IMG/VR virus record: IMGVR_UViG_3300037245_003526
Coordinates: 152,297 to 216,296 of that record
Direction: 5' to 3' (one strand)
Length of the DNA: 64,000 bases
Origin: a virus
Shown: piece after piece, positions 1 to 64,000 of the stretch
Layout of the letters: every line of letters starts with the position of its first letter
Numbering within the stretch: position 1 is the stretch's first letter
The notes under the pieces: generated by a model
Databases searched by the model: none
The model's input: only the letters and a program-made list of their open reading frames with translations
What the model was told of the DNA's origin: nothing
Translations under genes and position numbers: made by a program

Positions 1-3
1 AAC

Positions 4-1386
4 ATGAGTAGAAACATTTGCACACTTACCGATTCGTACAAAATTGGCCATCCTAGCATGTATCCTGATGAAACCGAAAATTCTTTTGAATACTTCTCAG
101 CAAGGAAGGGAGCGTTATATAATAAGACGTTACTCTTTAGTCCTCAATTTTTGATTAAAAAGAACCTATTAGGTAAGGTTCTAACTAAAGAAAAGATTGA
201 TCGAGCTGATAATCTTTGCATGCAACACTTTAACCAAGATATATTCAAACGTAAGAGATGGGATGATATGCTTGAGAAGCATAAAGGAATATTACCCATT
301 CGTATAAAGGCAGTACCTGAGGGAACATTAATTCCTACAGATAATGTACTAATTACCATGGAAGCTACAGATGAAGACTTCTACTGGTTACCTGGTCACT
401 TAGATCCATTAATGACCCATGCATGGAGTGGAAGTACAGTTGCTACATTATCTAGGGAAGTAAAAATTGTATGTAAACATTATCTTGAAAAAACCTCAGA
501 TACTTTAGATCCATTGGATTTCATGTTACATGATTTTGGATTTAGAGGAGCATCATGTGTAGAAGAAGCACAGGTTCAAGGTTTAGGACATTTAGTAAAT
601 TTTAAAGGTACAGACACACTTGTAGCAATTGAGTTAGGTATGGAGTATTATAACTCCGGAGTATGTGCTTATTCAGTTCCTGCAACTGAGCATAGTATCA
701 TGACCAGTCTCGGTCCTGATGGAGAAGAACAAGTTCTTAGATATCTTCTTAAAAGATTTCCTACTGGTATTCTTAGTGTTGTAATTGATAGTTTCAACCA
801 TGAAAGATTCATTACTAAAATTGCAGCTAATTGTAAAGATGAAATATTAGCACGTGATGGTAAGTTGGTATTTCGTCCTGATAGTGGTGAACCGGTATCT
901 ACAACTATACATACTCTTGAACTTCTTGAGAATATATTTGGTACTTCTCCTAATAGTAAATATTTTAAAGTATTAAATCCAAAGATAGGAGCTTTATGGG
1001 GAGATGGTATTCAGTATATTGGAGTAAGAAATATATTACATGCTATGAAGGATGCTAACTTTAGTGCTGAAAATATAGTATTTGGAATGGGTGGAGGTCT
1101 TCATTCAAGTACAAATCGTGATACCCAAAGGTTTGCATTCAAAAGCTCTGCACAAAAAAGAGAAGGTGTATGGCATGATATATTTAAACAACCCACAGAA
1201 ATAAGTAAGGCATCATTAAAAGGTAAACAATATGTTTATCATATTGAAGGATCTCATGGTAGTGATTATGTAACTACCAATGTAAAAAATGATAATCATA
1301 TTGATGTACTTGAGACTGTTTTAGAAGATGGGGAATTGTTTCGTGATATGACTTTTGATGAAGTTAGAAAAAATGCTGCCATTTAA
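4..1386 (+). CDS. nadV: nicotinamide phosphoribosyltransferase (NAMPT/NadV-like), NAD+ salvage
   Basis: 460-aa ORF; the N-terminal motif (..TDSYKIGHP..) and the length fit NAMPT; this enzyme is common in large phages. Confidence 0.75.
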   Translation: MSRNICTLTDSYKIGHPSMYPDETENSFEYFSARKGALYNKTLLFSPQFLIKKNLLGKVLTKEKIDRADNLCMQHFNQDIFKRKRWDDMLEKHKGILPIRIKAVPEGTLIPTDNVLITMEATDEDFYWLPGHLDPLMTHAWSGSTVATLSREVKIVCKHYLEKTSDTLDPLDFMLHDFGFRGASCVEEAQVQGLGHLVNFKGTDTLVAIELGMEYYNSGVCAYSVPATEHSIMTSLGPDGEEQVLRYLLKRFPTGILSVVIDSFNHERFITKIAANCKDEILARDGKLVFRPDSGEPVSTTIHTLELLENIFGTSPNSKYFKVLNPKIGALWGDGIQYIGVRNILHAMKDANFSAENIVFGMGGGLHSSTNRDTQRFAFKSSAQKREGVWHDIFKQPTEISKASLKGKQYVYHIEGSHGSDYVTTNVKNDNHIDVLETVLEDGELFRDMTFDEVRKNAAI

Positions 1387-1397
1387 GGAGATTTAAA

Positions 1398-2222
1398 ATG
1401 AAAATTAAAAAATCAAAGAAATTTAAAAATGGTATAGTATATGCATTAGAATTAGATGATGGATATCTTATAGAAACTACAGATACTTTTTTACCTTGGT
1501 ATACAAAAGATGCTATTTCTACCCACTCAAATAAATTAAAAGATTCTGAATCATTGGGATCAAGAAAAGAAAGATGGATGGTAGGTGTATCTACTATGAG
1601 TGGATGTCCGGTAAATTGTAAATTTTGTGATACTTCAAAATTAAAAAAATGTAGAAATCTCACATATAAGGAAATTGTAAATCAAGTAAAGTTTATTATT
1701 AACAATGTTGAAAATGGTGGTTTCACAGCTAAAATAGCAAAGGAATTTAAAATAAACTATACAAGAATGGGTGAACCTTTCTTGAATATTGATGAAGTAA
1801 AAAGAGCTATATCATCATTAGATAACGGTTTTGATAGTCCTCGTCCTATAATGACTGGAGGTATTTCTACACATCATTATATTTCTACTATAGGTTTAAA
1901 AGATCAAGATTATTCATGGATAAAAGATAATATTACACTTCAATTGAGTGTTCATTCACTTGATGATAAGTATAGAGATTGGTTGATTCCTAATAAAAAT
2001 AAAGCTACATTAAATGAATTAGGTCAAATAAGAACAAAGTCCAATTTAAAAACTACAGTTAATCTTACATTAGTTAGACCAGAGGATTTTGATATTAATA
2101 AACTTCGTGAAATTTTTGATCCAGAATATTTTTTTATAAAATTATCTCCAATTAATCCAAATGAAACATCAGAATATAATTCATTAGGAGAAGGTGTAAT
2201 TGAAAGTAGTAATTTAATTTAA
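1398..2222 (+). CDS. radical SAM domain protein
   Basis: CPVNCKFCDT = a CxxxCxxC radical-SAM cluster motif; strong RBS (AAGGAG) upstream. Confidence 0.6.
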   Translation: MKIKKSKKFKNGIVYALELDDGYLIETTDTFLPWYTKDAISTHSNKLKDSESLGSRKERWMVGVSTMSGCPVNCKFCDTSKLKKCRNLTYKEIVNQVKFIINNVENGGFTAKIAKEFKINYTRMGEPFLNIDEVKRAISSLDNGFDSPRPIMTGGISTHHYISTIGLKDQDYSWIKDNITLQLSVHSLDDKYRDWLIPNKNKATLNELGQIRTKSNLKTTVNLTLVRPEDFDINKLREIFDPEYFFIKLSPINPNETSEYNSLGEGVIESSNLI

Positions 2223-2256
2223 TAGTTTTTTAACCCCAATAACAAGGAGAATTAAA

Positions 2257-2379
2257 ATGACTGACAAAATTAAAGAAGAATTGAAAAAAGCAGGATATGA
2301 TTTTGCAGTAGCAATTGCCACTAAAGCAGAAGTAAAAGCAGGAGCTGCTTGTGGTCAATTATCAATTATTATCGAATAA
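2257..2379 (+). CDS. small hypothetical protein (~40 aa)
   Basis: not in the ORF track (below its length cutoff); strong RBS ACAAGGAGAAT 6 nt upstream; Ala-rich helical peptide. Confidence 0.3.
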   Translation: MTDKIKEELKKAGYDFAVAIATKAEVKAGAACGQLSIIIE

Positions 2380-2392
2380 AGTTATTATGTAT

Positions 2393-2446
2393 GATGTACT
2401 ATACAATTTTGAAAATTATTGTATAGTACATCATTATATAGCGGAG
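2393..2446. terminator. perfect 17-bp inverted repeat hairpin (ATGATGTACTATACAAT / ATTGTATAGTACATCAT)
   Basis: the two arms are exact reverse complements separated by a ~10-nt loop; it lies just after the small ORF. Confidence 0.4.
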
Positions 2447-2667
2447 GTAGATCAATCGTTCCAATAATAAGTTGTCCTCATTGTGGAAGTAGTGAATCGT
2501 ATTATTTTAAAAATTATGGATTAACAGTTCAATATGTTTGCTCATTTGGAGGAGGTAAAGTAAATGAAAAAGTGGTAGATACTCCAGCTATAAAAACTCC
2601 TGTATATGGATTTTGTAGTCGTTGTCAAAAAAGGATTAAACTTTCCCTATTACGAGGTAAAAAATAG
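2419..2667 (+). CDS. hypothetical zinc-ribbon protein (start uncertain)
   Basis: CPHCG...CSRC motifs; the N-terminus overlaps the hairpin, so the true start is probably further downstream. Confidence 0.3.
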   Translation: MYSTSLYSGGRSIVPIISCPHCGSSESYYFKNYGLTVQYVCSFGGGKVNEKVVDTPAIKTPVYGFCSRCQKRIKLSLLRGKK

Positions 2668-2679
2668 GAATTTTTTTTT
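2646..2679 (+). terminator. rho-independent terminator
   Basis: hairpin CCTATT...AATAGG followed by a run of 9 T. Confidence 0.5.
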
Positions 2680-2721
2680 GTCATTTTTTATCATAAAAAT
2701 AGGTATTTTTTTATATTTTAT

Positions 2722-2738
2722 GTAACATAATTAAAATG
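2722..2738 (+). promoter_or_regulatory. promoter-like motif GTAACATAATTAAAATG (GAACATAtTATAAAT family)
   Basis: a member of a motif repeated at least 12 times upstream of genes (see findings). Confidence 0.3.
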
Positions 2739-2794
2739 TGAATAGGTGAAAGGGTTAAATTTTTTTAAACTAGAAAAATCGAAAGGAAATTAAA

Positions 2795-3079
2795 ATGGAC
2801 TTTGATGGAACTCAGACAACAACAATGATGGGAACAGTAGCACGAAAATTGAAATTTAATAAGAGAAGTAAAGATGAGAGAAAATCAGTAGATGAAATAG
2901 TTCAGATACTGATGGACATTCAAACAGATCTTGATACTCTTAGTACTCAGAAAGATGGTCATCTTGCAAGATTAGAAAGAGAAAAGAAAGAACTTGATGA
3001 AGCTATCTATCTTGCTGCAACTGAGAAAGAAAGAGGTAAGAAAATCTCTGCAAATATTGGGAATCTTTTGGATGTATAA
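2795..3079 (+). CDS. hypothetical protein
   Basis: ORF with RBS; coiled-coil-like sequence. Confidence 0.4.
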   Translation: MDFDGTQTTTMMGTVARKLKFNKRSKDERKSVDEIVQILMDIQTDLDTLSTQKDGHLARLEREKKELDEAIYLAATEKERGKKISANIGNLLDV

Positions 3080-3082
3080 AAA

Positions 3083-3775
3083 ATGGAAGGCAAACATATA
3101 TGTCACTTTTGTAAAGAATTTATTTCTGATGATGAAATCGGAGGTTCTAAACATGGAGAACCTGTATGTTCTTCATGTTTAGAATATCTTGAATATGGTT
3201 TTCCAATAAAAAAGAAAGAGGTTAGAAAAAATATGAAAAGTGAAATTCAAAAATATAATGGAAATGAACTAACCGAATTAAAAGACTTCATGTATAATAT
3301 ATTAGAATTTGAAGATGATGATCAAGCTAACACCAATATTACTGCTAATCAAGGAATGGGAGTTCAGCTTACAAATACAATGAAAAAAGAAGGTGTTACG
3401 ATAATTCAAAATCAAAGTATTGTAAATAAAAAGGTCACATCCAATGTAGTTAAAGCTCTTAGATTATTGGATAAAATTAAAGATAATTCAGTAAGAACTA
3501 TCGAGATAGAAACAGAGAACAAAAATATCCCAAAAATAACTATAGACCATATAGTTCAAGTTATAGAATGGATAGCTTCAAAAGATCTAACACTAAAAGA
3601 ATTTGATAAATTAATGAGAGGTTTTTATAGTAGAGCTGTAATTGATAAAAATGGTAGTAGTAAACAAGCTTCTGTAATTCTTGGGTGTAGTCAAAGTACA
3701 GCCAGCGTTTATTCAAGAGGAGGAGATGATGTTCTTGATAAAATAAATGGAAATCAATTAGAGGTTATTGAATAA
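3083..3775 (+). CDS. hypothetical protein, N-terminal Cys cluster and C-terminal HTH-like segment
   Basis: CHFCKE..CSSC near the N-terminus; KQASVILGCSQSTASVYSRG resembles a helix-turn-helix. Confidence 0.4.
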   Translation: MEGKHICHFCKEFISDDEIGGSKHGEPVCSSCLEYLEYGFPIKKKEVRKNMKSEIQKYNGNELTELKDFMYNILEFEDDDQANTNITANQGMGVQLTNTMKKEGVTIIQNQSIVNKKVTSNVVKALRLLDKIKDNSVRTIEIETENKNIPKITIDHIVQVIEWIASKDLTLKEFDKLMRGFYSRAVIDKNGSSKQASVILGCSQSTASVYSRGGDDVLDKINGNQLEVIE

Positions 3776-4226
3776 AATGAAACTTGAATCGTGGGAAGTA
3801 ATATGTGATAAATGTAATGGAGACTCATTTGTAGATATAGGAGATAAAAATTATTCTGTAGTATGCCCAAAATGTATAGGTGATGGAAAACTAGATTTTA
3901 TTGAAAATATCACTGGAAAGAAAAAACTTATATGGAAGCCAAGAAGTGAAGGAGCATCTAAATTATGTCAACTTAATGTAAGAAGATTAATTACATATAT
4001 TGAAAAAATAGTTCGATGTATTCTTGATGAACATATTAATAATTATAATAAGAATGTTGTTTTTTCTAAGGTTGATAATATTTTAGATCTCTTAAAAAAC
4101 CGTAAAGCATTCAAATGGTATGAACTTGAAATTATACCTTTGAAGAATAGATCAAACTTAGATATAGTTATAAGACCTCCATTAATAGATGAATCATTTA
4201 AAATATCGTTTACGTATACTTCATAA
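3768..4226 (+). CDS. DnaJ-type zinc-finger (CxxCxGxG x2) family protein, isolated paralogue
   Basis: WEVICDKCNGDS...CPKCIGDGKLDFIENITGKKK has the same motif as the 45.7-47.8 kb tandem family. Confidence 0.5.
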   Translation: MNKMKLESWEVICDKCNGDSFVDIGDKNYSVVCPKCIGDGKLDFIENITGKKKLIWKPRSEGASKLCQLNVRRLITYIEKIVRCILDEHINNYNKNVVFSKVDNILDLLKNRKAFKWYELEIIPLKNRSNLDIVIRPPLIDESFKISFTYTS

Positions 4227-4242
4227 GAACAATAATATAAAT

Positions 4243-4330
4243 GCCCGGGTGGCGTAATTTGGCAGGCGCATCAGATTTAAGCTCTGATATCCATAGTGGT
4301 GTGCGGGTTCGAGTCCCGCCTCGGGCACCA
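4243..4330 (+). tRNA. tRNA-Leu (anticodon TAA), class II
   Basis: manual fold: acceptor GCCCGGG/CTCGGGC, anticodon loop TTTAAGC, long variable arm, T-arm GCGGGTTCGAGTCCCGC, 3' CCA. Confidence 0.8.
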
Positions 4331-4350
4331 TTTTTGAAAGGATAATAAAA

Positions 4351-4962
4351 ATGAAAAGTGAAAACATATGTCTATTTGATATGGACGGTACAATAGTTGA
4401 TTTTGATTCTCAAATGCAAATAGACTTAGAAAAAATGAGAAGTCCTGATGAACCAATTGTTGATCCATGGGATCGTAATTATCCATATATGCAAGCAAGA
4501 AAGTATTCTATTATGAGTCAAGCTGGTTGGTGGAGAAATTTGAAACCAATTGCTGGAGGAATGAATCTTTTAAATGAAGCAGTCCTGATGGGTTTTAATG
4601 TTCATATATTAACTAAAGGACCAGTATTAAGACCTGATGCATGGAAAGAAAAAGTTGAATGGTGTCAAGATCATTTAAATCTAAAAGAAGATAAGATTAA
4701 AATGACTATCACTGAAAATAAAGGTATGGTATATGGTAAAATTTTAGTTGATGACTTTCCTCCATATGTTAAAAAGTGGCTTGAAAATAGACCAAGAGGT
4801 TTAGTTATTATGCCTACTTGTGATTATAATAAAAAATATGAACATCCTAATGTTGTAAAAATTGATTATAATAATCTTGAGAGTGTTTTATACGCTCTCT
4901 CATGTATGAAAAAAGTATTAGATAGAAAACCTAATGAGAAATTATTATTAAACAAAATTTGA
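4351..4962 (+). CDS. HAD-superfamily hydrolase (5'-nucleotidase-like)
   Basis: N-terminal LFDMDGTIVDFD = the HAD DxDGT motif. Confidence 0.6.
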   Translation: MKSENICLFDMDGTIVDFDSQMQIDLEKMRSPDEPIVDPWDRNYPYMQARKYSIMSQAGWWRNLKPIAGGMNLLNEAVLMGFNVHILTKGPVLRPDAWKEKVEWCQDHLNLKEDKIKMTITENKGMVYGKILVDDFPPYVKKWLENRPRGLVIMPTCDYNKKYEHPNVVKIDYNNLESVLYALSCMKKVLDRKPNEKLLLNKI

Positions 4963-4969
4963 AAGGAAA

Positions 4970-5491
4970 TTGATGAAAGTAATTAATTTATTCGGAGGAC
5001 CTGGTTCAGGAAAATCAACTACTGCTGCAGGATTATTCTTCAAAATGAAAATGTCAGATGAAATATCTAGTGTTGAATTAGTTACAGAATTTGCAAAAGA
5101 TTTAGTATATGCGGAAAGATTAAAAGAACTAAGACCTGAAAATCAGATGTATGTAACAACTAAACAATATAGCAGATTAAATAGATTAATAGGTAATGTC
5201 GATTATGTAATAACTGATTCACCTATTATACAAGGATTATTATATACTACTTGGAATTATTTTCCTTCATTCAAACCATTGGTTAAAGAAATATTTGACT
5301 CATTTGAAAATATAAATATATTTTTGAATAGAACTAAACCTTATAAAACATACGGAAGAGCTCAAACAGAATGTGAAGCAGATATTGTAAGTTTCAATAT
5401 ATTAATCTTTTTAAAGAATAATAATATTCCTTATATTACTGTTGATGGTGATAAAGATGCACCTGATACTATTTATAAATATATAATATAA
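4970..5491 (+). CDS. P-loop NTPase / (deoxy)nucleotide kinase-like
   Basis: Walker A GGPGSGKST at the N-terminus; ~170 aa. Confidence 0.5.
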   Translation: MMKVINLFGGPGSGKSTTAAGLFFKMKMSDEISSVELVTEFAKDLVYAERLKELRPENQMYVTTKQYSRLNRLIGNVDYVITDSPIIQGLLYTTWNYFPSFKPLVKEIFDSFENINIFLNRTKPYKTYGRAQTECEADIVSFNILIFLKNNNIPYITVDGDKDAPDTIYKYII

Positions 5492-5509
5492 TTAGAAGGG
5501 AGAATTAAA

Positions 5510-5683
5510 ATGCCTTGGTTAGTAAGAATAGCATTAATAGCAGTAGGTTTTGGACTTGCTAAATTTACTGAAACAGAAGTATGTAAAGATATGACAGAAG
5601 TACTAAAGACAGGCAGTAGACAAATCAAAAAAGATCTTGAAAAAGAAGTTGATGATTTGAAAACGAAAGTAAAAGAAAAATAA
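5510..5683 (+). CDS. small membrane-anchored protein (~57 aa)
   Basis: not in the track; RBS GAAGGGAG; hydrophobic N-terminus then a charged tail. Confidence 0.3.
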   Translation: MPWLVRIALIAVGFGLAKFTETEVCKDMTEVLKTGSRQIKKDLEKEVDDLKTKVKEK

Positions 5684-5691
5684 AGAAATGT

Positions 5692-5777
5692 GCTCGGGTG
5701 GCGAAATTGGCAGACGCGCTAGACTTAGGATCTAGTTCTCATAGAGAGTGGAGGTTCAAATCCTCTCCCGAGTACCA
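5692..5777 (+). tRNA. tRNA-Leu (anticodon TAG), class II
   Basis: manual fold: anticodon loop CTTAGGA, variable arm TCTC-ATA-GAGA, T-loop TTCAAAT, CCA. Confidence 0.75.
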
Positions 5778-5798
5778 TTAAAAAACGAAAGGTGAAAA

Positions 5799-6227
5799 AT
5801 GGGAATAAATATAACAGTAGACGGAAAAAGAATATCAATAGCTGGAAATAAACCAAATATATTACATAATTTTAAAAATTTTTTTGGTAGTATGTTATAT
5901 AAAGATTTTGAAATTAAAGATACTGAAATAGACGAAGTTCTTGATAAAACTGTAGAAGAAGTTCCTGAGGTTTATAATGATATAAAGAAAGATATCAAAG
6001 TAGAAACTTCAAAACTTATTGATGCTAATCTTATTAAAGAATGTATTGAAGATTATGATATAAGGGAAATAGTAAAAAGAGAAATAGCTCAAAAGATTTT
6101 AAAAGTTATATTAAGAGATGCTGAAGATTTAGTTGAAAATGCTTTAGATGATTTTGAGGGTGATAGTGATACACATTGGGAAATACAAAAATTTGTAAGG
6201 AATACAATCATAGGTTCATTTAAATAA
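5799..6227 (+). CDS. hypothetical acidic protein
   Basis: ORF with RBS. Confidence 0.4.
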   Translation: MGINITVDGKRISIAGNKPNILHNFKNFFGSMLYKDFEIKDTEIDEVLDKTVEEVPEVYNDIKKDIKVETSKLIDANLIKECIEDYDIREIVKREIAQKILKVILRDAEDLVENALDDFEGDSDTHWEIQKFVRNTIIGSFK

Positions 6228-6244
6228 TTACTTGGAGGTAAATA

Positions 6245-6388
6245 ATGAAAACTTTATTTTTTTTAGCTCTTTTAAAATTAATAGTTTTATTATTTATCCT
6301 TACTACAGATTACAGTTTATTCAGTTATTATTCAAATAATGTAATGACTTTTTTTAAGAGTTATTATAATAAAATACTTAGAACATAA
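6245..6388 (+). CDS. small hydrophobic ORF (~47 aa), doubtful
   Basis: RBS GGAGG present, but the 3' end contains the promoter-like motif that precedes tRNA-Asp. Confidence 0.2.
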   Translation: MKTLFFLALLKLIVLLFILTTDYSLFSYYSNNVMTFFKSYYNKILRT

Positions 6389-6397
6389 TATAAATAC

Positions 6398-6471
6398 GGA
6401 GTATTGGTGTAATGGTAGCACAGTAGATTGTCGATCTACTAATAGGGGTTCGATTCCCCTATACTCCGCCA
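6398..6471 (+). tRNA. tRNA-Asp (anticodon GTC)
   Basis: acceptor GGAGTAT/ATACTCC, anticodon loop TTGTCGA, T-loop TTCGATT, CCA. Confidence 0.85.
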
Positions 6472-6500
6472 ACTTAAATTGTGAAAGGAAAAAAAGAAAA

Positions 6501-6764
6501 ATGACTTATTCTGAAAATTATGAAAAAATGGAAGAGGATGCTAAATTTGTATTATCTTATCTTGAAAAGAAAAATCAAGGCGCTCCTACTTATTGTAAGA
6601 GTGTTTTACTAATGGCTCATAATATTGCTAAATTTAAAGAAGATCTTTGGATAGAAGAAATAAGACAAAAACAATTTGAAGCACAGCAAGCAGAGCAAAT
6701 GCAAAAACAAATGGAATCAGTAGCACAATCTGAAGAAGAAAAAACTATTGAAATAGAAAAATAA
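6501..6764 (+). CDS. hypothetical protein
   Basis: ORF with RBS GAAAGGAAAAA. Confidence 0.4.
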   Translation: MTYSENYEKMEEDAKFVLSYLEKKNQGAPTYCKSVLLMAHNIAKFKEDLWIEEIRQKQFEAQQAEQMQKQMESVAQSEEEKTIEIEK

Positions 6765-6769
6765 AAAAT

Positions 6770-6857
6770 GGCGAGGTGGCGTAATCTGGGATCGCAGTAG
6801 CTTGCTAAGCTATCCAGGGTAAAACCTGTCTCGGTTCAAATCCGGGTCTCGCCGCCA
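6770..6857 (+). tRNA. tRNA-Ser (anticodon GCT), class II
   Basis: anticodon loop TTGCTAA, long variable arm CAGG-GTAAAA-CCTG, T-loop TTCAAAT, CCA. Confidence 0.8.
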
Positions 6858-6865
6858 TAAAATAA

Positions 6866-6955
6866 CGCGGTGTCGAGTAGTGGTTAGCTCACTGGGCTCA
6901 TAACCCAGAGTTCTTTAACGAGAGCACGGGTGTTCGAATCACCCCACCGCAACCA
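6866..6955 (+). tRNA. tRNA with anticodon CAT (Met/initiator-like) carrying an unusually long variable arm
   Basis: anticodon stem CTGGG/CCCAG (three G-C pairs), loop CTCATAA, C1:A72 mismatch, 19-nt variable arm with stem GTTCT/AGAGC, T-loop TTCGAAT, CCA. Confidence 0.5.
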
Positions 6956-6960
6956 TATTC

Positions 6961-7034
6961 GGCGAGGGGTCGTTGGTGACCGGTTAGAGCTCATATCTCT
7001 GATTAGGTGAGATCGTCACTCACACTCGCTACCA
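6961..7034 (+). tRNA. tRNA-like element, possible CAT-anticodon tRNA (Ile2/Met?) with a non-canonical D region
   Basis: acceptor GGCGAGG/ACTCGCT (6 of 7 bp), anticodon stem-loop TAGAG-CTCATAT-CTCTG, T-arm GTGAG-ATCGTCA-CTCAC, ACCA tail; D-arm irregular. Confidence 0.3.
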
Positions 7035-7037
7035 GAT

Positions 7038-7139
7038 GACGAGTGACTTATACATTGTTAAATGGGCAGAATTAGCTGCTGGGTACCCGTAAAATCCACT
7101 CATGGATTGAGCAGAAATTTCGCGTATAAGTCACTCGAC
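7038..7139. repeat. structured element bounded by a 16-bp imperfect inverted repeat (GACGAGTGACTTATAC ... GTATAAGTCACTCGAC)
   Basis: terminal inverted repeats with 1 mismatch enclose ~70 nt containing nested stems (CTGCT/AGCAG; ATCCA/TGGAT; GGGTACCC palindrome); no ORF. Confidence 0.45.
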
Positions 7140-7158
7140 CAAATTTAATGGTGAATAT

Positions 7159-7485
7159 ATGAAAGTATTTTGTGATAATTGTGAACATTTTGATTCTAGA
7201 CATGCTATGTATGAAAAATGTTTACATCCAGAAAACCAGAAAGTTGTAGAAATAAAAGAAACATATTCAACACCTAAAAGTAGTTATAAAACATCTGAGT
7301 TTGATCCGTGTCAACTAAATTCAGAAAATGATTGTAAATGGTTTGAACCTAACCTAACAAATTATTTACATATTAAATTAACAAATTTTTTAAAAAGAAT
7401 TATGGTCGCATCGTCTAATGGCAAGGACAAAAGATTTTCGATCTTTAAATCGGGGTTCGATTCCCCGTGCGACTACCAAAAATAA
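7159..7485 (+). CDS. Cys-rich hypothetical ORF; its 3' part overlaps tRNA-Glu, so it may be spurious or shorter
   Basis: CDNCEH..C N-terminus looks protein-like, but the last ~80 nt coincide with a well-formed tRNA. Confidence 0.2.
   Translation: MKVFCDNCEHFDSRHAMYEKCLHPENQKVVEIKETYSTPKSSYKTSEFDPCQLNSENDCKWFEPNLTNYLHIKLTNFLKRIMVASSNGKDKRFSIFKSGFDSPCDYQK
7404..7478 (+). tRNA. tRNA-Glu (anticodon TTC)
   Basis: acceptor GGTCGCA/TGCGACT, D-stem GTCT/GGAC, anticodon stem AAAGA/TCTTT with loop TTTTCGA, T-loop TTCGATT, CCA. Confidence 0.65.
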
Positions 7486-7498
7486 TGAAAGGTGAATA

Positions 7499-7705
7499 AT
7501 GGCAAAGGAATTAGAAATTCTTGACTTTTATAAGAATAAGAAAAACGGACAGTTATATAAAATTATTGATTTTGTAATAAATTGTACTAATGAACAAGAC
7601 GGTCAACATATGGTAGAATATGTTAAAGTTAGTAATAATGAAACTCAAGTTTTTGTAAGAGAAATAAAAGAGTTTTGTGAAAAATTTGAGTTTTATGAAG
7701 ATTAA
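7499..7705 (+). CDS. hypothetical protein
   Basis: ORF with RBS AAAGGTGAATAATG. Confidence 0.4.
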   Translation: MAKELEILDFYKNKKNGQLYKIIDFVINCTNEQDGQHMVEYVKVSNNETQVFVREIKEFCEKFEFYED

Positions 7706-7710
7706 ATAAT

Positions 7711-7795
7711 GGGGGGTTCGCATAGCGGCAATTGCGTCTGGCTGTAGACCAGATACCTTCGGGTTACCCAGGTTCGAGTCCTGGATCCCTCACCA
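7711..7795 (+). tRNA. tRNA-Tyr (anticodon GTA), bacterial-type long variable arm
   Basis: acceptor GGGGGGT/ATCCCTC, anticodon loop CTGTAGA, variable arm ACC-TTCG-GGT, T-loop TTCGAGT, CCA. Confidence 0.8.
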
Positions 7796-7814
7796 TTTTT
7801 AAAAGAGGAACAAC

Positions 7815-8180
7815 ATGAAACCGGAATTAAAATTATATTCACCTCCAAGTTACAAGAGACTTACACCTGAAGCAAGAGATGAAATAGTAAATGGATGTGG
7901 AGCAGCTAATGCTAGGTTTGATTTTATTCCTGATAAAATTTACGGATTGGATATTTCAGAAGCTTGTAATATTCATGATTATATGTACCACATTGCTGAA
8001 TCAACAAACGAAGCGAAGATAGAAGCTGACAGGATATTTTTAAATAACCTACTCCGAATTATTGAATTTTATACTACATCATCTGTATTAAAAAAATTAC
8101 GAAGATCACGTGCTAAAAAATATTATAAAGCTGTTAAAGCTTATGGTGGACCTGCTTTTTGGGAAGATAAAAACGAGTAA
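7815..8180 (+). CDS. hypothetical protein
   Basis: ORF with RBS. Confidence 0.4.
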   Translation: MKPELKLYSPPSYKRLTPEARDEIVNGCGAANARFDFIPDKIYGLDISEACNIHDYMYHIAESTNEAKIEADRIFLNNLLRIIEFYTTSSVLKKLRRSRAKKYYKAVKAYGGPAFWEDKNE

Positions 8181-8226
8181 ATTAAATGATCTAAAGGAAA
8201 GAACAAACTTTAAATAGGATATATAA

Positions 8227-8451
8227 ATGATAATTTATGCAAATGGAAAAGCACTTGGAACTGATCCTGATGGTAATACTAGTGAAATTGGTGTAACTGG
8301 ACCTACAGGTGATGAACTAAAAGTTTCCAATTTAGAAAGTTCAGATTTACTTTCTTATATGTTGAAAGAACTAAAAAAAATGAATATCCATTTAAGTTTA
8401 ATGACAGATGTAATGCTAAGTAATGAAGATATAGATATGGGGACTTCATAA
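8227..8451 (+). CDS. hypothetical protein
   Basis: ORF. Confidence 0.35.
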   Translation: MIIYANGKALGTDPDGNTSEIGVTGPTGDELKVSNLESSDLLSYMLKELKKMNIHLSLMTDVMLSNEDIDMGTS

Positions 8452-8816
8452 TGAGTAATTATCATATTATGTTACAAACTTGGAATAAAAAAGAATTACA
8501 AGTAGTTTTTCATATTCCTGTACCTGTCTTGATAAATAATTCTGGAATATCTTATAGGACAGCTATTAAACAAAATCTTGAAACAAAAGGACCAATTATA
8601 AGCTTATATCCTAATACTTCTGCAAGCGAGCTATCTCAAATTCAAAATGGTGAAATTTATGAAGTCGTCAAGTATGTTTCATTTTCTAAACATAATCTTA
8701 GTTCAGGAGAAAAAGCTATTGAAATAGATAATTATTTTAATAAATATAAAATCGAATTTTTAGAAAAGAAAAAAATCGAACTTGAATGGTGGGGATTAAA
8801 CCGAGACGTAACATAA
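8451..8816 (+). CDS. hypothetical protein (structural region)
   Basis: ORF; its start overlaps the stop of the preceding gene. Confidence 0.4.
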   Translation: MSNYHIMLQTWNKKELQVVFHIPVPVLINNSGISYRTAIKQNLETKGPIISLYPNTSASELSQIQNGEIYEVVKYVSFSKHNLSSGEKAIEIDNYFNKYKIEFLEKKKIELEWWGLNRDVT

Positions 8817-8831
8817 ATGGGAGAATAAATT

Positions 8832-9401
8832 ATGCCTGATACAATAAAAGATGGAAAAGGAAGAGGTTATACAGCAGAAGTAAATTCTCAGAACCAGTTA
8901 TCTGTTTCATCAGTTGCAGTAACAAAAGAACATTATGTTAATTTGAAACATGAAGATGCATATAATTTCTTATTTTCACATACAGCAATGGATTCAACAT
9001 CTGCTTGTTGTATTGTATATATGCAAAATACAAGTAGCGAAAATATAATTTGTGAAGGAATGATAATTAGATGCACTGGCGATCAAATATTTACAATAAA
9101 AGTCGCCGAATCTGGAGATCCTACTGGTGGAATTGATACTGTCCCAGCAAATTTAAACGCTGGAAGTAACAGATTAGCTGGTGGAGTATTTCAATATGGA
9201 TGTAATATAACTGGTTTATCTGGCGGACGCGAAATTATTAAATTTTATACAAATGATAGTTATATTGAAAGTCAATCTTGGAATTTTGATGCTGATATTG
9301 TAATTCCACAAAATCAAACATTATCTATTTATATTACGAATCCAAATGTTAATATAGATGGTTTTATTGTACTTTTTCATGATCGTAATGGAAGTAATTA
9401 A
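8832..9401 (+). CDS. putative structural protein, paralogue 1 (conserved N-terminus DGxGkGY..VN..N)
   Basis: the N-terminal motif is shared with the next two ORFs. Confidence 0.45.
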   Translation: MPDTIKDGKGRGYTAEVNSQNQLSVSSVAVTKEHYVNLKHEDAYNFLFSHTAMDSTSACCIVYMQNTSSENIICEGMIIRCTGDQIFTIKVAESGDPTGGIDTVPANLNAGSNRLAGGVFQYGCNITGLSGGREIIKFYTNDSYIESQSWNFDADIVIPQNQTLSIYITNPNVNIDGFIVLFHDRNGSN

Positions 9402-9426
9402 TTATCTAAATATGGGAGTTTTATAA

Positions 9427-10017
9427 ATGGGCTTACAAATAGAAGATGGAACAGGTAAAGGATATTCAGTTAAAGTTAATGCTGATAATGCAATGTCAGC
9501 TGAAGCTGTAATTCATGAATTACAACATCATATAAGTAGATCTTCAGCTCAAGTATATCAAGTTATTGGAGAAACATCAAATATATCTGCTGGAGTAAAT
9601 ACTATACTTCATATATCAAATGATTCACCAGACCTACATGTTGTTGTATCATATATGAGAATTCAAGCTCCTGAATTAGATGGAACTTCTGTTATTAATT
9701 TTCAGACATATTTTCAATTTGGAACAGGAACTGAATATGAAAGTAGTGGGAATGAAGTAACTCCAGTTAATATGAATTTTTCAAGTGGAAATATTGCTAA
9801 TTTATCAGCTTATAAAAACAAACCAACCGTAAGTGGGTTATTTACTGAGTTTGATAGATGGTATCCTGGAGATGGCAAATCTATGATGACATTCAATAAA
9901 GCAGGTTCAGTAATTATAGGAAGAGGTGATACATTAGAAATACGACTAGTTACTGATCAATTATCAGGTACTGCATATTGTCGTGTAACATTATTTTTCA
10001 TGGACTTAAGTACTTAA
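9427..10017 (+). CDS. putative structural protein, paralogue 2
   Basis: N-terminus MGLQIEDGTGKGYSVKVNADNA resembles the neighbouring ORFs. Confidence 0.45.
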   Translation: MGLQIEDGTGKGYSVKVNADNAMSAEAVIHELQHHISRSSAQVYQVIGETSNISAGVNTILHISNDSPDLHVVVSYMRIQAPELDGTSVINFQTYFQFGTGTEYESSGNEVTPVNMNFSSGNIANLSAYKNKPTVSGLFTEFDRWYPGDGKSMMTFNKAGSVIIGRGDTLEIRLVTDQLSGTAYCRVTLFFMDLST

Positions 10018-10030
10018 ATAAGGATTTGAA

Positions 10031-11134
10031 ATGATTAATGCTAAAATATCAAATGGACTCGGAAAAAATTTACATGCTGAAGTTACCGAAGATAATGCTC
10101 TAAAAGTAGCTACTTTAGAATATTATGAATATGAAAGTCAACTAAGATTTTTCGTGAATGATTTTCATGGAATTGATATGGCAGTAAATGCTTCTCCACA
10201 AGGTTCACCTGAGAGAATTCATGATGGTACTGATGATGAATATTGGACAGGTTCAGCGTTGTTAGGAAATTGGATTTTTGATAGTGTTGATCAAGCTTAT
10301 ACTGGAAGTAAAAGTGTAGATGGAACAGGAACTACACATAATAGTCAATGTCAATTTCTTAAAATGGAATATGGTTCTCCAATATTATTTGATTTAATAA
10401 ATTCTACATCAATAACTGGTTGGATTTATTTAGAAAGTTGGCCTGAAACAGGAGTTAAACGATTAGATTTAAACGCGTGGGATACAGTAGGAATAGGTCA
10501 AATTGGTATAACTGTTAATATAGGAGATTATATAAATACCGGAATTTTTAATGTGTGGCAAAAATTTACTATTATTTTAGAAGATATGAGTTTAGTTTCT
10601 GAGAGCATAGATTCAATAAGAATACAAAATGTATCTACAGGAGCAGGTTCACCTATTGAATTTTATATTGATGAATTTAAAATTGATTCTGCTCTTGGAA
10701 GTGTTTCACCAAAAGATTATATAGTTACGGCACCAACTGGGTATTTAATGTTTGTTGATTCAATGTCTGCTGTTTTTGTTGATGCTCATGATTCAAAATT
10801 AGCAGATGCTACAATGCCAAAATTAGCCTATGATAAATTACTTAATAATGCATTTGAAATTGGTATGTTATATAGACGTATTAAAGATGGTGAAGTTTTG
10901 GAAGCTTTACCACTAAAATCTCTTTTTGATTTTTACTCTATCGCTGGGGTTCACGTAGAAGGTCCTGTTTCATGTGGTGTTAATACAATGATGCAACTTT
11001 TCATTGAATTTAAATTTCCTGTTATATTTGATTCAAGAACTTTAGATTATATGTCAATTTTACTTTCAGAAGATTTTTCAGTATTTAAAGAACTAAGGTG
11101 GGGAGCTCAAACAAGATTAAGGAAAATTGAATAA
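10031..11134 (+). CDS. putative structural protein, paralogue 3 (larger)
   Basis: N-terminus ...NGLGKNLHAEVTEDNALKV belongs to the same family. Confidence 0.45.
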   Translation: MINAKISNGLGKNLHAEVTEDNALKVATLEYYEYESQLRFFVNDFHGIDMAVNASPQGSPERIHDGTDDEYWTGSALLGNWIFDSVDQAYTGSKSVDGTGTTHNSQCQFLKMEYGSPILFDLINSTSITGWIYLESWPETGVKRLDLNAWDTVGIGQIGITVNIGDYINTGIFNVWQKFTIILEDMSLVSESIDSIRIQNVSTGAGSPIEFYIDEFKIDSALGSVSPKDYIVTAPTGYLMFVDSMSAVFVDAHDSKLADATMPKLAYDKLLNNAFEIGMLYRRIKDGEVLEALPLKSLFDFYSIAGVHVEGPVSCGVNTMMQLFIEFKFPVIFDSRTLDYMSILLSEDFSVFKELRWGAQTRLRKIE

Positions 11135-11661
11135 TGGTAGTTAATCAAAATAAGGAAATTCGATTTACATTACAATTAGTTAGAAGTGATGGCAAAACCG
11201 TTGAAACTGATGCTGATGTAAGTTATCAAATTATAAGTACTACTGGAGCAATTACTACAGTTATTGTTCCATCACGTACTGCTACTTATAACTCTACCAC
11301 TAAATCATATTTAGATACTCTTGATCCTTCTGCCGATTGGACAAATCAGGATGTTGGTTCCTATTTAGTTGTGTGGAGTGTATCAAATACTGAAGATGAT
11401 TTTTTAGATACTTATACAGAAGAATTAGAAATTAGTATAGAGGAAGACAAAATAGACAGAATTCTTGGATTAGTTCATCAAAATATGTTAATTGATAATA
11501 CTACATATGATATTCACGGAAATTTAATTACAGCAAGACTTAGAATCTATTCAGATTCAGCATCAGTAGGGAGTTCTAATAATGTAATATCTTCATACGA
11601 AATTGAAGCAGATTCTCAAGAAGTTGGACAATTCACAACGTGGAAACAAATAGAGGTTTAA
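11134..11661 (+). CDS. hypothetical structural protein
   Basis: ORF translationally coupled to the upstream gene. Confidence 0.4.
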   Translation: MVVNQNKEIRFTLQLVRSDGKTVETDADVSYQIISTTGAITTVIVPSRTATYNSTTKSYLDTLDPSADWTNQDVGSYLVVWSVSNTEDDFLDTYTEELEISIEEDKIDRILGLVHQNMLIDNTTYDIHGNLITARLRIYSDSASVGSSNNVISSYEIEADSQEVGQFTTWKQIEV

Positions 11662-11662
11662 T

Positions 11663-11848
11663 ATGTCTATAGCAATTGCAACTATGGGAAAATTTATACC
11701 TTTCTGGTCAATAAAAAGTGGTCCAATACGTCAAAGAGAAGATGATATTATTAAACCAAAGATAATAGTTAAAAGTGTAGAAATGTTGACTGATGAGAGT
11801 GAAGCAAATATAGATATTATTGGTATTGAAATAATAGACGTAGAATAA
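11663..11848 (+). CDS. small hypothetical protein
   Basis: ORF. Confidence 0.3.
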   Translation: MSIAIATMGKFIPFWSIKSGPIRQREDDIIKPKIIVKSVEMLTDESEANIDIIGIEIIDVE

Positions 11849-11897
11849 AGAGGTATAACCACAGTTTGTATTTTACTAAAAATATAAAATATAACCT

Positions 11898-11971
11898 GTG
11901 GCTGTAGCTTAATGATAAAGCACCAGATTGTGGCTCTGGGGAAGAGGGTTTGACTCCCTCCAGTCACCCCA
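11898..11971 (+). tRNA. tRNA-His (anticodon GTG)
   Basis: acceptor GTGGCTG/CAGTCAC, anticodon loop TTGTGGC, T-loop TTTGACT, discriminator C, CCA. Confidence 0.75.
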
Positions 11972-12001
11972 ACAAAACCTATGATCACCCAATTTCTTTT
12001 T

Positions 12002-12018
12002 AGAACATATTTAAAAGG
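12002..12018 (+). promoter_or_regulatory. promoter-like motif AGAACATATTTAAAAGG
   Basis: GAACATAT-family motif in the long AT-rich leader of the tail-fibre gene. Confidence 0.3.
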
Positions 12019-12224
12019 GATTGGTAAACTATTTGATTTTTGTGATTACGGGTGTTATATCCAATACATCATAAACATACACACCATTTTAGTTACAAGT
12101 ATATTATATTATATTAGAATGTATAACCGAATATTGGAATAATATGATAATGGTTATAACTTATAAAGTTTACTCTAATATTCTTTAAAAGTATTTAATT
12201 CCGATATTTCGGGGGATTATCAAT

Positions 12225-13442
12225 ATGGATTTTTATGATATAAATTGTTTAGGAAAAATAAGAATAGAAAGATTATCTTCTCTTCCTGCATGGAATACAG
12301 ATGATGAAGGTAGAATAGTTTATCTTAGCTCAACTGAAGAGTTATTTTTTGGAGATGGAAATGCATGGGTTATAATAGACCCTAGCGTTGCATATACTAA
12401 AGCAGAAGCAGATGCCAGATTTTTACGTAAAGATTCACCAGGAGTTGTTGAAGATGTTTATGGTTGTAAAACTTTTTGTAGCGGATTAATTACTAATAAT
12501 TTATCTTCATGTTATAGCAGTACGGGAGATGCAGTACATATTTGTCAATCTAATACTACTACCGGACAAGGATTATATATAAGAACTAATGCATGTTGCA
12601 GTCCTGCTGTAGTCATTAAAAAATCAGGTGGTGTTGGGGAGTGTGAATTAATACGTATATGTGGTTGTACTCCTTATGCTGTTCCTGTATTGAGGGTTCG
12701 TAATTATAGTAATGTGGTCAACAGTATTGGTATGGATGTTTATAACTGCTGTGGATCTTCTATATGGTCAACTAGTCATTATAGCCAAGCAGTAATTGGA
12801 ATTAGTTGTGGAACTCAGGCTGCCATTCATGCCCAAAATTGTGATGGAACTGGTCCTGGATTACACGCTTTTGCAAATAACTCATCTCTTTGTAGTACTG
12901 CTTATTGTTGTCGAGCTCTTGTTGTATGTGGTATATGTGGTTACGGTATAGTTTCACATGCCCCAACTATTGCTATACATGGTCGTTCAACAGTTGGTGT
13001 TGCAATAATTGGTTGTACATGCTCTAATTCTGGTGGAATATATGGTGTCACAACTTGCCAATGTGCTACTGTTGGAGTTGCTACAGTTAGTAGACCAGTA
13101 GCTGGAAATGGAGCATATTATAGCTTTTCTAGTAGACATATAAAACATTTATGTAATGTTTGTGTAACTGAGTGTTTGAGAAAAAGACCTTTAAAAATTT
13201 ATAAGTATACTCATGACGATTCAAATATGATAGGATTTGATGAATTTATAGGACCAACTGCTGAAGATTTTCATAAAACATTCGAACTTGATCACGATGA
13301 TTTTGGAAATGATTATTTAGGTTTATCAGGAGTAGATGGTACAGCATTAGCATTATCAATAGAAAATATGGATAAAATTGATATATTAAAAGTAGTACTA
13401 AAAAGAGTATTAAAAAGACTCAAAAAATTAGAGGAGAAATAA
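12225..13442 (+). CDS. Cys-rich tail fibre protein
   Basis: N-terminus ...LSSLPAWNTDDEGRIVY resembles that of ORF 15767 (tail-collar protein); about 50 Cys in the central region. Confidence 0.5.
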   Translation: MDFYDINCLGKIRIERLSSLPAWNTDDEGRIVYLSSTEELFFGDGNAWVIIDPSVAYTKAEADARFLRKDSPGVVEDVYGCKTFCSGLITNNLSSCYSSTGDAVHICQSNTTTGQGLYIRTNACCSPAVVIKKSGGVGECELIRICGCTPYAVPVLRVRNYSNVVNSIGMDVYNCCGSSIWSTSHYSQAVIGISCGTQAAIHAQNCDGTGPGLHAFANNSSLCSTAYCCRALVVCGICGYGIVSHAPTIAIHGRSTVGVAIIGCTCSNSGGIYGVTTCQCATVGVATVSRPVAGNGAYYSFSSRHIKHLCNVCVTECLRKRPLKIYKYTHDDSNMIGFDEFIGPTAEDFHKTFELDHDDFGNDYLGLSGVDGTALALSIENMDKIDILKVVLKRVLKRLKKLEEK

Positions 13443-13443
13443 G

Positions 13444-13842
13444 ATGGCTCTACAAGGAAAATTAAATAAAGAAAATAAATCAAATTCATATAGAACTACT
13501 TTTGAAAAAGCATATTTTAGAGCTGACGATGTTTTTATAGATCTTAGTAATAACCGAGTTAGAGCTCATATAAGAGGTTATGCAGAAGAATATTCTAGAC
13601 ATAATAAGGCTACTGGAGTATATAAAAAAGTTGTATATGTTCCTCTAAAAAAATTTGAAAAAGTATTATGTACCAAAGATAAAATACTAGAAGTTGTTTA
13701 TACTTATTTAAAAACTCTTGATGAATTTAAACATTTAAAAGATCATAAAATAAAATATAAAGGAAAAATTGATCTTGTTGAACCTGAAAATGATGAAGAA
13801 GTTAAAATAGGAGTAAGTGAAGAAATTCTTGAACAAATTTAA
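13444..13842 (+). CDS. hypothetical protein
   Basis: ORF. Confidence 0.4.
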   Translation: MALQGKLNKENKSNSYRTTFEKAYFRADDVFIDLSNNRVRAHIRGYAEEYSRHNKATGVYKKVVYVPLKKFEKVLCTKDKILEVVYTYLKTLDEFKHLKDHKIKYKGKIDLVEPENDEEVKIGVSEEILEQI

Positions 13843-13855
13843 ATAAAGGAATAAA

Positions 13856-15148
13856 ATGAATATTTATTTAGTCGAAGGAGGTATAGGAAAACACGTTATG
13901 TTTTCAGCTCTTATACCAAAGTTAGCAAAAGATGAAAAAATTATTATTGTATCAGGTTATCCAGATATTTTCGAATGTCATCCTTTAGTAGAAGTATCAG
14001 TCCCATATGACTTACCTGGATTTTATGATAATTATATAAAAAATACAAAAAATAATATTCTTCATTCTGAACCATATTATAGTGATTATATTAAAGGCGA
14101 AAAACACATGATAGAATCATGGTGTCATCTCTATGATTTAGATTATGATGAACAAACTCTCCCTGAAATATATTTACATGAAGATTTTGAAAAAGAAGCA
14201 AAAAAGTTTTCAAAAGAAACTGGAAAATTTATAATAATTCAATTCAGTGGTAGTCAATCTCCTCTTAACTTTGACCAAACTCCATATCATGCAAATAATA
14301 GATTTGGGCAAATAAAAGATTATCCAAGAGTACTTGCTCAAAAACTTGTAAATAATATAAAAATAAGATGGCCACATATTAAAATTTTAAACTTTGCTCT
14401 ACCTAATGAAGAGCACTTTAGATTAGAAAATTGTGTCTCAATAGAAGCACCTTATATATTCTATAATTCCCTATTACAATATTGTGAGTCGTTTATAGCT
14501 ATAGATAGTAGTCTGCAACACTTTTCTGGAAATAAGTTCCTTGAGAAAATGGGTGTCGTCCTTTGGGGAGCTACCGGTCCATCTCAGTTAGGTTATTCGA
14601 AAAATAATAACATAACAAACTCAAAGGATGAGATCCACCCTATGAGACCTTTAACCAGACCTGTTGGAGACATATTCAATGAAGATGGATCCTTCTGGGA
14701 AAATAATGATATACAATGTCTCGATCTAGATCCAGAAGTAATTATAAGACAACTCGAATTAACATTGAGGTTTAATAAAGATATTAAACCTTCAACCAAA
14801 AATATAATTAAAAAGAAAAAGAAAAAAACCGAAAAAAATGTAGAATCACCAGATAAAGTTATTACAGAAGTTAAGAAAAATGAAAAATTATCATCCGGTA
14901 AAAAAATACTTGATGAAATATTTGAAGAAGAAATAAAAGATGGTATCGTAATAGATGAAGAAACCAAGAACAAATTAATAGATCTAAATGAAGAAATATC
15001 TTATCATAAAAAATCTATGATAAGATTGTCACTTCAGTGTAGTGATATTATCGAAATATATCTTAATGCAAAAAGATTGAAAGGTGACTTTGTACTTAAT
15101 GATGATTGTTCAAAGTTAGTACCTAGATTTAATATGAAAGAAGATTAA
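13856..15148 (+). CDS. glycosyltransferase family 9 (heptosyltransferase)-like protein with a K/E-rich C-terminal extension
   Basis: N-terminus NIYLVEGGIGKHVMFSALIPKLA resembles the GT9 N-terminus; weak. Confidence 0.35.
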   Translation: MNIYLVEGGIGKHVMFSALIPKLAKDEKIIIVSGYPDIFECHPLVEVSVPYDLPGFYDNYIKNTKNNILHSEPYYSDYIKGEKHMIESWCHLYDLDYDEQTLPEIYLHEDFEKEAKKFSKETGKFIIIQFSGSQSPLNFDQTPYHANNRFGQIKDYPRVLAQKLVNNIKIRWPHIKILNFALPNEEHFRLENCVSIEAPYIFYNSLLQYCESFIAIDSSLQHFSGNKFLEKMGVVLWGATGPSQLGYSKNNNITNSKDEIHPMRPLTRPVGDIFNEDGSFWENNDIQCLDLDPEVIIRQLELTLRFNKDIKPSTKNIIKKKKKKTEKNVESPDKVITEVKKNEKLSSGKKILDEIFEEEIKDGIVIDEETKNKLIDLNEEISYHKKSMIRLSLQCSDIIEIYLNAKRLKGDFVLNDDCSKLVPRFNMKED

Positions 15149-15301
15149 TTATGACTAAAGAAAAGTGGGCAAAAATTAAAGATGGTAATTGGCATCATTA
15201 TGCTCAAGTGTATCATGGTGATGGAACTTTAACACATTATGTTGATGGTGTAAGTGTATTATTAGAAAAAGAAGTCAAAGAAAAATTATTTAAAAAAAAT
15301 A

Positions 15302-15379
15302 ACGTCGAGTAGGGCAGCCTGGCCGTCCCGCGTGCCTTGGGAGCATGAACACATGAGTTCGAATCTCATCTCGGCGACC
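15302..15379 (+). tRNA. tRNA-Pro (anticodon TGG)
   Basis: acceptor CGTCGAG/CTCGGCG, anticodon loop CTTGGGA, T-loop TTCGAAT, CCA. Confidence 0.75.
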
Positions 15380-15383
15380 ATAT

Positions 15384-15450
15384 TCTTAGAATGATTCATA
15401 CATAAATCATTAACCCCTCTCATGATCGTTGTATGAATCATTTTTTATAT
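15384..15450 (+). terminator. hairpin (12-bp inverted repeat ATGATTCATACA/TGTATGAATCAT) followed by a T-run, lying between two tRNAs
   Basis: inverted repeat followed by TTTTTT; either a terminator or a processing site. Confidence 0.4.
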
Positions 15451-15529
15451 GCGGGGGTAGCTCAGTCCGGTAGAAGCACTTGGTTGAAGCCCAGGGTTTG
15501 CGCAAGTTCAATTCTTGCCCCTCGCACCA
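15451..15529 (+). tRNA. tRNA-Phe (anticodon GAA)
   Basis: acceptor GCGGGGG/CCCTCGC, anticodon loop TTGAAGC, T-loop TTCAATT, CCA. Confidence 0.8.
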
Positions 15530-15550
15530 TGTTTTAAATAGGAGTATAAT

Positions 15551-15757
15551 ATGATTGATAAAATCTTTGGTTTTATTACAATCATTCTATTATACTCTTT
15601 TATTATTTTCAAATCTCGATTTAGATTAGGACAAACAAAAAAATTTTTACCAGTTATTATTGAATGCATCAAACTTATTGGAGATATTTTAGAAGAGGTA
15701 TTTAGTGATGAAGGTAAAGATGGACCTACTATACCTAATATTAGATTAGTTAAATAG
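15551..15757 (+). CDS. small membrane protein
   Basis: hydrophobic N-terminus; RBS. Confidence 0.3.
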   Translation: MIDKIFGFITIILLYSFIIFKSRFRLGQTKKFLPVIIECIKLIGDILEEVFSDEGKDGPTIPNIRLVK

Positions 15758-15766
15758 GAGTAAGGT

Positions 15767-16366
15767 ATGAAACATTTTGGTATTGAGATGGAAGGAAAGT
15801 TCTATTCTGAACAACTTGCATCAGTTCCAGGTTGGACTTCGGATGATGAATCTCGTTTAGTATATGATCAATCAGGTGATAGATTATACTTTGGTAGTGG
15901 TTCAGAATGGGTAAGAGTTGCTTCGTATGATGAAGTGCAGGCTGCTACAGAATTTCCATCTGGAACTTATATGTTATTTGCTCAAGCAAGTGCACCTACA
16001 GGATGGGTAAGAGATAATGTAATTTCTTCTCCATCATACAAAAGAACAATAATGTTAGCAGAAGATGGAGACGCAGGAGCTGTTAAAGCTGGTAGTTATG
16101 ATTTAATAGGTAGAAGTCTCGCACATGTTCATAGTACAGCAGGTCATAGATTGACTGTACCTGAAATGCCTTCACATACACATGGTGGTGTTTGGAATAG
16201 TACTCTAACAGCCATCCTTGATGGTGGTAACGATGCGCCCTTCTCAGCCAATCAACAAACTACTGCGACTGGAGGTGGAGGATATCATTATCATGGTAAT
16301 ACAGGTTCTAACGGAGGTTCGTTAAATCCAGCATATGTAACAGTTATAATAGCTATAAAAAGTTAA
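15767..16366 (+). CDS. tail fibre protein with tail-collar-like motif
   Basis: N-terminus resembles ORF 12225; C-terminal HVHSTAGHRLTVPEMPSHTHGG resembles the phage tail-collar domain. Confidence 0.55.
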   Translation: MKHFGIEMEGKFYSEQLASVPGWTSDDESRLVYDQSGDRLYFGSGSEWVRVASYDEVQAATEFPSGTYMLFAQASAPTGWVRDNVISSPSYKRTIMLAEDGDAGAVKAGSYDLIGRSLAHVHSTAGHRLTVPEMPSHTHGGVWNSTLTAILDGGNDAPFSANQQTTATGGGGYHYHGNTGSNGGSLNPAYVTVIIAIKS

Positions 16367-16413
16367 AGAAATATTTAAATTTTCAGGAGTATCTGAATAC
16401 TAAGAAAGGATAA

Positions 16414-16809
16414 TTGATGTCTAAAAAGAAACCACCATGTATTAGAAACTTATCATCTTTCAAGAAAGGTTGCCCACAGACATTATGGGATGGAGAAGAA
16501 GGTTGTCCATGTTGGATTGAAATGACATTTCCGAAAAAAGATAATCCAAAAGAAACAGAAATTTTAAAACATTGTGTAGATATATGGATGTTTATAATGC
16601 AAAGAGATGCACTTGGATTATTAGAAGGAAATCAAGCGGCGATAGAAAGTTTTAGAAATGGAATGACTTTCGCAGCAGGAGATGGTAAAACCTACCCAAG
16701 AGCAAACCCAGCATCTGTAGAGTTATTAAAAATCTTTGAGCAAATGAAAAATCAAATAGTTATACCAACTGATATAACTAATAAAAAAATGATAGACAAT
16801 GAATCGTAG
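16414..16809 (+). CDS. hypothetical protein
   Basis: ORF. Confidence 0.4.
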   Translation: MMSKKKPPCIRNLSSFKKGCPQTLWDGEEGCPCWIEMTFPKKDNPKETEILKHCVDIWMFIMQRDALGLLEGNQAAIESFRNGMTFAAGDGKTYPRANPASVELLKIFEQMKNQIVIPTDITNKKMIDNES

Positions 16810-16839
16810 TTAAACTTAAACAAGTGAAAGGAGCGAATT

Positions 16840-17250
16840 ATGAAAAAAGTATTTTTAGGTGGAACATGTAATAATTCAACATGGAGAGATGAATTAATTG
16901 AAAAATTAGAAATTGAATATTTCAATCCAGTTGTTGATGATTGGACTGAAGCATGTATGTTAGAGGAAATAGAACAACGAGAAAAATGTTCTGAATGTCT
17001 ATATGTAATAACACCTAAAATGACAGGTGTATTTGCAATAGCAGAAGCTATAGAAGATTCTATAACACGTCCAGAAAAAACCATATTATGTGTTTTAGAA
17101 AAGGACGGAGATCAAGAGTTTGACATTCACCAATTAAAATCCCTCAAACAAGTTTGTGGTATAGCTAAGAAATACCATTCAAGTGTATTTAATTCTTTAC
17201 AGGACGTTGCTGACTTTCTAAATTTAACATCAAGACTTACAGTCAGTTAA
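16840..17250 (+). CDS. nucleoside 2-deoxyribosyltransferase-like protein
   Basis: N-terminus KVFLGGTCNNSTW... resembles the KIYLAGP motif of that fold; weak. Confidence 0.35.
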   Translation: MKKVFLGGTCNNSTWRDELIEKLEIEYFNPVVDDWTEACMLEEIEQREKCSECLYVITPKMTGVFAIAEAIEDSITRPEKTILCVLEKDGDQEFDIHQLKSLKQVCGIAKKYHSSVFNSLQDVADFLNLTSRLTVS

Positions 17251-17264
17251 TTTCTAATTCATAA

Positions 17265-17284
17265 AGAACATATTATTGAAATGC
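17265..17284 (+). promoter_or_regulatory. promoter-like motif AAGAACATATTATTGAAATG upstream of tRNA-Ile
   Basis: GAACATAT-family motif. Confidence 0.3.
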
Positions 17285-17356
17285 TCCTATAGCTCAGTGG
17301 TCGAGCATCCGGCTGATAACCGGAAGACAAAAGTTCGATTCTTTTTAGGAGCACCA
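17283..17356 (+). tRNA. tRNA-Ile (anticodon GAT)
   Basis: acceptor GCTCCTA/TAGGAGC, anticodon loop CTGATAA, T-loop TTCGATT, CCA. Confidence 0.85.
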
Positions 17357-17373
17357 TATGAAAGGATTATATA

Positions 17374-17973
17374 ATGAGAATTAATTTGAAAAGATTATTA
17401 GATAAGAAAGATGTAATTAAGAATGGTCATTTTCAACTAACATCCGGTCGTCATTCTGATACTTATATTAATAAGGATTCAATTTATTGTATTCCTGAAT
17501 TATTTGAATTAATAATTTTAGAAATGTCCTTAATAATAAGGAACTCTTTTCATTATGACATAATTACAGGTCCAGCAATAGCAGGTGCTGTTTTAGCTGC
17601 TCCAATTGCTAACTCTCTTTCTACTATATTTATTTATCCTGAGAAGGTTCAATTGTGTTCACTTGATTACGAAGTTGTAGATGAAGAAATGCAATTCAGA
17701 AGAGGATATGATAAAGTTTTAGAGAATAATATTAATGTTGTAATAGTTGAGGATATAATAACTACTGGAAAGTCAGTAGAATTGACAACTGAAGCAATTG
17801 AAAAACATGGTGCTCAAGTTAGTGGTATAGTATCAATATGGAATAGGACTGGATGGAAAACAGATAAGTGTTCAACAGTATCTTTAATAGATGAACCAGT
17901 TGAATCTTGGGATCCTGAATCATGTCCATTGTGTGTTGAAGGTATTCCATTACAAAATCCAAAAGAATTATAG
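17374..17973 (+). CDS. pyrE: orotate phosphoribosyltransferase-like (type I PRTase)
   Basis: GHFQLTSGRHSDTYIN resembles the OPRT N-terminus; VVIVEDIITTGKS is a PRPP-binding motif. Confidence 0.55.
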   Translation: MRINLKRLLDKKDVIKNGHFQLTSGRHSDTYINKDSIYCIPELFELIILEMSLIIRNSFHYDIITGPAIAGAVLAAPIANSLSTIFIYPEKVQLCSLDYEVVDEEMQFRRGYDKVLENNINVVIVEDIITTGKSVELTTEAIEKHGAQVSGIVSIWNRTGWKTDKCSTVSLIDEPVESWDPESCPLCVEGIPLQNPKEL

Positions 17974-17985
17974 AAAGGTTTAAAA

Positions 17986-18228
17986 ATGTCAGATTGGTTT
18001 GTTTATAATAATAAAGTTTATAATAGAAGTGTATATGAAAGATTTGGTATAGTTAAAAGAGATCCAAAAACTTATACTTATGAATATTATGTTGAAGCAC
18101 GAAATAAAAGAAAATCATCTGATATTAAATTTGGATTTGAATCTTATAGAGAGGCAAGAAATTTTTTAATAGAAAGAATATTTCCAGATTGTAATATCAC
18201 AAATTTAATAAAGATAAAGGAGAAGTAA
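17986..18228 (+). CDS. hypothetical protein
   Basis: ORF. Confidence 0.35.
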   Translation: MSDWFVYNNKVYNRSVYERFGIVKRDPKTYTYEYYVEARNKRKSSDIKFGFESYREARNFLIERIFPDCNITNLIKIKEK

Positions 18229-18290
18229 TGATTTATTTAGCAGTAGGAGGTTTGCCATACACGTAATAACCTTAAATAGGAGACGTGTAA

Positions 18291-18473
18291 ATGGCCGACA
18301 AAAAAAACAAAGGTAAGAAAAATCGTAAAATAGGTAGATCAAAACGTAAACCTGCTCACAATCGTTATACTGCTGAAAGACGTTGGGAGACAAATAAAGC
18401 TAGAAGAATAGCTAAACAAGCAAAAATAGAAGCAAAAGATGCTTTAAAAAAAGAAGCACGTAAAAATAAATAA
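18291..18473 (+). CDS. small highly basic protein
   Basis: Lys/Arg-rich 60 aa; RBS AGGAGACG. Confidence 0.35.
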   Translation: MADKKNKGKKNRKIGRSKRKPAHNRYTAERRWETNKARRIAKQAKIEAKDALKKEARKNK

Positions 18474-18474
18474 T

Positions 18475-18548
18475 GGGACCATAGTTCAATGGAAGAACAT
18501 CTGATTTGCACTCAGAAAATTGGGGTTCGACTCCCCATGGCTCCACCA
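18475..18548 (+). tRNA. tRNA-Ala (anticodon TGC)
   Basis: G3:U70 wobble in the acceptor stem (Ala identity element), anticodon loop TTTGCAC, T-loop TTCGACT, CCA. Confidence 0.75.
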
Positions 18549-18555
18549 TTTAAAT

Positions 18556-34542: not shown

Positions 34543-34811
34543 AAGATGAAGAAGTATATAAAATGGCATTAGAAAAATGGGGACTCAAAGCTCAAGTAGG
34601 AATGTTTATAGAAGAAGTTGGAGAAGCTCTTACTGCTATAAATCATTTTGAAAGAGGTAGAATACCCATAGAAGAACTCATTGAAGAATTTGTAGATGTA
34701 TTTTTAATGGCGAATCAAATGAGATATATTCATAAAGAAACATTTGATAAGATTTATAAATATAAACTTAATAGAGTAAAAAAGAAATTAGGTCTGGAGG
34801 TTGATATATGA
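34539..34811 (+). CDS. MazG-like nucleotide pyrophosphohydrolase (small)
   Basis: EEVGEALTAI...FVDVFLMANQ; start reassigned to an ATG overlapping the upstream stop (ATGA). Confidence 0.4.
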   Translation: MKDEEVYKMALEKWGLKAQVGMFIEEVGEALTAINHFERGRIPIEELIEEFVDVFLMANQMRYIHKETFDKIYKYKLNRVKKKLGLEVDI

Positions 34812-35800
34812 GTAGATTGATTTATGTACCTCAATACCCAACTAAGATGAGATACTCTGAATGGTGGTTTGGTAAGTTAGCAAAAGAATTCAATAAACAT
34901 TTTGATGAAGTTTATATACTTGGAGATGATTCAGAGGTATATTATAGAGGTGAATCAGTAGCATTTTCTCCAGTAGATCAATCAATAAAATTTGAAACTA
35001 GTCAAATAAAACATTATATGAATATCGAACTTAGAGATGATGATATTTTATTTTTAGCTGATATTAGCTTTCCAGGAATTTTCCCAAATGTATTATTTCA
35101 TAAACGTCCAAAAAATTGTTTTGCATTTTGTCATGGTACTGCAAAAAATAAATATGATTATTATTCTAAAGATAAAAAATCAAAATTTGGAATAGAAACT
35201 AATCAATCAAAAATATTTGATGCTATATTTGTAGGATCAAAATATCATAAAGATAAATTAGGTTGGGATAATACTATAGTAACTACTCTTCCTCCTCCAC
35301 CAGACTATATAATTAAACCATCAACCTATATTAAAAAGACAAGAGATATAATTAGTGTTGCTAGACCTTGTGTACAAAAAGTTAATAAAACTATTGAAAA
35401 GAAAGTATCTAAATGGTTTTCTCCAATTGAAAGAAAAGAAGTTATTGAATGGACAAACTATTGTGATTTTCTTTCATCAGCAAAAGCATTACTTATATCT
35501 ACTAAAGAGGATACATTTAATTATACAATTATGGATGCAATAAAATGTGGTTGTGTACCTATAGCACCTAATAACTTATGTTTCCCTGAAATACTTCCCA
35601 GAGATTATCTTTATAATAACGAAAATGAGTTATATACGATTATAAATAAAGTCCTTGATGGGGATATGGGTGTACCTGAGTTATTGTGCCAGGAACAAGT
35701 AAATGGGTTTTATGACAACATATGTTATATAATGAAAGAGAATAGACCCTATATAGGATTAACAAATTGTGATTTTAATGAAGCTATGGAAGGAATATAA
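34808..35800 (+). CDS. glycosyltransferase (GT-B fold, GT4-like C-terminus)
   Basis: EDTFNYTIMDAIKCGCVPIAPN resembles the GT4 E..G..L.EAM..G.P.I motif. Confidence 0.45.
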   Translation: MSRLIYVPQYPTKMRYSEWWFGKLAKEFNKHFDEVYILGDDSEVYYRGESVAFSPVDQSIKFETSQIKHYMNIELRDDDILFLADISFPGIFPNVLFHKRPKNCFAFCHGTAKNKYDYYSKDKKSKFGIETNQSKIFDAIFVGSKYHKDKLGWDNTIVTTLPPPPDYIIKPSTYIKKTRDIISVARPCVQKVNKTIEKKVSKWFSPIERKEVIEWTNYCDFLSSAKALLISTKEDTFNYTIMDAIKCGCVPIAPNNLCFPEILPRDYLYNNENELYTIINKVLDGDMGVPELLCQEQVNGFYDNICYIMKENRPYIGLTNCDFNEAMEGI

Positions 35801-35820
35801 ATTATAATTTTAGAAAAGTA

Positions 35821-36609
35821 ATGAAAGGAAATAAATTGAAAACTCTAAAACAAAAAAGAGAATATAATCGAAAGAGACAAACGAATGAACGTGGAAAAGC
35901 AGCTCCATTATCTGGTAGAAAACGAGAACTCCAAACTTGTCAATTTGATGATGATATAAGAAAAGCTCCAGTCTATGCTTTACAGCAACATAGAGCAAGT
36001 GGATCTGATATTAATCGTATGCTGACCTCAAGAGAAATTGGAGAAATAACTTTTTATAAATGGAGAACAATAGATGCAGTTATACGAAATTTATCAGATC
36101 ATTCTTGTTTTAAAGATATGATAGTAAAGGAAAATCATGGAGCAAATACAATATCTTATTTTAAAATGAAAGATATGTATCGTAATTTTCCATTAGATAG
36201 TCTAATGTTAATGATTGAAATGACATATGATTCTACAAGAATTTATCATGGAAAAAATAATGGACCAAATAAACCAGAATCCTTAATACTTTCTATATTA
36301 CGAAGTACCCATCCTGGAGAATGGTTATTTTCAGGAGACAGATCAGAACCAAAAATTGGAAGATGTTGGCCAGATTTTACTTGTTATAAATACAAATTAT
36401 TAATAGAACATTTTGGTGACTATTATCATAGTAAAGTTTTTACAGGTAAAAGTAAAAAAGAACATGAACAAGAAAAAATAAAAGGATTTAAAAAACATGG
36501 TTGGAATACATTAGTAATATGGGAAAAAGAAACTATAAATATTAAAAAAATGGAACAAAAAATAATTAATTTTATTGAAAAGAACATAAAGGGAAAATTA
36601 GATGTCTAA
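35821..36609 (+). CDS. DUF559/Vsr-like endonuclease domain protein (possible homing endonuclease)
   Basis: CWPDFTCYKYKLLIEHFGDYYH...GWNTLVIWEKE resembles the Vsr/DUF559 core (..vDF...EvDG..H...GW.V.R.WE.E). Confidence 0.45.
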   Translation: MKGNKLKTLKQKREYNRKRQTNERGKAAPLSGRKRELQTCQFDDDIRKAPVYALQQHRASGSDINRMLTSREIGEITFYKWRTIDAVIRNLSDHSCFKDMIVKENHGANTISYFKMKDMYRNFPLDSLMLMIEMTYDSTRIYHGKNNGPNKPESLILSILRSTHPGEWLFSGDRSEPKIGRCWPDFTCYKYKLLIEHFGDYYHSKVFTGKSKKEHEQEKIKGFKKHGWNTLVIWEKETINIKKMEQKIINFIEKNIKGKLDV

Positions 36610-37120
36610 TATAAGTCCATATCAAGTATTTTGGAACTGGATATTTGATGGAAAAAAGAATTCACCAATTCCACAACAAGAGGTTCTTCTAAAATATAAC
36701 TCACCTATTACATGTACATATCTTATGAGATCATTTATAGGTAATGCAAAGTTGAATCTATATATGAATACTTATATGAATAATCTTGGTCTGAGATATA
36801 TTAAATTAGAAGATTTATTTAAGTTTATTAAACAAGCAGTTAAAGACTTTAAAGTAAGAAGAAAATCAATTCACTATATCACTTGGGAAAGAAAAACTAC
36901 TCTATATGAAAAGGTTAGAAAAAAGTTTCCATTATTAAAAGGTCATGAAGTTTCTCTTTTCTGTGATCTCATTGATAAGTCACCTGAGAAAGATTCAGTA
37001 TATTCATCATTCGGAATTGATAAACCAAAAAAACAAAATAAGAAAAATGGTAAAAAATCAAAGAAAAAAATAAACCAAAAAAATTTTATAGCTGAGAATT
37101 TTAATTTGGTCAATGTTTAA
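36602..37120 (+). CDS. hypothetical protein with a Lys-rich C-terminus
   Basis: ORF. Confidence 0.35.
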   Translation: MSNISPYQVFWNWIFDGKKNSPIPQQEVLLKYNSPITCTYLMRSFIGNAKLNLYMNTYMNNLGLRYIKLEDLFKFIKQAVKDFKVRRKSIHYITWERKTTLYEKVRKKFPLLKGHEVSLFCDLIDKSPEKDSVYSSFGIDKPKKQNKKNGKKSKKKINQKNFIAENFNLVNV

Positions 37121-37158
37121 ATGGGGGTCACTTTAAAGCAACCCCCCATTTAAACCAC

Positions 37159-37557
37159 CTAAAGAATAATCAAAAATGTTGTATTCCATAAGAAATGCAT
37201 ACATACAGCTTCTTTATAACCCCATCTAACTTGGGTTTTATAAAATCCATAATGTGCTGTTGATGCCAATACCCTATAGAATAAGAACCATGATAACTCC
37301 ATTTCTGAAAAAGCAAACCGGTAAGTGATTCCCTCAATAAGCACAAACCATATAGTCCATGATAATCCTACTCCTGAATCAATTGCTCTCTTTCTTCCAT
37401 ATTCCTCCATTAGAGGACATATAACTAATCCACTTAGGAGAAACACATATTCAGGACACATCACTAATTCAACCCCAGTTTCAGATATACATATCAGAAT
37501 AGTTAAGACCATTATTGATATCAAACATAAACTGTGATTTTTTATTGCTACTGTCAT
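37159..37557 (-). CDS. CPBP (CAAX protease / Abi) family intramembrane metalloprotease
   Basis: motifs EEYGRKR (EExxxR), ..AHYGF (FxxxH-like) and HFLWN (HxxxN) in a 4-5 TM protein. Confidence 0.55.
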   Translation of the reverse strand: MTVAIKNHSLCLISIMVLTILICISETGVELVMCPEYVFLLSGLVICPLMEEYGRKRAIDSGVGLSWTIWFVLIEGITYRFAFSEMELSWFLFYRVLASTAHYGFYKTQVRWGYKEAVCMHFLWNTTFLIIL

Positions 37558-37568
37558 ATTTTCCTCCG

Positions 37569-37715
37569 TTAAGCTTTTACTTCAAATCCAAAACAACACC
37601 AGTGACACAACACTGTTTCTTTTTCAGAATTTAAAGCGTACTCAGAAGTTAAGTTACAATTTGGGCATTTTCTTACTACTATTGCCACAAACATTGATTT
37701 AAGATAATAAGACAT
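37569..37715 (-). CDS. small Cys-containing peptide (~48 aa) immediately upstream of the CPBP protease
   Basis: not in the track; strong RBS AAAAAGGAGATTAAATATG; CPNC...CHWCC; co-directional with the protease and 11 nt from it. Confidence 0.35.
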   Translation of the reverse strand: MSYYLKSMFVAIVVRKCPNCNLTSEYALNSEKETVLCHWCCFGFEVKA

Positions 37716-37774
37716 ATTTAATCTCCTTTTTTAAAAGTTAAAATCAAAACTAAATACTCCTATCTATCAAACCA

Positions 37775-37790
37775 TAATATATATAGTATA
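37775..37790 (-). promoter_or_regulatory. AATATATATAGTATA motif upstream of the peptide/CPBP operon
   Basis: ATAATATATATAGTATA ... ATAATGGAT, close to the 58349 and 59169 copies. Confidence 0.3.
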
Positions 37791-37822
37791 TCTCGATATA
37801 ATGGATTATTTTTTTTACGATA

Positions 37823-37840
37823 GGAACATAATATAAATGG
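37823..37840 (+). promoter_or_regulatory. promoter-like motif GGAACATAATATAAATGG upstream of DNA polymerase
   Basis: GAACATAT-family motif. Confidence 0.35.
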
Positions 37841-37869
37841 ATGAATTAATATAAAATGAAAGGGGTTAT

Positions 37870-40800
37870 ATGTTTTCGATAAAAGACTCGTTCGCTGATT
37901 GTTCTAAATGCTCCCTATCAAACGCACCTTCCTGTATACTTGAAACTAATTCAAAAAGTGACTTATCAAAAGTTGACGTGGTATTCGTAAGTGAGAATCC
38001 AGGTAAGAATGAAGTTGAAAAACAGGTTCCGTTGATAGGGAAAGCAGGACAAACATTTAGAAAGTATTTTAACAAGTATATAAAGAAAGAGTGTAAGTGG
38101 TTATTAACGAATTGTGTTTTATGTCTTACCCTTGATGAAAAAGGTAATACAGGAAATCCGGAAGATGAAGTTATAGATAGATGTAAAGAAAATTGTTTTA
38201 GGATTATTGAAGCATGTAATCCAAAATTAATAGTTCTTATGGGTACATCTCCAATGAAAGCTTTTGGTCTTGGTAAAAGTGGAATAACTAATCTAAGAGG
38301 AAAGATGTTTAATTGGAAAGGTACTCAAGTTTTATTAACTGTTCATCCGTCTTATGTAAATAGAAATAGAACATTTGAAGAAAAGTTTGAAAGAGATATA
38401 ATAAGCGCAGCTAACATAGTAGCATTTTTGGATAAACCTATACAAATAGATGTAGATGCAAGTGAAGCAGAAAAAGGAGAAAAAGGAATATTCAGATATA
38501 AGATTCCGGATAAGTTTTATACTGATGATTTTAGATTAGTTGATATTCAATATCTTAATAAAACAAATGAAGTACTTTATATATTCAGGGATAGAGATAA
38601 TAAGAAAGTATATCATAAAGAGTGTGATGATTATATAGCGTATGTTACACCAGAAGGGTTACCACCACGAAAGATAATTCCTTATGATCAGTTACACCAA
38701 ATAAAAGTTTCATATAAGGAAAAAGTAAAATTAGATTTTGAAACTACTTATGAAGGTGATCTTAGAGTAACAGTAAAACATGCTATGGATTATTATCATT
38801 TTAATAAAGCGGAAGCAGATAAAATAAATTCTAATATAATGTTTGCTGATATTGAGATAGATACAGGAATTGATAATAAATCTTTTCCGCATCCAAAAGA
38901 AGCTAAGTATCCAATTAATATGATTTCAACTGTATATCATAAAAAAGTTATATGTTATGTAATAGATAATAATACAGATCCTATAGAAGAACAAGAAGGT
39001 GCTGAAATAAAAATATTTAAAAATGAGCGTAAGATGCTTACTACTTTCATTGCTGACTTTAAAGAAACTGATCCTGATTTTATTGCTGGTTGGAATGCAA
39101 TATCATTCGACCTTGAATATATTTTCAATAGACTTCCAAGAATAAAAATATCAAAAGAAAGTTTTTCAAAGTTTGGAGAATTCTATGTTGATGGTTTTAG
39201 ATATGTATGTAACCTTCCTGGTTGTATAGTATTAGATCAATTATTCTTATATAAGTCATTTACATTTACTAAAAAAGAAAATTATAAACTTGGTACAATT
39301 GGAGAAATTGAAGTAAAGGTATCTAAGGTTAAAATGGAATTTCCTATAAACGAAATGTATTATAAAGATATTAATAAACTAATTGAATATAATATAAGGG
39401 ACTCCGTACTTCTAGATAAATTGGAAGATAAACTTGGACATATAAATTTATTGAATGAGTTAAGGATAATATGTAATTCAAGTTTTGATGGAGCAAGTTC
39501 CCCATTCGGTCAAGTGGATTCTATAATAGTTTCATTCTTGAGAGAAAAAGGATTAGCATCTAAGAATTCAAATCCGCATGTTCCTAAAAAAGATTATCCA
39601 GGAGCATTTGTTCTTGAACCAACACCAGGTGTTTATGATTATGCAGCTGACCTTGATTATACATCACTATATCCATCGTTAATTATGACATATAATATAG
39701 GGGTTAATAATTTTGTTATGAGGACTGAGGACCCTGCTGTTGGTCATGATATAGCATATAACCCTGATAGTATGTCAGAGGAAATAACTATTATTGATGA
39801 TCCAACTTTTGAAAAGAAAAGAATTTTTATGAAGAAAGAAGCTATATTAAAAAAGATAAAAGATGAAAATCTAATTCATACTATTAATGGATGTTTCTTC
39901 AAAAATCATTCTGACGAGGTATCAATTTATTCACAGGTTCTTGAAAGTCTTTTAAGTGGTAGACGAGCATATAAAAAGAAGATGCTTGATGCTAAAGAAG
40001 CTGGAGATGAACAGTTGAAGGATTTTTATAATACTAAACAGATGGTTTATAAGGTTCTTGCTAACTCCTTATATGGAGTAATTGCAAATAAAGCTTTTAG
40101 GTTTTTTGATATTAATTGTGCTGCAGCAATAACTTTAGGAGGACAAGAAACATTAAAGACTTCGATAATAGAAGGTGATGCCTATATGACATTTTTAAAG
40201 GGTGATTCAAAAGACCCATTAGAAGGAGTTGTTGATGTTACTAGAAAAGAAGTCTATGATAAAGTAATGCCAAACCGAAAACCAAAAAATATAATAACAG
40301 GTGATACAGATTCAATTTTTATTTGTTTTGAAAAATTTAAAGGAAAGAAAACTGATGAAATGATAATAGGTTGGTGTAATAGAATGCAGGATTATTTAAA
40401 CAGTATATCAATTCAAAAAACTATTGCTCGTCATAATGTTCCTTCTAAATATAATAAATTAGAACTTAAAAATGAGTTAGTAATAAGAAGGGGACTATTT
40501 CTTGCAAAGAAATACTATTCAATATATGTAACAAATCAAGAAGGCAGAGCTATTGATGAAATAGTTTATATGGGTATTTCAGTAAAGAGATCAGATACTC
40601 CATCTCATACAAAGGTTTTTCTAAAAGAGTTATTAGATATTATTTTAAAATCCGAATCATTTGGTTTGCCTCTTTTATTTAAGTTTATAAATCAAAAAGA
40701 AAAAGAATTTATTAAACTTATAAAAGAAGGTTCTAAAACAGTAGCAAAACCGGTTGGTTGGAATAAACCTCTTAAAGAATATAAGAGTTTACCAGAAGGT

Positions 40801-41115
40801 GTTAGAGGAATGGCAAACTTTAATGAAGTATCATATCCTATACATTCAATTGGTAATAGGGGATATCTATTTCATGTTAACGGAATTGATCTTGATAAAG
40901 CTCCACAAGATGTTGTTGATAATTATAATAAAAATATGTTAGTAAAAGGAAAGAAATTAGATATTGTTGTTGTACCAGATGAAGAAGAAACTTTACCTGA
41001 TTATTATAATCCAAATGTAAAAATGATGTTAGCTAAATCATTTAAAGAACGATATGAACTTATTTTGAAACCATTAACAGAAGCTAAGAAGAAAGAAGAA
41101 ATAATGACTATATAA
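37870..41115 (+). CDS. family B DNA polymerase with 3'-5' exonuclease domain
   Basis: 1081 aa; DLDYTSLYPSLI (motif A), ITGDTDSIF (motif C, YGDTDS-like), KxxxNSxYG-like NSLYGV (motif B). Confidence 0.9.
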   Translation: MFSIKDSFADCSKCSLSNAPSCILETNSKSDLSKVDVVFVSENPGKNEVEKQVPLIGKAGQTFRKYFNKYIKKECKWLLTNCVLCLTLDEKGNTGNPEDEVIDRCKENCFRIIEACNPKLIVLMGTSPMKAFGLGKSGITNLRGKMFNWKGTQVLLTVHPSYVNRNRTFEEKFERDIISAANIVAFLDKPIQIDVDASEAEKGEKGIFRYKIPDKFYTDDFRLVDIQYLNKTNEVLYIFRDRDNKKVYHKECDDYIAYVTPEGLPPRKIIPYDQLHQIKVSYKEKVKLDFETTYEGDLRVTVKHAMDYYHFNKAEADKINSNIMFADIEIDTGIDNKSFPHPKEAKYPINMISTVYHKKVICYVIDNNTDPIEEQEGAEIKIFKNERKMLTTFIADFKETDPDFIAGWNAISFDLEYIFNRLPRIKISKESFSKFGEFYVDGFRYVCNLPGCIVLDQLFLYKSFTFTKKENYKLGTIGEIEVKVSKVKMEFPINEMYYKDINKLIEYNIRDSVLLDKLEDKLGHINLLNELRIICNSSFDGASSPFGQVDSIIVSFLREKGLASKNSNPHVPKKDYPGAFVLEPTPGVYDYAADLDYTSLYPSLIMTYNIGVNNFVMRTEDPAVGHDIAYNPDSMSEEITIIDDPTFEKKRIFMKKEAILKKIKDENLIHTINGCFFKNHSDEVSIYSQVLESLLSGRRAYKKKMLDAKEAGDEQLKDFYNTKQMVYKVLANSLYGVIANKAFRFFDINCAAAITLGGQETLKTSIIEGDAYMTFLKGDSKDPLEGVVDVTRKEVYDKVMPNRKPKNIITGDTDSIFICFEKFKGKKTDEMIIGWCNRMQDYLNSISIQKTIARHNVPSKYNKLELKNELVIRRGLFLAKKYYSIYVTNQEGRAIDEIVYMGISVKRSDTPSHTKVFLKELLDIILKSESFGLPLLFKFINQKEKEFIKLIKEGSKTVAKPVGWNKPLKEYKSLPEGVRGMANFNEVSYPIHSIGNRGYLFHVNGIDLDKAPQDVVDNYNKNMLVKGKKLDIVVVPDEEETLPDYYNPNVKMMLAKSFKERYELILKPLTEAKKKEEIMTI

Positions 41116-41130
41116 AAAAAGGAGAATATT

Positions 41131-41325
41131 ATGTCAGATGAAAAGAAAGAAGTTCTTGTATCTAATAAAGCTCAATGTAATCAATGTAAAACTATAATTG
41201 AATCAACACACAGACATGATTTTAAATATTGTGCTTGTGGTGCTATTTTTGTTGATGGAGGTTTAGATTATATTAGACGCGGAGGTCAGCTTGAAGATAT
41301 AATTGACCTGTGTGAATATGAATAA
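41131..41325 (+). CDS. small zinc-ribbon protein
   Basis: CNQCK...CACG; RBS AAAGGAGAATATTATG. Confidence 0.4.
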   Translation: MSDEKKEVLVSNKAQCNQCKTIIESTHRHDFKYCACGAIFVDGGLDYIRRGGQLEDIIDLCEYE

Positions 41326-41343
41326 GTATTTATTTGTTTTAAT

Positions 41344-41365
41344 GAGAACATATTAATATAAATTG
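41344..41365 (+). promoter_or_regulatory. promoter-like motif GAGAACATATTAATATAAATTG
   Basis: GAACATAT-family motif upstream of queE. Confidence 0.35.
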
Positions 41366-41377
41366 AAAGGGGTGAAA

Positions 41378-42049
41378 ATGGAATCAGTTAAACTAATTGA
41401 AAACTTTTATAGTTTCCAAGGAGAGGGTCCGGATTGTGGAAAATCAATGGTAATCATTAGATTCAAATATTGTGATAGAGTAGAAAATAAAAATCCATGC
41501 CAATGGTGTGATACTCTAGTTAAAATGAGAATTCAAAATGAAGCTGAATATTCAATTAAAGATATTCAGTCAGGAATAAAAAAACATAAATGTGGTATAT
41601 TAATAACTGGTGGTGAACCTACTTATAGGAATAATCTACCTCAAACAATTGCACTTCTTAATCAACTTGAATATCCTATAGCAAATGTAGAAACTAATGG
41701 TCATCAATTATGTAAATTAAGAAGTACCATATCATTAGATTCAAGAAATATAAAATTCATATTCTCACCAAAATTATTTTCAAGAAAAGATTTAGTTGAA
41801 GCAAGAGATATAATAAAAATTGTAAAAAATGATCCGAGGGTATATTTAAAAGTTGTATGGGATTATCTTCCTTTAACTAAAGAATTTCTTTATAGTTTAA
41901 GAGAAGTTGATAATTCAAAAATTTTTATAATGCCTCAGGGTAAAACTAAAGAAGAATTGTTTAAATGTGCACCAGATGTATTTGATTTATGTGAAGAGTT
42001 AAAGTTTAATTTTTCAAGTCGAGCACATATAATTTATGACTTTGTTTAG
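41378..42049 (+). CDS. queE: 7-carboxy-7-deazaguanine synthase (QueE, radical SAM)
   Basis: FYSFQGEGPDCGKSMVIIRFKYC...CQWCDT and ILITGGEPT match the QueE N-terminus and Cys triad; start moved to an Met with RBS (the track start lies in the promoter motif). Confidence 0.65.
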   Translation: MESVKLIENFYSFQGEGPDCGKSMVIIRFKYCDRVENKNPCQWCDTLVKMRIQNEAEYSIKDIQSGIKKHKCGILITGGEPTYRNNLPQTIALLNQLEYPIANVETNGHQLCKLRSTISLDSRNIKFIFSPKLFSRKDLVEARDIIKIVKNDPRVYLKVVWDYLPLTKEFLYSLREVDNSKIFIMPQGKTKEELFKCAPDVFDLCEELKFNFSSRAHIIYDFV

Positions 42050-42067
42050 GATGAAAGGAAAAGAAAA

Positions 42068-42310
42068 GTGGCGTATTATAAAAACAATAGTAGTATTGTA
42101 GAAAGAAATAATGGAATATTGGTAGTTCGAAAACCAGGTGAACCATTTGAAATTCTACTTAAGCGATTCAAAAAGAAAGTAATGAATTGTCAAATATTAC
42201 AGGAATTGAAAATGAGGCAAGAGTTCGAAAAACCAAGTCAGAAAAGGATGCGAAAAAAACGAGCTGCAATTAAGAGGATGAAAGACGCAAATAAACAACA
42301 ACGAAATTAA
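42068..42310 (+). CDS. rpsU: ribosomal protein bS21 homologue
   Basis: ILVVRKPGEPFEILLKRFKKKV...LKMRQEFEKPSQKRMRKKRAAIKR fits the S21 consensus (VxVRxNEpfexALRRFKR....REfyEKPtt.RKR). Confidence 0.7.
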   Translation: MAYYKNNSSIVERNNGILVVRKPGEPFEILLKRFKKKVMNCQILQELKMRQEFEKPSQKRMRKKRAAIKRMKDANKQQRN

Positions 42311-42323
42311 AAGGAGAATTAGA

Positions 42324-42605
42324 ATGAGTGATTTAGTTGCAATTGGTGATCATGTTATAGGGAGAGAAATAATTGAAACAACAAGTAAAGGTGGGATAAT
42401 AATCCCTGAAACTGCTGCACCAACTACTCCTCAACTTGAATGTGAAGTAGTATCAGTTGGTCCAGATGTATCATCAGCTCTAAAAGTTGGGGATACTATA
42501 TATTGTCATCAACGAGGTGGACAAGCTCTTATGTTGGATGGTGTATTATATAAAGTTTTGAAGCTTGGTGAAGTATATGGAAGGAAGGTGAGGAATGGGG
42601 AATAA
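42324..42605 (+). CDS. groES: GroES-like co-chaperonin (Hsp10)
   Basis: VAIGDHVIGREIIETTSKGGIIIPETAA...KVGDTIY fits the GroES pattern (rvlvkr.e.e.kt.gGIvlpd.a). Confidence 0.7.
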   Translation: MSDLVAIGDHVIGREIIETTSKGGIIIPETAAPTTPQLECEVVSVGPDVSSALKVGDTIYCHQRGGQALMLDGVLYKVLKLGEVYGRKVRNGE

Positions 42606-43395
42606 TATTATAGAAATACAGGCAAGAGATTTATATGATGCCTGGTTTCAATGTATTTATAAAGTAATTGATGAAGGTAATGTATTCAAGATTGATGAAG
42701 GATCTTATGCAGGAAGTGAAAGATTAGAATTTGATCATATTACAGTTCAAATTAAATACCCTGGTTCAAGACCTTTACTTCCTAAAATATCAGAGAGATG
42801 GGCAATACCTGATCCTGTAGAAGAAGGATATCTTAATGACTACCTTCCATATTTAATGACTGGCGAATTGAAGGAAGGTGAATCATATACTTATGGTCAA
42901 AGGATTTGTAACTATCCTATTCCTCCAATTAAAGATATGTCTACTAAGGGTATTTATATAGATGATTCAGAAATATGGAATAATGATAAAATAATATCCA
43001 TAGAAGGTTATACTTCTTTCTTAAATCAAATGGAACTACTTATTTGGACATATAAAAATAAAGGTTTTAGAAATAACCAAATGGTCCTCCAAGTAGCACA
43101 TCCATCTGATATGGTATTACAAGATCCTCCATGTTTGAGACATATCGATACTAGAATTCAAGATGGTAAACTTCACTTCTTTCCCTATTTCAGATCATGG
43201 GATCTGTGGGGTGGTTTTCCGGCAAATCTGGGAGCACTTCAATTGATGAAGGAATATATAGCAATGGAAATTGGAGTGGAGGATGGGGAAATAATTGCTT
43301 CATCAAAAGGGTTACATCTTTATAAACATGTTTTCGATATTGCTAAAATAATTTCAATTAGAGAAGAAGTAGAACTAAATTATGGATCAATGTGA
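42595..43395 (+). CDS. thymidylate-synthase-fold deoxynucleotide hydroxymethylase (dCMP/dUMP hydroxymethyltransferase-like)
   Basis: ...VLQDPPCLRHID has the TS catalytic PPC(H) motif; ~266 aa. Confidence 0.55.
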   Translation: MGNNIIEIQARDLYDAWFQCIYKVIDEGNVFKIDEGSYAGSERLEFDHITVQIKYPGSRPLLPKISERWAIPDPVEEGYLNDYLPYLMTGELKEGESYTYGQRICNYPIPPIKDMSTKGIYIDDSEIWNNDKIISIEGYTSFLNQMELLIWTYKNKGFRNNQMVLQVAHPSDMVLQDPPCLRHIDTRIQDGKLHFFPYFRSWDLWGGFPANLGALQLMKEYIAMEIGVEDGEIIASSKGLHLYKHVFDIAKIISIREEVELNYGSM

Positions 43396-43473
43396 TCTTA
43401 ATTTTTAACCCACCACCCCCGGATAAAGTGCTCTTCCTAGATTATTAGGAAGGGCACTTTTGAGGTAATAAGA

Positions 43474-44250
43474 ATGGATAAAATAAAAATAGATAAAACA
43501 TTTTTTGACCCAACATTTCCACTCCTAGATAAATTCAGAGAATTAGCACCAGGTTCATACAAACATTGTCAGAACGTTTCTAATATGTGTGAAACAATTG
43601 CTTCCGAGTTGGGTCTTAATATAGAGTTAATAAAGTGTGCTGCTTTATATCATGACTGTGGAAAAATGAATACTCCTCTTTATTTTTCTGAGAATCAATC
43701 AGTAGGAGTTAATATTCATGATACTTTGGATCCATATATGTCATATCATATGATAACTAAACATGTTGGTGATGGAGTTATTCATTTACTACAAGTGGAA
43801 GATATGCCACATGAAGTTATTGAAATAATAAGTCAACATCATGGAGATACAATTGTTCAAGCATTTCATGTTGAAGGTGAACCAGAAGATAAATTTAGAT
43901 ATAAGTGTCCTAGACCTGAATCAACTGAAGCATTAATTTTAATGATAGTAGACTCAGTAGAGGCAACTGCTAAAGCACTCTTTAATAATAATGATAAAGA
44001 AGATACTAAAAAAATAATTTCAAAAGCAATTGATGGAACTGTAGAAAGATTGGCAAATGATCGCCAGCTTGATAATATGAAAATAGGAACACTAAATATA
44101 ACAAAAAAATTCCTTACCAAAGAATTAGAATCAATTTATCATAAGAGGGTATTATATGATACTGCTGAAGATGAAAAAACTGTTGGAGAAGAAATAGATA
44201 ATAAACCAGATATATCTGATGTTCAACAATCAACTCTTGCTGGGGTTTAG
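43474..44250 (+). CDS. HD-domain phosphohydrolase
   Basis: ...YKHCQNVS...AALYHDCGK (H...HD). Confidence 0.55.
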   Translation: MDKIKIDKTFFDPTFPLLDKFRELAPGSYKHCQNVSNMCETIASELGLNIELIKCAALYHDCGKMNTPLYFSENQSVGVNIHDTLDPYMSYHMITKHVGDGVIHLLQVEDMPHEVIEIISQHHGDTIVQAFHVEGEPEDKFRYKCPRPESTEALILMIVDSVEATAKALFNNNDKEDTKKIISKAIDGTVERLANDRQLDNMKIGTLNITKKFLTKELESIYHKRVLYDTAEDEKTVGEEIDNKPDISDVQQSTLAGV

Positions 44251-44267
44251 GTCTTTTTTAATGTTAA

Positions 44268-44286
44268 TGGTAACATATTATAAAGG
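44268..44286 (+). promoter_or_regulatory. promoter-like motif GGTAACATATTATAAAGG
   Basis: GAACATAT-family motif upstream of the TGT-like gene. Confidence 0.35.
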
Positions 44287-44316
44287 AAATTGAATCATTA
44301 AAAAAGGAGAAAATAA

Positions 44317-45708
44317 ATGGCAGAAAGTGGGTATGTTTTAGCGGGTTGCGAAACTCTTTTTACAATATTAAATAATTTTTCTATTAGAAATACAAAGAAT
44401 AGATTTGAAGATCATTTTACACCTAAACAAGTTTCAGATTTTCTATCAAGTAAATGTCATGGTTTCTTACATTCATTTGGACAGAATTTTTCAGGAAAAA
44501 GAAGTTACGCAAAATATATAGATAATGAAGCAAGTATATTTGAATTTATAAGAGACTCGGGTTTTGGAGATGATTGTATATTAAAGATTGATAGCGGTGG
44601 ATTCCAAGCAAGTGTGGGAAGAATTGATAAAAGTGAAACTCAATTATTAATAGATCTTTATTATCAATTTGTAAGAGATAAACATGAAGTGTTTGATAGA
44701 GCATTTATTTTAGACTTACCACCTGGACCAGGATGTACTCTATTTGATTCATTTGATGATATATACACAAAAAATTTAGAAACATATAATATAGCTAAAA
44801 ATCTTCCTGATGAAGCTCGTAAGAAGATAGTTTATATTCATCATTTTCGAACACCAAAATTATGGGATATATATACTGATATATTAAATCAAGATGGAAT
44901 GTTTGAAGCATTTGATTATTTTGGTACTGGTGGTATCGTAGCAAATATGGCAAGTGATGTTTCTATACCATGTATCATATATGTATTACCTTTAATACCA
45001 ATCCTTAAAAAAGCAATTGAAGCAGGAAGAGATAAACTTAAATTTCATATATTAGGTGGATCAAATTTCAGAGATATATTATTTTATGAACTATTTCAAA
45101 AGCATGTTAAAGTACAGCATGGAATTGAATTAGAAATGACTTTTGATTCTAGTGGACTTTATAAAGGTCTTATGATAGGCAGATATTTTTATCATGTTGA
45201 TAATGGAATAATAAAGAAAGTTGATATAAGAAGTCCAAATCTTGATAAAAGATACAACTTCAATAAAAACGTTATTGATATATATGATGATGTAATATCT
45301 GAATTATCTATTCGAAATAATTTTAAACCAATTCCAATAAATATGAATACAGTATATGATGATGAAACTGGTACATTTTTTGAAGAAGTAAAAGTTTATA
45401 CTATGTTTTGTATGTTAGATAGATTTGCTCAAGTACAGCAATTAATGAAATCTAAGGTAGAAGAAATTTATTCATTATATGAAAATGGAGATCTTGAAGA
45501 ATTTAATAAACGTATTGAATTGATAACTAGAAATATTAATGCTGGTAAAATAACTAAAAAACAGAAAGCTAAATCAACTTCAATTATAAGATCATTAGAT
45601 ATGTTAACTGCCTTAGATACTGATAATTGTAAATATATTGTAGATAAATGTTTAGCGAAAGATGAATTCATGGAACTTGATCCAACTTCAAGACTACTTA
45701 CGGTGTAA
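44317..45708 (+). CDS. dpdA: tRNA-guanine transglycosylase (TGT)-family protein, DpdA-like (putative DNA 7-deazaguanine transglycosylase)
   Basis: ILKIDSGGFQASVG matches the TGT DSGGFQ motif; sits beside queE, the hydroxymethylase and the HD hydrolase. Confidence 0.5.
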   Translation: MAESGYVLAGCETLFTILNNFSIRNTKNRFEDHFTPKQVSDFLSSKCHGFLHSFGQNFSGKRSYAKYIDNEASIFEFIRDSGFGDDCILKIDSGGFQASVGRIDKSETQLLIDLYYQFVRDKHEVFDRAFILDLPPGPGCTLFDSFDDIYTKNLETYNIAKNLPDEARKKIVYIHHFRTPKLWDIYTDILNQDGMFEAFDYFGTGGIVANMASDVSIPCIIYVLPLIPILKKAIEAGRDKLKFHILGGSNFRDILFYELFQKHVKVQHGIELEMTFDSSGLYKGLMIGRYFYHVDNGIIKKVDIRSPNLDKRYNFNKNVIDIYDDVISELSIRNNFKPIPINMNTVYDDETGTFFEEVKVYTMFCMLDRFAQVQQLMKSKVEEIYSLYENGDLEEFNKRIELITRNINAGKITKKQKAKSTSIIRSLDMLTALDTDNCKYIVDKCLAKDEFMELDPTSRLLTV

Positions 45709-45709
45709 T

Positions 45710-45925
45710 ATGAAACTAGAAAAATGGGAAACTAAATGTGATCTATGTAGAGGTAAAAAAAAGATTCTTGCAAGAGATAATCCACATTCATATATATATG
45801 TTCATGGTGCAAAAGTAACATGTTCAAAATGTAACGGTACTGGAAAACTTGATTTTATCGAAAAGATAGTTGGGAAAAAATCAGGTAAAGTTAAAATGAG
45901 AAAAGTAGGAGTTTATCATAGATGA
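45710..45925 (+). CDS. DnaJ-type zinc-finger family protein, tandem paralogue 1
   Basis: KLEKWETKCDLCRGKKK...CSKCNGTGKLDFIEKIVGKK; start placed at an internal Met 2 nt after the upstream stop. Confidence 0.45.
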   Translation: MKLEKWETKCDLCRGKKKILARDNPHSYIYVHGAKVTCSKCNGTGKLDFIEKIVGKKSGKVKMRKVGVYHR

Positions 45926-46194
45926 CACTAAAAGAATGGGAATACGTATGTGATAAATGTAAAGGTACTGGATTATGGTGTAAAAATGATGATAAAGACT
46001 GTATTATAGATTTAAGACATTGTGACTCATATATGATAGGTACCAAACAGGGTAATCGTTGTATGTGCCCAAAATGTGATGGATGGGGTAAAGTAGATTT
46101 TATTACAAATATAGTTGGTAAAAAAAAAGTGAATGATTTAAAAATATGGGGTCAAAGAACTTTAAATTTAAGGAGAAAAATAAATGGACTTTAA
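45922..46194 (+). CDS. DnaJ-type zinc-finger family protein, tandem paralogue 2
   Basis: LKEWEYVCDKCKGTG...CPKCDGWGKVDFITNIVGKKK. Confidence 0.45.
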   Translation: MTLKEWEYVCDKCKGTGLWCKNDDKDCIIDLRHCDSYMIGTKQGNRCMCPKCDGWGKVDFITNIVGKKKVNDLKIWGQRTLNLRRKINGL

Positions 46195-46519
46195 TGAGTA
46201 TCAAGACAAATGTAGAAAGACTGCTTTTTATGCACATGGTAAGGAAGGTTTAAAAGTACTATATCCAACTCTTGGCTTAACAGGTGAGTCAGGAGAAGTA
46301 GCTGAAAAAGTAAAGAAGTTATATAGAGATAAAAATGGTGTTATTGATGATGAATTTATTACTAACATAAAAAAAGAGCTTGGAGATGTTATGTGGTATA
46401 TAGCAGCTCTATGTTCCGATTTGAATCTAAGAATGGAAGATGTTGCAAAAGAAAACATCGAGAAATTGTTAGATAGAAAATCAAGGGGCGTGCTCCATGG
46501 TGATGGAGACAACAGGTAA
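46184..46519 (+). CDS. MazG-like NTP pyrophosphohydrolase
   Basis: GLTGESGEVAEKV...ELGDVMWYIAAL are the MazG EExxE/D and helix motifs. Confidence 0.55.
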   Translation: MDFNEYQDKCRKTAFYAHGKEGLKVLYPTLGLTGESGEVAEKVKKLYRDKNGVIDDEFITNIKKELGDVMWYIAALCSDLNLRMEDVAKENIEKLLDRKSRGVLHGDGDNR

Positions 46520-46712
46520 AAGAAAACTACTTGAAGAATGGGAAGAGTGGTGTTCTAATTGTCATGGTTTTGGTCGTTTTGGATTTCATGAACCAAATAA
46601 GAATAGAGACTCGTTTCCAAAGATATGTCCTAAATGTAGAGGTACAGGAAAATTTGATTTTATCGAAAAAATAACCGGGAAAAAGAAATGGGTGTGGGGT
46701 GATGAAACTTGA
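46497..46712 (+). CDS. DnaJ-type zinc-finger family protein, tandem paralogue 3
   Basis: LLEEWEEWCSNCHGFG...CPKCRGTGKFDFIEKITGKKK. Confidence 0.45.
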   Translation: MVMETTGKRKLLEEWEEWCSNCHGFGRFGFHEPNKNRDSFPKICPKCRGTGKFDFIEKITGKKKWVWGDET

Positions 46713-47043
46713 AGAGTGGGAAGAAGCATGTGATAAATGTAAAGGTTTGGGGTGTAAATATGAATACTTAGGTAATGATAACTCATTTCCAGTACGATGT
46801 AAAAAATGTAATGGTACTGGGAAACTTGACTTTATTGAAAAAATAGTTGGGAAAAAAACTTCTGTGGCAAATTCATATACAGTACATAATTGTTCAAATA
46901 GAGATATAGAAATATATGATTTGGGTGTTAAAATTCCTAAAGGTAATACTATTGATTTATCTATTATGTTTACTAATGACCAAATAGAACAATCAGAAGA
47001 TTTAAAAACTTATACAAGGGAGGGGGTACCAAACATTGGGTAG
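46699..47043 (+). CDS. DnaJ-type zinc-finger family protein, tandem paralogue 4
   Basis: KLEEWEEACDKCKGLG...CKKCNGTGKLDFIEKIVGKK. Confidence 0.45.
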   Translation: MMKLEEWEEACDKCKGLGCKYEYLGNDNSFPVRCKKCNGTGKLDFIEKIVGKKTSVANSYTVHNCSNRDIEIYDLGVKIPKGNTIDLSIMFTNDQIEQSEDLKTYTREGVPNIG

Positions 47044-47383
47044 TATAATTACAGGAAAACCTACAATAGTTAGTCCAACTTTTAGTGTAAAAACAGCTAA
47101 ACCTGGTTATCCATTATCTACTAAAAAACTAAAAGATTATGAAGAAGTATGCGATCAATGTAATGGTTTAGGTTTAACAAAATATAGAGACAATGAATTT
47201 AATCCAATGTCATCTAGTTATAGATGTCCTAAATGTTCCGGTTTTGGTAAACTAGATTTTATTGAAAAAATTGTAGGTAAAAAATTAAAATATGGTGAAG
47301 CAGAACGAATGAGAATAGATTCATCTGGTAATGTTGGAATTGGATCAGTAGCTCCAACACAAAAATTGGAAATTAGATTATGA
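47036..47383 (+). CDS. DnaJ-type zinc-finger family protein, tandem paralogue 5 (fibre-repeat-like C-terminus)
   Basis: YEEVCDQCNGLG...CPKCSGFGKLDFIEKIVGKK; C-terminal SSGNVGIGSVAPTQKLEI resembles the phage tail-fibre repeat. Confidence 0.45.
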   Translation: MGSIITGKPTIVSPTFSVKTAKPGYPLSTKKLKDYEEVCDQCNGLGLTKYRDNEFNPMSSSYRCPKCSGFGKLDFIEKIVGKKLKYGEAERMRIDSSGNVGIGSVAPTQKLEIRL

Positions 47384-47754
47384 AAATAAAAGAATACGAA
47401 TATATATGTGACGAATGTGATGGTTTAGGATTAGTTAAAAGAAAATATGAAGAGTTTGAAGTTGTAACTAAAAGTACTACATGTCCAAAATGTTTAGGTG
47501 ACGGAAAACTTGACTTTATTGAAAATATAACTGGTAAGAAAGCTAAGACATTTACTATTGAATCTGATGCTAACCCATTTACTATTACACCTGATCCTAG
47601 TTTGTCTGGTGGAATAGTTTGGAAAGATGGAGGTGTACCAGCTGGTCCAACAGAAGGTGATGCTTATTTTGATCAAATAAAAGATTCTATGTTTGTTTAC
47701 GATGGAAAAGAATGGGTTGAAGTATGTGATCCTGTATCTATAGGAGGGGTATGA
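47380..47754 (+). CDS. DnaJ-type zinc-finger family protein, tandem paralogue 6
   Basis: YEYICDECDGLG...CPKCLGDGKLDFIENITGKK. Confidence 0.45.
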   Translation: MKIKEYEYICDECDGLGLVKRKYEEFEVVTKSTTCPKCLGDGKLDFIENITGKKAKTFTIESDANPFTITPDPSLSGGIVWKDGGVPAGPTEGDAYFDQIKDSMFVYDGKEWVEVCDPVSIGGV

Positions 47755-47757
47755 AAT

Positions 47758-49263
47758 TTGATTACTGAAACTTTTTTAAACGCATGTTTTAGTGTTATAT
47801 TAAATAAGACAATTAAAGTTAAGAAGAGTCCGGTATTATATAGAGACATATTAGCTATTCTTGACTTCTATGAAAAGAAAGAAAAATTAGATATATCTGT
47901 ATCAATAAAAACAAAATTTGAATGCTTAAAAAAGATTTGCGATCTTAAAGTTACAAATGATAAAACTAATGAAAATATTTTAGATAGTATAAGCTTTAGT
48001 GAAAAATATAAACCTTTACATGATTTTTTAGAGACGAAAGTAACTGAGATAATTACTGAACAAATAGTCCAGGATAATGTTCGTCAGATAAGATTACGAA
48101 AAAAGCTTAACTCATTATTTTCTAATTATGATTCATTATCTGATTTTCTTGAGCAACTTAAGGATGGTTCATTTGAAAGTATTGACGATTTACTATTGGA
48201 TTATGAAGCTATAATAAAGACATTGTATTCTAATATGATGTCTGAGAATAGAGGGGTTGCTATTGAAGCATCATCATCTTTAGACTTAGTAGAAGATGAT
48301 TTTGGACCTGTTCTTGATTTAATTAAGAAAAAATATTCAAGAGCTAATACTACATCTACGGGTTATAGTGTTCTTGATAATGAAGTTTTTAATGGTGGGT
48401 TTGAACCATCAAGAATATATATAATAGGTGGTTCATCTGGAGCAGGAAAATCTACGTTATTAAATAACTTCATTGTAAACTCAGCAACAAGATCATCAGA
48501 AGTTTTTGAAAAGGTAGAAGTAACTCAACCACAGAAAAATGGAATTAAGAGGGTTTATATTTATATAACTCTTGAGAACACAATTGAGGAATCTCTTTTA
48601 AGAACATATCAACCTATGTTTAATAAGAGTACAAAAGATGTTCTTAAAGATATAGAAGATGGTGTAAATATAAAAGAAAAAATATTAAATGAATTGAAAA
48701 AAACGGATAGTACAATAGTAATGAAATACTTTCCATCTAAGTCTGTATCATGTTTAGATCTAATGGAAGTATTAGATGAAGTTGCATCAGAATATGGAAG
48801 AGATACAATAAAGGGATTATATGTAGATTATTTGGATATTTTGAAAACTGATACAAGATATGATATGTACAGAATTGAACTTGGAGATATTACATTATCT
48901 TTAAAATCTCTAGCAGTTGAATATGAGATACCAGTTATAGTACCAACACAGTTAAATAAATCTGCATATGATATACAGGATTCAAGAGAATTAAGTGTTA
49001 GTCAAATTTCAGAATCTGTTAAGAAAGTAGAACATGCTGATTGTGTAATGTTATTATCAAAAGATAAAATTGACGATACTAAAGTTTATGCCCAAGTAGG
49101 AAAGAATAGAAGTGGAAAAGCAAATGTCAATTTAGAATTTAAAGTTAACTTTAGTCATTTTAAATTCTTGTCTGGAAACAAAGTATCAAATGATAAAAAA
49201 CCTGACTCAACAACAAAACAAAAAGAAATAAAAGACTTTTCAGGATTTGGAGGAGGATTTTAA
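47758..49263 (+). CDS. DnaB-like replicative DNA helicase
   Basis: Walker A IIGGSSGAGKSTLL; YVDYLDIL (DnaB H3-like); RecA-like C-terminal domain. Confidence 0.6.
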   Translation: MITETFLNACFSVILNKTIKVKKSPVLYRDILAILDFYEKKEKLDISVSIKTKFECLKKICDLKVTNDKTNENILDSISFSEKYKPLHDFLETKVTEIITEQIVQDNVRQIRLRKKLNSLFSNYDSLSDFLEQLKDGSFESIDDLLLDYEAIIKTLYSNMMSENRGVAIEASSSLDLVEDDFGPVLDLIKKKYSRANTTSTGYSVLDNEVFNGGFEPSRIYIIGGSSGAGKSTLLNNFIVNSATRSSEVFEKVEVTQPQKNGIKRVYIYITLENTIEESLLRTYQPMFNKSTKDVLKDIEDGVNIKEKILNELKKTDSTIVMKYFPSKSVSCLDLMEVLDEVASEYGRDTIKGLYVDYLDILKTDTRYDMYRIELGDITLSLKSLAVEYEIPVIVPTQLNKSAYDIQDSRELSVSQISESVKKVEHADCVMLLSKDKIDDTKVYAQVGKNRSGKANVNLEFKVNFSHFKFLSGNKVSNDKKPDSTTKQKEIKDFSGFGGGF

Positions 49264-49297
49264 AGTTACGAACTCCTTAATTTGAAGTAAAGTAGTT

Positions 49298-49316
49298 GAG
49301 AACATATTATAAATTT
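49298..49316 (+). promoter_or_regulatory. promoter-like motif GAGAACATATTATAAATTT
   Basis: GAACATAT-family motif. Confidence 0.35.
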
Positions 49317-49351
49317 ATATGTTATTATTATCTTTAAGGAGGATATGAAAA

Positions 49352-50287
49352 ATGAGTGCTAAAAGAGTAGGTTACATGGAGCTTTTAAAAGAAGCTATAA
49401 GCGAATTCGATACATCTAAAAATGTAGATGTTAAAGGTCCAATGTTAGATCCAATAATTGGTTACGATGGTGGCGGCGAGCTTCAAACACATAAAAATGT
49501 TTCTGATATACTTGAGAGATATTACTTTAATCAATCTGATGACAAAGGTGTTACAGTAGAAGATCATGATACAGTAGCTGAAGAAGTAGATCATATTGAA
49601 AAAGATGCTGTTGATGATAAAGGTAAAGCAATGCCTAAAGTAGCACCTAAATCAGATACTGACGTTGGTAAGTTAAAAGACAAAATCACTGGTGCTATGA
49701 AAGATCTTACTGGTAGTACAGAAGTCAATGAGCAAGAAGCTGACGATGAAAAAGAAGCTGAAAAAGCAGAAGAAGAAGCAGAAGAAGCTGGTGAAGAAGA
49801 AGAAGAAAAAGAAAAAGAAAAAGAAGAAGAAAAACCTCTTGACGTTGATAAAGAAATTACATCAGAAGCGGATGAGCTTGAAAATCAAGTCATCCAAAAA
49901 CTTATTGACGAGATGGAAGAGGAAGTAGGAGATGTTGTAAGTGAAGAGGAAGAATCAGTTGAAGAACAAGACTTCACAAAAGATGACTCAGGTACTGTAG
50001 CAGCTGGTGACGATGAAATGGATGATAGAGCTTTAGTTCCTGATGTTGACAAAGTTCCACCTCGGAAAGATAAAGCAGAAGCTGTTGGTCCACCTGCTGC
50101 AAAATTAGAAGCTGCTGATATTGATGAAGCAGTAGGTCCAGATTTAAGATCGTCTGCACATGACCCAGAAGATATGGGTGATAAAGAAGAATCAGTTGAA
50201 GAACAATTTGTAATCTTCAAAGAAGCTATTAAAGATGATGAAAAAGAAGAAGTAACTGATATTGATTCTAGTGAAATAAGAGTATAA
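49352..50287 (+). CDS. highly acidic low-complexity protein (E/D/K-rich)
   Basis: EEEAEEAGEEEEEKEKEKEEEKP runs; possibly an internal or scaffold-like acidic protein. Confidence 0.4.
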   Translation: MSAKRVGYMELLKEAISEFDTSKNVDVKGPMLDPIIGYDGGGELQTHKNVSDILERYYFNQSDDKGVTVEDHDTVAEEVDHIEKDAVDDKGKAMPKVAPKSDTDVGKLKDKITGAMKDLTGSTEVNEQEADDEKEAEKAEEEAEEAGEEEEEKEKEKEEEKPLDVDKEITSEADELENQVIQKLIDEMEEEVGDVVSEEEESVEEQDFTKDDSGTVAAGDDEMDDRALVPDVDKVPPRKDKAEAVGPPAAKLEAADIDEAVGPDLRSSAHDPEDMGDKEESVEEQFVIFKEAIKDDEKEEVTDIDSSEIRV

Positions 50288-50302
50288 TTTTTACTTTAAA
50301 AA

Positions 50303-50337
50303 ATGCGAGGAGTATTCAGTTACTCCTCGCATTTTTT
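50303..50337. terminator. bidirectional rho-independent terminator (12-bp perfect stem ATGCGAGGAGTA/TACTCCTCGCAT flanked by an A-run and a T-run)
   Basis: seen directly in the sequence; the start of track ORF 50303 lies inside this hairpin. Confidence 0.6.
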
Positions 50338-50359
50338 CACAGATCGAAAGGAAATAGAA

Positions 50360-50668
50360 ATGGAATATTTTACTCCAAAAAAAATTATAGTTAATGAAAA
50401 AAATCGAGTAGTAAGTATTAGAGGAAGGAATGTAAGAAGTCCTTTTGACCATATAGTTCGTTCTAAAGAAAGATATGATTTTCTTCTTAAACAACTTCAA
50501 CTTTTAAGTATAACCAATTTTAGCGTAGAAGATGTTATTAAAACAAGAGGAGCAAAATCTCTAAAGAAAGAAAAAGATAAAAAGGTTAAAACTACTATAA
50601 AAAAAACTGTGAAAAAAACTGAACCCACTTCTATGCTAGATAAACTGGCGGAGGAAGATATTGAATAA
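50360..50668 (+). CDS. hypothetical basic protein
   Basis: start moved to an Met with RBS GAAAGGAAATAGAAATG, downstream of the terminator. Confidence 0.4.
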   Translation: MEYFTPKKIIVNEKNRVVSIRGRNVRSPFDHIVRSKERYDFLLKQLQLLSITNFSVEDVIKTRGAKSLKKEKDKKVKTTIKKTVKKTEPTSMLDKLAEEDIE

Positions 50669-50679
50669 GGGAAAAATTT

Positions 50680-50979
50680 ATGAAACAAATACTTATCGAA
50701 AAAAAGAATGGCCCGCCAATAATTCTAACTGATGATGATGATACTGAAATTTCTGACTACACCAAAAAGTGTTCAGAGTTACTTGAGTTAAGTAATGTAT
50801 CAATTATAGAAACATCTTCTTCTAGCGCAATTATTAGACCTAAAGAAGTAACATCTATAGTAATTTCTGAATTATCAAATGAAGAAAGTGGACCAGTAAT
50901 AGATAGTTCCAAAACTAAAAAATCTGTAGAAGCTAATACTATTTCTGACGATGAAGATTATATTACGGATGAAGAATAA
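50680..50979 (+). CDS. hypothetical acidic protein
   Basis: ORF. Confidence 0.35.
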   Translation: MKQILIEKKNGPPIILTDDDDTEISDYTKKCSELLELSNVSIIETSSSSAIIRPKEVTSIVISELSNEESGPVIDSSKTKKSVEANTISDDEDYITDEE

Positions 50980-51416
50980 TGCAAATATTTTATATAGTTT
51001 CTTTAACAATAATATTATTGACACTACAAATTATTTTCTTTTTTGGTGTCAAAAAATTCTTACATTATAAAGAATTACAAAGACGACAAAGTTATGTAAT
51101 TCAATATCCACATTATAAAGTTCTTTTTGATTCATTTCTTGAAAAAGCTTTTGATATAATTTATAAAGATAGAATTTTAGTATTTTCAATGGAAGGAACC
51201 AAACCTTCAGAAAAAGATTTTAATAGATATTCAGTTGACTTTATAAATTTAGTGTTAAAATTATTGGGACCAAATTTAAAAGAAGAACTTGTATATCTAT
51301 ATGGTAATGAGGAAACACTTCTTTTTACTATGGCTGAATATTTTAATACTAAATCTGAGGACGATGAAATTAAACAAGCATCTATAGATAAACTTATGGA
51401 TGAAGATATTGTTTAA
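50979..51416 (+). CDS. hypothetical protein with N-terminal TM helix
   Basis: ORF. Confidence 0.35.
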   Translation: MQIFYIVSLTIILLTLQIIFFFGVKKFLHYKELQRRQSYVIQYPHYKVLFDSFLEKAFDIIYKDRILVFSMEGTKPSEKDFNRYSVDFINLVLKLLGPNLKEELVYLYGNEETLLFTMAEYFNTKSEDDEIKQASIDKLMDEDIV

Positions 51417-51432
51417 TAAATAGGGGAAAAAT

Positions 51433-53295
51433 ATGGGAATTTCAAATATTTATCAAAACCTTAAAATGCAAATAGCAGGAACTAAAACTACAAGCATTGA
51501 TCAAAAATTAGATCAAGCTGTTACAGATATAACCAATTATAAATCACAGAGTGGAAGAAATGGTTATATAGATTTAGTTAGAAATCTAATATCAAAAACT
51601 GCATCAGGTATTGATATAGATACTAATAAAGGAGTATTCAGTCAAGGAGCAAGTCCAGCAACATTTGGTCAAGCTGTTAGATTAACTAGATATAAAACAT
51701 TTGAAGGAACTGCTAATCTTATAAATTACTGTTATAGAGCTTTAGAAGTTTTAACTGATAATATTATTTCTCCTGATGATATAACAAAAGCTGTTCTTGA
51801 AATAAATCCAAAAAAGTTTTTAGAAGATGAAACACCAACTGAAGCAAAAACAAAAGAAGTAGAAGGTGTAATTAAGAGTATAAAATTAGAAGAGAATCTT
51901 AATATAATTGTAAAAAATACATTGATGTTGGGTGACTTCTTTTGTGAAATTGCTGATGCAAAAACAGCTCTTTCAAGTAAGGCATATTTAGCAGAGGATT
52001 ATTTAATAAATGAATCCACAGCTATTTCTGAAGGAAGAAAAGAAATAATAACTTCCGGTGAGTATCAAATAAATATAGACTATACTCATTATTTGGAAGC
52101 CAAAACAGGTGATGTAAATGCTAAAAAAGTTCATCTAGTGTTTCATGATCCAGCGAGAGTAGTAAAATTACAAAGTGAACTTTATCCTCTTTGTTTCGGG
52201 TATTTAGCTTTTCCTAAAATGACTATGTTACCTGGAGTAACTGTAGCAGATCATGCTATTAATGATATATGTGGAAGCATTGTAAAAAGTTTAGAGAAAA
52301 AAATACCTCAAATGAAAGAATTTAATACTAAAGAATTAAAAGATATTATTGCCACATTAGTAGATTCAACTCAAACTACAAGTAAGATTTTAAATATAAG
52401 ATATGTCCCACCTGATAAAATGCAACATTTTATGAGACCAACAATAAAATATTATCCTTATGGAGAATCAATTTTCGATTCATGTCAATTCACAGCTAAA
52501 TGTTTAATAGCTATGGAAACCGCATTAACAGTACAAAGAATAGCAAGGTCAACAGAAAAAAGAAAAATAGCTGTTGAAATTGGACTACCAAGAGATGCTA
52601 AGAAAATGATTGAAAAGTTGAAAGAAGAATTTAGAAAAAGAAAAATATCCATTGACTCATATGGATCCATTGATACAATCCCCTCAATGATCTCAACTTT
52701 TGAAGATGTGTATATACCTCAAAAAGATGGTAAACCTTTTGTAGATATAAGTACGTTTACTGAAGGAAATGTAGATGTAAGACAAAAAGTAGATGAGTTG
52801 AAATTCCTAAGAGATTCAGTTGTTGCTTCTCTTGGAGTTCCGTCAGCATTTATTAATATTGAAGAAAATCTATCAAATAAAGCTGCTCTATCTGAAGAGA
52901 ATATTTTATTTGCTAGAACTATTATAGGTCACCAAAAATATTTGACTCATCAAGTAAATGAGTTAATACAAAAAGTTTTTGATATTATCAAACCAGATGC
53001 AGCACTTTCTATACTTGATAATGTCGCTATAGCATTCCCAACACCAAAATCATTACAGTTCGAAAGAGAAGCTAGATATATGAGTGAACTTGCTAATCTA
53101 GTTGAAACATTAGAACGTATTGGAATACCAAAAGAATTCTCAAAGAAAAAATACCTTACAGGAATTGATTGGAAAGAACTTAAAAATTTCGATGTTGATG
53201 GAAAGATAAGTAAAGAATTAGGAACCTCAGATGAAGAAGAAGATCCTCTTGGTGGTGGTGGTGGAGGAATGGGTGGAATGGGTGGAGGTTACTAA
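51433..53295 (+). CDS. putative portal protein (Gly/Met-rich C-terminal tail)
   Basis: 620 aa, located upstream of the protease, scaffold and major capsid genes; call is by position and size only. Confidence 0.4.
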   Translation: MGISNIYQNLKMQIAGTKTTSIDQKLDQAVTDITNYKSQSGRNGYIDLVRNLISKTASGIDIDTNKGVFSQGASPATFGQAVRLTRYKTFEGTANLINYCYRALEVLTDNIISPDDITKAVLEINPKKFLEDETPTEAKTKEVEGVIKSIKLEENLNIIVKNTLMLGDFFCEIADAKTALSSKAYLAEDYLINESTAISEGRKEIITSGEYQINIDYTHYLEAKTGDVNAKKVHLVFHDPARVVKLQSELYPLCFGYLAFPKMTMLPGVTVADHAINDICGSIVKSLEKKIPQMKEFNTKELKDIIATLVDSTQTTSKILNIRYVPPDKMQHFMRPTIKYYPYGESIFDSCQFTAKCLIAMETALTVQRIARSTEKRKIAVEIGLPRDAKKMIEKLKEEFRKRKISIDSYGSIDTIPSMISTFEDVYIPQKDGKPFVDISTFTEGNVDVRQKVDELKFLRDSVVASLGVPSAFINIEENLSNKAALSEENILFARTIIGHQKYLTHQVNELIQKVFDIIKPDAALSILDNVAIAFPTPKSLQFEREARYMSELANLVETLERIGIPKEFSKKKYLTGIDWKELKNFDVDGKISKELGTSDEEEDPLGGGGGGMGGMGGGY

Positions 53296-53353
53296 AAATT
53301 AGTTAGAACAAATATTAAAGATAGTAAGTTCATACCTTTAGGAGGAATTAAAA

Positions 53354-53578
53354 ATGGGAACATATGCAAGATTATGTTATGTATGTAAAGAAAATCGTGG
53401 AACAATAGGAATGCCTTATATGAAATCTGATGTTACACAGAAATTTATAGCAGGTACTCAATCAGAGATAATTATACATACCTGTCCAATTTGTGGTAGT
53501 GTAGAAACTGAAACTGATGACTTTTCTCAAGCTGGTGGAGTTTATAATAGTGGAGTTGCTCAAGGTCCAACTGCTTAA
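53354..53578 (+). CDS. small zinc-ribbon protein
   Basis: CYVCKE...CPICGS. Confidence 0.35.
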   Translation: MGTYARLCYVCKENRGTIGMPYMKSDVTQKFIAGTQSEIIIHTCPICGSVETETDDFSQAGGVYNSGVAQGPTA

Positions 53579-53652
53579 TAAACAATAATTATTTTAGGGG
53601 AGGTAAGTACCGGCGAGGGAAACCCCCCTATTATAATTTAAAAGGACCTATT

Positions 53653-54285
53653 ATGTTAAAATTTAAATCATTAGATGATGTCATAAAAGAAAAGAAACTT
53701 AGAGAATTTGGGCATAATCCTTTATCACCAGGGAATCCTTTTCCATCTTATAAAGATGCTACAGATGTTAAAGATAATGATGTTCCAAATGTAATGGATA
53801 CTGATTATGTAACTCATGTATCTTTAGATAAAACACAAGTTCCTTTGGAGCAAGATGCTATACCACCTGGAAAAATCCAAACAACAGCACCTGCAATGCC
53901 TCCGGGTACAGCAGGTCCTCCAGGAGCTGGAATGGCACCTCCTGTAATAGATCCAGCAACGGGTATGCCACTACCTGAAGAAGAGGGACCTACGTCACCT
54001 CAAGAGGTAGGTCGTATTTTTGAATTAAAAAAGATTCATGCAAGATTAACTTCTATTGAAGCATACCTAGAATCTAGTACAGATCTTCCATTAATAAAAC
54101 TAAGAGTTAATGTTTCAAAATCATTAGAATTATTCTTTGTATTAATCTCTAATCTTAAACTTTTTAAAGATCGTTTAGATCCTTTAATAGTTCTGTTTTA
54201 TAAATTCTTAGATCAAGCATATTCAATATTAGCAAAATATTATAAAGATAAAGATTCAGGTAAAGATGTAAGGATTCCTGATTAA
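53653..54285 (+). CDS. hypothetical head-associated protein with Pro/Gly-rich linker
   Basis: ORF in the morphogenesis block. Confidence 0.35.
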   Translation: MLKFKSLDDVIKEKKLREFGHNPLSPGNPFPSYKDATDVKDNDVPNVMDTDYVTHVSLDKTQVPLEQDAIPPGKIQTTAPAMPPGTAGPPGAGMAPPVIDPATGMPLPEEEGPTSPQEVGRIFELKKIHARLTSIEAYLESSTDLPLIKLRVNVSKSLELFFVLISNLKLFKDRLDPLIVLFYKFLDQAYSILAKYYKDKDSGKDVRIPD

Positions 54286-54298
54286 TTAGGAGGAAATA

Positions 54299-54958
54299 AT
54301 GAGTTCATTTATTATGGAAAGTGTTGTATTCGGAGAATCTAAAATTGTACATTCAACTCCTGGAAAAGCAATATTCAGAAATGTTATTCAAACAGTTGAT
54401 GAGATAAATCAAAATAAAAGACTTTATCCTAGAACAGTATTAGAAAGTGGTATGGAAGGTACAGTTGATAGAATGAAAAGAAGAGCTTTAATGTCTGAAC
54501 TTGATCATCCGTTTCCTCAAGGTAATCAACCGTTCGATCAAGTACGTCAAACAACAGTTTCTCTTAAAGAAGTTTCTCATATAATCAGAAATTTTGAGTT
54601 TAGAGGTAATCATTTAATTGGTGAAATGGAAACTACGTCTACTCCAAATGGTGGTATACTTCTTGGTCTGTTAAAAGATAAAGTTGGTTTAGGTTTCTCT
54701 ATGAGAGGAATGGCAGAACTAAATCGCCTTCCAAATCATAATGAAGTAAAAGCTCCATTGACAGTTATAGCTTTCGATGCAGTTTCATCCCCTTCTCATA
54801 AATCCGCTGTAGTTGATTTTAATGAGATGAAATTTGAATCTCATATGTTAACAGAAGACTGTGGCACAATATGTGTAGGTGGTCATTGCTTCTTACCTGA
54901 TTACTTTGATAAATTAGTAGAAAGTAAAATTATCACATTCTTTGATAAGTGGGTATAA
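54299..54958 (+). CDS. putative prohead protease / head maturation protein
   Basis: lies between the portal and scaffold genes; ~220 aa; call is by gene order only. Confidence 0.3.
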   Translation: MSSFIMESVVFGESKIVHSTPGKAIFRNVIQTVDEINQNKRLYPRTVLESGMEGTVDRMKRRALMSELDHPFPQGNQPFDQVRQTTVSLKEVSHIIRNFEFRGNHLIGEMETTSTPNGGILLGLLKDKVGLGFSMRGMAELNRLPNHNEVKAPLTVIAFDAVSSPSHKSAVVDFNEMKFESHMLTEDCGTICVGGHCFLPDYFDKLVESKIITFFDKWV

Positions 54959-54975
54959 AAAAGAAAGGAATATAA

Positions 54976-55281
54976 ATGAATATCATACATGGCGAATCTG
55001 GAAGTAAATTAAACAAACTAAAAAAACAAAAAAACCTTATCTCTTTAATAGTAGATAAGGTTTTTATAATTTGTAGAGAAGATGAAAATTTCTCAACTGA
55101 AAACGCTACCAAAATAGAAAATAAATTACACGTATTAAATGAGAAATTAGAAAAACAAAAATCCCTTTTAAACCAATCTAAAACAATTGAAGAAGATCTT
55201 ACTGAAAAAATAACGAAATTAGATAACGAAAGTTTTTCCTTAAAAGTGAATGTACTAGAAAAATTGGGGAGCGAATTATGA
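54976..55281 (+). CDS. coiled-coil scaffold-like protein
   Basis: K/E-rich helical sequence. Confidence 0.35.
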   Translation: MNIIHGESGSKLNKLKKQKNLISLIVDKVFIICREDENFSTENATKIENKLHVLNEKLEKQKSLLNQSKTIEEDLTEKITKLDNESFSLKVNVLEKLGSEL

Positions 55282-55685
55282 TAATTACTGAAACTGATAT
55301 ACCTGATGAAATCTTAGAAAATATAGATCAATCCAAAATAGACCTAGCTGATAAAATCATAAATAATGTTCAACCTCTACTTGATGAAGTATTTAATGAA
55401 AAAGTTGCATCAGCAAGAGTTCTTGTAAAAGAATATTCAGAAAAAAAGAAACTTGTATCTGAAAAGAAAATAGCACTAGAAGAAATGTTTAAAAGCTATA
55501 AGAGAAAACAAAAAGTAAAAAAACTTTTAGAAAGAGTTGAAAAACTAGTATCATCTGGATTGATTGAAGGTCAATCAAAACATGATATGGTTGTCTTACT
55601 TAAAGTTATAGATGACCTCCCAAATGATAAACTAAATTATCATTTAAAAAATACAATGAATATAATAACAAAGAGGTTCAATTAA
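55278..55685 (+). CDS. coiled-coil scaffold-like protein
   Basis: K/E-rich helical sequence. Confidence 0.35.
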   Translation: MIITETDIPDEILENIDQSKIDLADKIINNVQPLLDEVFNEKVASARVLVKEYSEKKKLVSEKKIALEEMFKSYKRKQKVKKLLERVEKLVSSGLIEGQSKHDMVVLLKVIDDLPNDKLNYHLKNTMNIITKRFN

Positions 55686-56282
55686 ATGAGAGTCAAATGT
55701 CTAGTTGAAGAATATACTGAAGTTGAAAAAAGAGCATATAAAAGATCTTCAGAAGATAATACTTCAAAAATATCCGACATTAGAGCAAAAAATGAAGACC
55801 TTAAAAAATCACTAGCAAATAATAAAGAAAAATTGAAAACTGCAAAAGATGATGTACAAAAAATAACCCTTCAAAGAAATATTCATAGAGATCAAACAAG
55901 ATTAAATGCTAATACTAAACAACTTAGTAATTTTCAAATAGATAAAGCAAATATCTTAAGCAAAAATAAATTAGATAGAGCACAAGATATAGAAAAACAA
56001 CAAATAAAAAAAGCTGAAGAAGAAAAAGCAGGACCTCCTGCTGCTGGTGGTGTTGTTGGCCAAGCTGCCACTCAAGCAGCAACCGGAGCTTTAACTGGCG
56101 GTGATTGGAAAACAGCAGGTACTATTGGTCTTGGAGCACTAGCTGTATATGGAGCATGGAAATCATATAAATATTGGAAGCAAAAAAGAGCAGAAGCTAA
56201 AACTGAAAAAGATAGAAAACAAGCAGAAGAAAAAATGGCAAAAGAAAGAGAAAAAATTAGAAAAGAAAGAGAAAAGAAATAA
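55686..56282 (+). CDS. coiled-coil scaffold-like protein with a Gly/Ala-rich hydrophobic segment
   Basis: K/E-rich plus AGPPAAGGVVGQAATQAATGALTGG. Confidence 0.35.
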   Translation: MRVKCLVEEYTEVEKRAYKRSSEDNTSKISDIRAKNEDLKKSLANNKEKLKTAKDDVQKITLQRNIHRDQTRLNANTKQLSNFQIDKANILSKNKLDRAQDIEKQQIKKAEEEKAGPPAAGGVVGQAATQAATGALTGGDWKTAGTIGLGALAVYGAWKSYKYWKQKRAEAKTEKDRKQAEEKMAKEREKIRKEREKK

Positions 56283-56358
56283 GTCTGTTTCCTAACCCCA
56301 CAAGTTACAAACTTACCCACCCTCAATTCAAAGTTTAAATCCAAGGTCATACTTTCCT

Positions 56359-56377
56359 AAGAACATATTTTAAATTC
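56359..56377 (+). promoter_or_regulatory. promoter-like motif AAGAACATATTTTAAATTC upstream of the major capsid gene
   Basis: GAACATAT-family motif. Confidence 0.35.
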
Positions 56378-56417
56378 AAAGTGGAATTTATTTTAATCCT
56401 AGTAGGAGGAATATGTT

Positions 56418-57875
56418 ATGAAAGAAATTTTAACCGAAGTCTATCGCGCAACTAAAAAAATTAGTGGTGTAGATCCTTCAAAACCTGGCAATATGAAACA
56501 AGTACTAGTTGACGATGTTGCTTTTAATACATACGTAACTGCTCTAGCAGAATCAATTGAAAGTAAAGCAGATCGTGAAGTATTTATTCAACTGGCAGAA
56601 AACACAAGAGTTAATTTACTTGAAAATTCAATGTTCCAAATTAATCCTTATGAAACTCTGACTCTTCCAATTCTTAGAGTCTTTTATCCAAAACTTGTTG
56701 CTAAAGAGCTTATCACATTAAGTCCTATGGACAAACCTGAAACAATCAAAGCTTTTATTACAGCATCATTTCAACCATCTAATAGTTCTACAGATTATGC
56801 AGCACCTGTAACATCTACAGATATTTCTGGTGGTCCAATTGTTGGAACTCCTGTTTCAGCATCAATGCCTGTTCCAAGTAATGACTATGATGTTCTTGGT
56901 GTAGTTTCACCTACTGTAACAAGTGCTGAAGCTCATCTTGAAAGAGATTTTGAGATCACAGCTGTTAGTAGCGATGGTACTAGTTATACAAACGTTTCAA
57001 TAGTACCTGCAGTTGAAGGTCACTTCTCATCAAGCGTTACTGTTGGCGGTTCTGCAGATGTAATTTCTGGTAAAGTTGATTACTTAAACGGTACTGTAAA
57101 TATTGCTAGTACAACTGCAATTGTAACACATGCACGTTATAGAGTAACCTTCTCACTAGAAGAAAACCAAATCAATCCTTCAGTTCAATTAAGCGTTGAT
57201 AAGGTTCGTTTATACGCAAGAGATAGACAAATCTCTGCAAACTGGACTATTAATATGGAACAAGATATGCGCGCTCTGTTTGATCTTTCAATGCAAGCAG
57301 AAATCGTTAATATTCTTGGCCAGCAAATAGCTCTAGATATCGATAGAGAAATCGTTAATGCTCTTATCACTGGTAATACTAGATTGAATACAGCATCTCA
57401 TACAGATACTTTCAATAGAACAGCACCTACTGGATATACCTGGGGTGATAAATATTGGCATGAAAATATTATACCTGTACTAAATAAACTTTCAGCTCAA
57501 GTTTATACAGATACTAATATGGAATCTGCTAATGTAATCGCAGCTAATCCTCTTGATGTTGCTATACTTGAAGATCTACAAGGTTTTAATTATACTGGTA
57601 GTTCATCTGTAGATGGTGACATGGGTTATAGATCAGCTTCTGTAGCTGGTGGAAAATGGAAAGTACTTACTAGTTCTGTTATTCCTCAAGGTACCATGGT
57701 TCTTGTTTATAAACCGGTAGAAGATTTAAAGGCAGTTTACATTTATGCCCCATATGTGCCGGCAGTTTTACACCCTTACCCACTTGGAGCAACACCTTCA
57801 CTGACTATCCTGTCTCGTTACGCGACAGCTCTTATCAGAAGTAATGGTATTGCTACTTGTACTATTGGTGCATAA
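56418..57875 (+). CDS. putative major capsid protein
   Basis: 485 aa, follows the scaffold genes, strong RBS GGAGGAATATGTTATG, terminators immediately downstream. Confidence 0.5.
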   Translation: MKEILTEVYRATKKISGVDPSKPGNMKQVLVDDVAFNTYVTALAESIESKADREVFIQLAENTRVNLLENSMFQINPYETLTLPILRVFYPKLVAKELITLSPMDKPETIKAFITASFQPSNSSTDYAAPVTSTDISGGPIVGTPVSASMPVPSNDYDVLGVVSPTVTSAEAHLERDFEITAVSSDGTSYTNVSIVPAVEGHFSSSVTVGGSADVISGKVDYLNGTVNIASTTAIVTHARYRVTFSLEENQINPSVQLSVDKVRLYARDRQISANWTINMEQDMRALFDLSMQAEIVNILGQQIALDIDREIVNALITGNTRLNTASHTDTFNRTAPTGYTWGDKYWHENIIPVLNKLSAQVYTDTNMESANVIAANPLDVAILEDLQGFNYTGSSSVDGDMGYRSASVAGGKWKVLTSSVIPQGTMVLVYKPVEDLKAVYIYAPYVPAVLHPYPLGATPSLTILSRYATALIRSNGIATCTIGA

Positions 57876-57897
57876 TAAGTAGTTAGATAATTAAAAT

Positions 57898-57925
57898 AGT
57901 CCCTCAGAAATGGGGGACTATTTTT
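57898..57925 (+). terminator. rho-independent terminator (AGTCCC...GGGACT plus T-run)
   Basis: hairpin followed by ATTTTTCC. Confidence 0.5.
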
Positions 57926-57939
57926 CCGTGACAAAAAAA

Positions 57940-57981
57940 TGGGAGACGAAACCTTTACTAATTATTCGTCTCCCATTTTTT
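57940..57981. terminator. bidirectional terminator (11-bp stem TGGGAGACGAA/TTCGTCTCCCA flanked by an A-run and a T-run)
   Basis: seen directly. Confidence 0.55.
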
Positions 57982-58023
57982 ACGCCTTAGGACTTTACTG
58001 GACCATATGAATCCACCTAATAT

Positions 58024-58296
58024 TTAATGGGCGTCAGGGATATCATCTCCAGGTCTCGGATGTTTATGTAAACTTCCAGTTTTGGGACCCTCATGCCAAC
58101 CGGTATCCTCTCCCTTACTATTTTTTCTGGTTCTACCTTGGCGAAAAATACACGATGTTCTGTCCATTTGTGGAGCAGCCGACAACTTATTGATTGTCAC
58201 CTGAGTAACTATAGTTAATAATATAGTTCCTATCTTTTTTAGTGCTCCGGTTTTAACTCCTTGTTCGCATGCTATACCAGCAAGTCTTGCTAACAT
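58024..58296 (-). CDS. hypothetical secreted or membrane protein
   Basis: internal Met with RBS AAAAAGGAGGTAATAATTATG; hydrophobic N-terminus. Confidence 0.35.
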   Translation of the reverse strand: MLARLAGIACEQGVKTGALKKIGTILLTIVTQVTINKLSAAPQMDRTSCIFRQGRTRKNSKGEDTGWHEGPKTGSLHKHPRPGDDIPDAH

Positions 58297-58348
58297 AATT
58301 ATTACCTCCTTTTTTCTTAAGTTAATAAATAAAATAAACAACTTTATA

Positions 58349-58370
58349 CTCAACTAATAATATATATAGT
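58349..58370 (-). promoter_or_regulatory. 22-bp motif CTCAACTAATAATATATATAGT (minus-strand sense ACTATATATATTATTAGTTGAG), upstream of a minus-strand gene
   Basis: exact 22-bp repeat with the 59169-59190 copy; both are followed by ...ATAATGGA. Confidence 0.4.
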
Positions 58371-58389
58371 CATTTATTTTATAATGGAT

Positions 58390-58755
58390 TTAGAACTCAA
58401 TAAAAGGTTCAATATCTTTTGGTCCAGGATCATCTGGGTCATCATTACCATATACAATGATACCATCTTTATTATCCTCCAAAAGATCACAACCAATTTT
58501 TCCCCTGAAAGTTTTATCTAGAGCGATACTCCTAAATGCTATAGCTACTGGAGTATCAGGAATAGACCCGAATTCAAAAATACCATCTAGATAGATTTGT
58601 TTTGCATCATCAAATGCTTCATGTTGTTTAAGTTCTTTTAGTTTTTCCTTGAATTTACTTTCTGCCTCATTGACATTTTCAGATTTTACTGTTAATGAAA
58701 ATGTCGTGTGTCTTTCAGGATCATCATCGTGATAAAATAATGCTAAATAAATCAT
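58390..58755 (-). CDS. hypothetical protein
   Basis: ORF with RBS. Confidence 0.4.
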   Translation of the reverse strand: MIYLALFYHDDDPERHTTFSLTVKSENVNEAESKFKEKLKELKQHEAFDDAKQIYLDGIFEFGSIPDTPVAIAFRSIALDKTFRGKIGCDLLEDNKDGIIVYGNDDPDDPGPKDIEPFIEF

Positions 58756-58779
58756 TTTTCCTCCTTCGTTTTAAGAATT

Positions 58780-59160
58780 TTATAAATACATTTCTATCCT
58801 ACTTCTAACACGAGCCATATGAACGGGATACTCTTCAAGTGGACTATCATGGCCAACAGAATCACAAGGTTTACAGGATACAAATGAAACAGAACTAGGA
58901 AGTCTTTTTTTTAGTAATGGTTCAAAATAGACTTCATGTTTATTATGTAAAACATAATATCTTTTACAGTATCTGCACTTATGAATTTTTAAGTATGAAT
59001 AACTATCCATCTCACAATCAATCTTTACATTGCAAATAAATCTTCCATTTCTATAACGTCCTGTTTTCGTAGAATGGAGAATTAACAGGAAACCATGTTT
59101 TAAATCTTTTTCATAACTGCTTATCATAAATCCTCCTTTCTTTATTAAATTTTTATACAA
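58780..59160 (-). CDS. Cys/His-rich hypothetical protein
   Basis: ORF. Confidence 0.35.
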   Translation of the reverse strand: MYKNLIKKGGFMISSYEKDLKHGFLLILHSTKTGRYRNGRFICNVKIDCEMDSYSYLKIHKCRYCKRYYVLHNKHEVYFEPLLKKRLPSSVSFVSCKPCDSVGHDSPLEEYPVHMARVRSRIEMYL

Positions 59161-59168
59161 ACCTTCTT

Positions 59169-59190
59169 CTCAACTAATAATATATATAGT
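59169..59190 (-). promoter_or_regulatory. second copy of the 22-bp motif CTCAACTAATAATATATATAGT
   Basis: exact repeat of 58349-58370. Confidence 0.4.
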
Positions 59191-59262
59191 ATAAAAAAAT
59201 ATAATGGATCCAAAAAAACATGGGGGTTTGGATAAGTTCCAACACCGCCCATGCTTTTCTTG

Positions 59263-59673
59263 TCACGCAGCTAACAACTCTTTTTCAACTTCTTTGGCAA
59301 ACCAACCCCAACTTACTTTTCGTTCTTCATCTAAACACTTGAGTGCCAGACATATTGCAATTACCAATTTTAAATCTTTTTTAATAAGCCAATTTTTTGT
59401 AGCAATTTTTTCATCTTTCAATGGTTTTCCTTTATCATTATAAAACCTAAAACATTTAAACTTCCATGGATTTGGGTCTAGTTCACAAAACAAAAAATCC
59501 ATCATTGAGCGATAAAGGTTCATAGACTTTCTTTTACTAACAAATTTTAGAGCTTTCTGACAATCGGTTTGCTCCAACATGACTTCTGCGTATGGAAACA
59601 CAGTACTGGTAACACCTCCAGTTGGAGCCATTATACACTCCATTCTACATTCCATTCTACACATTAAAGACAT
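59263..59673 (-). CDS. hypothetical protein
   Basis: ORF. Confidence 0.35.
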   Translation of the reverse strand: MSLMCRMECRMECIMAPTGGVTSTVFPYAEVMLEQTDCQKALKFVSKRKSMNLYRSMMDFLFCELDPNPWKFKCFRFYNDKGKPLKDEKIATKNWLIKKDLKLVIAICLALKCLDEERKVSWGWFAKEVEKELLAA

Positions 59674-59692
59674 ATCTTAAAACTCCTCCTTT

Positions 59693-60145
59693 TTATTTAC
59701 CCGTAAAACCTAATGGGACAGCACTCAAGTTATGTTTATAAGAACCATCCCTTCCAGTCGTTGAGTATACTACATATACCAATGTTTTTTTGGGTGCATC
59801 ATAATATCTTGCAACCTTAATAGTCTTCCATCCGATTGATTTCTTTAAATTTATTAAATCGAATTTTGTTTCTTTATTTATAAGTTCTGGTATAAAGGCA
59901 CCAGTTAATCTTGTTGCAATCGAACTGTTACTAGGATCAGATGCCGCACCAAACATCTTTCCTGATTTAATCTCTGTAATATAAATTGAAATAAAAGGCA
60001 TATCAGGATCCGAAAATCTGTTGGTCTTGATCCTATCATTACCATCCATCATCCTTTTCTTTACTGTTATATTAAAAAGTTCTTCTCCAAATACAGGTGA
60101 TACCAACAGACCAATAATCATAATTGCTGCGAACATTTTTCTCAT
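59693..60145 (-). CDS. secreted hypothetical protein
   Basis: signal peptide MRKMFAAIMIIGLLVSPVFG. Confidence 0.4.
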   Translation of the reverse strand: MRKMFAAIMIIGLLVSPVFGEELFNITVKKRMMDGNDRIKTNRFSDPDMPFISIYITEIKSGKMFGAASDPSNSSIATRLTGAFIPELINKETKFDLINLKKSIGWKTIKVARYYDAPKKTLVYVVYSTTGRDGSYKHNLSAVPLGFTGK

Positions 60146-60147
60146 TT

Positions 60148-60732
60148 TTAACTCTCCTTTTTTTCTACAGTTAATTCTACTTTATTAAGTATATCTTTTA
60201 AATCATCCGGACGTTTAGGAATAAACCTTTTGAATATCCATGGATCTTCCTCACGAATCCATACCTTTCTTATTTCTTTATTCCTTGAAATAATCTCATT
60301 ATATACTGTATTATTTAATCCTTCTATTTTACCAACAAGTTTGATTATAACGTCTGATGATTTTAACTCAGGATATTTAGTTAAAAAAACATCAACTGTG
60401 TCTGGTTTCATTGCATTGAAAATAGATTTCTCTATGTCAATATAATGAGTTATATTTTCTTTGAATATTTCTAATAACTTTTTCCTCTTATTTCTTTTTA
60501 TCTGTTCATTTCTTAATGACTCTCTTATAAGTTGAAAAGATATTATTTGGTAAGAGATTTCACTAAGAGTTGCAATTATAGCAACCATAATAAATATGAT
60601 TGATATAATACCTAAAATAACAGCTATTACTATTAAAAATCCACAATCACACGACGAGTGAAAAATATTATTAAGTATAAGAAATATTCCAGTTAAAGAT
60701 CCAAATATTATTGACATGAAAATAAAAAACAT
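60148..60732 (-). CDS. membrane protein (2 N-terminal TM helices)
   Basis: hydrophobic N-terminus, charged C-terminal domain. Confidence 0.4.
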   Translation of the reverse strand: MFFIFMSIIFGSLTGIFLILNNIFHSSCDCGFLIVIAVILGIISIIFIMVAIIATLSEISYQIISFQLIRESLRNEQIKRNKRKKLLEIFKENITHYIDIEKSIFNAMKPDTVDVFLTKYPELKSSDVIIKLVGKIEGLNNTVYNEIISRNKEIRKVWIREEDPWIFKRFIPKRPDDLKDILNKVELTVEKKES

Positions 60733-60791
60733 ATTTCCTCCTACGGATATAGTGGGATCTTATATCACTTCTAATATAAGATCCCACTTAG

Positions 60792-61160
60792 TTATTTATA
60801 ACTTTTTAGTCCTTTTATATTATCAATTGCATCTTGCATCTCTTTAGTTCTTGAAACTGGAACACCATAACCTCTAATATCTGTTAACCATGGTGCTTGA
60901 TTCTTTTCGTTTACCTCTGATTGAGTACACATATTTATTTTTTCCTCATATTCTCTCCATGAAGGTGGATATATGGTAACATCAAAATTATTGTATCCAA
61001 ATGAAGCTAAATATTTATCCACTATTTCCTTATATTTAGGTCTCACCTTCCATTTTTGTTTTAGAAACCTAACGCTAATACTGGTGTAAGCTACAGGAGG
61101 CTTCCCAGATTTTTTACTCAACAACATATCAGTATATAAATTCATTAACCCTCCCTTCAT
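60792..61160 (-). CDS. hypothetical protein
   Basis: ORF overlapping the rnh stop. Confidence 0.4.
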   Translation of the reverse strand: MKGGLMNLYTDMLLSKKSGKPPVAYTSISVRFLKQKWKVRPKYKEIVDKYLASFGYNNFDVTIYPPSWREYEEKINMCTQSEVNEKNQAPWLTDIRGYGVPVSRTKEMQDAIDNIKGLKSYK

Positions 61161-61549
61161 TTTCCATCTGCTAATCTATTAGCAATTGCATTTTTTTCAC
61201 GTGGTTCCCATACTAATTTCCAATTTGGAATATTATTTAACATTCTTTTTACTTGAGATAACAAACTCTTAAGATGTTCTGCCTTGCATTTCCATTGTCC
61301 ATTAACATGATTTATTATCAGTTTAGAATCTCCTTTTATAATAATTTTTTCAATTCCAAGTTTCCATATTCGCTGTGTTAATAATAATAAAGCTTTATAT
61401 TCAGCTTCATTATTAGTACCATCTTCAATTGATTTTGAGTAACGGGTTATTTCATTTTTTTCTGTTTCATCAGAAAATATTACATAACCTATATGAGATG
61501 GACCAGGATTACCTTTTGAACTACCATCAAATCTACCGACTGCAACCAT
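61157..61549 (-). CDS. rnh: ribonuclease H (RNase HI-like)
   Basis: DGSSKGNPGP...NNEAEYKAL...GDSKL...ANRLAD matches the RNase H catalytic residues (D-E-D-D). Confidence 0.65.
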   Translation of the reverse strand: MVAVGRFDGSSKGNPGPSHIGYVIFSDETEKNEITRYSKSIEDGTNNEAEYKALLLLTQRIWKLGIEKIIIKGDSKLIINHVNGQWKCKAEHLKSLLSQVKRMLNNIPNWKLVWEPREKNAIANRLADGK

Positions 61550-61576
61550 TGTAATCTCCTTCTTATAAAAGCACTA

Positions 61577-62065
61577 CTATCTATTTATCGGATCATCAAT
61601 AGGTTCATAAGGATATTTTATCCATACATTACCATCTATATCATGTAAATAATAATCAGGTTCAAATACTTTTGCACTTGTTTTATGTACATTTCTTATA
61701 GTTTCTGGTTTTCTATGAAGAACAGCAGTAGTACACTTTGGGTATTGTCTTTCAAACCAATCTAACGTCTCACCCGTTTCTATTACATCATCAACAACAA
61801 GTAGAAAATGATCAATAATATCAGCATCATCAAGATTAGTTCTTAATTCTATCTTCATATTGTATGCAATATATTGTGCTATTGACATTCCACCTTTAGG
61901 AATTCCATAAACATATTTAATTTTTGGAATCTTTGGTTTTAAATATTCAGTAAATTTCCATAATAATTCATAATAACTATTAGGGGGAATAGTCAATATA
62001 GGTTTACCATCTTCATTTTCTTTTATATATTTATGATAATATTTTGGTGTAACTTTTAAATTCAT
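61577..62065 (-). CDS. type I phosphoribosyltransferase (purine/pyrimidine PRTase-like)
   Basis: LLVVDDVIETGETL is a PRPP-binding motif. Confidence 0.5.
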   Translation of the reverse strand: MNLKVTPKYYHKYIKENEDGKPILTIPPNSYYELLWKFTEYLKPKIPKIKYVYGIPKGGMSIAQYIAYNMKIELRTNLDDADIIDHFLLVVDDVIETGETLDWFERQYPKCTTAVLHRKPETIRNVHKTSAKVFEPDYYLHDIDGNVWIKYPYEPIDDPINR

Positions 62066-62147
62066 ATAATTCTCCTCTCATCAATTCTAAATCTCATCCA
62101 ATTATGAATACTACAATATTTGCAGTGAAAATCATATCTAGCAATTT

Positions 62148-62432
62148 TTACCCTCCTTTCAATTTTGGATCTATATTAAGTTTAATTTCTAATCCTTCTA
62201 ACTTTGGTTGAATAATTTCCTTCAAAACAATTTTTATTAATGATTCTATATTAAGATTCCTTAGATGTTTAGAACTACCTAAAGATTCTTCTATGATATT
62301 TTTAATACACATATAAAAAATATCATTAGGTTCAAATTTAGTTTCATACGAAAATCTTCTTTGTAATATCTTTTCAAGTTCTTCACGTATTATACTCCTA
62401 ACCTCATCCTCTCCCAACTTTTTATTACCCAT
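62148..62432 (-). CDS. hypothetical protein
   Basis: ORF; the minus-strand GGAACATAT motif (plus coordinates 62446-62460) lies upstream. Confidence 0.4.
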   Translation of the reverse strand: MGNKKLGEDEVRSIIREELEKILQRRFSYETKFEPNDIFYMCIKNIIEESLGSSKHLRNLNIESLIKIVLKEIIQPKLEGLEIKLNIDPKLKGG

Positions 62433-62496
62433 ATTTTTTTACTCCTCTCTATACAAATATGTTCCTGAATAAAAACTCTATTTCCGATTATTATTC

Positions 62497-62514
62497 AGAA
62501 CATATTAAAAACCT
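62497..62514 (+). promoter_or_regulatory. promoter-like motif CAGAACATATTAAAAACC
   Basis: GAACATAT-family motif in a divergent intergenic region. Confidence 0.3.
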
Positions 62515-62539
62515 ATTGACGTGAAAAGGAGTATTTAAA

Positions 62540-63184
62540 ATGGGAGAAGACGTTATATATAAATATCCATTACAAAATGGTGGAAAAGTTATTTGTCAAG
62601 AATGTGGAAAATCATTTGGGAGAATTGTTCCATCTCATCTAGCGATTCATGGTATGACATATTCTGAGTATTTTTTTAAATATCCAGATAGTCCAAAAAA
62701 TCCAGAAGCATATGTAAGTGCAACTTCTAAATTTAATGACAGTGTATTATTTAAAGATACTCAAGGTAACGCTAGAGACAGAGGTGACGAACCACAAGAT
62801 TTTGACATGAGTAAAGTTAAGAAAATAGAAGAAGAAGTTATTGAGAAAAGTGTAATAAACTTTAAAGGTGTTAATAAACATAAAGTTGAAATCTTAAGAT
62901 TTCTCCATAAACAATTTAATAATTTAGAAAATAATTATGTGATATCTAAGAAAGATATTCAGGATAGGATAGTTTATGAATATATTACTGATATGGCAGA
63001 TCCAGTTTCTAAAATAATTTTTGATTTCCCTAATACGTTCTGGCATAATATTGATAGTTATATAGATCCAAATAAAAATTATAAATTAGAAAAAGACAAT
63101 TGGGAAATAATTACTTTTAATAAAAGACCTATTTCTATTAATGATATAAAGAAACATTTTGATGGATCTATCTCAGATATCTAA
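62540..63184 (+). CDS. hypothetical protein with N-terminal zinc-finger-like motif
   Basis: CQECGKSFGRIVPSHLAIH; RBS AAAGGAGT. Confidence 0.4.
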   Translation: MGEDVIYKYPLQNGGKVICQECGKSFGRIVPSHLAIHGMTYSEYFFKYPDSPKNPEAYVSATSKFNDSVLFKDTQGNARDRGDEPQDFDMSKVKKIEEEVIEKSVINFKGVNKHKVEILRFLHKQFNNLENNYVISKKDIQDRIVYEYITDMADPVSKIIFDFPNTFWHNIDSYIDPNKNYKLEKDNWEIITFNKRPISINDIKKHFDGSISDI

Positions 63185-63460
63185 CTGTTATATATATAAG
63201 TTTAGAACATAATTATACATCCAAGATAGTTATATTTAGAATTATTTTACAAATTATGTTACTGGGTGCTGCTATAATGTGGCACCCAAATTTTTCCCCG
63301 AACTAAAAGATGTGTTATTAACTCATATATTAATATATATAGTTTCTTAAAACTTTACTATGTCCTCAGAATAAACTCTAAAGTATAAAACTTGGTACAA
63401 TATATACTTATGTCAAGAACAAAATAAAAATATACAACATGTAGTATAGGAGAGTAAATA

Positions 63461-64000
63461 ATGGGAAATCCTGTTCCTACACAAATTAGGACCGTCGATC
63501 CTTATTCTAGTTTTGAATCTGATAATGTCAATAAAATAAACAGAATGATAACCTCTGGAGATGACTGTTTAGTATATCCAAACCTTCCATATGTAGAAAT
63601 TATCACTTCTAATACAATCAAGGTACATGGTGGAAATTACGTTAAAGACGATGTTTTGATTGAAACTGAAGATCTTGCTATTGATATGAACGATGGTGAT
63701 TATTATTTAACTGGTTCTGCCTGGGCATCCTCAGGAACATATTATGTAGTTTTAAAATATACATATCAAATAACATCCCCTGTTCCATCTGCACAAATTC
63801 AAATCATCCATCCAAGTGGAAGAGCAGCATTTGATGCAGATCCATCACCTTACGTATTTATTAATGCATTAACTGTAGATACTACTTCAGGTCTAGAAGT
63901 AACAGCTATTCTTAGTACAGATCCTGATTATCCAACAACAGCAAAAAGAACTATTAGAGGCGGTGGAGCAGGAGTTGTAAATACAGAAATATATACATCT
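63461..64000 (+). CDS. hypothetical protein, 5' partial at the window end (possibly a tail-fibre-like structural protein)
   Basis: RBS GGAGAGTAAATAATG; the ORF runs to the edge of the window. Confidence 0.3.
   Translation, partial: MGNPVPTQIRTVDPYSSFESDNVNKINRMITSGDDCLVYPNLPYVEIITSNTIKVHGGNYVKDDVLIETEDLAIDMNDGDYYLTGSAWASSGTYYVVLKYTYQITSPVPSAQIQIIHPSGRAAFDADPSPYVFINALTVDTTSGLEVTAILSTDPDYPTTAKRTIRGGGAGVVNTEIYTS

Follow-up and report, generated by a model that had tools for sequence, protein, structure and literature searches.

This locus raises the question of why an uncultured giant phage should carry seven small, putatively zinc-binding open reading frames (ORFs) with unlike C-termini in the 64 kb of DNA analysed here (the window). 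Six of the seven ZnF copies are in tandem around a MazG gene, and the remaining copy is remote from them.

The zinc-knuckle core and its array

The ZnF copies and the context genes are as follows.

45710..45925, + strand: ZnF copy 1, 71 aa; core plus a 14-aa tail, SGKVKMRKVGVYHR
45922..46194, + strand: ZnF copy 2, 90 aa; 22-aa tail, KVNDLKIWGQRTLNLRRKINGL, of the 'IWGQ' class
46184..46519, + strand: MazG-like nucleotide pyrophosphohydrolase
46497..46712, + strand: ZnF copy 3, 71 aa; near core-only, with the 8-aa tail KWVWGDET
46702..47043, + strand: ZnF copy 4, 113 aa, TAG stop; 61-aa tail that is a small domain
47036..47383, + strand: ZnF copy 5, 115 aa; tail ending ...RIDSSGNVGIGSVAPTQKLEIRL, a tail-fibre motif
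47380..47754, + strand: ZnF copy 6, 124 aa; 70-aa tail ending GDAYFDQIKDSMFVYDGKEWVEV
3777..4226, + strand: ZnF copy 7, remote, 149 aa; tail of ~100 aa, a tail-sheath C-terminal domain
42324..42605, + strand: GroES/Cpn10-like co-chaperonin, in the same co-directional gene block; context only

A six-frame regular-expression scan of the 64 kb recovered exactly these seven copies and nothing further, as did a search with a core-derived HMM (E 1e-24 to 1e-30 per copy). The common core of ~55 aa consists of two CxxCxGxG hairpins, forming a single-zinc knuckle, followed by K-L-D-F-I-E-x-I-x-G-K-K. Residues E7, C10, C13, G15, C38, K40, C41, G43, G45, K46, D48, F49, I50, I53, G55, K56 and K57 of the seven-copy alignment are invariant. 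The LDFIE..I.GKK block, on which the original prediction of a paralogous family had been staked, was present in all seven copies, as DFITNIVGKK in copy 2. Departures from GxG occur in the first knuckle of copy 1 (CDLCRGKK) and of the remote copy (CDKCNGDS), and a long Cys/His-rich loop separates the knuckles of copy 2. The core alignment and the HMM thus agree with the predicted seven-member family, six copies in tandem, in which a conserved zinc-finger module carries diversified C-termini. The proteins are modular, with four parts: the zinc knuckle, the short conserved helix (K-L-D-F/W-I-E-x-I-x-G-K-K), a short and often Ser/Lys-rich linker, and a variable C-terminal tail. The core was modelled by AF2 with a pLDDT of ~95.

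The likely start of copy 4 is the ATG at 46702 (46699 and 114 aa in the ORF list) and that of the remote copy the ATG at 3777 (3768 and 152 aa), where the database proteins P0016 and P0207, respectively, begin. Copy 5 has a TTG start with a GGGAGGGGG ribosome-binding site and an N-terminal extension of 30 aa. Neighbouring genes of the array share a few bases at junctions such as ATGA, an arrangement like that of one operon. The MazG gene said to interrupt the array was corroborated (Pfam 3.2e-11, PHROG 7e-38), and lies at the same position in relatives. The array is part of a replication and nucleotide-metabolism gene block; the Cpn10 orthologue in L032, a phage 98% identical, is PF00166.

The 'DnaJ-type' label of the original prediction held as a resemblance and failed as a statement of membership. 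The zinc-binding CxxCxGxG hairpins are like those of the DnaJ/Hsp40 CR domain (PF00684), and the best local fit was to the DnaJA2 zinc finger (rmsd 1.7 Å over 42 columns). All ZnF copies, however, scored below the Pfam cut-off (14.6-26.1 against 32.7 bits), and their two repeats and one zinc centre compare with four repeats and two centres in DnaJ. Unlike DnaJ, they lack the J domain, the G/F region and the C-terminal substrate domains, and have the conserved KLDF/WIExIxGKK helix and a virion-derived tail. The core is half a DnaJ cysteine-rich domain, similar to Anti-TRAP and BSD2. Anti-TRAP of Bacillus (PF15777; PDB 3LD0/3LCZ), a stand-alone protein of ~53 aa with a single DnaJ-like zinc centre and then a helix, works by binding to another protein, which it blocks. 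It was the top Foldseek PDB match (32% identity over 47 columns, E 0.085), whereas the best Pfam score in the window was 26 against a cut-off of 32, and the ZnF genes differ in their variable tails and in their location, phage contigs instead of the trp regulon of Bacillus. BSD2, a plant Rubisco assembly factor, is likewise a small stand-alone CR-type knuckle, as are related plastid DnaJ-like zinc-finger assembly factors, and serves as a placeholder on the assembling oligomer. It was among the fold matches (8ILB, 6EKB), with weak Pfam BSD2_CRD matches that were not significant; unlike the ZnF proteins, it carries no bait copied from its client. Copy 3 and P0012 have almost no tail, and the core must therefore have a function that does not depend on one.

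Tails resembling segments of virion proteins

Every tail that could be identified shares homology with part of a virion protein, a result that is new and was absent from the first sequence reading. In the window, copy 7 was assigned to the sheath C-terminal domain, and copies 5 and 6 to two different tail-fibre N-terminal motifs; the tails of copies 1, 2 and 3 are too short for assignment to a source protein. The virion-related genes concerned are:

15767..16366, + strand: tail-fibre-like protein (PHROG tail protein 2.5e-7); N-terminal residues 27-56 correspond to the copy 6 tail motif
12225..13442, + strand: Cys-rich ORF, 405 aa; copy 6 tail motif at N-terminal residues 26-56
56418..57875, + strand: gp23-type major capsid protein; holds both segments copied in ZnF tails of relatives, LPILRVFYPKLVAKELITLSPM and WTINMEQD...QIALDIDREIVNALITG

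Tail-fibre-like motifs had been noticed in copies 5 and 6; both were upheld, with the correction that GNVGIG occurs only in copy 5 and the copy 6 motif differs from it. The copy 5 tail matched tail-fibre PHROGs (phrog_9942, 1.2e-4; phrog_18345, 3.8e-4). In hhalign comparisons the copy 6 tail matched residues 26-56 of ORF 12225 (P 9e-4) and ORF 15767 (P 5e-4), and its end is predicted as a three-stranded sheet (AF2; strands ~90 pLDDT, core ~95). ORF 15767 is the putative cognate of this tail. ORF 12225, for which neither a family nor a PDB match was obtained, is only putatively fibre-like. A copy 6 orthologue is present in L001.

The tail of the remote copy is a tail-sheath C-terminal domain, to judge from profiles, models and related proteins. 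Its profile aligned to the last ~100 aa of sheaths in the PDB, including T4 gp18, and the BFVD fold search with its AF2 model (pLDDT 80-90) returned sheath and gp25-type ('baseplate wedge subunit') proteins among the top matches. Its own protein gave no Pfam sheath match above threshold. Its tail class-mates P0157 (32.6 bits) and a protein of L019 (27.5 bits) passed the Phage_sheath_1C cut-off (26.9), and the BLASTP alignment to P0157 and P0210 spans most of the tail. Its domain class is that of the gp25/TssE-type sheath initiators and of the C-terminal domain of tail sheaths (PF17482), and it differs from these in the zinc-knuckle fusion and in the location of its gene among tRNA and early-type genes.

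In copy 1, the terminal K-x-GVY may be a truncated motif of the sheath-N-terminus type, a weak resemblance; comparison of this tail class (PGVYxKEIDLS) with the PDB gave no confirmation. The copy 1 tail is conserved in P0011, P0015 and L032. No virion-protein source was identified for the copy 4 tail, a domain that elsewhere stands alone in 75-aa proteins and, in double-ZnF proteins, separates the two knuckles.

In syntenic relatives, the tails correspond to the N-arm of the gp23-type major capsid protein (the Gol region of T4) or to an internal capsid segment, read as a strand plus the spine helix. P0113 (36.7 bits, 4e-9) and a protein of L019 (34.1 bits) exceeded the Pfam Gp23 cut-off of 24.4 bits, and proteins of L004 gave weaker matches (1.4e-3 and 3.6e-3) at the N-arm and internal positions. 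A ZnF tail of L004 is identical at 14 of 27 positions to the capsid N-arm of the same phage; identity between the tails and the phage's own proteins is only 35-52%. In L003, genes with tails of the PGVY and sheath-C types lie next to each other, and there are also three capsid pieces. The ZnF set of the window has no full capsid-type tail; the truncated copy 2 tail is the sole version of the N-arm type, and P0068 (IWGQMAIPKIRTKYPKLIAKELAFVQPI) bridges its 'IWGQ' class and the N-arm tails.

These N-arm tails are homologous to the region that holds gp23 residues 92-132 in T4 (MVRRAIPNLIAFDICGVQPM), the exact boundaries of Gol in gp23 being presumed. Gol is part of the capsid protein, whereas the ZnF version is a separately encoded copy fused to a zinc knuckle. 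No region of gp23 is more conserved than Gol, which triggers Lit, and a short peptide from it suffices for sensing by the host defence (PMC3014915).

Distribution and divergence

The family comprised 2,939 clusters (50% identity, E <= 1e-3) of proteins of 60-150 aa. Tandem arrays of 3-13 genes were present on many fetched IMG/VR phage contigs and in a second jumbo-phage lineage. The exact motif had one match among 185,579 species genomes, and no cultured phage was found to carry the family. The combination of a zinc knuckle with a virion fragment, of which no description was found, is widespread in phage metagenomes.

The suggestion of tandem duplication and diversification was supported, and copy numbers differ among related phages (3, 3, 5, 6, 6 and 7); the values 3, 3, 5 and 7 came from phages with near-identical capsid proteins (N-terminal halves). 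The close relative L033 carries an extra copy, and in the related locus L006 no copy was found within 10 kb of the portal gene. Around the second knuckle, the copies share a 67-nt block with 67-87% identity. Non-synonymous change was far greater in the array genes (dN 0.15-0.19, omega 0.4-0.9, reaching 1.9 in the copy 4 tail; 60-120 codons, two comparisons) than in flanking genes (dN 0.007-0.02, omega 0.1-0.34). Against L032, dN and omega were 0.15 and 0.68 for copy 1, and 0.34 and ~1.9 for the copy 4 tail. Copy 3 is identical in L032 and 71% identical in L033; with copy 4 24% diverged, recombination is evident, a caveat on these dN/dS values.

Possible roles of the tails

The earlier suggestions of chaperone, host-interaction or anti-defence roles are narrowed by this anatomy, we infer, to binding based on mimicry; none of these roles is proven. 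Virion-fragment tails may be molecular mimicry in assembly control or immune evasion. Each tail would be a tethered mimic, docking competitively on the normal recogniser of its segment, which could be the neighbouring subunit in a sheath, capsid or fibre socket, or a host sensor protein, and the knuckle would act as a compact handle or steric cap. The role is uncertain; our tentative reading, some way short of probable, is that the ZnF proteins are early decoys or antagonists in conflict, which would pre-occupy host sensors of conserved virion segments, and this is slightly favoured over the capping of subunits during assembly. From the gene neighbourhood only, the ZnF proteins are probably made before the virion proteins. 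A conflict role is favoured because the repertoire turns over fast among phages with nearly identical capsid proteins, and the triggering of the abortive-infection protease Lit by the Gol peptide gives a precedent for a sensed virion segment. The raised dN and omega relative to the flanks, the variable repertoires and the extra L033 copy would fit such a role. A displayed trigger epitope could, however, itself set off the sensor. The internal-protein (IP) loci of T4, hyperplastic arrays of small proteins thought to act in host-phage conflict, also join a conserved N-terminal module to variable C-terminal payloads; the likeness is by analogy only, with no sequence or fold relation, and their module is a capsid-targeting peptide rather than a zinc knuckle.

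It is also possible, if doubtful, that the proteins are placeholder chaperones whose tails fill the inter-subunit contacts of unassembled sheath, capsid and fibre subunits, blocking premature polymerisation (polysheaths, polyheads) or escorting subunits to a common partner bound by the knuckle. Stand-alone DnaJ-CR-like knuckles whose function is known bind proteins, as assembly factors or as antagonists, and BSD2 and Anti-TRAP were among the top fold matches. The contacts between subunits are made by the N-/C-terminal handshake of the sheath, the N-arm and P-domain of the capsid protein and the N-terminal anchor of the fibre, and the copied segments are these elements in established structures. 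The sheath contacts and the capsid contacts each seem to have their two halves among the tails, and in this respect assembly control fits at least as well as the decoy role. The tail set of L003, the resemblance of the remote tail to gp25-type initiator folds and the Cpn10 gene in the same block point the same way. Conservation would be expected of an essential chaperone, whereas the sets differ despite near-identical capsid proteins, the window is without a full capsid-type tail, L006 is without copies near its portal gene, and dN and omega are raised over the neighbours.

Poisoning of the capsid, sheath and fibre assembly of co-infecting myoviruses or satellites by dominant-negative fragments is unlikely. 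Competitors would have these highly conserved contact segments as well. The tails copy those motifs that are most conserved in gp23-type capsids and contractile sheaths, and, given their modest identity to the phage's own proteins, they could fit foreign ones better; the fast turnover would also agree. The producer's own assembly should be poisoned too, however, and we know of no phage precedent for such a weapon.

We consider it very unlikely that these are small zinc-ribbon regulators binding nucleic acid, such as Q-like antiterminators, with incidental tails. Core-only members exist, and there was a weak match to the 61-aa 'anti-termination protein Q-like' phrog_6060 (1.9e-6 with copy 3; the other copies matched less well), but it is limited to the generic Cys knuckle, the proteins have no DNA- or RNA-binding domain, and the recurrent, conserved virion-homologous tails would be left unexplained.

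Least credible is that the tails are functionless debris of illegitimate recombination, pieces of abundant late genes fused to a duplicating zinc-finger gene, since, although the 67-nt block could drive unequal recombination, the tails of copies 1-3 look truncated and the copy 4 tail has a high omega, the tail classes recur across very divergent lineages with conserved motif positions, omega is below 1 for most tails, divergence from the source proteins is far greater than recent capture predicts, and the tails are in frame and folded in the AF2 models.

The zinc-knuckle family and its core module

The original prediction of a seven-member family of small zinc-finger proteins, six in tandem and one remote, was borne out: the ORF listing, a six-frame regular-expression search and a core-derived HMM agreed on exactly seven copies of a module of about 55 amino acids in the window, with HMM E-values of 1e-24 to 1e-30 per copy. 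The copies were located as follows:

45710-47754: zinc-knuckle copies 1-6, contiguous (regular expression and HMM)
3777-4226: remote zinc-knuckle copy (regular expression and HMM)

The MazG gene reported inside the array was placed between copies 2 and 3 (Pfam 3.2e-11, PHROG 7e-38), and neighbouring array genes either adjoin directly or share a few bases. In the alignment of the seven cores, the residues E7, C10, C13, G15, C38, K40, C41 and G43, followed by G45, K46, D48, F49, I50, I53, G55, K56 and K57, were invariant. The LDFIE..I.GKK block, on which the prediction hinged, was present in all seven copies. At the DNA level, the copies resembled one another only in a stretch of 67 nt surrounding the second knuckle (67-87% identity), which argues that the duplications are old; this stretch could be a substrate for unequal recombination.

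Several local features of the array were recorded. At the 3' end of its tail, copy 6 has a 25-nt stretch (47706-47730, encoding KEWVEVCD) that shares 84% identity with the 5' end of the copy 2 core and also resembles the core 5' ends of the other copies (KEWEYVCD); it could be left over from a truncated eighth copy, or mark a junction of recombination. The same tail contains a 27-nt tandem duplication (47542-47595; AKTFTIESD / ANPFTITPD) that is apparently missing from the orthologue in L033, a close relative of the window phage. Copy 2 carries a 35-residue inter-knuckle loop (45970-46070) with four additional Cys and one His, which may form a second metal site, and loops of this Cys/His-rich type were also seen in the related contig L001 (9034-9321) and in the database homologue P0017. 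A fusion of copies 4 and 5 by read-through or frameshifting was rejected: the two copies are in different frames, reading through the TAG codon gives only 9 extra residues, and copy 5 is preceded by a ribosome-binding site of its own and starts at TTG. Slippage programmed at the GGN-AAA-AAA (GKK) junction was set aside as an explanation for alternative tails, since the A-run is neither conserved in all copies nor in register.

The label 'DnaJ-type' held for the CxxCxGxG resemblance but not for membership of that family. The seven copies scored 14.6-26.1 bits against PF00684 (DnaJ_CXXCXGXG), below its gathering cut-off of 32.7, and each has two CxxCxGxG repeats, compared with the four (two zinc centres) of the DnaJ central cysteine-rich (CR) domain; the copy 2 loop has extra Cys/His but without further CxxCxGxG. 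No J domain with an HPD motif was matched by Pfam in the copies (71-149 aa). Like Anti-TRAP, a trimer or dodecamer that binds TRAP, the module is a stand-alone unit of about 50 residues with a single zinc centre and two CxxCxGxG motifs, followed by a helix. The best scores for PF15777 (Anti-TRAP) were 26.0 bits in the window (copy 5) and 31.2 bits among relatives (contig L004), against a cut-off of 32; given the phage context, TRAP itself is an unlikely partner. AF2 models of the core (pLDDT of about 95) presented two zinc hairpins and a short DFIExI helix (46-51). Their top PDB fold match was Anti-TRAP (32% identity over 47 columns); BSD2 and, at rmsd 1.7 Å over 42 columns, the DnaJA2 zinc finger were the other best matches, and for a domain of this size none of the three was statistically significant. 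Although similar to DnaJ-CR, Anti-TRAP and BSD2, the module falls outside each of them. The sub-threshold scores, the two repeats and the modelled folds together suggest that the core acts as one half of a CR domain standing alone, outside both Pfam families. Because nearly tail-less members such as copy 3 exist, the core must have a function of its own, perhaps the binding of a common partner.

Tails resembling virion proteins

The variable C-termini of 243 homologues (120 from the first database search and 123 more from an exhaustive search) sorted into recurrent classes, several of which resemble pieces of virion proteins. The family has a modular anatomy, and several of its tail classes originate from virion proteins; as fragments, the tails belong, or probably belong, to sheath, capsid and fibre families.

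Capsid matches were found in relatives only, and none of the seven window copies matched Pfam Gp23 (PF07068), the family of the T4 major capsid protein. The tail of the homologue P0113 matched profile positions 148-200 with 36.7 bits (E 4e-9; cut-off 24.4), a zinc-knuckle protein of contig L019 (11839-12288) scored 34.1 bits, and the tails of P0034 and of L004 10001-10366 matched the same positions at 2e-3 and 3.6e-3. The motif of this internal capsid segment (...A.xID.EIL...) was present in about 30% of the 243 members examined, and the capsid protein of the window contains the internal segment WTINMEQDMRALFDLSMQAEIVNILGQQIALDIDREIVNALITG; judged from HK97-fold topology, it would comprise the P-domain strand and spine helix. 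A second class resembles the capsid N-arm. The protein at L004 7393-7662 ends in ...TSITLPIIRHIYPKLIAKDLISVQPID, which is identical at 14 of 27 positions to the N-arm ETLTLPILRVFYPKLVSKELVTVSPMD of the capsid protein of the same contig, and it matched Gp23 positions 4-30 at E 1.4e-3. The T4 counterpart of this tail, MVRRAIPNLIAFDICGVQPM, lies within gp23 residues 92-132, and the Gol region presumably corresponds to about residues 93-122. A review (PMC3014915) describes Gol as a stretch of 29 residues within the first quarter of gp23 that is the best-conserved part of the protein, binds EF-Tu and switches on the Lit abortive-infection protease. The 'IWGQ' tail of window copy 2 was joined to the N-arm class only via intermediates such as P0068. 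Other homologues combine elements: P0121, P0122 and P0123 have two zinc-knuckle modules per protein, and the tail of P0154 carries a PGVY motif together with the capsid internal-segment motif, tails of this type being candidate chimeric baits.

For the remote copy, the evidence points to the tail sheath. P0157, encoded in the array of contig L005, matched Phage_sheath_1C (PF17482) over model positions 2-103 of 104 with 32.6 bits (cut-off 26.9), and L019 9926-10420 scored 27.5 bits. The remote copy itself gave no Pfam match to PF17482 at E ≤ 1; it matched P0157 and P0210 by BLASTP (6e-19 and 4e-22) in alignments spanning most of the tail. Positions 9-101 of a profile of this class of tail were collinear with 9EV2 547-643 and T4 gp18 546-644, at library E-values of 0.57 and 0.92. 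AF2 modelled the tail as two helices plus a three-stranded sheet (pLDDT 80-90). Foldseek returned sheath proteins from the PDB at E of about 0.75 only, and from BFVD tail-sheath proteins and gp25-type 'baseplate wedge subunits' (best E 7e-3, probability up to 1.0), along with small uncharacterised proteins of T4-like phages. As the window protein alone is below Pfam significance, its assignment leans on transitive and structural lines, by which the tail is likely to be a sheath C-terminal domain. The small BFVD proteins (about 94-105 aa; two annotated DUF7355) come from cultured phages such as Proteus Pm5461, Erwinia Cronus and Escherichia EcS1; they have the same fold as this tail and may be stand-alone, experimentally testable relatives of it.

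Tail-fibre-like motifs had been proposed for two C-termini, and profile searches agreed at modest strength. The copy 5 (47036) tail, …SSGNVGIGSVAPTQKLEI, matched the tail-fibre PHROGs phrog_9942 (1.2e-4) and phrog_18345 (3.8e-4). The copy 6 (47380) tail, GDAYFDQIKDSMFVYDGKEWVEV, was predicted by AF2 to form a three-stranded sheet, and its profile (17 sequences) matched residues 26-56 of ORFs 15767 and 12225 with P values, as single comparisons, of 5e-4 and 9e-4; ORF 15767 has a tail-protein PHROG match (2.5e-7). From these modest sequence matches, both tails appear to be tail-fibre N-terminal motifs. ORF 12225-13442 encodes a repetitive, extremely Cys-rich protein of 405 aa with a fibre-like N-terminus and a basic, probably helical C-terminus, which had no match in PHROGs, NCBIfam or the PDB.

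In copy 4 the tail is a small domain, known as well from proteins of 75 aa that consist of it alone; homology searches with it returned only these stand-alone proteins and family members. Copies 1, 2 and 3 have tails of 8-22 aa. The copy 1 ending, K-V-G-V-Y-H-R, resembles the PGVYxKEIDLS class, whose likeness to the sheath N-terminus (the T4 gp18 start, MTLLSPGIELKETTVQS, resembles the class) is taken as a lead only; against the PDB, the profile of this class gave only chance matches to serine proteases. An origin of tails by read-through into adjacent structural genes was rejected, as all arrays lie between nucleotide-metabolism genes and DnaB. The arrays in all loci were several kb from the capsid gene, and no sheath gene was present in any fetched locus.

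No description of this zinc-knuckle plus virion-fragment architecture was found in the literature searched, PHROGs or PADLOC. By these searches, the systematic fusion of virion-protein fragments to a stand-alone CR-type zinc knuckle, a putative protein binder, is unprecedented.

Distribution, divergence and possible roles

At E ≤ 1e-3 the family comprised 2,939 representative clusters, of which 946 remained at E ≤ 1e-10, and almost all of the best 150 matches listed were 60-200 aa long. Tandem arrays of 3-13 genes were found on IMG/VR contigs, with arrays of 6-8 in a second jumbo-phage lineage that has a multisubunit RNA polymerase. In two contigs of that lineage (L029 9078-10975 and L030 9312-10898) the 6-8 tandem genes adjoin GTP cyclohydrolase (GCHY-1) and radical-SAM genes, and there too the arrays lie beside 7-deazaguanine-type genes. 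A low-sensitivity test of 185,579 species genomes detected one exact DWIENIVGKK-coding match in cellular genomes, on a short archaeal MAG contig.

Copy number, which the original prediction had proposed to compare across related phages, differed from 3 to 7: L001 and L005 have three copies, L003/L004 five, the close relative L032 (98% identical) six and the window seven. L033, whose contig begins inside MazG, has at least five, including one extra copy. Capsid proteins of phages with differing repertoires were near-identical across their N-terminal halves. Compared with L032 and L033, the flanking genes had dN of 0.007-0.036 and omega of 0.10-0.34 in most comparisons; for MazG against L032, omega was 0.92 on very few changes. 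Copies 1 and 4 had dN of 0.15-0.19 and omega of 0.68-0.92 (few codons), and omega of the copy 4 tail was about 1.9 (few codons). Copy 3 was identical to its L032 orthologue while copies 1 and 4 had diverged, which indicates a mosaic history of the array.

Functionally, the tails might be tethered mimics that compete for the binders of the original virion segment. In established structures, the N- and C-terminal elements of the sheath form an inter-subunit handshake, the capsid N-arm touches neighbouring subunits, and fibre N-termini anchor the fibres. A role of the zinc-knuckle proteins as decoys in conflict is put forward tentatively, at clearly less than even probability and only slightly ahead of assembly control. 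Conflict genes more typically show such turnover, raised dN and patchy presence, and one copied segment, Gol, is documented to set off an abortive-infection system of the host; PADLOC-DB defence models gave no match to the copies better than E 3e-3. In a more specific proposal, which we consider rather doubtful, large uncultured phages would maintain rapidly evolving, knuckle-tethered libraries of 'self-epitopes', copied from those contact segments that are best conserved in the phages' own capsid (including Gol), sheath and fibres. Made early, ahead of the virion proteins, such peptides would pre-empt host immune sensors of those segments, or poison the assembly of rival phages. To our knowledge, no phage has been described that uses mimicry of its own structural proteins for counter-defence or conflict.

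Control of assembly, in which the proteins would cap subunits or hold their place by analogy with BSD2, is possible and somewhat unlikely; it is a natural reading, as the copied segments are inter-subunit or anchor elements in established structures. Binding of a common partner by the core would fit an adaptor version of either the decoy or the assembly-control model. Use of the proteins as a weapon against competing phages is improbable. Still less probable is that they are nucleic-acid-binding regulators: only the Cys knuckle of the Q-like antiterminator profile phrog_6060 (61 aa) was matched (copy 3 at E 1.9e-6, the remaining copies at 0.003-0.46), and a full-length match including the DNA/RNAP-binding parts was found in no window copy. 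That the tails are non-functional recombination debris is the least probable reading, with very little likelihood attached to it.

If the tails are mimics, the family would be a natural peptide library that marks important capsid, sheath and fibre segments, relevant to assembly or to bacterial immune recognition. It would then offer handles on host sensors of structural proteins (Lit-, CapRel- or Avs-like) and a route to controlling sheath and capsid polymerisation, and would account for about 2,900 clusters of 'hypothetical DnaJ-like' genes in jumbo-phage metagenomes. Even if the function is mundane, repeated in-frame fusion of virion fragments to a tiny zinc module is an unusual case of phage domain or peptide shuffling.

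Carrier phage and gene neighbourhood

The GC content of the window is 30%, and its morphogenesis genes, those for the portal and a gp23-type capsid protein, are of T4 type. The proteins of copy 4 and of the remote copy were identical to those of a 244,552-bp JGI contig, and the window is therefore assigned to an uncultured jumbo myovirus. The capsid protein of this phage was at most 25% identical to any INPHARED record, and the array region had no DNA or protein match there by blastn or tblastn, and no cultured-phage homologue. The gene order around the array, maintained in relatives, was:

Start: UDG-PolB, small Zn-ribbon ORF, QueE-like radical-SAM, ribosomal protein S21, Cpn10
Middle: ThyA-like, HDIG, 463-aa ORF, two zinc-knuckle genes, MazG, four zinc-knuckle genes
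End: DnaB, then portal, prohead protease and gp23

Sigma-70-like promoter sites were no commoner than in shuffled sequences, TATAAATA occurred at about the chance rate estimated from base composition, and no terminators were found within the array block.

UDG-PolB (37870-41115; 1,081 aa), a family-B DNA polymerase carrying a domain of the uracil-DNA-glycosylase superfamily at its N-terminus, was present in all relatives fetched. Ribosomal protein S21 (42068-42310; TIGR00030, 4.7e-13) adjoins the GroES/Cpn10-like gene (42324-42605), and both are kept in relatives. The QueE-like radical-SAM, ThyA-like and HDIG genes and the conserved 463-aa ORF with a DSGGFQ motif (41363-45708) possibly form a DNA or nucleotide-modification block. 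We take the DSGGFQ motif to recall tRNA-guanine transglycosylase/DpdA; the ORF itself had no match in Pfam, PHROGs, NCBIfam or PADLOC.

The window contains 21 tRNA genes, in a cluster at 4243-26587, including one of suppressor type with anticodon CTA (26513-26587; called tRNA-Pyl by ARAGORN). TAG is the stop codon of 13 of the 76 long ORFs, zinc-knuckle copy 4 among them, and partial TAG recoding in this phage is possible. A 230-aa ORF with two N-terminal CxxC pairs (3083-3775), without a family match, lies directly upstream of the remote copy and is probably translationally coupled to it. Three adjoining paralogous ORFs (8832-11134; 189, 196 and 367 aa), which had no informative family match, have the common N-terminal motif DG.GKGY..(E/K)VN..N.L.V. 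At the start of the window (4-1386), a nicotinamide phosphoribosyltransferase gene (PHROG 2.7e-140) was identified as an auxiliary gene of NAD salvage.

Follow-up and report, generated by a model that had tools for sequence, protein, structure and literature searches.

An initiator-type tRNA with a class-II-like variable arm encoded by a distant T4-like phage

The tRNA gene at positions 6866–6955 (plus strand) of the phage DNA analysed here very probably encodes, as judged from its sequence features, a functional initiator tRNA of the tRNAfMet type. Architecturally it is a class-I tRNA that carries a compact hairpin inserted after position 44/45 and retains the 3' variable-loop residues, C48 among them, and so does not represent a Leu, Ser or Tyr tRNA that was remodelled. 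About fifty distinct forms of an initiator with such a class-II-like arm occur across uncultivated phages. The tRNA described here belongs to this recurrent phage-associated class.

The source is a distant T4-like phage with about 30% GC, of which a stretch of 64 kb, referred to as the window, was analysed. The window harbors 21 tRNAs, and the one at 6866–6955 is the only one with a CAT anticodon. On the plus strand its 5' part reads CGCGGTG TC GAGT AGTGGTTA GCTC A CTGGG CTCATAA CCCAG and the part following CCCAG reads AGTTCTTTAACGAGAGCAC GGGTG TTCGAAT CACCC CACCGCA A CCA. The gene, its upstream neighbour and the parts of the tRNA are located as follows.

6770–6857, plus strand: tRNA-Ser(GCU), 8 nt upstream of the initiator tRNA (tRNA calls, Rfam)
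6866–6955, plus strand: complete tRNA gene of initiator type, anticodon CAT, 90 nt including the encoded CCA (ARAGORN, Rfam, RNAfold)
6866–6872, plus strand: 5' strand of the acceptor stem, CGCGGTG, with C1 opposite A72 as a mismatch and G2:C71 and C3:G70 paired
6875–6890, plus strand: D arm with a 4-bp stem, G10–C25, A11–U24, G12–C23 and U13–G22 (ARAGORN, minimum-energy fold)
6892–6908, plus strand: anticodon arm CTGGG-CTCATAA-CCCAG, with CAT at 6899–6901 (letters, ARAGORN, Rfam, RNAfold)
6909–6927, plus strand: variable region of 19 nt, comprising A44, a 6-bp stem with its loop, and then A and C48 unpaired (ARAGORN, minimum-energy fold)
6928–6944, plus strand: T arm GGGTG-TTCGAAT-CACCC (ARAGORN, Rfam, RNAfold)
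6945–6955, plus strand: 3' strand of the acceptor stem, CACCGCA, followed by A73 (6952) and the encoded CCA (6953–6955)

Judging by their 8-nt spacing on one strand, tRNA-Ser(GCU) and the initiator tRNA are probably co-transcribed. A promoter/terminator scan around the gene revealed no convincing promoter or terminator between the two, and its sole terminator match near the initiator gene is the anticodon arm of the tRNA itself. Domains assigned with Pfam and PHROGs among the about 50 ORFs of the window belong to nucleotide metabolism, replication and structural genes; no tRNA-binding, nuclease or translation-factor domain was found among them. Because 64 kb are visible of a genome of about 245 kb, a missing tRNA-related partner is weak evidence. 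Recoding of TAG, a possibility prompted by a CUA suppressor tRNA, was rejected, as ORFs read in the standard code are compact, 10 of 52 long ORFs terminate with TAG, and reading through TAG fuses no large ORFs in the window.

The same five-arm cloverleaf is obtained from ARAGORN, Rfam and free-energy folding. ARAGORN calls a tRNA-Met(cat) of 90 nt with the coordinates exactly at 6866–6955. The Rfam tRNA model scores 53.9 bits on this segment (gathering score 29; E = 8e-9 across the whole window), with 16 variable-region nucleotides taken as inserted and 1:72 flagged as non-standard. In RNAfold the minimum-energy structure (-34.1 kcal/mol, 60% of the ensemble) and the centroid are both this cloverleaf, with z = -3.71 relative to shuffles and an equally good fold in 0 of 200 of them. 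Furthermore, a model built from the long-arm initiator tRNAs of other phages (R1) scores 70.7 bits on the window tRNA. The earlier note had allowed for an alternative fold with the anticodon of a Leu, Ser or Tyr tRNA; none was found, and CAT falls in the anticodon loop with ARAGORN, with Infernal and in the minimum-energy fold alike.

In the fold obtained from ARAGORN, Rfam and RNAfold the acceptor stem comprises 7 bp, mismatch included, and the T stem 5 bp. The D loop consists of 8 nt, AGUGGUUA, with A14, G15 and a GG assigned to G18G19, and the Levitt pair is G15:C48. The anticodon loop (7 nt, CTCATAA, 6897–6903) is closed by a stem with the consecutive G:C pairs G29–C41, G30–C40 and G31–C39. 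These had been pointed out in the earlier note together with the C1:A72 mismatch, and both are present; none of the other 20 tRNAs of the window has a mismatch at 1:72. The 19-nt variable arm reported there stands as well (6909–6927), but its stem has 6 bp rather than 5 bp: GUUCUU (6910–6915) pairs with GAGAGC (6920–6925) around the loop UAAC (6916–6919), forming the pairs G–C, U–G, U–A, C–G, U–A and U–G, four of them Watson-Crick and two G–U.

Further initiator determinants in the window tRNA are G2:C71, C3:G70, A11:U24, A73 and the encoded CCA. After removal of the hairpin it is identical to E. coli tRNAfMet at 57 of 76 positions, compared with 48 for the elongator tRNA-Met and 43 for tRNA-Ile2. 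The proposal from which this work started, a CAT tRNA of initiator type with a class-II-like arm, agrees with ARAGORN, Rfam, RNAfold, the determinants and the E. coli comparison. Known determinants for formylation are the 1:72 mismatch, G2:C71 and C3:G70, with A11:U24 making a minor contribution, and by means of these the window tRNA would be recognised by methionyl-tRNA formyltransferase. The mismatch would also keep the tRNA from EF-Tu and peptidyl-tRNA hydrolase, while the G:C pairs 29–31:39–41 would direct it to the 30S P site. From its sequence features and established knowledge, the tRNA would be recognised by the host MetRS through its CAU anticodon, A73 and acceptor stem.

It is very improbable that the gene instead encodes an elongator tRNA-Met, a lysidine-modified tRNA-Ile2, or a Ser, Leu or Tyr tRNA with its anticodon changed to CAU. 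Such a reading could draw on the long arm, which is the main recognition element of SerRS, on A73, which is the discriminator of tRNA-Leu too, on the lack of a second CAT tRNA in the window, and on the existence of class-II tRNAs with non-cognate anticodons, namely nematode nev-tRNAs (PMC3333845) and allo-tRNAs (PMC5389517). However, an initiator is indicated by the 1:72 mismatch, by G2:C71, C3:G70 and A11:U24 and by the three G:C pairs; SerRS needs G73 where the window tRNA has A73; the acceptor and T stems are 7/5 and not 8/4 or 9/3; the D stem is 4 bp long; and two nucleotides are unpaired 3' of the extra stem compared with mostly one in phage Ser and Leu tRNAs. In addition, the Levitt pair is not A15:U48, which is typical of E. 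coli tRNA-Leu, and the hairpin-less tRNA is closest to tRNAfMet. A tRNA-Ile2 read with lysidine is argued against by C1:A72, the GGG:CCC stretch and the identity of 43/76 as opposed to 57/76 to tRNAfMet. A class-II Leu, Ser or Tyr tRNA was rejected on the basis of the CAT anticodon, A73 and the absence of an alternative fold with another anticodon, and an allo-tRNA or tRNA-Sec-like molecule on the basis of its 7/5 branch, since 8/4, 9/3, 8/5 and 9/4 branches are absent. Nor does this look like a tRNA with a group I intron in the anticodon loop or an archaeal bulge-helix-bulge motif, since what is inserted in the variable region is a simple hairpin of 16 nt; the intron-bearing initiators of archaea met in the genome scan differ in having longer inserts and A1:U72.

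We are highly confident that the extra arm is real and under structural selection. In a subfamily of eight sequences the homologous extra stem is paired throughout (100%), two of its five pairs are changed on both sides, and one pair takes five different pair types; the covariation score of this subfamily is matched by 0 of 500 shuffles. GNRA tetraloops cap 21 of 50 arms, compared with about 3% expected by chance. The arms are 12–22 nt long and varied in sequence, and some consist only of a 2-bp stem and a GNRA tetraloop. Class-I signs are found in the D stem (4 bp, A11:U24), and the unpaired nucleotides 3' of the extra stem number two to three in long-arm initiators but mostly one in phage Ser (n = 47) and Leu (n = 51) tRNAs. 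Conservation of the arm is seen at the subfamily level only, because no orthologue from a close relative was found. A blastn search with positions 6000–8000 against 50,697 phage genomes gave matches at the level of tRNA-Glu only, IMG/VR yielded no relative for the neighbouring 367-aa protein, and a D-arm-specific pattern gave 0 matches there. Homologues of the adjacent 142-aa ORF were found only on contigs of 0.7–3 kb, and the contig with the best of them (L322) carries a putative endonuclease-like ORF at the position expected for the tRNAs. The arm should be tolerated by the ribosome and by MetRS, because class-II tRNAs are accommodated in all sites of the ribosome and MetRS is a class-I synthetase; enzymes of that class approach a tRNA so that its variable region faces solvent.

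Initiators of this kind were sought with the pattern GGGCTCATAACCC-N18-40-GTTCRAAT, which matches in 61 IMG/VR contigs, where 58 CAT tRNAs of at least 82 nt were called. Altogether the collection comprises 53 different initiator-like tRNAs bearing a long variable arm, from viral and metagenome contigs, plus one in LR756501. G2:C71 and C3:G70 are invariant (53/53), 1:72 is non-Watson-Crick in 41 of 53 with the remainder A:U or U:A, A11:U24 is present in 35 of 53 and A73 in 42 of 50. The 120 matches listed in the genome scan (one genome per species) are almost all archaeal intron-bearing initiators, duplications or chance matches; two of them are phage-type look-alikes, both on short multi-tRNA contigs. 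In the cultured phages examined the initiators are 74 nt long, and a megablast search with about 45 concatenated long-arm initiators against cultured and deposited phages returned no full-length match. The only deposited phage found with a long-arm initiator is LR756501, an unannotated phage of 735 kb. In this phage, as in the contigs L012 and L044, a normal and a long-arm initiator lie side by side. Full-text searches of the literature yielded no description of a long-arm initiator tRNA.

Long arms are not confined to the initiator. The window contains four class-I tRNAs with such an arm, namely the initiator and the following three.

19686–19771, plus strand: tRNA-Gly(UCC), 86 nt, long variable arm, U73 (ARAGORN; Rfam 57 bits; five-arm minimum-energy fold, z -3.5)
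23660–23747, plus strand: tRNA-Lys(UUU), 88 nt, arm GGAAC-AUA-GUUCC, A73 (ARAGORN; five-arm minimum-energy fold, z -3.4)
24321–24406, plus strand: tRNA-Cys(GCA), 86 nt, arm GUC-GAAA-GAC, U73 (ARAGORN; Rfam 54 bits; hairpin in the fold)

The tRNA-Lys(UUU) reaches only 27.3 Rfam bits (threshold 29), because its extra arm mimics a T loop; such tRNAs are therefore easily missed in annotation. In arrays with a long-arm initiator 37 of 405 class-I tRNAs (9.1%) have long arms, versus 11 of 354 (3.1%) in the other arrays, a threefold difference. By isoacceptor, the long-arm share in phage arrays is 42% for Ile-UAU, 26% for Asn-GUU, 16% for Thr-UGU and 10% for Lys-UUU, and none was seen in these arrays for Thr-GGU/CGU, Lys-CUU, Ala, Phe, Gln and Arg. 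The difference between Ile-UAU (5/12) and Ile-GAU (1/44) gives p = 0.001 and that between Thr-UGU and Thr-GGU/CGU a borderline p = 0.064, in both cases for loci that are not phylogenetically independent. Pairs with the same anticodon, one normal and one long, are kept within one array. The reverse change is also observed: 36–50% of phage Leu-TAA, -TAG, -CAA and -GAG tRNAs are shorter than 82 nt, with about 30 distinct Leu tRNAs of 74–79 nt, so that gain and loss of the variable arm may simply be fluid in phages. Ser and Tyr phage tRNAs keep the arm in 90–100%.

The role that appears most likely for the extra arm, if only tentatively, is protection against nucleases: as a steric add-on it would render the tRNA of the phage resistant to tRNA-targeting nucleases and toxins, which bind along the anticodon stem's 3' side and on the face of the D loop. 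Such a shield would be of greatest value to the initiator, for which mutation of the anticodon stem-loop is not available as an escape. From the general fold of tRNAs, the variable region presumably lies between the two contacts of the PARIS nuclease AriB. These are the cut site between C40 and A41 and the D-loop residues U16–U17, contacted by the second subunit, and the targets of the enzyme are the tRNAs for Lys (anticodon UUU), Thr (UGU) and Asn (GUU) (PMC12409363). All three targets are among the isoacceptors most often long-armed, which was counted in favor of a shield. Phage tRNAs are known to escape nucleases via anticodon-loop mutations, and phages generally avoid encoding the target tRNA of the initiator-specific VapC-LT2 (PMC10264068). 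On the other hand, tRNA-Met(CAU) is not cleaved by AriB (PMC12409363). The Lys, Thr and Asn variants with long arms have, in addition, anticodon-stem changes, which could alone explain resistance, no recognisable tRNA-related protein is encoded in the window, and the arms lack a conserved sequence, some being 2 bp with a tetraloop, as would be expected of a tolerated insertion too. Furthermore, we know of no nuclease that is blocked by a variable arm. As a whole, the explanation that combines a functional phage initiator, a selected hairpin inserted into its class-I body and a shielding role is regarded as moderately probable. Its extension to all long-armed class-I phage tRNAs (initiator, Lys-UUU, Thr-UGU, Asn-GUU, Ile-UAU, Cys and others) as a general anti-defence device is rather speculative: the hairpin would sterically block AriB-like nucleases of PARIS, VapC-like and other nucleases or toxins from docking on the anticodon-stem/D-loop face, the tRNA would stay usable by synthetases and the ribosome, and for the initiator this may be the only escape route.

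The main rival to the shield, itself a possibility rather than a likelihood, is a functional initiator whose arm has no role of its own and represents an insertion tolerated at the variable loop of fast-evolving phage tRNAs. Selection might then merely keep the insertion folded as a compact hairpin that spares the L-shape. Arm length (12–22 nt) and sequence vary widely and minimal 2-bp GNRA hairpins occur, structural maintenance by itself would be expected to give GNRA caps and compensatory changes, many of the hairpins are similar to generic C-GAAA-G ones found in Leu tRNAs too, and arm-less phage tRNA-Leu is common, with the arm kept where Ser and Tyr synthetases need it. Contrary to what a neutral insertion would suggest, the arm recurs in many unrelated initiator subfamilies and in almost none of the cellular-genome matches listed, gains cluster by genome (9.1% versus 3.1%) and by isoacceptor rather than amino acid (the Ile-UAU and Ile-GAU counts given above), and normal and long tRNAs with the same anticodon are retained in one array. 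The clustering in genomes, seen across arrays and in the four class-I tRNAs of the window, would also fit a handle for a phage-specific partner, be it a factor, a processing enzyme or a nuclease sparing marked tRNAs, and would leave the phage with an initiation or tRNA pool partly of its own. Large phages do encode translation factors and remodel host tRNA pools. Nevertheless, a handle is improbable, as the arms share no sequence motif even within one genome and the about 50 ORFs in the visible 64 kb of the ~245-kb genome show no tRNA-binding, nuclease or translation-factor domain.

Given that such tRNAs occur, a large appendage is presumably tolerated by the machinery of initiation (MetRS, formyltransferase, IF2/IF3 and the 30S P site). 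Tagged or orthogonal initiator tRNAs could be built on the long-arm initiator as a scaffold provided by nature. Seen alongside the Lys, Thr, Asn, Cys and Gly tRNAs with long arms, it leads to the testable idea that phages remodel tRNA architecture, and not only anticodon loops, against tRNA-targeting immunity.

In comparison with known systems, the window tRNA has in common with bacterial tRNAfMet (E. coli metZWV/metY) the CAU anticodon, a 1:72 mismatch, G2:C71, C3:G70, A11:U24, the three anticodon-stem G:C pairs, A73 and the TTCGAAT T loop. It differs in the variable loop, which comprises 4–5 nt in the class-I tRNAfMet and 19 nt with a 6-bp hairpin here. To our knowledge, all described initiators have a variable loop of 4–5 nt and are treated as uniformly class I. 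Ordinary phage copies, as in Bxz1-like Mycobacterium phages, Cellulophaga phage phi4:1 and Caulobacter phage RB23, are 74-nt tRNA-Met. With the class-II tRNAs (Leu, Ser, Tyr, Sec) it shares a stem-loop of similar length between the anticodon and T arms, and class-II arms are often GNRA-capped, as are many arms of long-arm initiators. However, class-II tRNAs have a 3-bp D stem instead of 4 bp, the anticodon and identity elements of the window tRNA are those of an initiator, and one unpaired nucleotide follows the arm in phage Ser and Leu tRNAs but two to three in long-arm initiators, whose arm thus resembles an insertion into a class-I loop. The nev-tRNAs (PMC3333845) and allo-tRNAs (PMC5389517) likewise combine a long arm with an anticodon foreign to Leu, Ser and Tyr, and some class-II-shaped tRNAs with non-cognate anticodons come from phage tRNA clusters (PMC3333845, PMC5389517). 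Their identity remains that of Ser or Leu tRNAs (G73/U73 or Leu determinants), so that they would mistranslate or act as regulators, whereas the identity of the window tRNA matches its anticodon; allo-tRNAs moreover have acceptor branches other than 7/5 (8/4 or 9/3), while that of the window tRNA is 7/5. A further system to compare is that of the Lys, Thr and Asn tRNAs of T5 confronted with PARIS AriB (PMC11464382, PMC12409363), which are phage copies of host tRNAs differing from these to avoid nucleases. Escape in the known cases comes from point substitutions, located in the anticodon stem-loop or the D loop, whereas here a whole extra arm may serve as the means of escape.

The window tRNA is a complete gene, for which ARAGORN, the Rfam tRNA model and RNAfold, three independent methods, give one structure:

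6866-6955, + strand: complete tRNA-Met(cat), 90 nt (ARAGORN, Rfam, RNAfold)

Its sequence reads CGCGGTG-TC-GAGT-AGTGGTTA-GCTC-A-CTGGG-CTCATAA-CCCAG-AGTTCTTTAACGAGAGCAC-GGGTG-TTCGAAT-CACCC-CACCGCA-A-CCA. ARAGORN draws a five-arm cloverleaf for a 90-nt tRNA-Met(cat) with identical coordinates, and with the Rfam model it reaches 53.9 bits (gathering score 29); in that alignment 16 variable-region nucleotides are inserted and the 1:72 pair is non-standard. In RNAfold the five-arm structure has the minimum energy (-34.1 kcal/mol) and is also the centroid; it accounts for 60% of the ensemble, with z = -3.71, and none of 200 shuffles folds as well. The C1:A72 mismatch, the three G-C pairs closing the anticodon stem (G29-31:C39-41) and the 19-nt variable arm (6909-6927) described in the earlier note are all present, while the extra stem comprises 6 bp (4 Watson-Crick and 2 G-U pairs, loop UAAC) instead of the 5 bp given there. 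None of the tools used supports refolding into a tRNA that has a Leu, Ser or Tyr anticodon.

In E. coli tRNAfMet the 1:72 mismatch, G2:C71 and C3:G70 are the determinants for methionyl-tRNA formyltransferase, with A11:U24 as a minor one; the mismatch also bars EF-Tu binding, and the three G:C pairs serve selection by the 30S P site. The window tRNA additionally harbors G2:C71, C3:G70, A11:U24 within a 4-bp D stem, A73 and an encoded CCA, and is the only one of the 21 window tRNAs with a 1:72 mismatch. Without its hairpin it is identical to E. coli tRNAfMet at 57 of 76 positions, compared to 48 for elongator Met and 43 for Ile2. It passes all sequence tests for a bacterial initiator except that for a class-I variable loop, in line with the initiator-type reading with an atypical arm proposed from the sequence, and fails those for Leu/Ser/Tyr, allo-tRNA, Ile2 and intron-bearing tRNAs; for these reasons it is filed as an initiator-tRNA variant. 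Judged by these elements it likely functions in initiation. Its architecture is a new variant of initiator tRNA that recurs in large uncultivated phages.

This recurrence was found with the pattern GGGCTCATAACCC-N18-40-GTTCRAAT, run on IMG/VR and on one genome per species. It matched 61 IMG/VR contigs, in which ARAGORN locates 58 CAT tRNAs of at least 82 nt, and a subfamily-specific pattern added 15 further metagenome loci; with ARAGORN starts corrected and duplicates removed, about 50 distinct long-arm initiator sequences are obtained. In a structure-aware alignment of 53 distinct long-arm initiators G2:C71 and C3:G70 are invariant, and 1:72 is non-Watson-Crick in 41 (U:U 21, C:U 8, C:A 6, others 6) and A:U or U:A in the other 12. 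A11:U24 is found in 35 of the 53 and A73 in 42 of 50. As a decoy or pseudogene would not need these elements, their retention across the class argues that the molecules would work as initiators. In the eight distinct initiators of the L006/L183/L187 type, the opening pair of the T stem (49:65; columns 65:81 of alignment A2) is a U-C mismatch throughout, and 1:72 is never paired. The unannotated record LR756501, a 735-kb uncultured phage, contains three CAT tRNAs in a row at 1501-1765:

first: 91-nt long-arm initiator; C1:U72; unusual T loop TCCGAAT
second, directly after the first: normal-length, initiator-like; U1:U72
third: 73 nt; C1:A72; weaker anticodon stem

Several observations show that the extra arm genuinely folds and is maintained. 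Within the subfamily closest to the window tRNA (8 sequences) pairing of the extra stem is complete (100% of cells); both partners change at two of the five pairs, and one pair occurs with five pair types. For the whole structure the observed covariation score was reached by none of 500 shuffles and the signal is destroyed by partner sliding; a covariance model built from this subfamily scores the window tRNA at 70.7 bits. Across the 53 sequences, in an alignment fitted to and thus biased toward the structure, the inner three extra-stem pairs are 88-96% paired with six pair types each. GNRA tetraloops cap 21 of 50 arms, compared to about 3% by chance.

As for its origin, the arm agrees with insertion of a hairpin behind position 44/45 in the variable loop of a class-I tRNA. 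On the 3′ side of the variable stem a single unpaired nucleotide is usual in phage Ser and Leu tRNAs, and Tyr tRNAs have three; long-arm initiators mostly have three, the window tRNA two and other long-arm class-I tRNAs two to four. Together with the 4-bp D stem with A11:U24 and the retained final C48 of the variable loop, these counts fit the insertion, not a class-II tRNA with a changed anticodon. Nearly identical extra arms occur on different isotypes, namely GACGAATAGTCCA on Thr-UGU of L006 and Asn-GUU of L034, and GGTTAATACCCAC on Thr-UGU of L277 and Trp-CCA of L021, which hints at arm exchange between tRNA genes or a common constraint.

Variable arms are remodelled more widely in phage tRNA arrays, and the long-arm initiator is one instance of this. 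Three further class-I tRNAs of the window each fold into five arms:

19686-19771, + strand: tRNA-Gly(UCC), long variable arm, U73
23660-23747, + strand: tRNA-Lys(UUU), long variable arm, A73
24321-24406, + strand: tRNA-Cys(GCA), long variable arm, U73

Their discriminators agree with the anticodons, and their arm sequences are unrelated to one another or to that of the initiator. With 27.3 bits the Lys-UUU gene stays below the Rfam threshold of 29, as GGAACAUAGUUCC, its extra arm, is taken for a T arm; standard annotation can therefore miss long-arm class-I tRNAs. Other class-I tRNAs carry long arms in 37 of 405 cases in long-arm-initiator arrays versus 11 of 354 in normal-initiator arrays (about threefold). 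By isoacceptor the share is 42% for Ile-UAU, 26% for Asn-GUU, 16% for Thr-UGU, 14% for Cys, 12% for Trp and 10% for Lys-UUU, and tRNAs that read ANN codons are over-represented (odds ratio 2.6, p = 0.0014); none was seen in phage-array Ala, Phe, Gln, Arg, Thr-GGU/CGU or Lys-CUU. Five freshwater and marine metagenome arrays (L183, L187, L190, L192, L195) hold one anticodon in two architectures, such as Thr-UGU with 73 and 85 nt, Asn-GUU with 73 and 87 nt, Ile-GAU with 75 and 86 nt and Leu-UAA with 85-86 and 74 nt. Phage tRNA-Leu is often of class-I length, with about 30 distinct sequences of 74-79 nt lacking the long arm (e.g. L006, L052, L228, L255, L287, L291) and 36-50% of array Leu-TAA, -TAG, -CAA and -GAG tRNAs below 82 nt, while Ser and Tyr tRNAs keep the arm in 90-100%. 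LeuRS has no need of the variable arm, in agreement with the frequent arm loss in Leu.

In the tRNA fold the variable region is flanked by the D loop and the 3′ strand of the anticodon stem, so a hairpin added at this place could obstruct AriB-like or VapC-like enzymes. The tRNAs targeted by the PARIS nuclease AriB are exactly Lys-UUU, Thr-UGU and Asn-GUU; it cuts at C40|A41, and its second subunit touches U16-U17 of the D loop (PMC12409363). Phage tRNAs escape nucleases by anticodon-loop mutations, and the target of the initiator-specific VapC-LT2 is reported to be mostly left unencoded by phages (PMC10264068). An arm might be an especially useful escape route for an initiator, as its anticodon stem-loop is fixed by function. 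That the arm blocks tRNA-targeting nucleases is a tentative proposal, which we hold to be rather unlikely. The main rival, a tolerated insertion kept solely as a compact hairpin, appears doubtful as well; it agrees with arms that share no common sequence and are in some cases tiny, and with the Leu arm loss, which shows this part of the tRNA to be fluid in phages. The isoacceptor bias, computed on loci that are not independent, is borderline for Thr (p = 0.064), as a tolerated insertion would allow, but strong for Ile-UAU versus Ile-GAU (p = 0.001), which speaks against it. A handle for a phage factor found no support among about 50 ORFs scanned in the window, which covers a quarter of the genome.

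The source is a large, distant T4-like, uncultivated phage, as follows from its gene set, low identities, GC content (about 30%) and a protein shared with a 244,552-bp JGI contig. Its 21 tRNA genes lie on the + strand at 4.2-26.6 kb, interspersed with nucleotide-metabolism genes (NAMPT, NT5C, a phosphoribosyltransferase, OMP decarboxylase, a radical-SAM protein) and followed by a family-B-type DNA polymerase (about 29% identity to known phages), a DnaB-like helicase, a portal protein, a T4-type prohead protease and a gp23-type major head protein (only about 24%). The 3′ CCA is genome-encoded in all 20 standard tRNAs, that is, all except 26513-26587, which has a CUA anticodon (amber suppressor) and is labelled Pyl by ARAGORN. 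Genome-wide TAG recoding was rejected from the ORF statistics: 10 of 52 long ORFs terminate with TAG, and reading through it joins no large ORFs. A few read-through extensions are possible, e.g. 17374-17973 with 17986-18228. The minus-strand block 26680-33386 (GC 0.34-0.37 versus about 0.30) encodes a TerB-domain protein, a Na/Ca-exchanger-like membrane protein and a 936-aa protein with a Major Vault Protein shoulder domain (E = 7e-20), a cargo unusual for a phage. The contig L322 carries a relative of the window gene 5799-6227 (85% identical) and, at 1516-1682, in the place of the window's tRNA-Ser and initiator tRNA, a Cys/His-rich ORF (MSDKIECPFCKKSFCKHGIKGH...), which may be a homing-endonuclease-type insertion; the comparison suggests that the tRNA island turns over between close relatives.

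In 185,579 species, with one genome each, the pattern used on IMG/VR gave at least 120 loci; among the matches listed, almost all are archaeal intron-bearing initiators, normal bacterial initiators followed by a chance match, or small duplications within the gene, and only two, both on short multi-tRNA contigs, resemble the phage type. Megablast with about 45 concatenated long-arm initiators gave no full-length match in 50,697 deposited phage genomes, and no description of a long-arm initiator tRNA was found within the limited full-text collection searched. The initiator-like tRNAs of cultured phages, namely Bxz1-like mycobacteriophages, Cellulophaga phi4:1 and Caulobacter RB23, are ordinary 74-nt genes, whereas the window tRNA measures 90 nt and bears the long arm.

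Follow-up and report, generated by a model that had tools for sequence, protein, structure and literature searches.

The DNA analyzed here is a stretch of 64,000 nucleotides (hereafter the window) from an uncultured jumbo phage, represented by a 244.5-kb contig. With ARAGORN we identified 21 tRNA genes in the window, which form a dispersed array (positions 4243–26587). CCA is encoded by all the sense-codon tRNA genes (20/20), and the gene for a suppressor tRNA(cta) is the only one without it. Two further elements, referred to as E1 and E2 (Table 1), sit within this array, with tRNA-Ser and tRNA-Met upstream and tRNA-Glu and tRNA-Tyr downstream. The sequence-only reading had placed the pair directly after the tRNA cluster; tRNA-Ser and tRNA-Met indeed precede it, but the location is imprecise, as the pair lies inside the 21-gene array. 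The tRNA-Met(cat) gene, which ends 5 nt before E1, carries a 16-nt long variable arm (an insertion in the variable region in the Rfam alignment), as well as a C1xA72 mismatch and a GGG/CCC anticodon stem, the latter two of which we take to be hallmarks of an initiator tRNA. Downstream, a Cys-rich ORF (7159–7485) begins 18 nt past E2. Among approximately 40 ORFs analyzed with Pfam, no tRNA-processing or aminoacylation enzyme was found adjoining E1 and E2, and nucleotide-metabolism genes were present. The capsid protein encoded in the window is distantly gp23-like.

Table 1. Features of the region from tRNA-Ser to the end of E2 (positions in the window).
Feature	Position	Strand	Description
tRNA-Ser(gct)	6770..6857	+	ARAGORN; Rfam tRNA 48.5 bits; upstream member of the closely spaced RNA gene run
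tRNA-Met(cat)	6866..6955	+	90 nt; ARAGORN
E1, predicted non-canonical tRNA(CAU)-like RNA gene	6961..7034	+	74-nt cloverleaf, encoded ACCA end
E1 acceptor helix, 5' strand	6961..6966	+	pairs with 7025-7030; 6 bp; invariant (n = 4 sequences)
E1 D-arm	6968..6981	+	GGUC/GACC 4-bp stem; loop GUUGGU with GG; 15/16 cells paired
E1 anticodon arm	6982..7004	+	7-8-bp stem; 7-nt loop CUCAUAU, 6990-6996
E1 T-arm	7007..7023	+	5-bp stem; invariant loop AUCGUCA
E1 discriminator A and encoded CCA	7031..7034	+	invariant (n = 4 sequences)
Spacer GAUGA	7035..7039	+	5 nt, between E1 and E2
E2, predicted structured RNA gene	7040..7141	+	102 nt; rod of P1, P2a and P2b, three-way junction with two small hairpins, ACCA end
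E2 P1, 5' strand	7040..7053	+	pairs with 7124-7137; 14 bp
E2 invariant 5' strand GUUAAAUGRGCA of a large asymmetric internal loop	7057..7068	+	opposite only 2 nt (7122-7123)
E2 P2a and P2b, 5' strands	7069..7080	+	P2a 7069-7073/7117-7121; P2b 7076-7080/7110-7114; RNAalifold consensus
E2 hairpin A	7081..7088	+	invariant GG/CC stem; variable 4-nt loop (GUAC, AGAU, GGAC, GUUC)
E2 hairpin B	7093..7108	+	5-6-bp stem; invariant loop CUCA in invariant ACUCAU
E2 P1, 3' strand	7124..7137	+	perfect inverted repeat partner
E2 ACCA tail	7138..7141	+	discriminator-like A and CCA ('RCCA' motif); invariant in 5/5 homologues

Relatives carrying E1 and E2 were found with a large protein collection and contig look-ups. 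The homologues derive from short metagenomic contigs, which were reached via neighbouring proteins, and were located with nhmmer profile HMMs and a covariance model (R1). Four diverged homologues of E2 were recovered (L088, L086, L089, and L083), and three of E1 (L088, L086, and L089). The homologues are few (4–5), belong to one narrow clade and are partly closely related, so that the covariation counts given below are small and not independent. The spacer between E1 and E2 is 5 nt long in all four phages with both elements, and reads UAUGA in L089. In L084 E2 is absent from an otherwise similar array, and the slot of E1 in both L084 and L083 is taken by a canonical tRNA(CAU).

The conserved block begins exactly at G6961 and ends right behind A7141, the similarity between L083 and the window begins at 7039/7040, and between relatives it ends right after the ACCA of E2. 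The genes neighbouring E2 vary from relative to relative, and the junction immediately 3' of E2 is an insertion hot spot, occupied by the Cys-rich ORF (ORF7159) in the window and L083 and by an HNH endonuclease gene in L089. In L088 and L086, tRNA-Glu follows 5 nt past the ACCA of E2. ORF7159 is an orphan, a 367-aa protein encoded in the window has no relatives in IMG/VR, and a PLA2-like ORF has 29 IMG/VR relatives that share that gene only and contain no tRNAs. An exact 14-mer scan of IMG/VR with the E2 arms returned 48 single-arm chance matches and no two-arm elements. Exact-pattern scans for diverged E2 and E1 (stems-free, loops-only and conserved-block) gave no true match in viral, metagenome or genome collections; 20 genome matches to the E1 pattern were chance occurrences in GC-rich bacteria.

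The minimum-free-energy (MFE) fold of E1 is the cloverleaf with a CAT loop and an ACCA tail that had been noticed from the sequence, with a thermodynamic z-score of only −1.6. The four-arm cloverleaf shows covariation and is the MFE fold in 3/4 homologues, the exception being E1 of L089. Several features are those of a tRNA: the CAT triplet (6992–6994) lies in an anticodon loop C-U-CAU-A-U that is invariant (n = 4 sequences) and has seven nucleotides, with U33 and a purine, A37, following the CAU. The acceptor helix includes a G1·U72 pair, and a G6967·A7024 mismatch is present at its base. A canonical core, defined by U8, an 8–9 linker and T54-Psi55-C56 with A58, is lacking in E1: position 8 is a G, the D stem abuts the acceptor helix without 8–9 linker nucleotides, and the T loop has A54 and U58 swapped relative to the canonical U54/A58, while U55, C56, and G57 are retained. 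ARAGORN did not call E1 at its default threshold, and identified it as tRNA-Met(cat) at a threshold of 80–85%; the Rfam tRNA model (RF00005) gave no match to E1 in the whole-window scan with the gathering score, nor with an 82-nt query at E ≤ 10.

Across the E1 sequences (n = 4), 97.8% of the cells of the 23 pairs are paired and 4 pairs are altered on both sides, compared to 0–1 in slid controls. Both-side changes in the anticodon stem occur at 28:38 (A-U/G-C) and 29:37 (G-C/A-U), and the T stem covaries at 47:63 (G-C, G·U, A-U) and 50:60 (A-U/G-C). As the stems carry compensatory changes and the loops are invariant, E1 is under purifying selection. The compensated anticodon and T stems strengthen its initial description as a tRNA-like element, which is not a decayed pseudogene. 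Since relatives without E1 hold an ordinary tRNA(CAU) in the same slot, E1 is most likely a Met- or Ile2-type tRNA that has diverged, or else mimics one. A role in decoding is uncertain, with a core that departs this far from a canonical tRNA (G8, no linker, A54/U58, no Rfam score).

The fold of E2 in the window has a predicted free energy of −35.1 kcal/mol (z −4.1 to −4.3), with none of 200 shuffles as good, and z ranges from −4.1 to −5.8 across all homologues (5/5). In the consensus structure of E2, the 14-bp helix P1 is stacked on a 10-bp interrupted helix, leading to a three-way junction of which the longer hairpin displays a CUCA(U) loop. The terminal repeats were originally described as 16 nt long; the inverted repeat is present, but contains one A·A mismatch, leaving perfect arms of 14 nt with 70 nt between them. 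The ACCA that directly follows the inverted repeat (7138–7141) is an addition to this description. Perfect inverted repeats of 14 nt are otherwise not rare in the window, where the others are short-loop, T-flanked hairpins of the terminator type; E1 and E2 stand out from chance because related phages conserve them and show covariation. L088, L086, and L089 have the consensus pairing of P2a and P2b as their MFE fold. For the window and L083, a competing hairpin (7065–7069/7076–7080 in the window) forms in the MFE fold instead; it is mutually exclusive with the central consensus pairing. The variable parts of E2 are the loop of hairpin A, in which a KpnI-like palindrome is not conserved, and the 3' junction. 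The ACUCAU of hairpin B includes an anticodon-like CAU, and the invariant strand of the large internal loop is a candidate partner-binding site.

Helix P1 is paired at all positions in all sequences (14/14 pairs, 100% of cells, n = 5). Three of its pairs have changed on both sides (U-A/C-G, C-G/U-A, and A-U/G-C), and two show one-sided changes, both to a G·U on the + strand that would be an A·C on the − strand. As the one-sided changes are all G·U in the + sense, they point to RNA pairing rather than to DNA repeats recognized by a protein. Both-side changes are also found in hairpin B, at 60:75 (A-U/U-A) and 64:71 (C-G/U-A), and in P2a, where 35:86 changes from A-U to G-C and 36:85 from U·U to G-C (86% of cells paired). 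The covariation score of E2 was reached by none of 500 shuffles. Between the window and L088, E2 is 77% identical and the flanking ORFs are 92–95% identical, and P1 is still fully paired. The covariance model R1 detected exactly one copy of E2 per phage, including the window; in line with this, the arm sequence, checked for multiple copies as the sequence-only reading had proposed, is found nowhere else in the 64-kb window.

A scan of Rfam, covering tRNA, tmRNA, C4, SRP, riboswitch and ribozyme families, returned no match for E1 or E2, either for the window at the gathering score or for slices of 401, 82, and 113 nt at E ≤ 10. E2 is a new rod-shaped RNA of approximately 100 nt that matches no described family. 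Self-cleaving ribozymes (HDV-like 'theta', hammerhead, and twister) were rejected, as the strand order and core motifs did not fit when inspected by eye, and no Rfam ribozyme matched. No tmRNA, including the two-piece form, was found at 6951–7200 (ARAGORN -m with a low threshold), nor by Rfam; L089 carries a genuine, detectable tmRNA that is unrelated to E1 and E2. The sole call of an intron-containing tRNA (reverse strand, 70% threshold) results from the inverted repeat and is an artefact. A terminator scan found no intrinsic terminator at E2, the interior of which is 70 nt and the tail of which is ACCAAAUUU in the window. Because two relatives have tRNA-Glu 5 nt further on, E2 is neither a terminator nor the leader of a downstream ORF. 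Intermolecular pairing between E1 and E2 (GUCACUC/GAGUGAC) was dismissed because the changes in each strand are compensated inside its own element. For the invariant AUGAG of E2, considered as part of a pseudoknot or antisense interaction, there is no variation among the homologues, and no antisense target of the invariant E2 loop was found in the 64-kb window. In summary, relatives conserve both elements, E1 is no ordinary tRNA, and a simple terminator does not account for E2.

With reasonable confidence, we consider E1 and E2 to be separate, selectively maintained + strand RNA genes of the tRNA array, with E2 probably matured like a tRNA and presumably stable. Of the interpretations offered for E2 from the sequence alone, this agrees with a small non-coding RNA, or a processing or recognition structure: E2 is a conserved and covarying RNA structure that is specific to one strand and ends like a tRNA at its 3' side, and its occurrence is independent of the neighbouring ORFs. 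The structures, their covariation, strand and copy number are observed, and transcription, processing, stability and function of both elements are inferred. The run Ser-Met-E1-E2-(Glu) would be transcribed as a single precursor. By analogy with known substrates, the maturation of E2 is probably tRNA-like. The GGU in RNase P RNA base-pairs with a single-stranded RCCA past a terminal helix, and non-tRNA substrates of RNase P with an acceptor-like helix include pre-4.5S RNA, the C4 antisense RNA of phages P1 and P7, and the M3 RNA of phi80 (PMC11143913). RNase P could cleave 5' of C7040, guided by the helix and the RCCA tail, and would thus handle E2 as it does tRNAs, dimeric phage pre-tRNAs with close spacing, pre-4.5S RNA and the phage C4 and M3 RNAs. 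Helix P1 has 14 bp, compared to the tRNA ruler of 12 bp (acceptor plus T stem), and E2 has no T loop; recognition by RNase P would therefore need the helix and RCCA alone, as for substrates of the 4.5S type. E2 may then persist as a stable small RNA whose 3' end resembles that of a tRNA, and would use its invariant internal and apical loops to act on a protein or RNA partner.

Alternatively, E2 could be a processing or insulating hairpin, of the RNase III type or blocking exonucleases, that separates or stabilizes the transcripts of the array and is conserved only as a rod. The nearly coaxial helix of about 24 bp (P1, P2a, and P2b) would suit such a role, as would the free variation of the hairpin A loop and the 3' junction, and hairpins trail other tRNA genes in the window as well (15390–15442, 19778–19828, and 20517–20554). 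However, these remaining hairpins are simple and short-looped, and a rod does not require an invariant 12-nt strand, a CUCA loop, a three-way junction or an ACCA placed as in a tRNA. Moreover, L084 does without E2 despite an otherwise similar array. We consider this explanation unlikely.

About equally improbable is that E2 is a mimic or decoy of tRNA-Met or the initiator tRNA that, together with E1, engages or titrates a host factor for tRNA(CAU), for which MetRS, the formyltransferase, or an anticodon nuclease or toxin are candidates. In such a molecule, the ACCA and the CAU-bearing loop would be at opposite ends of the rod, about 30 stacked base pairs apart. The tRNA-Met gene, E1, and E2 are three consecutive RNAs that each have a CUCAU loop, and the ACUCAU and ACCA of E2 are invariant. 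The G2-C71 pair and A73 of E2 resemble Met identity elements. In addition, tRNA genes of the clade are swapped or show faster divergence than protein genes, which is what pressure from host factors that target tRNAs would produce. On the other hand, the loop of hairpin B has 4–6 nt, rather than the 7 nt of an anticodon loop, and E2 is a straight rod and not L-shaped. As the loops are invariant, covariation cannot probe their function; no candidate partner gene is linked to E2, and the proposal is entirely inferential.

A DNA-level element, either the footprint of a MITE-like mobile element or a palindrome bound by protein (an origin or operator), is very improbable. In its favour, perfect inverted repeats of 14 nt enclose a unit of about 100 bp, and the adjoining site takes insertions (ORF7159 and the HNH gene). 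Yet E2 is present once in the 64 kb and once per relative, and pattern scans detected it in none of the three sequence collections. Its flanks, GAUGA and ACCAAAU, contain no in-register direct repeat that would correspond to a target-site duplication, and the ACCA is conserved as part of E2. The internal helices (hairpin B and P2a) covary, the one-sided changes in P1 are exclusively G·U in the + sense, the ACCA tail is conserved, and E2 is positioned and spaced like a tRNA gene. These results speak against the MITE-like footprint that had been suggested for E2. A relic of a homing endonuclease, also suggested, finds no support in E2 itself; the HNH gene of L089 lies at the junction 3' of E2.

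Similarly remote is a decaying tRNA pseudogene for E1 and/or a gene for a 28-residue peptide, starting at 7062, for E2. Standard tRNA detectors miss E1, and an ATG-initiated ORF of 28 codons is present in the window and L089, so that the element is not, as first stated, devoid of an ORF. This ORF is, however, not conserved as coding sequence: it lacks a stop codon in L088, L086, and L083 and continues there into tRNA-Glu or the following ORF, compensating indels shift the frame in its middle part, and the residues that look 'conserved' coincide with RNA helices of which the partner strand falls outside the ORF. For E1, the compensated stems and invariant loops argue against decay. Least credible is that E2 regulates in cis, as a riboswitch, thermometer or protein-binding 5' leader, the Cys-rich ORF 7159–7485, which adjoins E2 in the window and L083 while L084 has neither: L088 and L086 have E2 followed by tRNA-Glu instead of the ORF, an unrelated HNH ORF follows in L089, the perfect 14-bp closing helix is too stable for switching, and no Rfam riboswitch matched.

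Annotation of phage tRNA clusters usually relies on tRNA finders alone, and what these miss is taken as spacer. Here, such 'spacer' holds two conserved, covarying RNAs. E1 illustrates how widely a tRNA-like RNA kept by selection can depart from the canonical core, and E2 combines tRNA-type ends with a wholly different body. The RNA genes of this clade turn over faster than the adjacent protein genes, which fits current views that conflict with host defences targeting tRNAs shapes the tRNA repertoires of phages. It is conceivable, though unlikely, that E2 is the founding member of a new class of phage 'rod-shaped tRNA mimics', matured by the tRNA-processing machinery, and that together with E1 it captures or titrates a host factor specific for the Met or initiator tRNA, or is charged by it; if true, it would represent an RNA-based countermeasure or a device for translation control.

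Compared with the canonical tRNA-Met and tRNA-Ile2 (CAU), E1 shares the cloverleaf, the 7-nt anticodon loop with U33 and A37, A73-CCA and a length of 74 nt, as well as a 5-bp T stem with a 7-nt loop and the slot held by an ordinary tRNA(CAU) in relatives. It differs in the absence of an 8–9 linker, in its T loop AUCGUCA, in an anticodon stem extended to 7–8 bp, and in scoring below the covariance-model reporting level and the default threshold of ARAGORN. Non-standard cloverleaves (8/4 and 9/3 'allo-tRNAs') occur in phage tRNA clusters, and some were proposed to be regulatory rather than decoders (Mukai et al., 2017, PMC5389517). In contrast to these, E1 retains the 7/5 acceptor/T branch and lacks a long variable arm, and E2 does not form a cloverleaf at all.

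Like the C4, 4.5S, and M3 RNAs, E2 has a 5'/3' terminal helix (P1) followed by RCCA, which is invariant (n = 5), and it would be a small RNA encoded by a phage. It differs from C4 (RF01695) and SRP RNA in giving no Rfam match at E ≤ 10, and no antisense target of it was found in the window.

The closest analogues of E1 and E2 are the species 1 and 2 RNAs of phage T4. Homology is not detectable: model R1, applied to the T4 locus with filters off, reached a best score of 10.5 bits (E 0.84), and a blastn search against a phage collection matched tRNA-Glu only. Moreover, E1 is a complete 74-nt cloverleaf and E2 a rod that contains a three-way junction and is closed by a perfect 14-bp helix, and whereas the T4 species are stable RNAs, E1 and E2 are presumed to be expressed. 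To our knowledge, these T4 RNAs, which are the sole true precedents, have gone without an assigned function for about fifty years. E2 would be a second, independent example beside them, for which the covariation-backed structure and invariant loops offer a tractable handle on the role of RNAs embedded in such clusters. In T4, rnaD (species 2) and rnaC (species 1) directly follow tRNA-Arg, and rnaC contains a tRNA-type T arm, while rnaD has a long stem and then an ACCA-like end. The T4 pair thus consists of two non-tRNA small RNAs (119 and 139 nt), arranged head-to-tail after a tRNA gene and inside the cluster; E1 and E2 likewise lie in a tRNA cluster, on the same strand and with tRNA-like spacing (5 nt on both sides of E1).

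The window is AT-rich (GC about 30%) and belongs to an uncultured phage. Its genes specify a DNA polymerase, a helicase of the DnaB type, a portal protein and a gp23-like major head protein, whose identity to its counterparts in cultured phages is only about 24%. Exact-protein matches place the window on a 244,552-bp JGI contig, which makes the virus a jumbo phage. ARAGORN identified 21 tRNA genes, all on the + strand and dispersed over positions 4243-26587 amid small ORFs and nucleotide-metabolism genes, with the CCA end gene-encoded in 20/20 sense-codon tRNA genes and lacking in that of the suppressor tRNA(cta). Within the close-packed Ser-Met-...-Glu-Tyr run, just one long stretch was left uncalled by every tool, and it is the site of two elements, E1 (tRNA(CAU)-like) and E2 (a structured RNA gene). 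The gap that holds them (6956-7158) is conspicuous among the intergenic gaps of the tRNA region for its GC content (0.44) and strong folding, as is one other (19437-19685).

The MFE structure of E1 is a cloverleaf with the anticodon loop C-U-CAU-A-U and the tail A-CCA; together with compensatory changes in relatives, this bears out the tRNA-like element that a sequence-only reading had placed at 6961. ARAGORN called E1 as tRNA-Met(cat) only when its threshold was dropped to 80-85%, and the Rfam tRNA covariance model gave no match even at E<=10 with an 82-nt query, which speaks against the ordinary tRNA that the reading had allowed for. The D stem (GGUC/GACC) abuts the acceptor helix, the 8-9 linker is missing and position 8 is a G, the anticodon stem is lengthened to 7-8 bp, and the T loop (AUCGUCA) has A54 and U58 instead of U and A; tRNA detectors missed E1 because of these departures. 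It is thus a tRNA by structure and not by sequence profile. E1 retains A73, G2-C71 and C3-G70, which are Met identity elements in E. coli, and relatives carry an ordinary tRNA(CAU) in its slot (contigs L083 and L084). E1 could yet be a tRNA of the Met or Ile2 type, but with so deviant a core a role as a mimic, outside decoding, has to be taken seriously as well.

The inverted repeat previously noted around E2 is real, but its 16-nt arms hold an A·A mismatch and the perfect part is 14 nt, directly followed by ACCA. The folding energy of E2 is -35.1 kcal/mol (z between -4.1 and -4.3), and 0/200 shuffles folded equally well. The suggested Rfam scan yielded no family for E2, either over the whole window or at E<=10, and the repeat arms, proposed as possibly multi-copy, have no second copy within the window. 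For the centre of E2, RNAalifold proposes a second helix (P2a and P2b) in place of the small hairpin of the window's MFE fold, and the resulting candidate rod is the MFE fold in the three more diverged homologues. The outermost helix P1 and hairpin B are well supported and P2 moderately so, while hairpin A is simply compatible with the data. A partner would most obviously be contacted through the two invariant single-stranded segments, for which no complementary target was found within the window (11 matches at <=2 mismatches against 14.8 expected by chance).

Features of the tRNA region and gene layouts in related contigs (coordinates refer to the window unless a contig is named)
Feature	Coordinates	Remarks
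E1	6961-7034 (+)	
E2	7040-7141 (+)	102 nt
P1	7040-7053 with 7124-7137	14 bp; outermost E2 helix, 5' end; 3' strand followed by ACCA (7138-7141)
Asymmetric internal loop after P1	7057-7068	5' strand with invariant GUUAAAUGRGCA; 3' strand 2 nt
P2a	7069-7073 with 7117-7121	RNAalifold proposal
P2b	7076-7080 with 7110-7114	RNAalifold proposal; 2x2 internal loop between P2a and P2b
Three-way junction of E2		hairpins A and B; 3' junction variable
Hairpin A	7081-7088	GG-N4-CC, tetraloop variable
Hairpin B	7093-7108	5-6-bp stem; invariant loop CUCA inside invariant ACUCAU
Second orphan structured element	19449-19680	230 nt, intergenic, GC 0.42, directly upstream of tRNA-Gly(tcc)
tRNAs with long variable arm	6866-6955, 19686-19771, 23660-23747, 24321-24406	anticodons for Met, Gly(tcc), Lys, Cys
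Amber-suppressor-type tRNA	26513-26587	anticodon CTA; labelled Pyl by ARAGORN; closes tRNA region
Simple short-loop hairpins	15390-15442, 19778-19828, 20517-20554	16-21-nt arms; after tRNA-Pro, Gly-tcc, Gly-gcc genes
Nucleotide and NAD metabolism genes of tRNA region	4-1386, 4351-4962, 16840-17250, 17374-17973, 22936-23652, 25090-25767	
tRNA-Glu, tRNA-Tyr compared	7404-7478, 7711-7795; L083:491-565, L083:783-869	window vs L083
tmRNA; Tpt1/KptA-like ORF	L089:1250-1629; L089:7178-7573	
Window layout		Ser-Met-E1-E2-ORF7159-Glu-ORF7499-Tyr
L088 and L086 layout		...Met-E1-E2-(5 nt)-Glu-ORF7499-Tyr
L089 layout		Met-(27 nt)-E1-E2-HNH ORF-Glu-Tyr
L083 layout		canonical tRNA(CAU), unrelated 57-nt spacer, E2-ORF7159-Glu
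L084 layout		Ser-ORF-Met-canonical tRNA(CAU)-Glu; no E1, no E2

A DNA search of the phage collection returned matches to tRNA-Glu only, and in IMG/VR the neighbouring ORFs had no relatives except in unrelated phages with one common PLA2-like gene. Relatives were reached via a large protein collection, through close and intermediate homologues of the PLA2-like ORF and other neighbours, whose short contigs were then examined. Profile and covariance-model searches located E2 in four contigs (L083, L088, L086, L089) and E1 in three (L088, L086, L089), one copy per contig and always on the gene strand, so that the lack of conservation held out as a refutation was not encountered; the comparison set comprises 4-5 homologues, all from one clade.

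Similarity among relatives starts at G6961 and stops just past A7141; in L083 everything upstream is replaced and similarity to the window starts at 7039/7040. Directly downstream of E2, the window and L083 have the Cys-rich ORF7159 and L089 has an HNH gene; L088 and L086 have neither, and tRNA-Glu follows after 5 nt. Since its downstream neighbours vary, E2 is neither an ORF7159 leader nor the simple terminator of the sequence-only reading; it has no U tract, and a terminator scan made no call there. A 28-codon ORF within E2 is rejected as coding: three homologues have no stop for it, compensating indels shift its middle, and its conserved codons fall on helices that are completed by a strand 5' of the ATG. 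E2 behaves like one more gene of the tRNA array.

The junction between E2 and tRNA-Glu (window 7142-7403; L089:7866-8422) is a hot spot for insertions: L088 and L086 have nothing there, the window and L083 carry the Cys-rich orphan ORF (7159-7485, running into tRNA-Glu), and L089 carries an HNH endonuclease-like ORF. Between the window and L083, identity is 72% for tRNA-Glu, 54% for tRNA-Tyr (in L083 also overlooked by default ARAGORN), 84-89% for the ORFs and 98% for E2. The tRNA genes are thus swapped or diverging much faster than the adjoining protein genes, which suggests that tRNA alleles are replaced in mosaic fashion. L089 also encodes a tmRNA (tag AETFSTFAAADDYVYADAQAA), of which none was found in the window, and an RNA 2'-phosphotransferase ORF (Tpt1/KptA-like, PF01885) immediately upstream of its tRNA-Met/E1/E2 group.

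The 23 pairs of E1 are 97.8% paired over four sequences. Pairs 28:38 and 29:37 of the anticodon stem and 47:63 and 50:60 of the T stem changed on both sides, against 0-1 such pairs when the partner was slid by 1-3 columns. The anticodon loop, T loop, acceptor helix and ACCA are invariant, and the D loop has a few substitutions. With stems that covary and these parts invariant, E1 is therefore not a decaying pseudogene; it is an unusually deviant yet conserved tRNA-like gene. In E2, all 14 pairs of P1 (14/14) are kept in every sequence, with three both-side changes (U-A/C-G, C-G/U-A, A-U/G-C); hairpin B adds two more, and P2a has two compensatory changes (GAAUU/AUUUC to GAGGU/ACCUC). On this comparative evidence, both elements are under selection for structure. 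The one-sided changes in P1 (n=2) all give G·U on the + strand and would read A·C on the other strand, and those in E1 give G·U on the + strand in all but one case; this bias argues for RNA pairing and against protein-read DNA repeats. Identity between the window and L088 is 77% for E2, 87% for E1 and 92-95% for the flanking ORFs, a pattern of fast sequence turnover with structure retained.

Elsewhere in the tRNA region, the second orphan element is closed by an imperfect inverted repeat of ~27-35 nt, the longest in the window, and folds at -82.5 kcal/mol (z -5.7; as-good shuffles 0/200); it has no Rfam match at E<=10 and no similarity to E2. Metabolism genes interleave with the tRNAs (NAMPT, NT5C nucleotidase, nucleoside deoxyribosyltransferase-like, phosphoribosyltransferase, DHODH-like and OMP decarboxylase). 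The CTA tRNA, followed by a perfect 15-bp hairpin (26600-26638), may be a sign that TAG is read through or recoded in some of the genome, and the hairpins after other tRNAs may be processing or termination signals inside the array. A long variable arm is normally confined to Leu, Ser and Tyr tRNAs; on the Met, Gly(tcc), Lys and Cys tRNAs of the window it could alter aminoacylation identity. The tRNA-Met further combines two initiator hallmarks, C1xA72 and a GGG/CCC anticodon stem, and its extra arm covaries between relatives (GUUCU/AGAGC in the window, GCUCU/AGAGC in L088, GUUCC/GGAAC in L084). These four tRNAs are to be compared with allo-tRNAs (PMC5389517).

E1 and E2 are covarying structures with tRNA-like spacing in a tRNA array, and each finishes with a helix and A-CCA, as do this phage's sense-codon tRNA genes. 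The acceptor/T helix is what RNase P of bacteria recognises, and a GGU of the enzyme pairs with the substrate RCCA; its substrates include closely spaced dimeric phage pre-tRNAs and, among non-tRNAs, pre-4.5S RNA and two phage RNAs, M3 and the antisense RNA C4 (PMC11143913). Given this spacing, these ends and these known substrates, Ser-Met-E1-E2(-Glu) would form a single precursor, which RNase P would cut 5' of G6961 and C7040, freeing E1 and an E2 of ~102 nt with tRNA-type ends. In our working model, E2 would be a small, stable RNA whose invariant loops bind a partner. More speculatively, E2 might mimic tRNA(CAU), with CUCAU loops on three consecutive RNAs (tRNA-Met, E1 and E2) and with ACCA and CAU at opposite ends of a ~30-bp stack.

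As far as these tools can tell, E2 is an undescribed RNA family confined to uncultured jumbo phages of one small clade, its absence elsewhere resting on exact-pattern searches of collections, which are weak evidence. Like C4, 4.5S and M3, it is built with a terminal helix followed by RCCA, but none of the models for those RNAs matches it. The 8/4 and 9/3 'allo-tRNAs' of bacteria and phages are examples of deviant cloverleaves in clusters of this sort (PMC5389517); the deviation of E1 is of another kind. The nearest parallels are two T4 RNAs, species 2 (rnaD) and species 1 (rnaC), small stable RNAs whose genes come immediately after tRNA-Arg in the tRNA cluster of T4, with a T arm in one and a long stem and ACCA-like end in the other; a covariance-model search of the T4 locus detected no homology to E2. 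We class E1 and E2 among the tRNA-like small RNAs that lie within the tRNA clusters of phages.

Follow-up and report, generated by a model that had tools for sequence, protein, structure and literature searches.

A two-gene accessory cassette, real, self-contained and opposed in orientation to the replication genes around it, is carried by a large, very AT-rich, distantly T4-like phage. With a probability of about 0.5, we read this cassette as a minimal PrsW-like, probably active intramembrane protease of 132 aa and a co-transcribed zinc-ribbon accessory protein of 48 aa. The stretch of DNA analyzed (64,000 nt; hereafter, the window) comes from a phage with a G+C content of about 27–31% and contigs of up to about 245 kb (longest contig with the same peptide and protease: 244,552 bp). 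When positions 36000–39000 were compared to 50,697 phage records, no DNA similarity was found. The nearest known phage homologues of the family-B DNA polymerase (PolB) encoded next to the cassette, those of T4-like cyanophages, share only about 28% identity with it.

The cassette lies between the PolB gene, from which it diverges, and a convergent gene encoding a 172-aa protein (Table 1). A preliminary description of this region had proposed a 48-aa peptide ORF with a strong ribosome-binding site, located 11 nt upstream of a protease gene on the same strand, and each of these elements was recovered, including the exact peptide sequence. The peptide ribosome-binding site is conserved among strains and the 11-nt spacer is identical in all four strains aligned. 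A gap of this size suggests co-transcription of the two genes, possibly with translational coupling. The cassette promoter is presumably located in the AT-rich intergenic region shared with PolB; a single minus-strand sigma-70-like match was found there (37855–37828), which is weak, and promoter-like sites showed no enrichment over shuffled sequences. T4-type late promoters (TATAAATA) were considered and rejected, being neither enriched nor present upstream of the cassette. At the opposite end, the G+C-rich hairpin between the protease gene and the 172-aa gene has a folding energy of -23.5 kcal/mol on the minus strand and -18.4 kcal/mol on the plus strand (z about -4). None of 200 shuffles was as stable, and the stem is retained in four of four strains despite changes in the loop. 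Unflagged by a simple terminator scan, this hairpin is probably a bidirectional transcription terminator that closes the cassette.

Table 1 Coordinates of the cassette and its immediate surroundings in the window
Feature	Position	Strand	Basis or remark
172-aa gene, converging on protease gene	36602–37120	+	ORF
G+C-rich hairpin between convergent protease gene and 172-aa gene	37115–37155		Fold energy
Gene 2, 132-aa protease-like ORF	37159–37557	-	ORF listing
Protease stop codon TAG	37159–37161	-	Sequence
11-nt spacer holding protease ribosome-binding site	37558–37568	-	Sequence
Protease ribosome-binding site GGAGG	37563–37567	-	5 nt before protease ATG
Gene 1, 48-aa mini-protein ORF	37569–37715	-	ORF listing; sequence exactly as in the preliminary description
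AT-rich intergenic region (154 nt) shared with PolB gene	37716–37869		Sequence
Peptide ribosome-binding site GGAG	37723–37726	-	7 nt before peptide ATG
Family-B DNA polymerase (PolB) gene	37870–41115	+	Divergent from cassette

Comparison of the four strains revealed a 237-nt block (37455–37662; peptide nt 53 to protease nt 131) that is 100% identical in all of them and is flanked by sequence with 10–20% divergence. Strain L013 combines the two haplotypes as a mosaic. Recombination is active within the cassette, and the identical block may be subject to nucleotide-level constraint.

The gene 2 product (132 aa) belongs to the CPBP/PrsW/APH-1 superfamily, resembles an intramembrane protease and has conserved residues of catalytic type. 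It had been described as a CPBP (Abi/CAAX) protease, to be checked with HMMER against PF02517; the superfamily assignment holds, but Pfam scores, the spacing of motif 1 and the placement of a histidine favor PrsW over PF02517. The protein did not match PF02517 (CPBP/Abi/Rce1-like; gathering score 22.4 bits) at E≤1, and its sole Pfam match was PrsW (PF13367; E=0.052, 13.5 bits compared to a cut-off of 23.5). The protein itself is under every curated HMM threshold: nothing reached threshold in PHROGs, NCBIfam or PADLOC, the last of which gave no defense-system match. A word-index search of 5.8 billion proteins identified one relative (86% identical), six in all emerged when 1.84 billion representatives were searched exhaustively with HMMER, and a seventh came from an additional word-index/profile search. 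The family is extremely rare: of roughly 15 billion predicted proteins, eight cluster representatives belong to it.

The relatives are informative about family membership. PrsW was favored by Pfam scores in the window protein and in four of the six relatives scanned; relatives matched PrsW with E-values from 1.4e-5 to 0.023, and most scored best there. One of them, P0004, exceeded the PrsW cut-off (25.2 bits; others: 14.7–19.5 bits) and is tied to the window protein family at E 4e-6 in the search of 1.84 billion proteins. Against PF02517, the relatives reached 12.1–14.9 bits (E 0.03–0.24), below the cut-off. On the evidence of these profiles and of its motifs, the 132-aa protein appears closer to PrsW than to CPBP/Abi. 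No cellular or other relatives were confirmed in IMG/VR, JGI metagenome contigs, or 185,579 bacterial and archaeal GTDB genomes, a tblastn search of phages with the protease returned no match, and the family profile had no match among PDB sequences at E≤10. The 132-aa protein represents a new, divergent, minimal and very rare phage family inside a known protease superfamily.

All relatives are encoded on phage-like contigs, adjoining a PolB with a uracil-DNA-glycosylase (UDG)-like domain, adjoining a T4 portal gene, or near HD-domain genes. The preliminary description had suggested a search for the same gene pair in related phages: the pair is present within one phage species, and the more distant protease loci have other partners. 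The contig L004 (167,786 bp) shares the backbone of the window, with a PolB that is 78% identical and a 172-aa gene that is 76% identical, but its protease shows only 38% identity and the accompanying genes differ. The cassette therefore occupies a hypervariable, fast-evolving slot of the replication module between conserved genes. In L004, the protease is preceded by co-oriented genes for a 62-aa CxC...CxxC protein, a 299-aa multi-CxxC protein, and a 107-aa protein with two transmembrane (TM) helices, the last ending 2 nt before the protease start. In L003 (protease identity 36%), the gene found 12 nt downstream of the protease encodes a 69-aa zinc-ribbon protein (MHCPNC...) and has a separate AAGGAG site. 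No two lineages have the same gene directly upstream of the protease: it is the 48-aa zinc-ribbon gene in the window, the 107-aa two-TM gene in L004, an HD-domain gene in L002, and a 49-aa Lys-rich ORF in L003. Three relatives (P0004, P0006, P0007) have an N-terminal extension of roughly 110 aa and no zinc-ribbon neighbor, and the contigs L005, L006, and L007 are high in G+C.

Several features of these loci were observed in passing. The N-terminal UDG-like domain was present in PolB of the window, of L004 (1–3221), and of L010, with the homologue annotation PF03167 + DNA_pol_B_exo1 + DNA_pol_B + divDNApol. A 262-aa HNH/DUF559-like (homing) endonuclease gene (35821–36609, +) is inserted between a 330-aa gene and the 172-aa gene, and only a 77-aa ORF is found at this position in L004. 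The long-form homologue P0004 (249 aa) lies directly upstream of a T4-type portal gene (L009, 1295–3967), in a morphogenesis module. The HD-domain gene of L002 (4131–4991) is of the HD_5, HD-GYP-like type, and an HD-domain gene (1231–1854) is situated four genes upstream of the protease homologue in L005/L006. By analogy, the protease family might be linked to cyclic-nucleotide signaling, since PrsW-PilZ fusions are known.

Elsewhere in the window, 21 tRNA genes are located within 22 kb (4243–26587, +), several of which are unusually long (85–90 nt) and some of which overlap ORFs (e.g., 23660–23747 and 24321–24406, both inside the ORF at 23658–24410). The tRNA at 26513–26587 (+; ARAGORN label 'tRNA-Pyl') has a CTA anticodon and is a TAG suppressor, which hints at a possible recoding of TAG over a portion of the genome. 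Read-through of the protease stop codon by this tRNA is of no consequence for the cassette, as the product would be just three residues longer. Six paralogous genes (3768–4226, 45662–45925, 46497–46712, 46699–47043, 47036–47383, and 47380–47754, all +) share an N-terminal module with DnaJ-like CxxCxGxG zinc-finger motifs, after which comes a conserved 'GKLDFIEKIxGKK' motif, and five of the six form a tandem array just upstream of a DnaB-like helicase gene. Downstream of PolB, QueE-like radical-SAM and thymidylate-synthase-like genes (41363–42049 and 42595–43395, +) suggest possible DNA base modification (7-deazaguanine or a modified pyrimidine) in this phage.

Given the variability of the slot, it is possible that the two genes are unrelated neighbors. 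The protease would then act by itself or together with host proteins, and the zinc-ribbon protein would have a separate task, as is the case for many small phage proteins of zinc-ribbon type whose ligands are nucleic acids or host proteins. The steep drop in protease identity relative to the PolB and 172-aa genes of L004, together with the lineage-specific upstream genes, is consistent with this explanation, as is the lack of detectable homology among the zinc-ribbon neighbors of the relatives beyond the knuckles themselves. The window peptide and the L003 zinc-ribbon protein, for example, share only a CPNC knuckle; an apparent N-terminal similarity of the peptide to an 83-aa L003 ORF was discarded, the true start of that gene being a later Met at MHCPNC, behind the AAGGAG site. 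On the other side, the 11-nt spacing, same orientation and common terminator argue for one transcript, and zinc-ribbon domains fused to PrsW are known in bacteria (PMC3482391). Moreover, one or more co-oriented zinc-ribbon genes were found in the cassette of all three lineages at this locus (window, L003, and L004), upstream of the protease in the window and downstream in L003. The joint chance of this recurrence is 0.005–0.01, a rough estimate based on the proportion of CxxC...CxxC genes in the window (about 10 of roughly 100, i.e., about 10%); with a base rate this high, the recurrence is suggestive and not conclusive. A functional pairing of peptide and protease is, on these genomic grounds, plausible.

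We then asked what the residues and predicted fold of the 132-aa protein indicate about its activity. An alignment of eight sequences (23–38% identity) showed no variation at P48, E51, E52, G64, E75, G113, H121, and N125; H102 occurs in seven of the eight, the exception being P0002 with Gln. Of the two motifs ascribed to the protein beforehand, HxxxN is present (H121-F-L-W-N125) and invariant in all eight sequences, but EExxxR is literally absent: the sequence reads E51-E52-Y-G-R55-K56, that is, EExxR, within a family consensus of EExx[RK] (P0005: EEYFRG). The helix following the EE helix (residues 64–82) contains the invariant E75 and no histidine, and H102 is located in the next helix. Candidate catalytic residues are E51, E52, E75, H102, H121, and N125. 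The conservation of E51, E52, E75, H121, and N125 fits the earlier proposal that the protein carries catalytic-type motifs and is not a generic membrane protein. Purifying selection acts on the protease (dN/dS = 0.22 between two alleles). The AlphaFold model (pLDDT 86.6, pTM 0.79) comprises five helices in 132 aa, one N-terminal helix and a four-helix core, which is about the minimum size possible for the catalytic core. The fold of this core is similar to that of solved superfamily members (Rce1, APH-1), and a Foldseek search of the PDB with the whole model returned nothing significant. Among viral models (BFVD), the leading matches were small 'CAAX protease' proteins of giant viruses, first one of 139 aa from Orpheovirus ('CAAX amino terminal protease'; probability 0.96, TM 0.61) and also one from Hokovirus, together with gp60 of Bacillus phage G.

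Considering these residues, the 132-aa protein is probably catalytically competent. It is unlikely to be a non-catalytic membrane scaffold or regulator that modulates a host membrane complex by binding instead of cleavage, in the manner of APH-1 in gamma-secretase or of catalytically dead CPBP-like regulators of histidine kinases. In structural comparison the model did match the non-catalytic APH-1 best, with TMEM147 next; one relative has Gln instead of H102; and a protein of five helices is unusually small. However, invariance of the two glutamates, E75, and H121/N125 across eight sequences of such low identity is the pattern of a retained active site. The positive-inside rule would place the K/R-rich loops 53–63 and 103–116 (three K/R each) in the cytoplasm and the acidic loops 25–36 and 79–89 outside, so that E51/E52, H102, and H121 would point toward the cytoplasmic leaflet. 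This cytoplasm-facing topology is uncertain, given that Bacillus subtilis PrsW cuts its substrate on the extracytoplasmic side.

The product of the upstream gene consists of a short hydrophobic N-terminal segment (residues 1–16) followed by a CxxC-x17-CxxC core. Its cysteines (C17xxC20-x17-C38xxC41, plus C42) fit the spacing of about 10–30 residues between two CxxC knuckles, which indicates a four-cysteine zinc-ribbon-type mini-protein. HMM comparison gave weak similarity to YnfU and to the zinc-ribbon part of PriA; there was no Pfam match and no family-level zinc-ribbon match at threshold, and the single-sequence AlphaFold model is of low confidence and uninformative (pLDDT 59). In shuffles of the 312-nt region, a minus-strand ATG-initiated ORF of at least 48 aa occurred in 2.8% of cases, and one that also contained CxxC-x(8–30)-CxxC in 5e-5; among random 40–60-aa ORFs from the shuffled window, 0 of 1,298 had the CxxC...CxxC pattern. 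The ORF is predicted by independent gene callers in other assemblies and is intact in all four strains, which encode three protein variants with differences limited to residues 4, 6, 7, 13, and 18. The conservation of this small ORF, which had been in question, is thus confirmed among strains and ends there, as no homologues were found beyond its own 90%-identity cluster, which corresponds to one phage species. Seven nucleotide differences were counted among strains, nearly all nonsynonymous (6.5 vs 0.5), and the remaining 91 nt of the ORF fall within the identical 237-nt block; there is consequently no positive evidence of purifying selection on the peptide. The 48-aa ORF is very probably a genuine gene.

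In the preliminary description, the peptide was called Cys-rich and the gene pair was taken as a possible module of the CPBP/Abi type for toxin immunity, a bacteriocin-like function or abortive infection, which would make the peptide the toxin or processed peptide and the protease its immunity or processing partner. The cysteines are there, but the features expected of such a module are not. The 48-aa sequence contains no double-glycine leader, Sec signal peptide or lipobox and is therefore unlike a bacteriocin or secreted toxin, and its hydrophobic stretch of only 8–10 residues is too short for a membrane span. These properties indicate an intracellular metal-binding protein. No transporter, export or modification genes were found nearby (the neighbors are PolB, the HNH endonuclease and unknown genes), PADLOC yielded no match, and the peptide is missing from all more distant protease loci examined. 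Such a module would be in keeping with the superfamily that the 132-aa protein shares with CPBP/Abi immunity proteins, with the tight linkage of the two genes, and with the fast evolution of the cassette, a behavior known from conflict genes. We nevertheless regard it as improbable, because the peptide looks intracellular and zinc-binding and the 132-aa protein is outside PF02517, with PrsW-like motifs and histidine placement. The idea that the 48-aa ORF arose by chance in the 5' leader of the protease transcript is very improbable, since the nonsynonymous excess and the confinement to one cluster are outweighed by the length and paired knuckles, the strong conserved ribosome-binding site, and the intact state of the ORF in every strain and its recognition by independent gene callers.

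In the protease–accessory protein reading that we prefer, the 132-aa product would be a minimal intramembrane endopeptidase closest to PrsW, built of an N-terminal helix and a four-helix catalytic core, and its active site would combine Glu-Glu, His and His-xxx-Asn in the manner of the Rce1-type glutamate intramembrane proteases. Its most likely role would be to cleave, during infection, a host or phage protein located in or near the membrane, which would serve envelope or signaling takeover or the exclusion of other phages. The zinc-ribbon mini-protein, cytoplasmic and encoded on one transcript with the protease, would be an accessory subunit that acts as a regulator or adaptor or, less likely, is itself the substrate. 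This arrangement would amount to a split version of the zinc-ribbon-PrsW fusions of bacteria (PMC3482391).

A bolder and rather unlikely extension of this reading is an adaptor-gated, two-component switch of 'regulated intramembrane proteolysis', in which the zinc-ribbon protein would be the sensor or adaptor that gates the five-helix PrsW-like protease. The protease could then cut a host membrane regulator (an anti-sigma factor, a receptor or a defense sensor), with the outcome that the envelope response is reprogrammed or competing phages are excluded. The variable partner genes of related phages would, in such a switch, retarget the same protease to different substrates.

PrsW/CPBP-type intramembrane proteases control envelope-stress signaling, quorum-sensing peptide maturation, and bacteriocin immunity in bacteria. 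To our knowledge, which draws on a limited literature search, their phage-encoded counterparts are essentially unstudied. If active, the 132-aa protein would be a convenient minimal model for the PrsW/CPBP protease class and could point to a route by which large phages manipulate host membrane proteins. The split arrangement of zinc-ribbon protein and protease would be new only if the partnership is true. Overall, the analysis provides a well-supported annotation of dark-matter phage genes, and no surprise.

Among known systems, APH-1 (a gamma-secretase subunit) and TMEM147 are eukaryotic seven-TM non-catalytic scaffolds that have 9% sequence identity to the window protein and are devoid of its Glu-Glu pair. 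The CPBP/Abi/type II CAAX prenyl proteases (PF02517) share the superfamily, the four-helix catalytic core and the HxxxN motif with the window protein, and small viral 'CAAX protease' models are its top BFVD matches. They differ in motif 1, EExxxR, with the arginine one residue closer to the glutamates in the window protein, and have FxxxH in the helix after the EE helix, where the window family has an invariant Glu. Their profile is unmatched by the window protein and its relatives stay below threshold, and no bacteriocin locus context is present here. The small zinc-ribbon proteins (PriA segment, YnfU family) have the same four-cysteine spacing as the peptide, whose hydrophobic 16-residue N-terminal extension is atypical for them.

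The closest comparison is with PrsW, which acts as a site-1 protease on anti-sigma factors or other substrates in the membrane. This family typically has about eight TM helices (PMC3482391), in contrast to five in the model of the window protein, and its motif 3 ends in Asp (HxxxD in the fourth core helix; PMC4602095), whereas that of the window protein ends in Asn, as in CPBP. The window protein also differs by its low score (13.5 bits), by the cytoplasmic orientation predicted for its active site, and by being phage-encoded, with a cellular homologue not found in the 185,579 bacterial and archaeal genomes. Nevertheless, of all Pfam families PrsW gives the highest score with the window protein and four of six relatives, and one relative passes the curated threshold. 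The EExxK/EExxR spacing that distinguishes PrsW-type remote homologues from CPBP proper (EExxxR; PMC4602095; ECOD, PMC6588880) is also that of the window protein family. PrsW has in its third core helix a conserved histidine that is missing from Rce1 (PMC4602095); H102 (seven of eight sequences) corresponds to it, and the fourth-helix H-xxx-[D/N] is likewise common to both. Finally, bacterial 'signaling' PrsW proteases are fused to zinc-ribbon, PilZ, FHA, and cNMP-binding domains (PMC3482391), and the zinc ribbon, known there as a fusion partner, is encoded in the window by a separate gene beside the protease.

Follow-up and report, generated by a model that had tools for sequence, protein, structure and literature searches.

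The DNA described here, a 64,000 nt stretch of a virus genome (IMGVR_UViG_3300037245_003526:152297-216296; hereafter, the window), encodes a member of a new and widespread DpdA-like subfamily of the tRNA-guanine transglycosylase (TGT) superfamily. The gene lies in a block of replication genes with that of a QueE-like radical SAM enzyme, and we favour a model in which the pair installs 7-deazaguanine, most probably in phage DNA, as a protection against restriction. The first-pass annotation had described the interval 41378–45708 as a DNA hypermodification module of four enzymes: QueE, a DpdA-like transglycosylase, a hydroxymethylase with a thymidylate synthase (TS) fold and an HD hydrolase. Every ORF named in that description exists, all on the + strand, and these are real genes rather than chance ORFs; the 463 aa transglycosylase has 574 homologues. 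The four genes do not form a module: the HD gene is of PgpH type and occurs in only two of 45 related IMG/VR loci, the TS-like gene is found in 23, and genes for S21 and GroES are interspersed. The finding is the transglycosylase subfamily and not a four-enzyme module.

Gene content of the region

The window derives from an uncultivated phage with a T4-type portal, protease and capsid, a base composition of 70 % A+T and 21 tRNA genes. The two core parts of the interval are found at its ends: the gene for the QueE-like radical SAM enzyme (7-carboxy-7-deazaguanine synthase-like; 41378–42049) and the gene for the DpdA-like base-exchange enzyme (44317–45708). Between them lie genes for a ribosomal protein bS21 homologue (42068–42310; PF01165, 1.5e-15; PHROG 21469, 3.5e-14), a GroES/Cpn10 co-chaperonin (42324–42605; PF00166, 2.7e-11), a methanogen-type TS-like enzyme (42595–43395) and a stand-alone PgpH-type HD (HDIG) phosphohydrolase domain (43474–44250). 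The interval is preceded by a family-B DNA polymerase (PolB) with an N-terminal family-4 UDG domain (37870–41115; Pfam UDG, DNA_pol_B_exo1 and DNA_pol_B) and followed by a DnaB-like replicative helicase (47758–49263; PF03796, 8.3e-24), both likewise on the + strand.

The S21 and GroES genes were absent from the first-pass annotation. They are independent host-takeover genes, unrelated to any deazaguanine function, and their position inside the interval means that the gene order here is not that of a single pathway operon.

A new DpdA-like subfamily

No sequence library detects the 463 aa protein: searches of Pfam (including PF01702, TGT, and PF20314, DUF6610), PHROGs, NCBIfam and the PADLOC DpdA models (E≤0.1 or 0.01) gave no match, as did a sequence search of the PDB, and distant members of the family are likewise unmatched by curated sequence models. 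A tblastn search of 50,697 phage genome records found no homologue, and thus no cultured phage carries the gene. The homologues, with E values down to 1e-260, form a family of 574 proteins at 90 % clustering (336 clusters at 50 %), and are encoded on contigs of up to approximately 300 kb from many metagenomes. An apparent fusion of the DpdA-like protein with DnaB (P0189) was rejected, as it spans an in-frame TGA and represents two adjacent genes in the standard code. Our literature search found no paper that uses the name ‘DpdA5’.

The identification as a DpdA/TGT-like enzyme instead holds by fold, active-site motifs and gene context. The AF2 model (pLDDT 90, pTM 0.90) consists of a TIM barrel (approximately residues 1–335) followed by a C-terminal helical domain (approximately residues 356–445). 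Among named BFVD entries, the best matches come from phages and carry the annotation tRNA-guanine transglycosylase or queuine tRNA-ribosyltransferase; TGT/DpdA enzymes are the closest structural neighbours of the (beta/alpha)8 barrel.

The ORF contains the motif ‘DSGGFQ’. In an alignment of 99 family sequences, which reaches down to approximately 20 % identity, only D92, H244, L246 and D277 are invariant, and S93, G95, Q97, F130, D133, N153, H176, G205, G206 and G247 are at least 90 % conserved. The resulting motif set (D92-S-G-G-x-Q, D133, H176, G205-G206, H244-x-L-G and D277) maps to the barrel positions at which DpdA carries its catalytic residues: D92–Q97, D133, H176, G205-G206, H244–G247 and D277 are each located at the C-terminal end of one of strands 3–8, with D277 in strand E271–278, the eighth of the barrel. 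The gating Phe that follows DSGG is present in the window protein as F96. By strand order in the predicted model, without superposition, the family positions correspond to the DpdA active-site residues D95/F99, D130, H181, G206-G207, L236 and D256 described in PMC10164549.

At the sequence level, the DSGGFQ of the window protein aligns with the DSGGFQ of Tgt and the DSGAF of DpdA1, and D133, H176, G205-G206 and L246 are in register with a DpdA1 profile. The family profile scored 22 bits against the DpdA1 of phage phiSM, and a two-sequence DpdA1 profile scored 32.6 bits against family member P0176, colinear across all motifs; the window protein itself reached just 6.9 bits against DpdA1. Profile searches of the family against Escherichia coli Tgt and against DpdA3 yielded nothing significant, and hhalign returned local motif matches alone for E. 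coli Tgt (approximately 22 % probability) and nothing for a two-sequence DpdA3 alignment (probability below 1 %). No characterised TGT or DpdA shares more than 16 % identity with the 463 aa protein.

A structural Zn site, CXCX2CX22H, is conserved in bacterial DpdA and in TGTs. The 463 aa ORF contains no C.C..C motif, and the 99-sequence alignment no family-wide conserved Cys. The motif is also missing from the phiSM DpdA1 and from two DpdA3 proteins, so the Zn site is not a defining trait of the phage subfamilies. The 463 aa protein is a DpdA-like and strongly divergent member of the TGT superfamily and represents a new subfamily of 460 aa enzymes.

The QueE-like gene and its neighbourhood

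The QueE-like ORF matches PHROG 2076 (‘QueE-like’) at 2e-27. Its five best NCBIfam matches are all QueE models, each far below the curated cutoff (53 bits against a cutoff of 260 for the best, TIGR03963), and the Pfam Radical_SAM model scores 15.9 against a cutoff of 29.5. The protein is 32 % identical to the QueE of Campylobacter phage CP220. In a 39-sequence alignment that includes the phiSM, phiST and immuto QueE proteins, Q14-G-E-G, R28, C32/C41/C44 (CX8CX2C), T77-G-G-E-P and H217 are at least 90 % conserved; the region of the xQGEG...R substrate motif aligns with Burkholderia multivorans QueE (4njg), and both the radical SAM Cys triad and the GGE SAM-binding motif are present. On the strength of these matches and motifs, the call of QueE stands.

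Context was counted across the 45 related IMG/VR loci. In 41 of them, the DpdA-like gene is preceded on its strand by a QueE-like gene, and in one case (P0257, locus L005) the two are fused in a single ORF. Individual relatives carry further genes of the pathway next to the DpdA-like gene: a bona fide QueC in L028 (PF06508, 1.9e-58), Gat-QueC in L047, and the queuosine-precursor transporter QueT together with QueE in L059, a relative with approximately 21 % identity. PolB, which precedes the DpdA-like gene in 39/45 loci, marks the conserved upstream boundary of the block; DnaB lies downstream equally often (39/45), and does so too in L005, L006 and L059, the most distant relatives.

A motif scan and phmmer searches of the 64 kb window found no FolE, QueD, QueC or QueF, in agreement with the first-pass annotation for the first three. 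Nor were FolE and QueD found in the 45 relatives at a distance of up to 10 kb from the DpdA-like gene; QueC-type genes occurred within that distance in only two, and a QueC-based scan of IMG/VR yielded only a single contig from this clade. The observed pathway is therefore incomplete. Nevertheless, the frequency of the QueE-like gene, the fusion, and the presence of QueC, Gat-QueC or QueT in individual relatives make the 7-deazaguanine link of the QueE and DpdA-like pair well supported.

A putative role in DNA modification

In the model that we favour, QueE would convert 6-carboxy-tetrahydropterin (CPH4) to 7-carboxy-7-deazaguanine (CDG), and we infer that CPH4 would be supplied by the FolE and QueD of the host, or by phage genes located beyond the window. 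The 463 aa TIM-barrel enzyme would flip out a guanine and displace it via a covalent ribosyl-enzyme intermediate, with D277, at the end of strand 8, as the putative nucleophile and D92, of the DSGG motif, as the putative general acid/base. A 7-deazaguanine base would then be put in place, presumably CDG, or preQ0- or ADG-type derivatives where QueC or Gat-QueC is available. The substrate would most probably be phage DNA, after replication, which, once modified, would escape restriction at G-containing sites as well as other defences directed against DNA. Insertion of CDG has a precedent in DpdA2, which inserts this base upon CDG accumulation (PMC10516641).

Alternatively, the TGT-fold enzyme could act on tRNA, with QueE aiding the insertion of 7-deazaguanine into phage or host GUN-anticodon tRNAs and a consequent tuning of translation. 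The identity of DSGGFQ to the bacterial Tgt motif would fit such a role, as would the tRNA-Asp(GTC), Tyr(GTA) and His(GTG) genes of the window, which encode classical TGT substrates, and the presence of S21. We regard a tRNA target as unlikely, however, because the Zn-binding subdomain common to tRNA TGTs is absent, and profile searches tie the family to phage DpdA1 and not to Tgt. The position of the gene, fixed between PolB and DnaB and beside QueE, also argues against it: according to the literature, enzymes that insert deazapurines into DNA are encoded near the genes for their synthesis, which is not usually the case for tRNA TGTs. The phage TGT homologues characterised so far all act on DNA (PMC10516641), and we infer that the target here is DNA and not tRNA.

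Thymidylate synthase-like, HD and sugar-related genes

The remaining genes of the proposed module bear on a second alternative, in which the phage would carry two hypermodifications: a deazaguanine made by QueE and DpdA, and a 5-hydroxymethyl-pyrimidine made by the TS-fold enzyme and glycosylated via a glycosyltransferase (GT), an LmbE deacetylase and a nucleotidyltransferase, with the HD and MazG proteins clearing canonical dNTPs. The TS-like enzyme is indeed very divergent. It matches PF00303 (36.4 bits against a cutoff of 24.3) and, at full length, only the methanogen-type TS model TIGR03283 (6e-28, below the equivalog cutoff). The fold and the PPC motif reported in the first-pass annotation are confirmed, the ORF containing ‘DPPC’; the role of hydroxymethylase is not. 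The protein keeps the ThyA catalytic set, as the catalytic Cys (PPC), RSWD, the Asn in FPAN and the H-L-Y motif all align to ThyA structures. The dUMP-selecting residue is this Asn rather than Asp, and a dCMP hydroxymethylase was rejected on that ground. A dUMP hydroxymethylase is inseparable from TS by sequence, but displacement by ThyX favours TS: ThyX occupies the slot of the TS-like gene in L008 and lies nearby in L040 and L059, and the two genes never co-occur. With a dUMP-type Asn and ThyX as its replacement in the same slot, the TS-like gene probably encodes an ordinary dUMP-to-dTMP synthase for an A+T-rich genome, and probably has no part in the deazaguanine function. A literature search for MJ0757, a methanogen-type TS, found no paper.

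The HD protein matches the HD domain of Lmo1466/PgpH (PDB 4s1b) at 8.3e-36 over residues 12–228 of 258, and has the HD...HHG metal ligands and the full-length similarity expected of PgpH. The gene was found in the closest NCBI relative in addition to the two IMG/VR loci. The HD/HDIG domain was thus correctly recognized, but its product is, as judged from sequence, a PgpH-type (c-di-AMP phosphodiesterase-like) domain, accessory and outside any modification module; a dNTP hydrolase was rejected.

The sugar-nucleotidyltransferase (a cytidylyltransferase; 34045–34542; PF01467, 7.5e-17) and the two MazG genes (34485–34811 and 46184–46519) are real, although the second MazG gene is present in just 2/45 loci. 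The LmbE candidate has a weak match alone (PIG-L, 8e-4 over 22 residues), and for the ‘glycosyltransferase’ at 34808–35800 neither a family nor a PDB match could be detected. In many relatives, the putative GT and LmbE genes are conserved at a position upstream of PolB; they are equally frequent with and without the TS-like gene. A co-inherited set of GT, LmbE and TS-like genes was accordingly rejected, and nothing ties the first two to hydroxymethyl-pyrimidine. Taken with the ThyA-type active site and the scarcity of the HD and MazG2 genes, this makes the glycosylated pyrimidine of the first-pass annotation, and with it a double hypermodification, improbable.

Implications

Finally, we give little credence to a TGT-fold protein without a role in 7-deazaguanine, such as a DNA glycosylase/AP-type enzyme or one exchanging the base for another purine analogue, accompanied by a QueE-like enzyme with a different radical SAM product: the low identity to characterised enzymes, the missing Zn site, the novel C-terminal helical domain, the sub-cutoff QueE scores and the absence of FolE and QueD from the searched regions would allow it, but the most conserved positions of the family are both catalytic Asp residues, the base-recognition Asp and His, and the Gly-Gly loop, which in TGT/DpdA enzymes follows strand 6 and reads the 7-substituent, the QueE substrate motif and cluster cysteines are conserved, and independent relatives carry QueC, Gat-QueC or QueT next to the gene.

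Within the preferred reading of 7-deazaguanine insertion into DNA, a bolder and more tentative proposal is a minimal two-gene system, in which QueE and a new Zn-less 460 aa DpdA-like enzyme, encoded among the replisome genes, might use host CPH4 to place CDG, or an undescribed derivative, into DNA, perhaps densely and in a manner coupled to replication. As a sixth subfamily of DpdA, the family would then differ from DpdA1–4 and bDpdA in its substrate and partner logic, and would be widespread in uncultivated T4-like large phages while escaping all current annotation models.

The modification of DNA with 7-deazaguanines is a major anti-restriction strategy of phages, and has been surveyed with HMMs for DpdA1–4 and bDpdA. 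As the 574-protein family escapes every one of these models, deazaguanine genomes are probably more prevalent among large phages of the environment than has been estimated. To our knowledge, dCDG has so far been seen only as a trace modification. A family that is paired with QueE, but near which FolE, QueD and QueC were not seen, represents a test case for which base a DpdA can install and for the reliance of phages on host precursors. The profile of the family alignment and the catalytic-residue predictions (D92 and D277) make the hypothesis directly testable.

Comparison with known systems

Bacterial Tgt differs from the window protein in its Zn subdomain and gene context, and there is no significant profile match between the two. 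The DpdA4/DUF6610 proteins of archaeal viruses (e.g. HVTV-1) are likewise a divergent viral TGT-like group; the window protein has no PF20314 match at E≤0.1, and hosts and genome types differ.

The bacterial DpdA of Salmonella Montevideo (PDB 7UI4), the DNA preQ0 insertase of the Dpd system, is 13 % identical to the window protein, which lacks both the CXCX2CX22H Zn site and the Ins8 subdomain and has an approximately 100 aa helical C-terminal domain instead. Neither of the partners DpdB (ParB-like ATPase) and DpdC was seen here, and the context is one of phage replication genes rather than a restriction-modification island.

Phage DpdA3 (Cellulophaga phiST, Campylobacter CP220 and Flavobacterium immuto_2-6A), which brings about complete replacement of G, is similar in being a very divergent TGT-like enzyme of large myoviruses that standard annotation had overlooked. 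The QueE of the window finds its closest counterpart in CP220-type DpdA3 phages, and some DpdA3 phages likewise end the pathway at CDG. In contrast, the transglycosylases themselves have no detectable sequence similarity by hhalign or phmmer, and DpdA3 is approximately 260 aa long, with LDN where the window protein has DSGG.

Phage DpdA1 (Cellulophaga phage phiSM CEPG_00053 and the Enterobacteria phage 9g group) is shorter, at approximately 240–300 aa, and its phages normally carry the full FolE-QueD-QueE-QueC set, whereas QueE alone is linked here. It is nonetheless the one characterised subfamily whose sequence can be linked to the new family, at 22–33 bits and colinear over the DSG, LDxxP, xxHx, GG and HxLG motifs, and it too is encoded beside Que genes and is devoid of the CxCxxC site.

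A QueE and DpdA-like gene pair within a replisome gene block

ORF calling on the window placed six co-directional ORFs in the interval 41378–45708, all on the plus strand. Five of these were assigned through Pfam, PHROGs and NCBIfam: a QueE-like radical SAM enzyme (41378–42049, the ORF opening with a TTG codon at 41363), ribosomal protein S21 (42068–42310), GroES (42324–42605), a thymidylate-synthase (TS)-fold protein (42595–43395) and an HD-domain protein (43474–44250). The sixth, of 463 aa (44317–45708), had no match in Pfam, PHROGs, NCBIfam or PADLOC. The first-pass annotation had described the interval as a four-gene DNA hypermodification module; all four named ORFs are present, but so are S21 and GroES, and the deazaguanine gene pair (QueE-like and DpdA-like) is interleaved with unrelated host-takeover genes.

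Upstream, the block is flanked by a family-B DNA polymerase gene (PolB, 37870–41115). At the N terminus of PolB is a uracil-DNA-glycosylase domain of family 4, a fusion (Pfam UDG and DNA_pol_B) that is kept in relatives; at the related locus L059 (15–5628), an intein divides PolB into two parts, and ThyX and a DUF6557 gene lie between them. Directly after PolB lies the gene for a small DUF7695 protein (41131–41325), whose DNA matches Geobacillus virus E3 at 74 % identity across 105 bases, the sole nucleotide-level match of the region among deposited phages. Downstream come several small zinc-ribbon genes in succession, a MazG gene, then a DnaB-like helicase (47758–49263) and, beyond it, T4-type portal, prohead protease and gp23-like capsid genes. 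No cultured phage has a capsid protein more than 25 % identical to this one, the GC content of the window is about 30 %, and the database contig of the 463 aa protein is listed at 244,552 bp. The source is an uncultivated, A+T-rich, T4-like large phage.

Comparison with the ORFs of 45 related loci retrieved from IMG/VR revealed a conserved order: PolB, QueE-like, (S21), GroES, (TS-like), DpdA-like, (zinc-ribbon genes), DnaB. A QueE-like gene lay upstream on the same strand in 41 of the 45 loci, and one of the four lacking it has no upstream sequence at all. PolB and DnaB were each found in 39 loci, GroES in 35, S21 in 26 and the TS-like gene in 23, with HD and MazG2 in two apiece. The earlier pairing of the DpdA-like enzyme with QueE was correct, and one related protein (P0257, locus L005) joins a QueE-like domain and a DpdA-like barrel in a single ORF. 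The QueE-like proteins, together with QueE of phages phiSM, phiST and immuto, all keep the QGEG...R substrate motif, the TGGEP motif and the three cluster cysteines (spaced CX8CX2C here); the nearest cultured homologues are in CP220-type Campylobacter phages (32 % identity). At L046 (1460–3181), QueE contains a Hint domain (intein). An apparent DpdA-like–DnaB fusion (P0189, L006:441–3350) was discarded as the read-through of an in-frame TGA; either TGA is read as sense in that phage or the gene call is faulty.

The 463 aa protein is a member of a new DpdA-like subfamily

Neither the PDB sequences nor a tblastn search of 50,697 deposited phage genomes returned a match to the 463 aa protein. Homologues are nonetheless numerous: 574 clusters (90 % identity) match at E≤1e-3, nearly all of them ‘hypothetical’ proteins of about 460 aa encoded on contigs of up to 308 kb, and an exhaustive profile search with the family gave 336 clusters at 50 % identity. 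Because just three MAG contigs among 185,579 species-representative genomes carry the family, it is, in its close form, essentially viral. At locus L062 (10001–12055, protein P0155), a DpdA-like domain is fused to a GP88 domain (PF17338) in surroundings that look bacterial (serine recombinase, sigma-54 activator, guanylate cyclase), and the family may also occur on bacterial mobile elements.

AlphaFold2 modelling with 36 relatives gave a confident structure (pLDDT 90.1, pTM 0.90), with an eight-stranded β/α barrel at residues ~1–335 and a C-terminal helical domain at ~356–445. The figures listed with the model were 16.8 for bacterial TGT, 16.2 for QTRT2 and 14.3 for archaeosine TGT. In an alignment of 99 full-length family members, with identity down to ~20 %, D92, H244, L246 and D277 are invariant, and S93, G95, Q97, F130, D133, N153, H176, G205, G206 and G247 are at least 90 % conserved. 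The active-site residues in this set (D92–Q97, D133, H176, G205–G206, H244–G247 and D277) map to the C-terminal ends of model strands 3 to 8 (E89–92, E128–130, E171–175, E201–204, E240–245 and E271–278).

The catalytic set of DpdA comprises the general acid/base D95 and gating F99 after strand 3, the base-recognizing D130 and H181, a G206–G207 loop after strand 6 that reads the 7-substituent, L236, and the nucleophile D256, where the strand-8 insertion begins (PMC10164549). Judged by strand order in the predicted model, this set is placed as in the 463 aa protein, and the residue numbering is nearly equal. The family profile matched DpdA1 of Cellulophaga phage phiSM at 22 bits, and a two-sequence DpdA1 profile matched family members at up to 32.6 bits, running colinear with the window protein over the DSG, LDxxP, xHx, GG and HxLG motifs. 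In profile comparisons, E. coli Tgt and three DpdA3 proteins gave nothing significant against the family. TGTs and bacterial DpdA have a CXCX2C...H zinc site that was not found in the 463 aa protein or its family, and that is likewise missing from phiSM DpdA1 and the DpdA3 proteins. The first-pass call of a TGT/DpdA-like enzyme, missed by every annotation library, is borne out by fold, active-site motifs and gene context.

DNA is the favoured substrate

The window encodes tRNA-Asp(GTC), tRNA-Tyr(GTA) and tRNA-His(GTG), as would suit an enzyme acting on tRNA. We consider tRNA an unlikely substrate, and favour DNA, because the position of the gene is fixed between polymerase and helicase, because profile similarity suggests an affinity with DpdA1 rather than Tgt, and because the gene is linked to synthesis genes, a linkage that a 2026 survey reports as a usual trait of DNA insertases but not of tRNA TGTs.

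The window holds 21 tRNA genes in all (4243–26587), one of which (26513–26587), called ‘Pyl’, is an amber suppressor with a CTA anticodon. TAG is the stop of 11 of 78 ORFs, QueE and HD included, so any TAG recoding must be partial or stage-specific.

Precursor supply and the inserted base

As the first-pass annotation had stated, FolE, QueD and QueC are missing from the 64 kb window; a motif scan and phmmer with phage references detected none of these, nor QueF. FolE, QueD and QueF were also lacking from the 10 kb flanks of all 45 relatives. Given these absences from the window, CPH4 would be supplied by the host or by phage genes at a distance. Among more distant relatives, which along with the L005 fusion give independent ties to 7-deazaguanine metabolism, L028 has a bona fide QueC (PF06508, 1.9e-58) and L047 a glutamine-amidotransferase–QueC fusion of the kind serving archaeosine in phage DNA. 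Locus L059, whose DpdA-like protein is ~21 % identical, has both QueE and, 2 kb upstream, the queuosine-precursor transporter QueT. The inserted base could be CDG, preQ0 made via host QueC, or another; a DpdA2 inserts CDG when CDG accumulates (PMC10516641).

The TS-like, HD and sugar-related genes

The TS-like protein aligned over its full length with methanogen-type TS (TIGR03283, 6e-28, below cutoff), and retains the catalytic Cys of ThyA along with RSxD, H-x-Y and the Asn through which uracil is chosen over cytosine. At L008 the TS-like slot is filled by ThyX, which in L040 and L059 is encoded close by; ThyX and the TS-like gene never co-occur. This pattern of non-orthologous displacement argues for ordinary thymidylate synthesis. 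The glycosylated hydroxymethyl-pyrimidine proposed earlier finds no support, as the putative glycosyltransferase (34808–35800) has no detectable family and, like a weak LmbE-like gene, is present with or without the TS-like gene.

Over nearly its full length, the HD protein matched the Listeria PgpH HD domain (PDB 4S1B; 8.3e-36), a match that puts it among cyclic-dinucleotide phosphodiesterases and not dNTP hydrolases. Few relatives have such a stand-alone, phage-borne PgpH-type domain (43474–44250), which may break down c-di-AMP or cyclic nucleotides involved in defence.

Other features of the window

Six tandem paralogous small proteins are encoded at 45662–47754, with a seventh copy at 3768–4226; they share two CxxC pairs, a GKLDFIE[KN]I[VT]GKK motif and weak DnaJ-CXXCXGXG similarity, and in most related loci copies separate the DpdA-like gene from DnaB. 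A minus-strand island (26680–33386; GC 0.35–0.39 versus ~0.29) encodes TerB, a Na/Ca-exchanger membrane protein, several unnamed acidic proteins and a 936 aa protein with a major-vault-protein shoulder domain. Nucleotide/NAD auxiliary genes (4–1386, 17374–17973, 22936–23652, 25090–25767 and 61577–62065, the last on the minus strand) comprise NAMPT, two phosphoribosyltransferase-domain proteins, a dihydroorotate-dehydrogenase-like protein and OMP decarboxylase; dNMP-kinase-like (4970–5491) and 5′-deoxynucleotidase-like (4351–4962) genes are also present. A second radical SAM protein, unrelated to QueE, is encoded at 1398–2222 (PF04055, 7.8e-10; PHROG 24834, unknown function).

Relation to known systems

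Overall, the window carries a conserved two-gene deazaguanine unit that pairs QueE with a member of a new, large DpdA-like subfamily, characterized by a length of 460 aa, the lack of a Zn site, a helical C-terminal domain and a place in a replisome gene block. We found no description of this subfamily in the literature searched. The system is of a known kind, and the DpdA-like subfamily is its new part.
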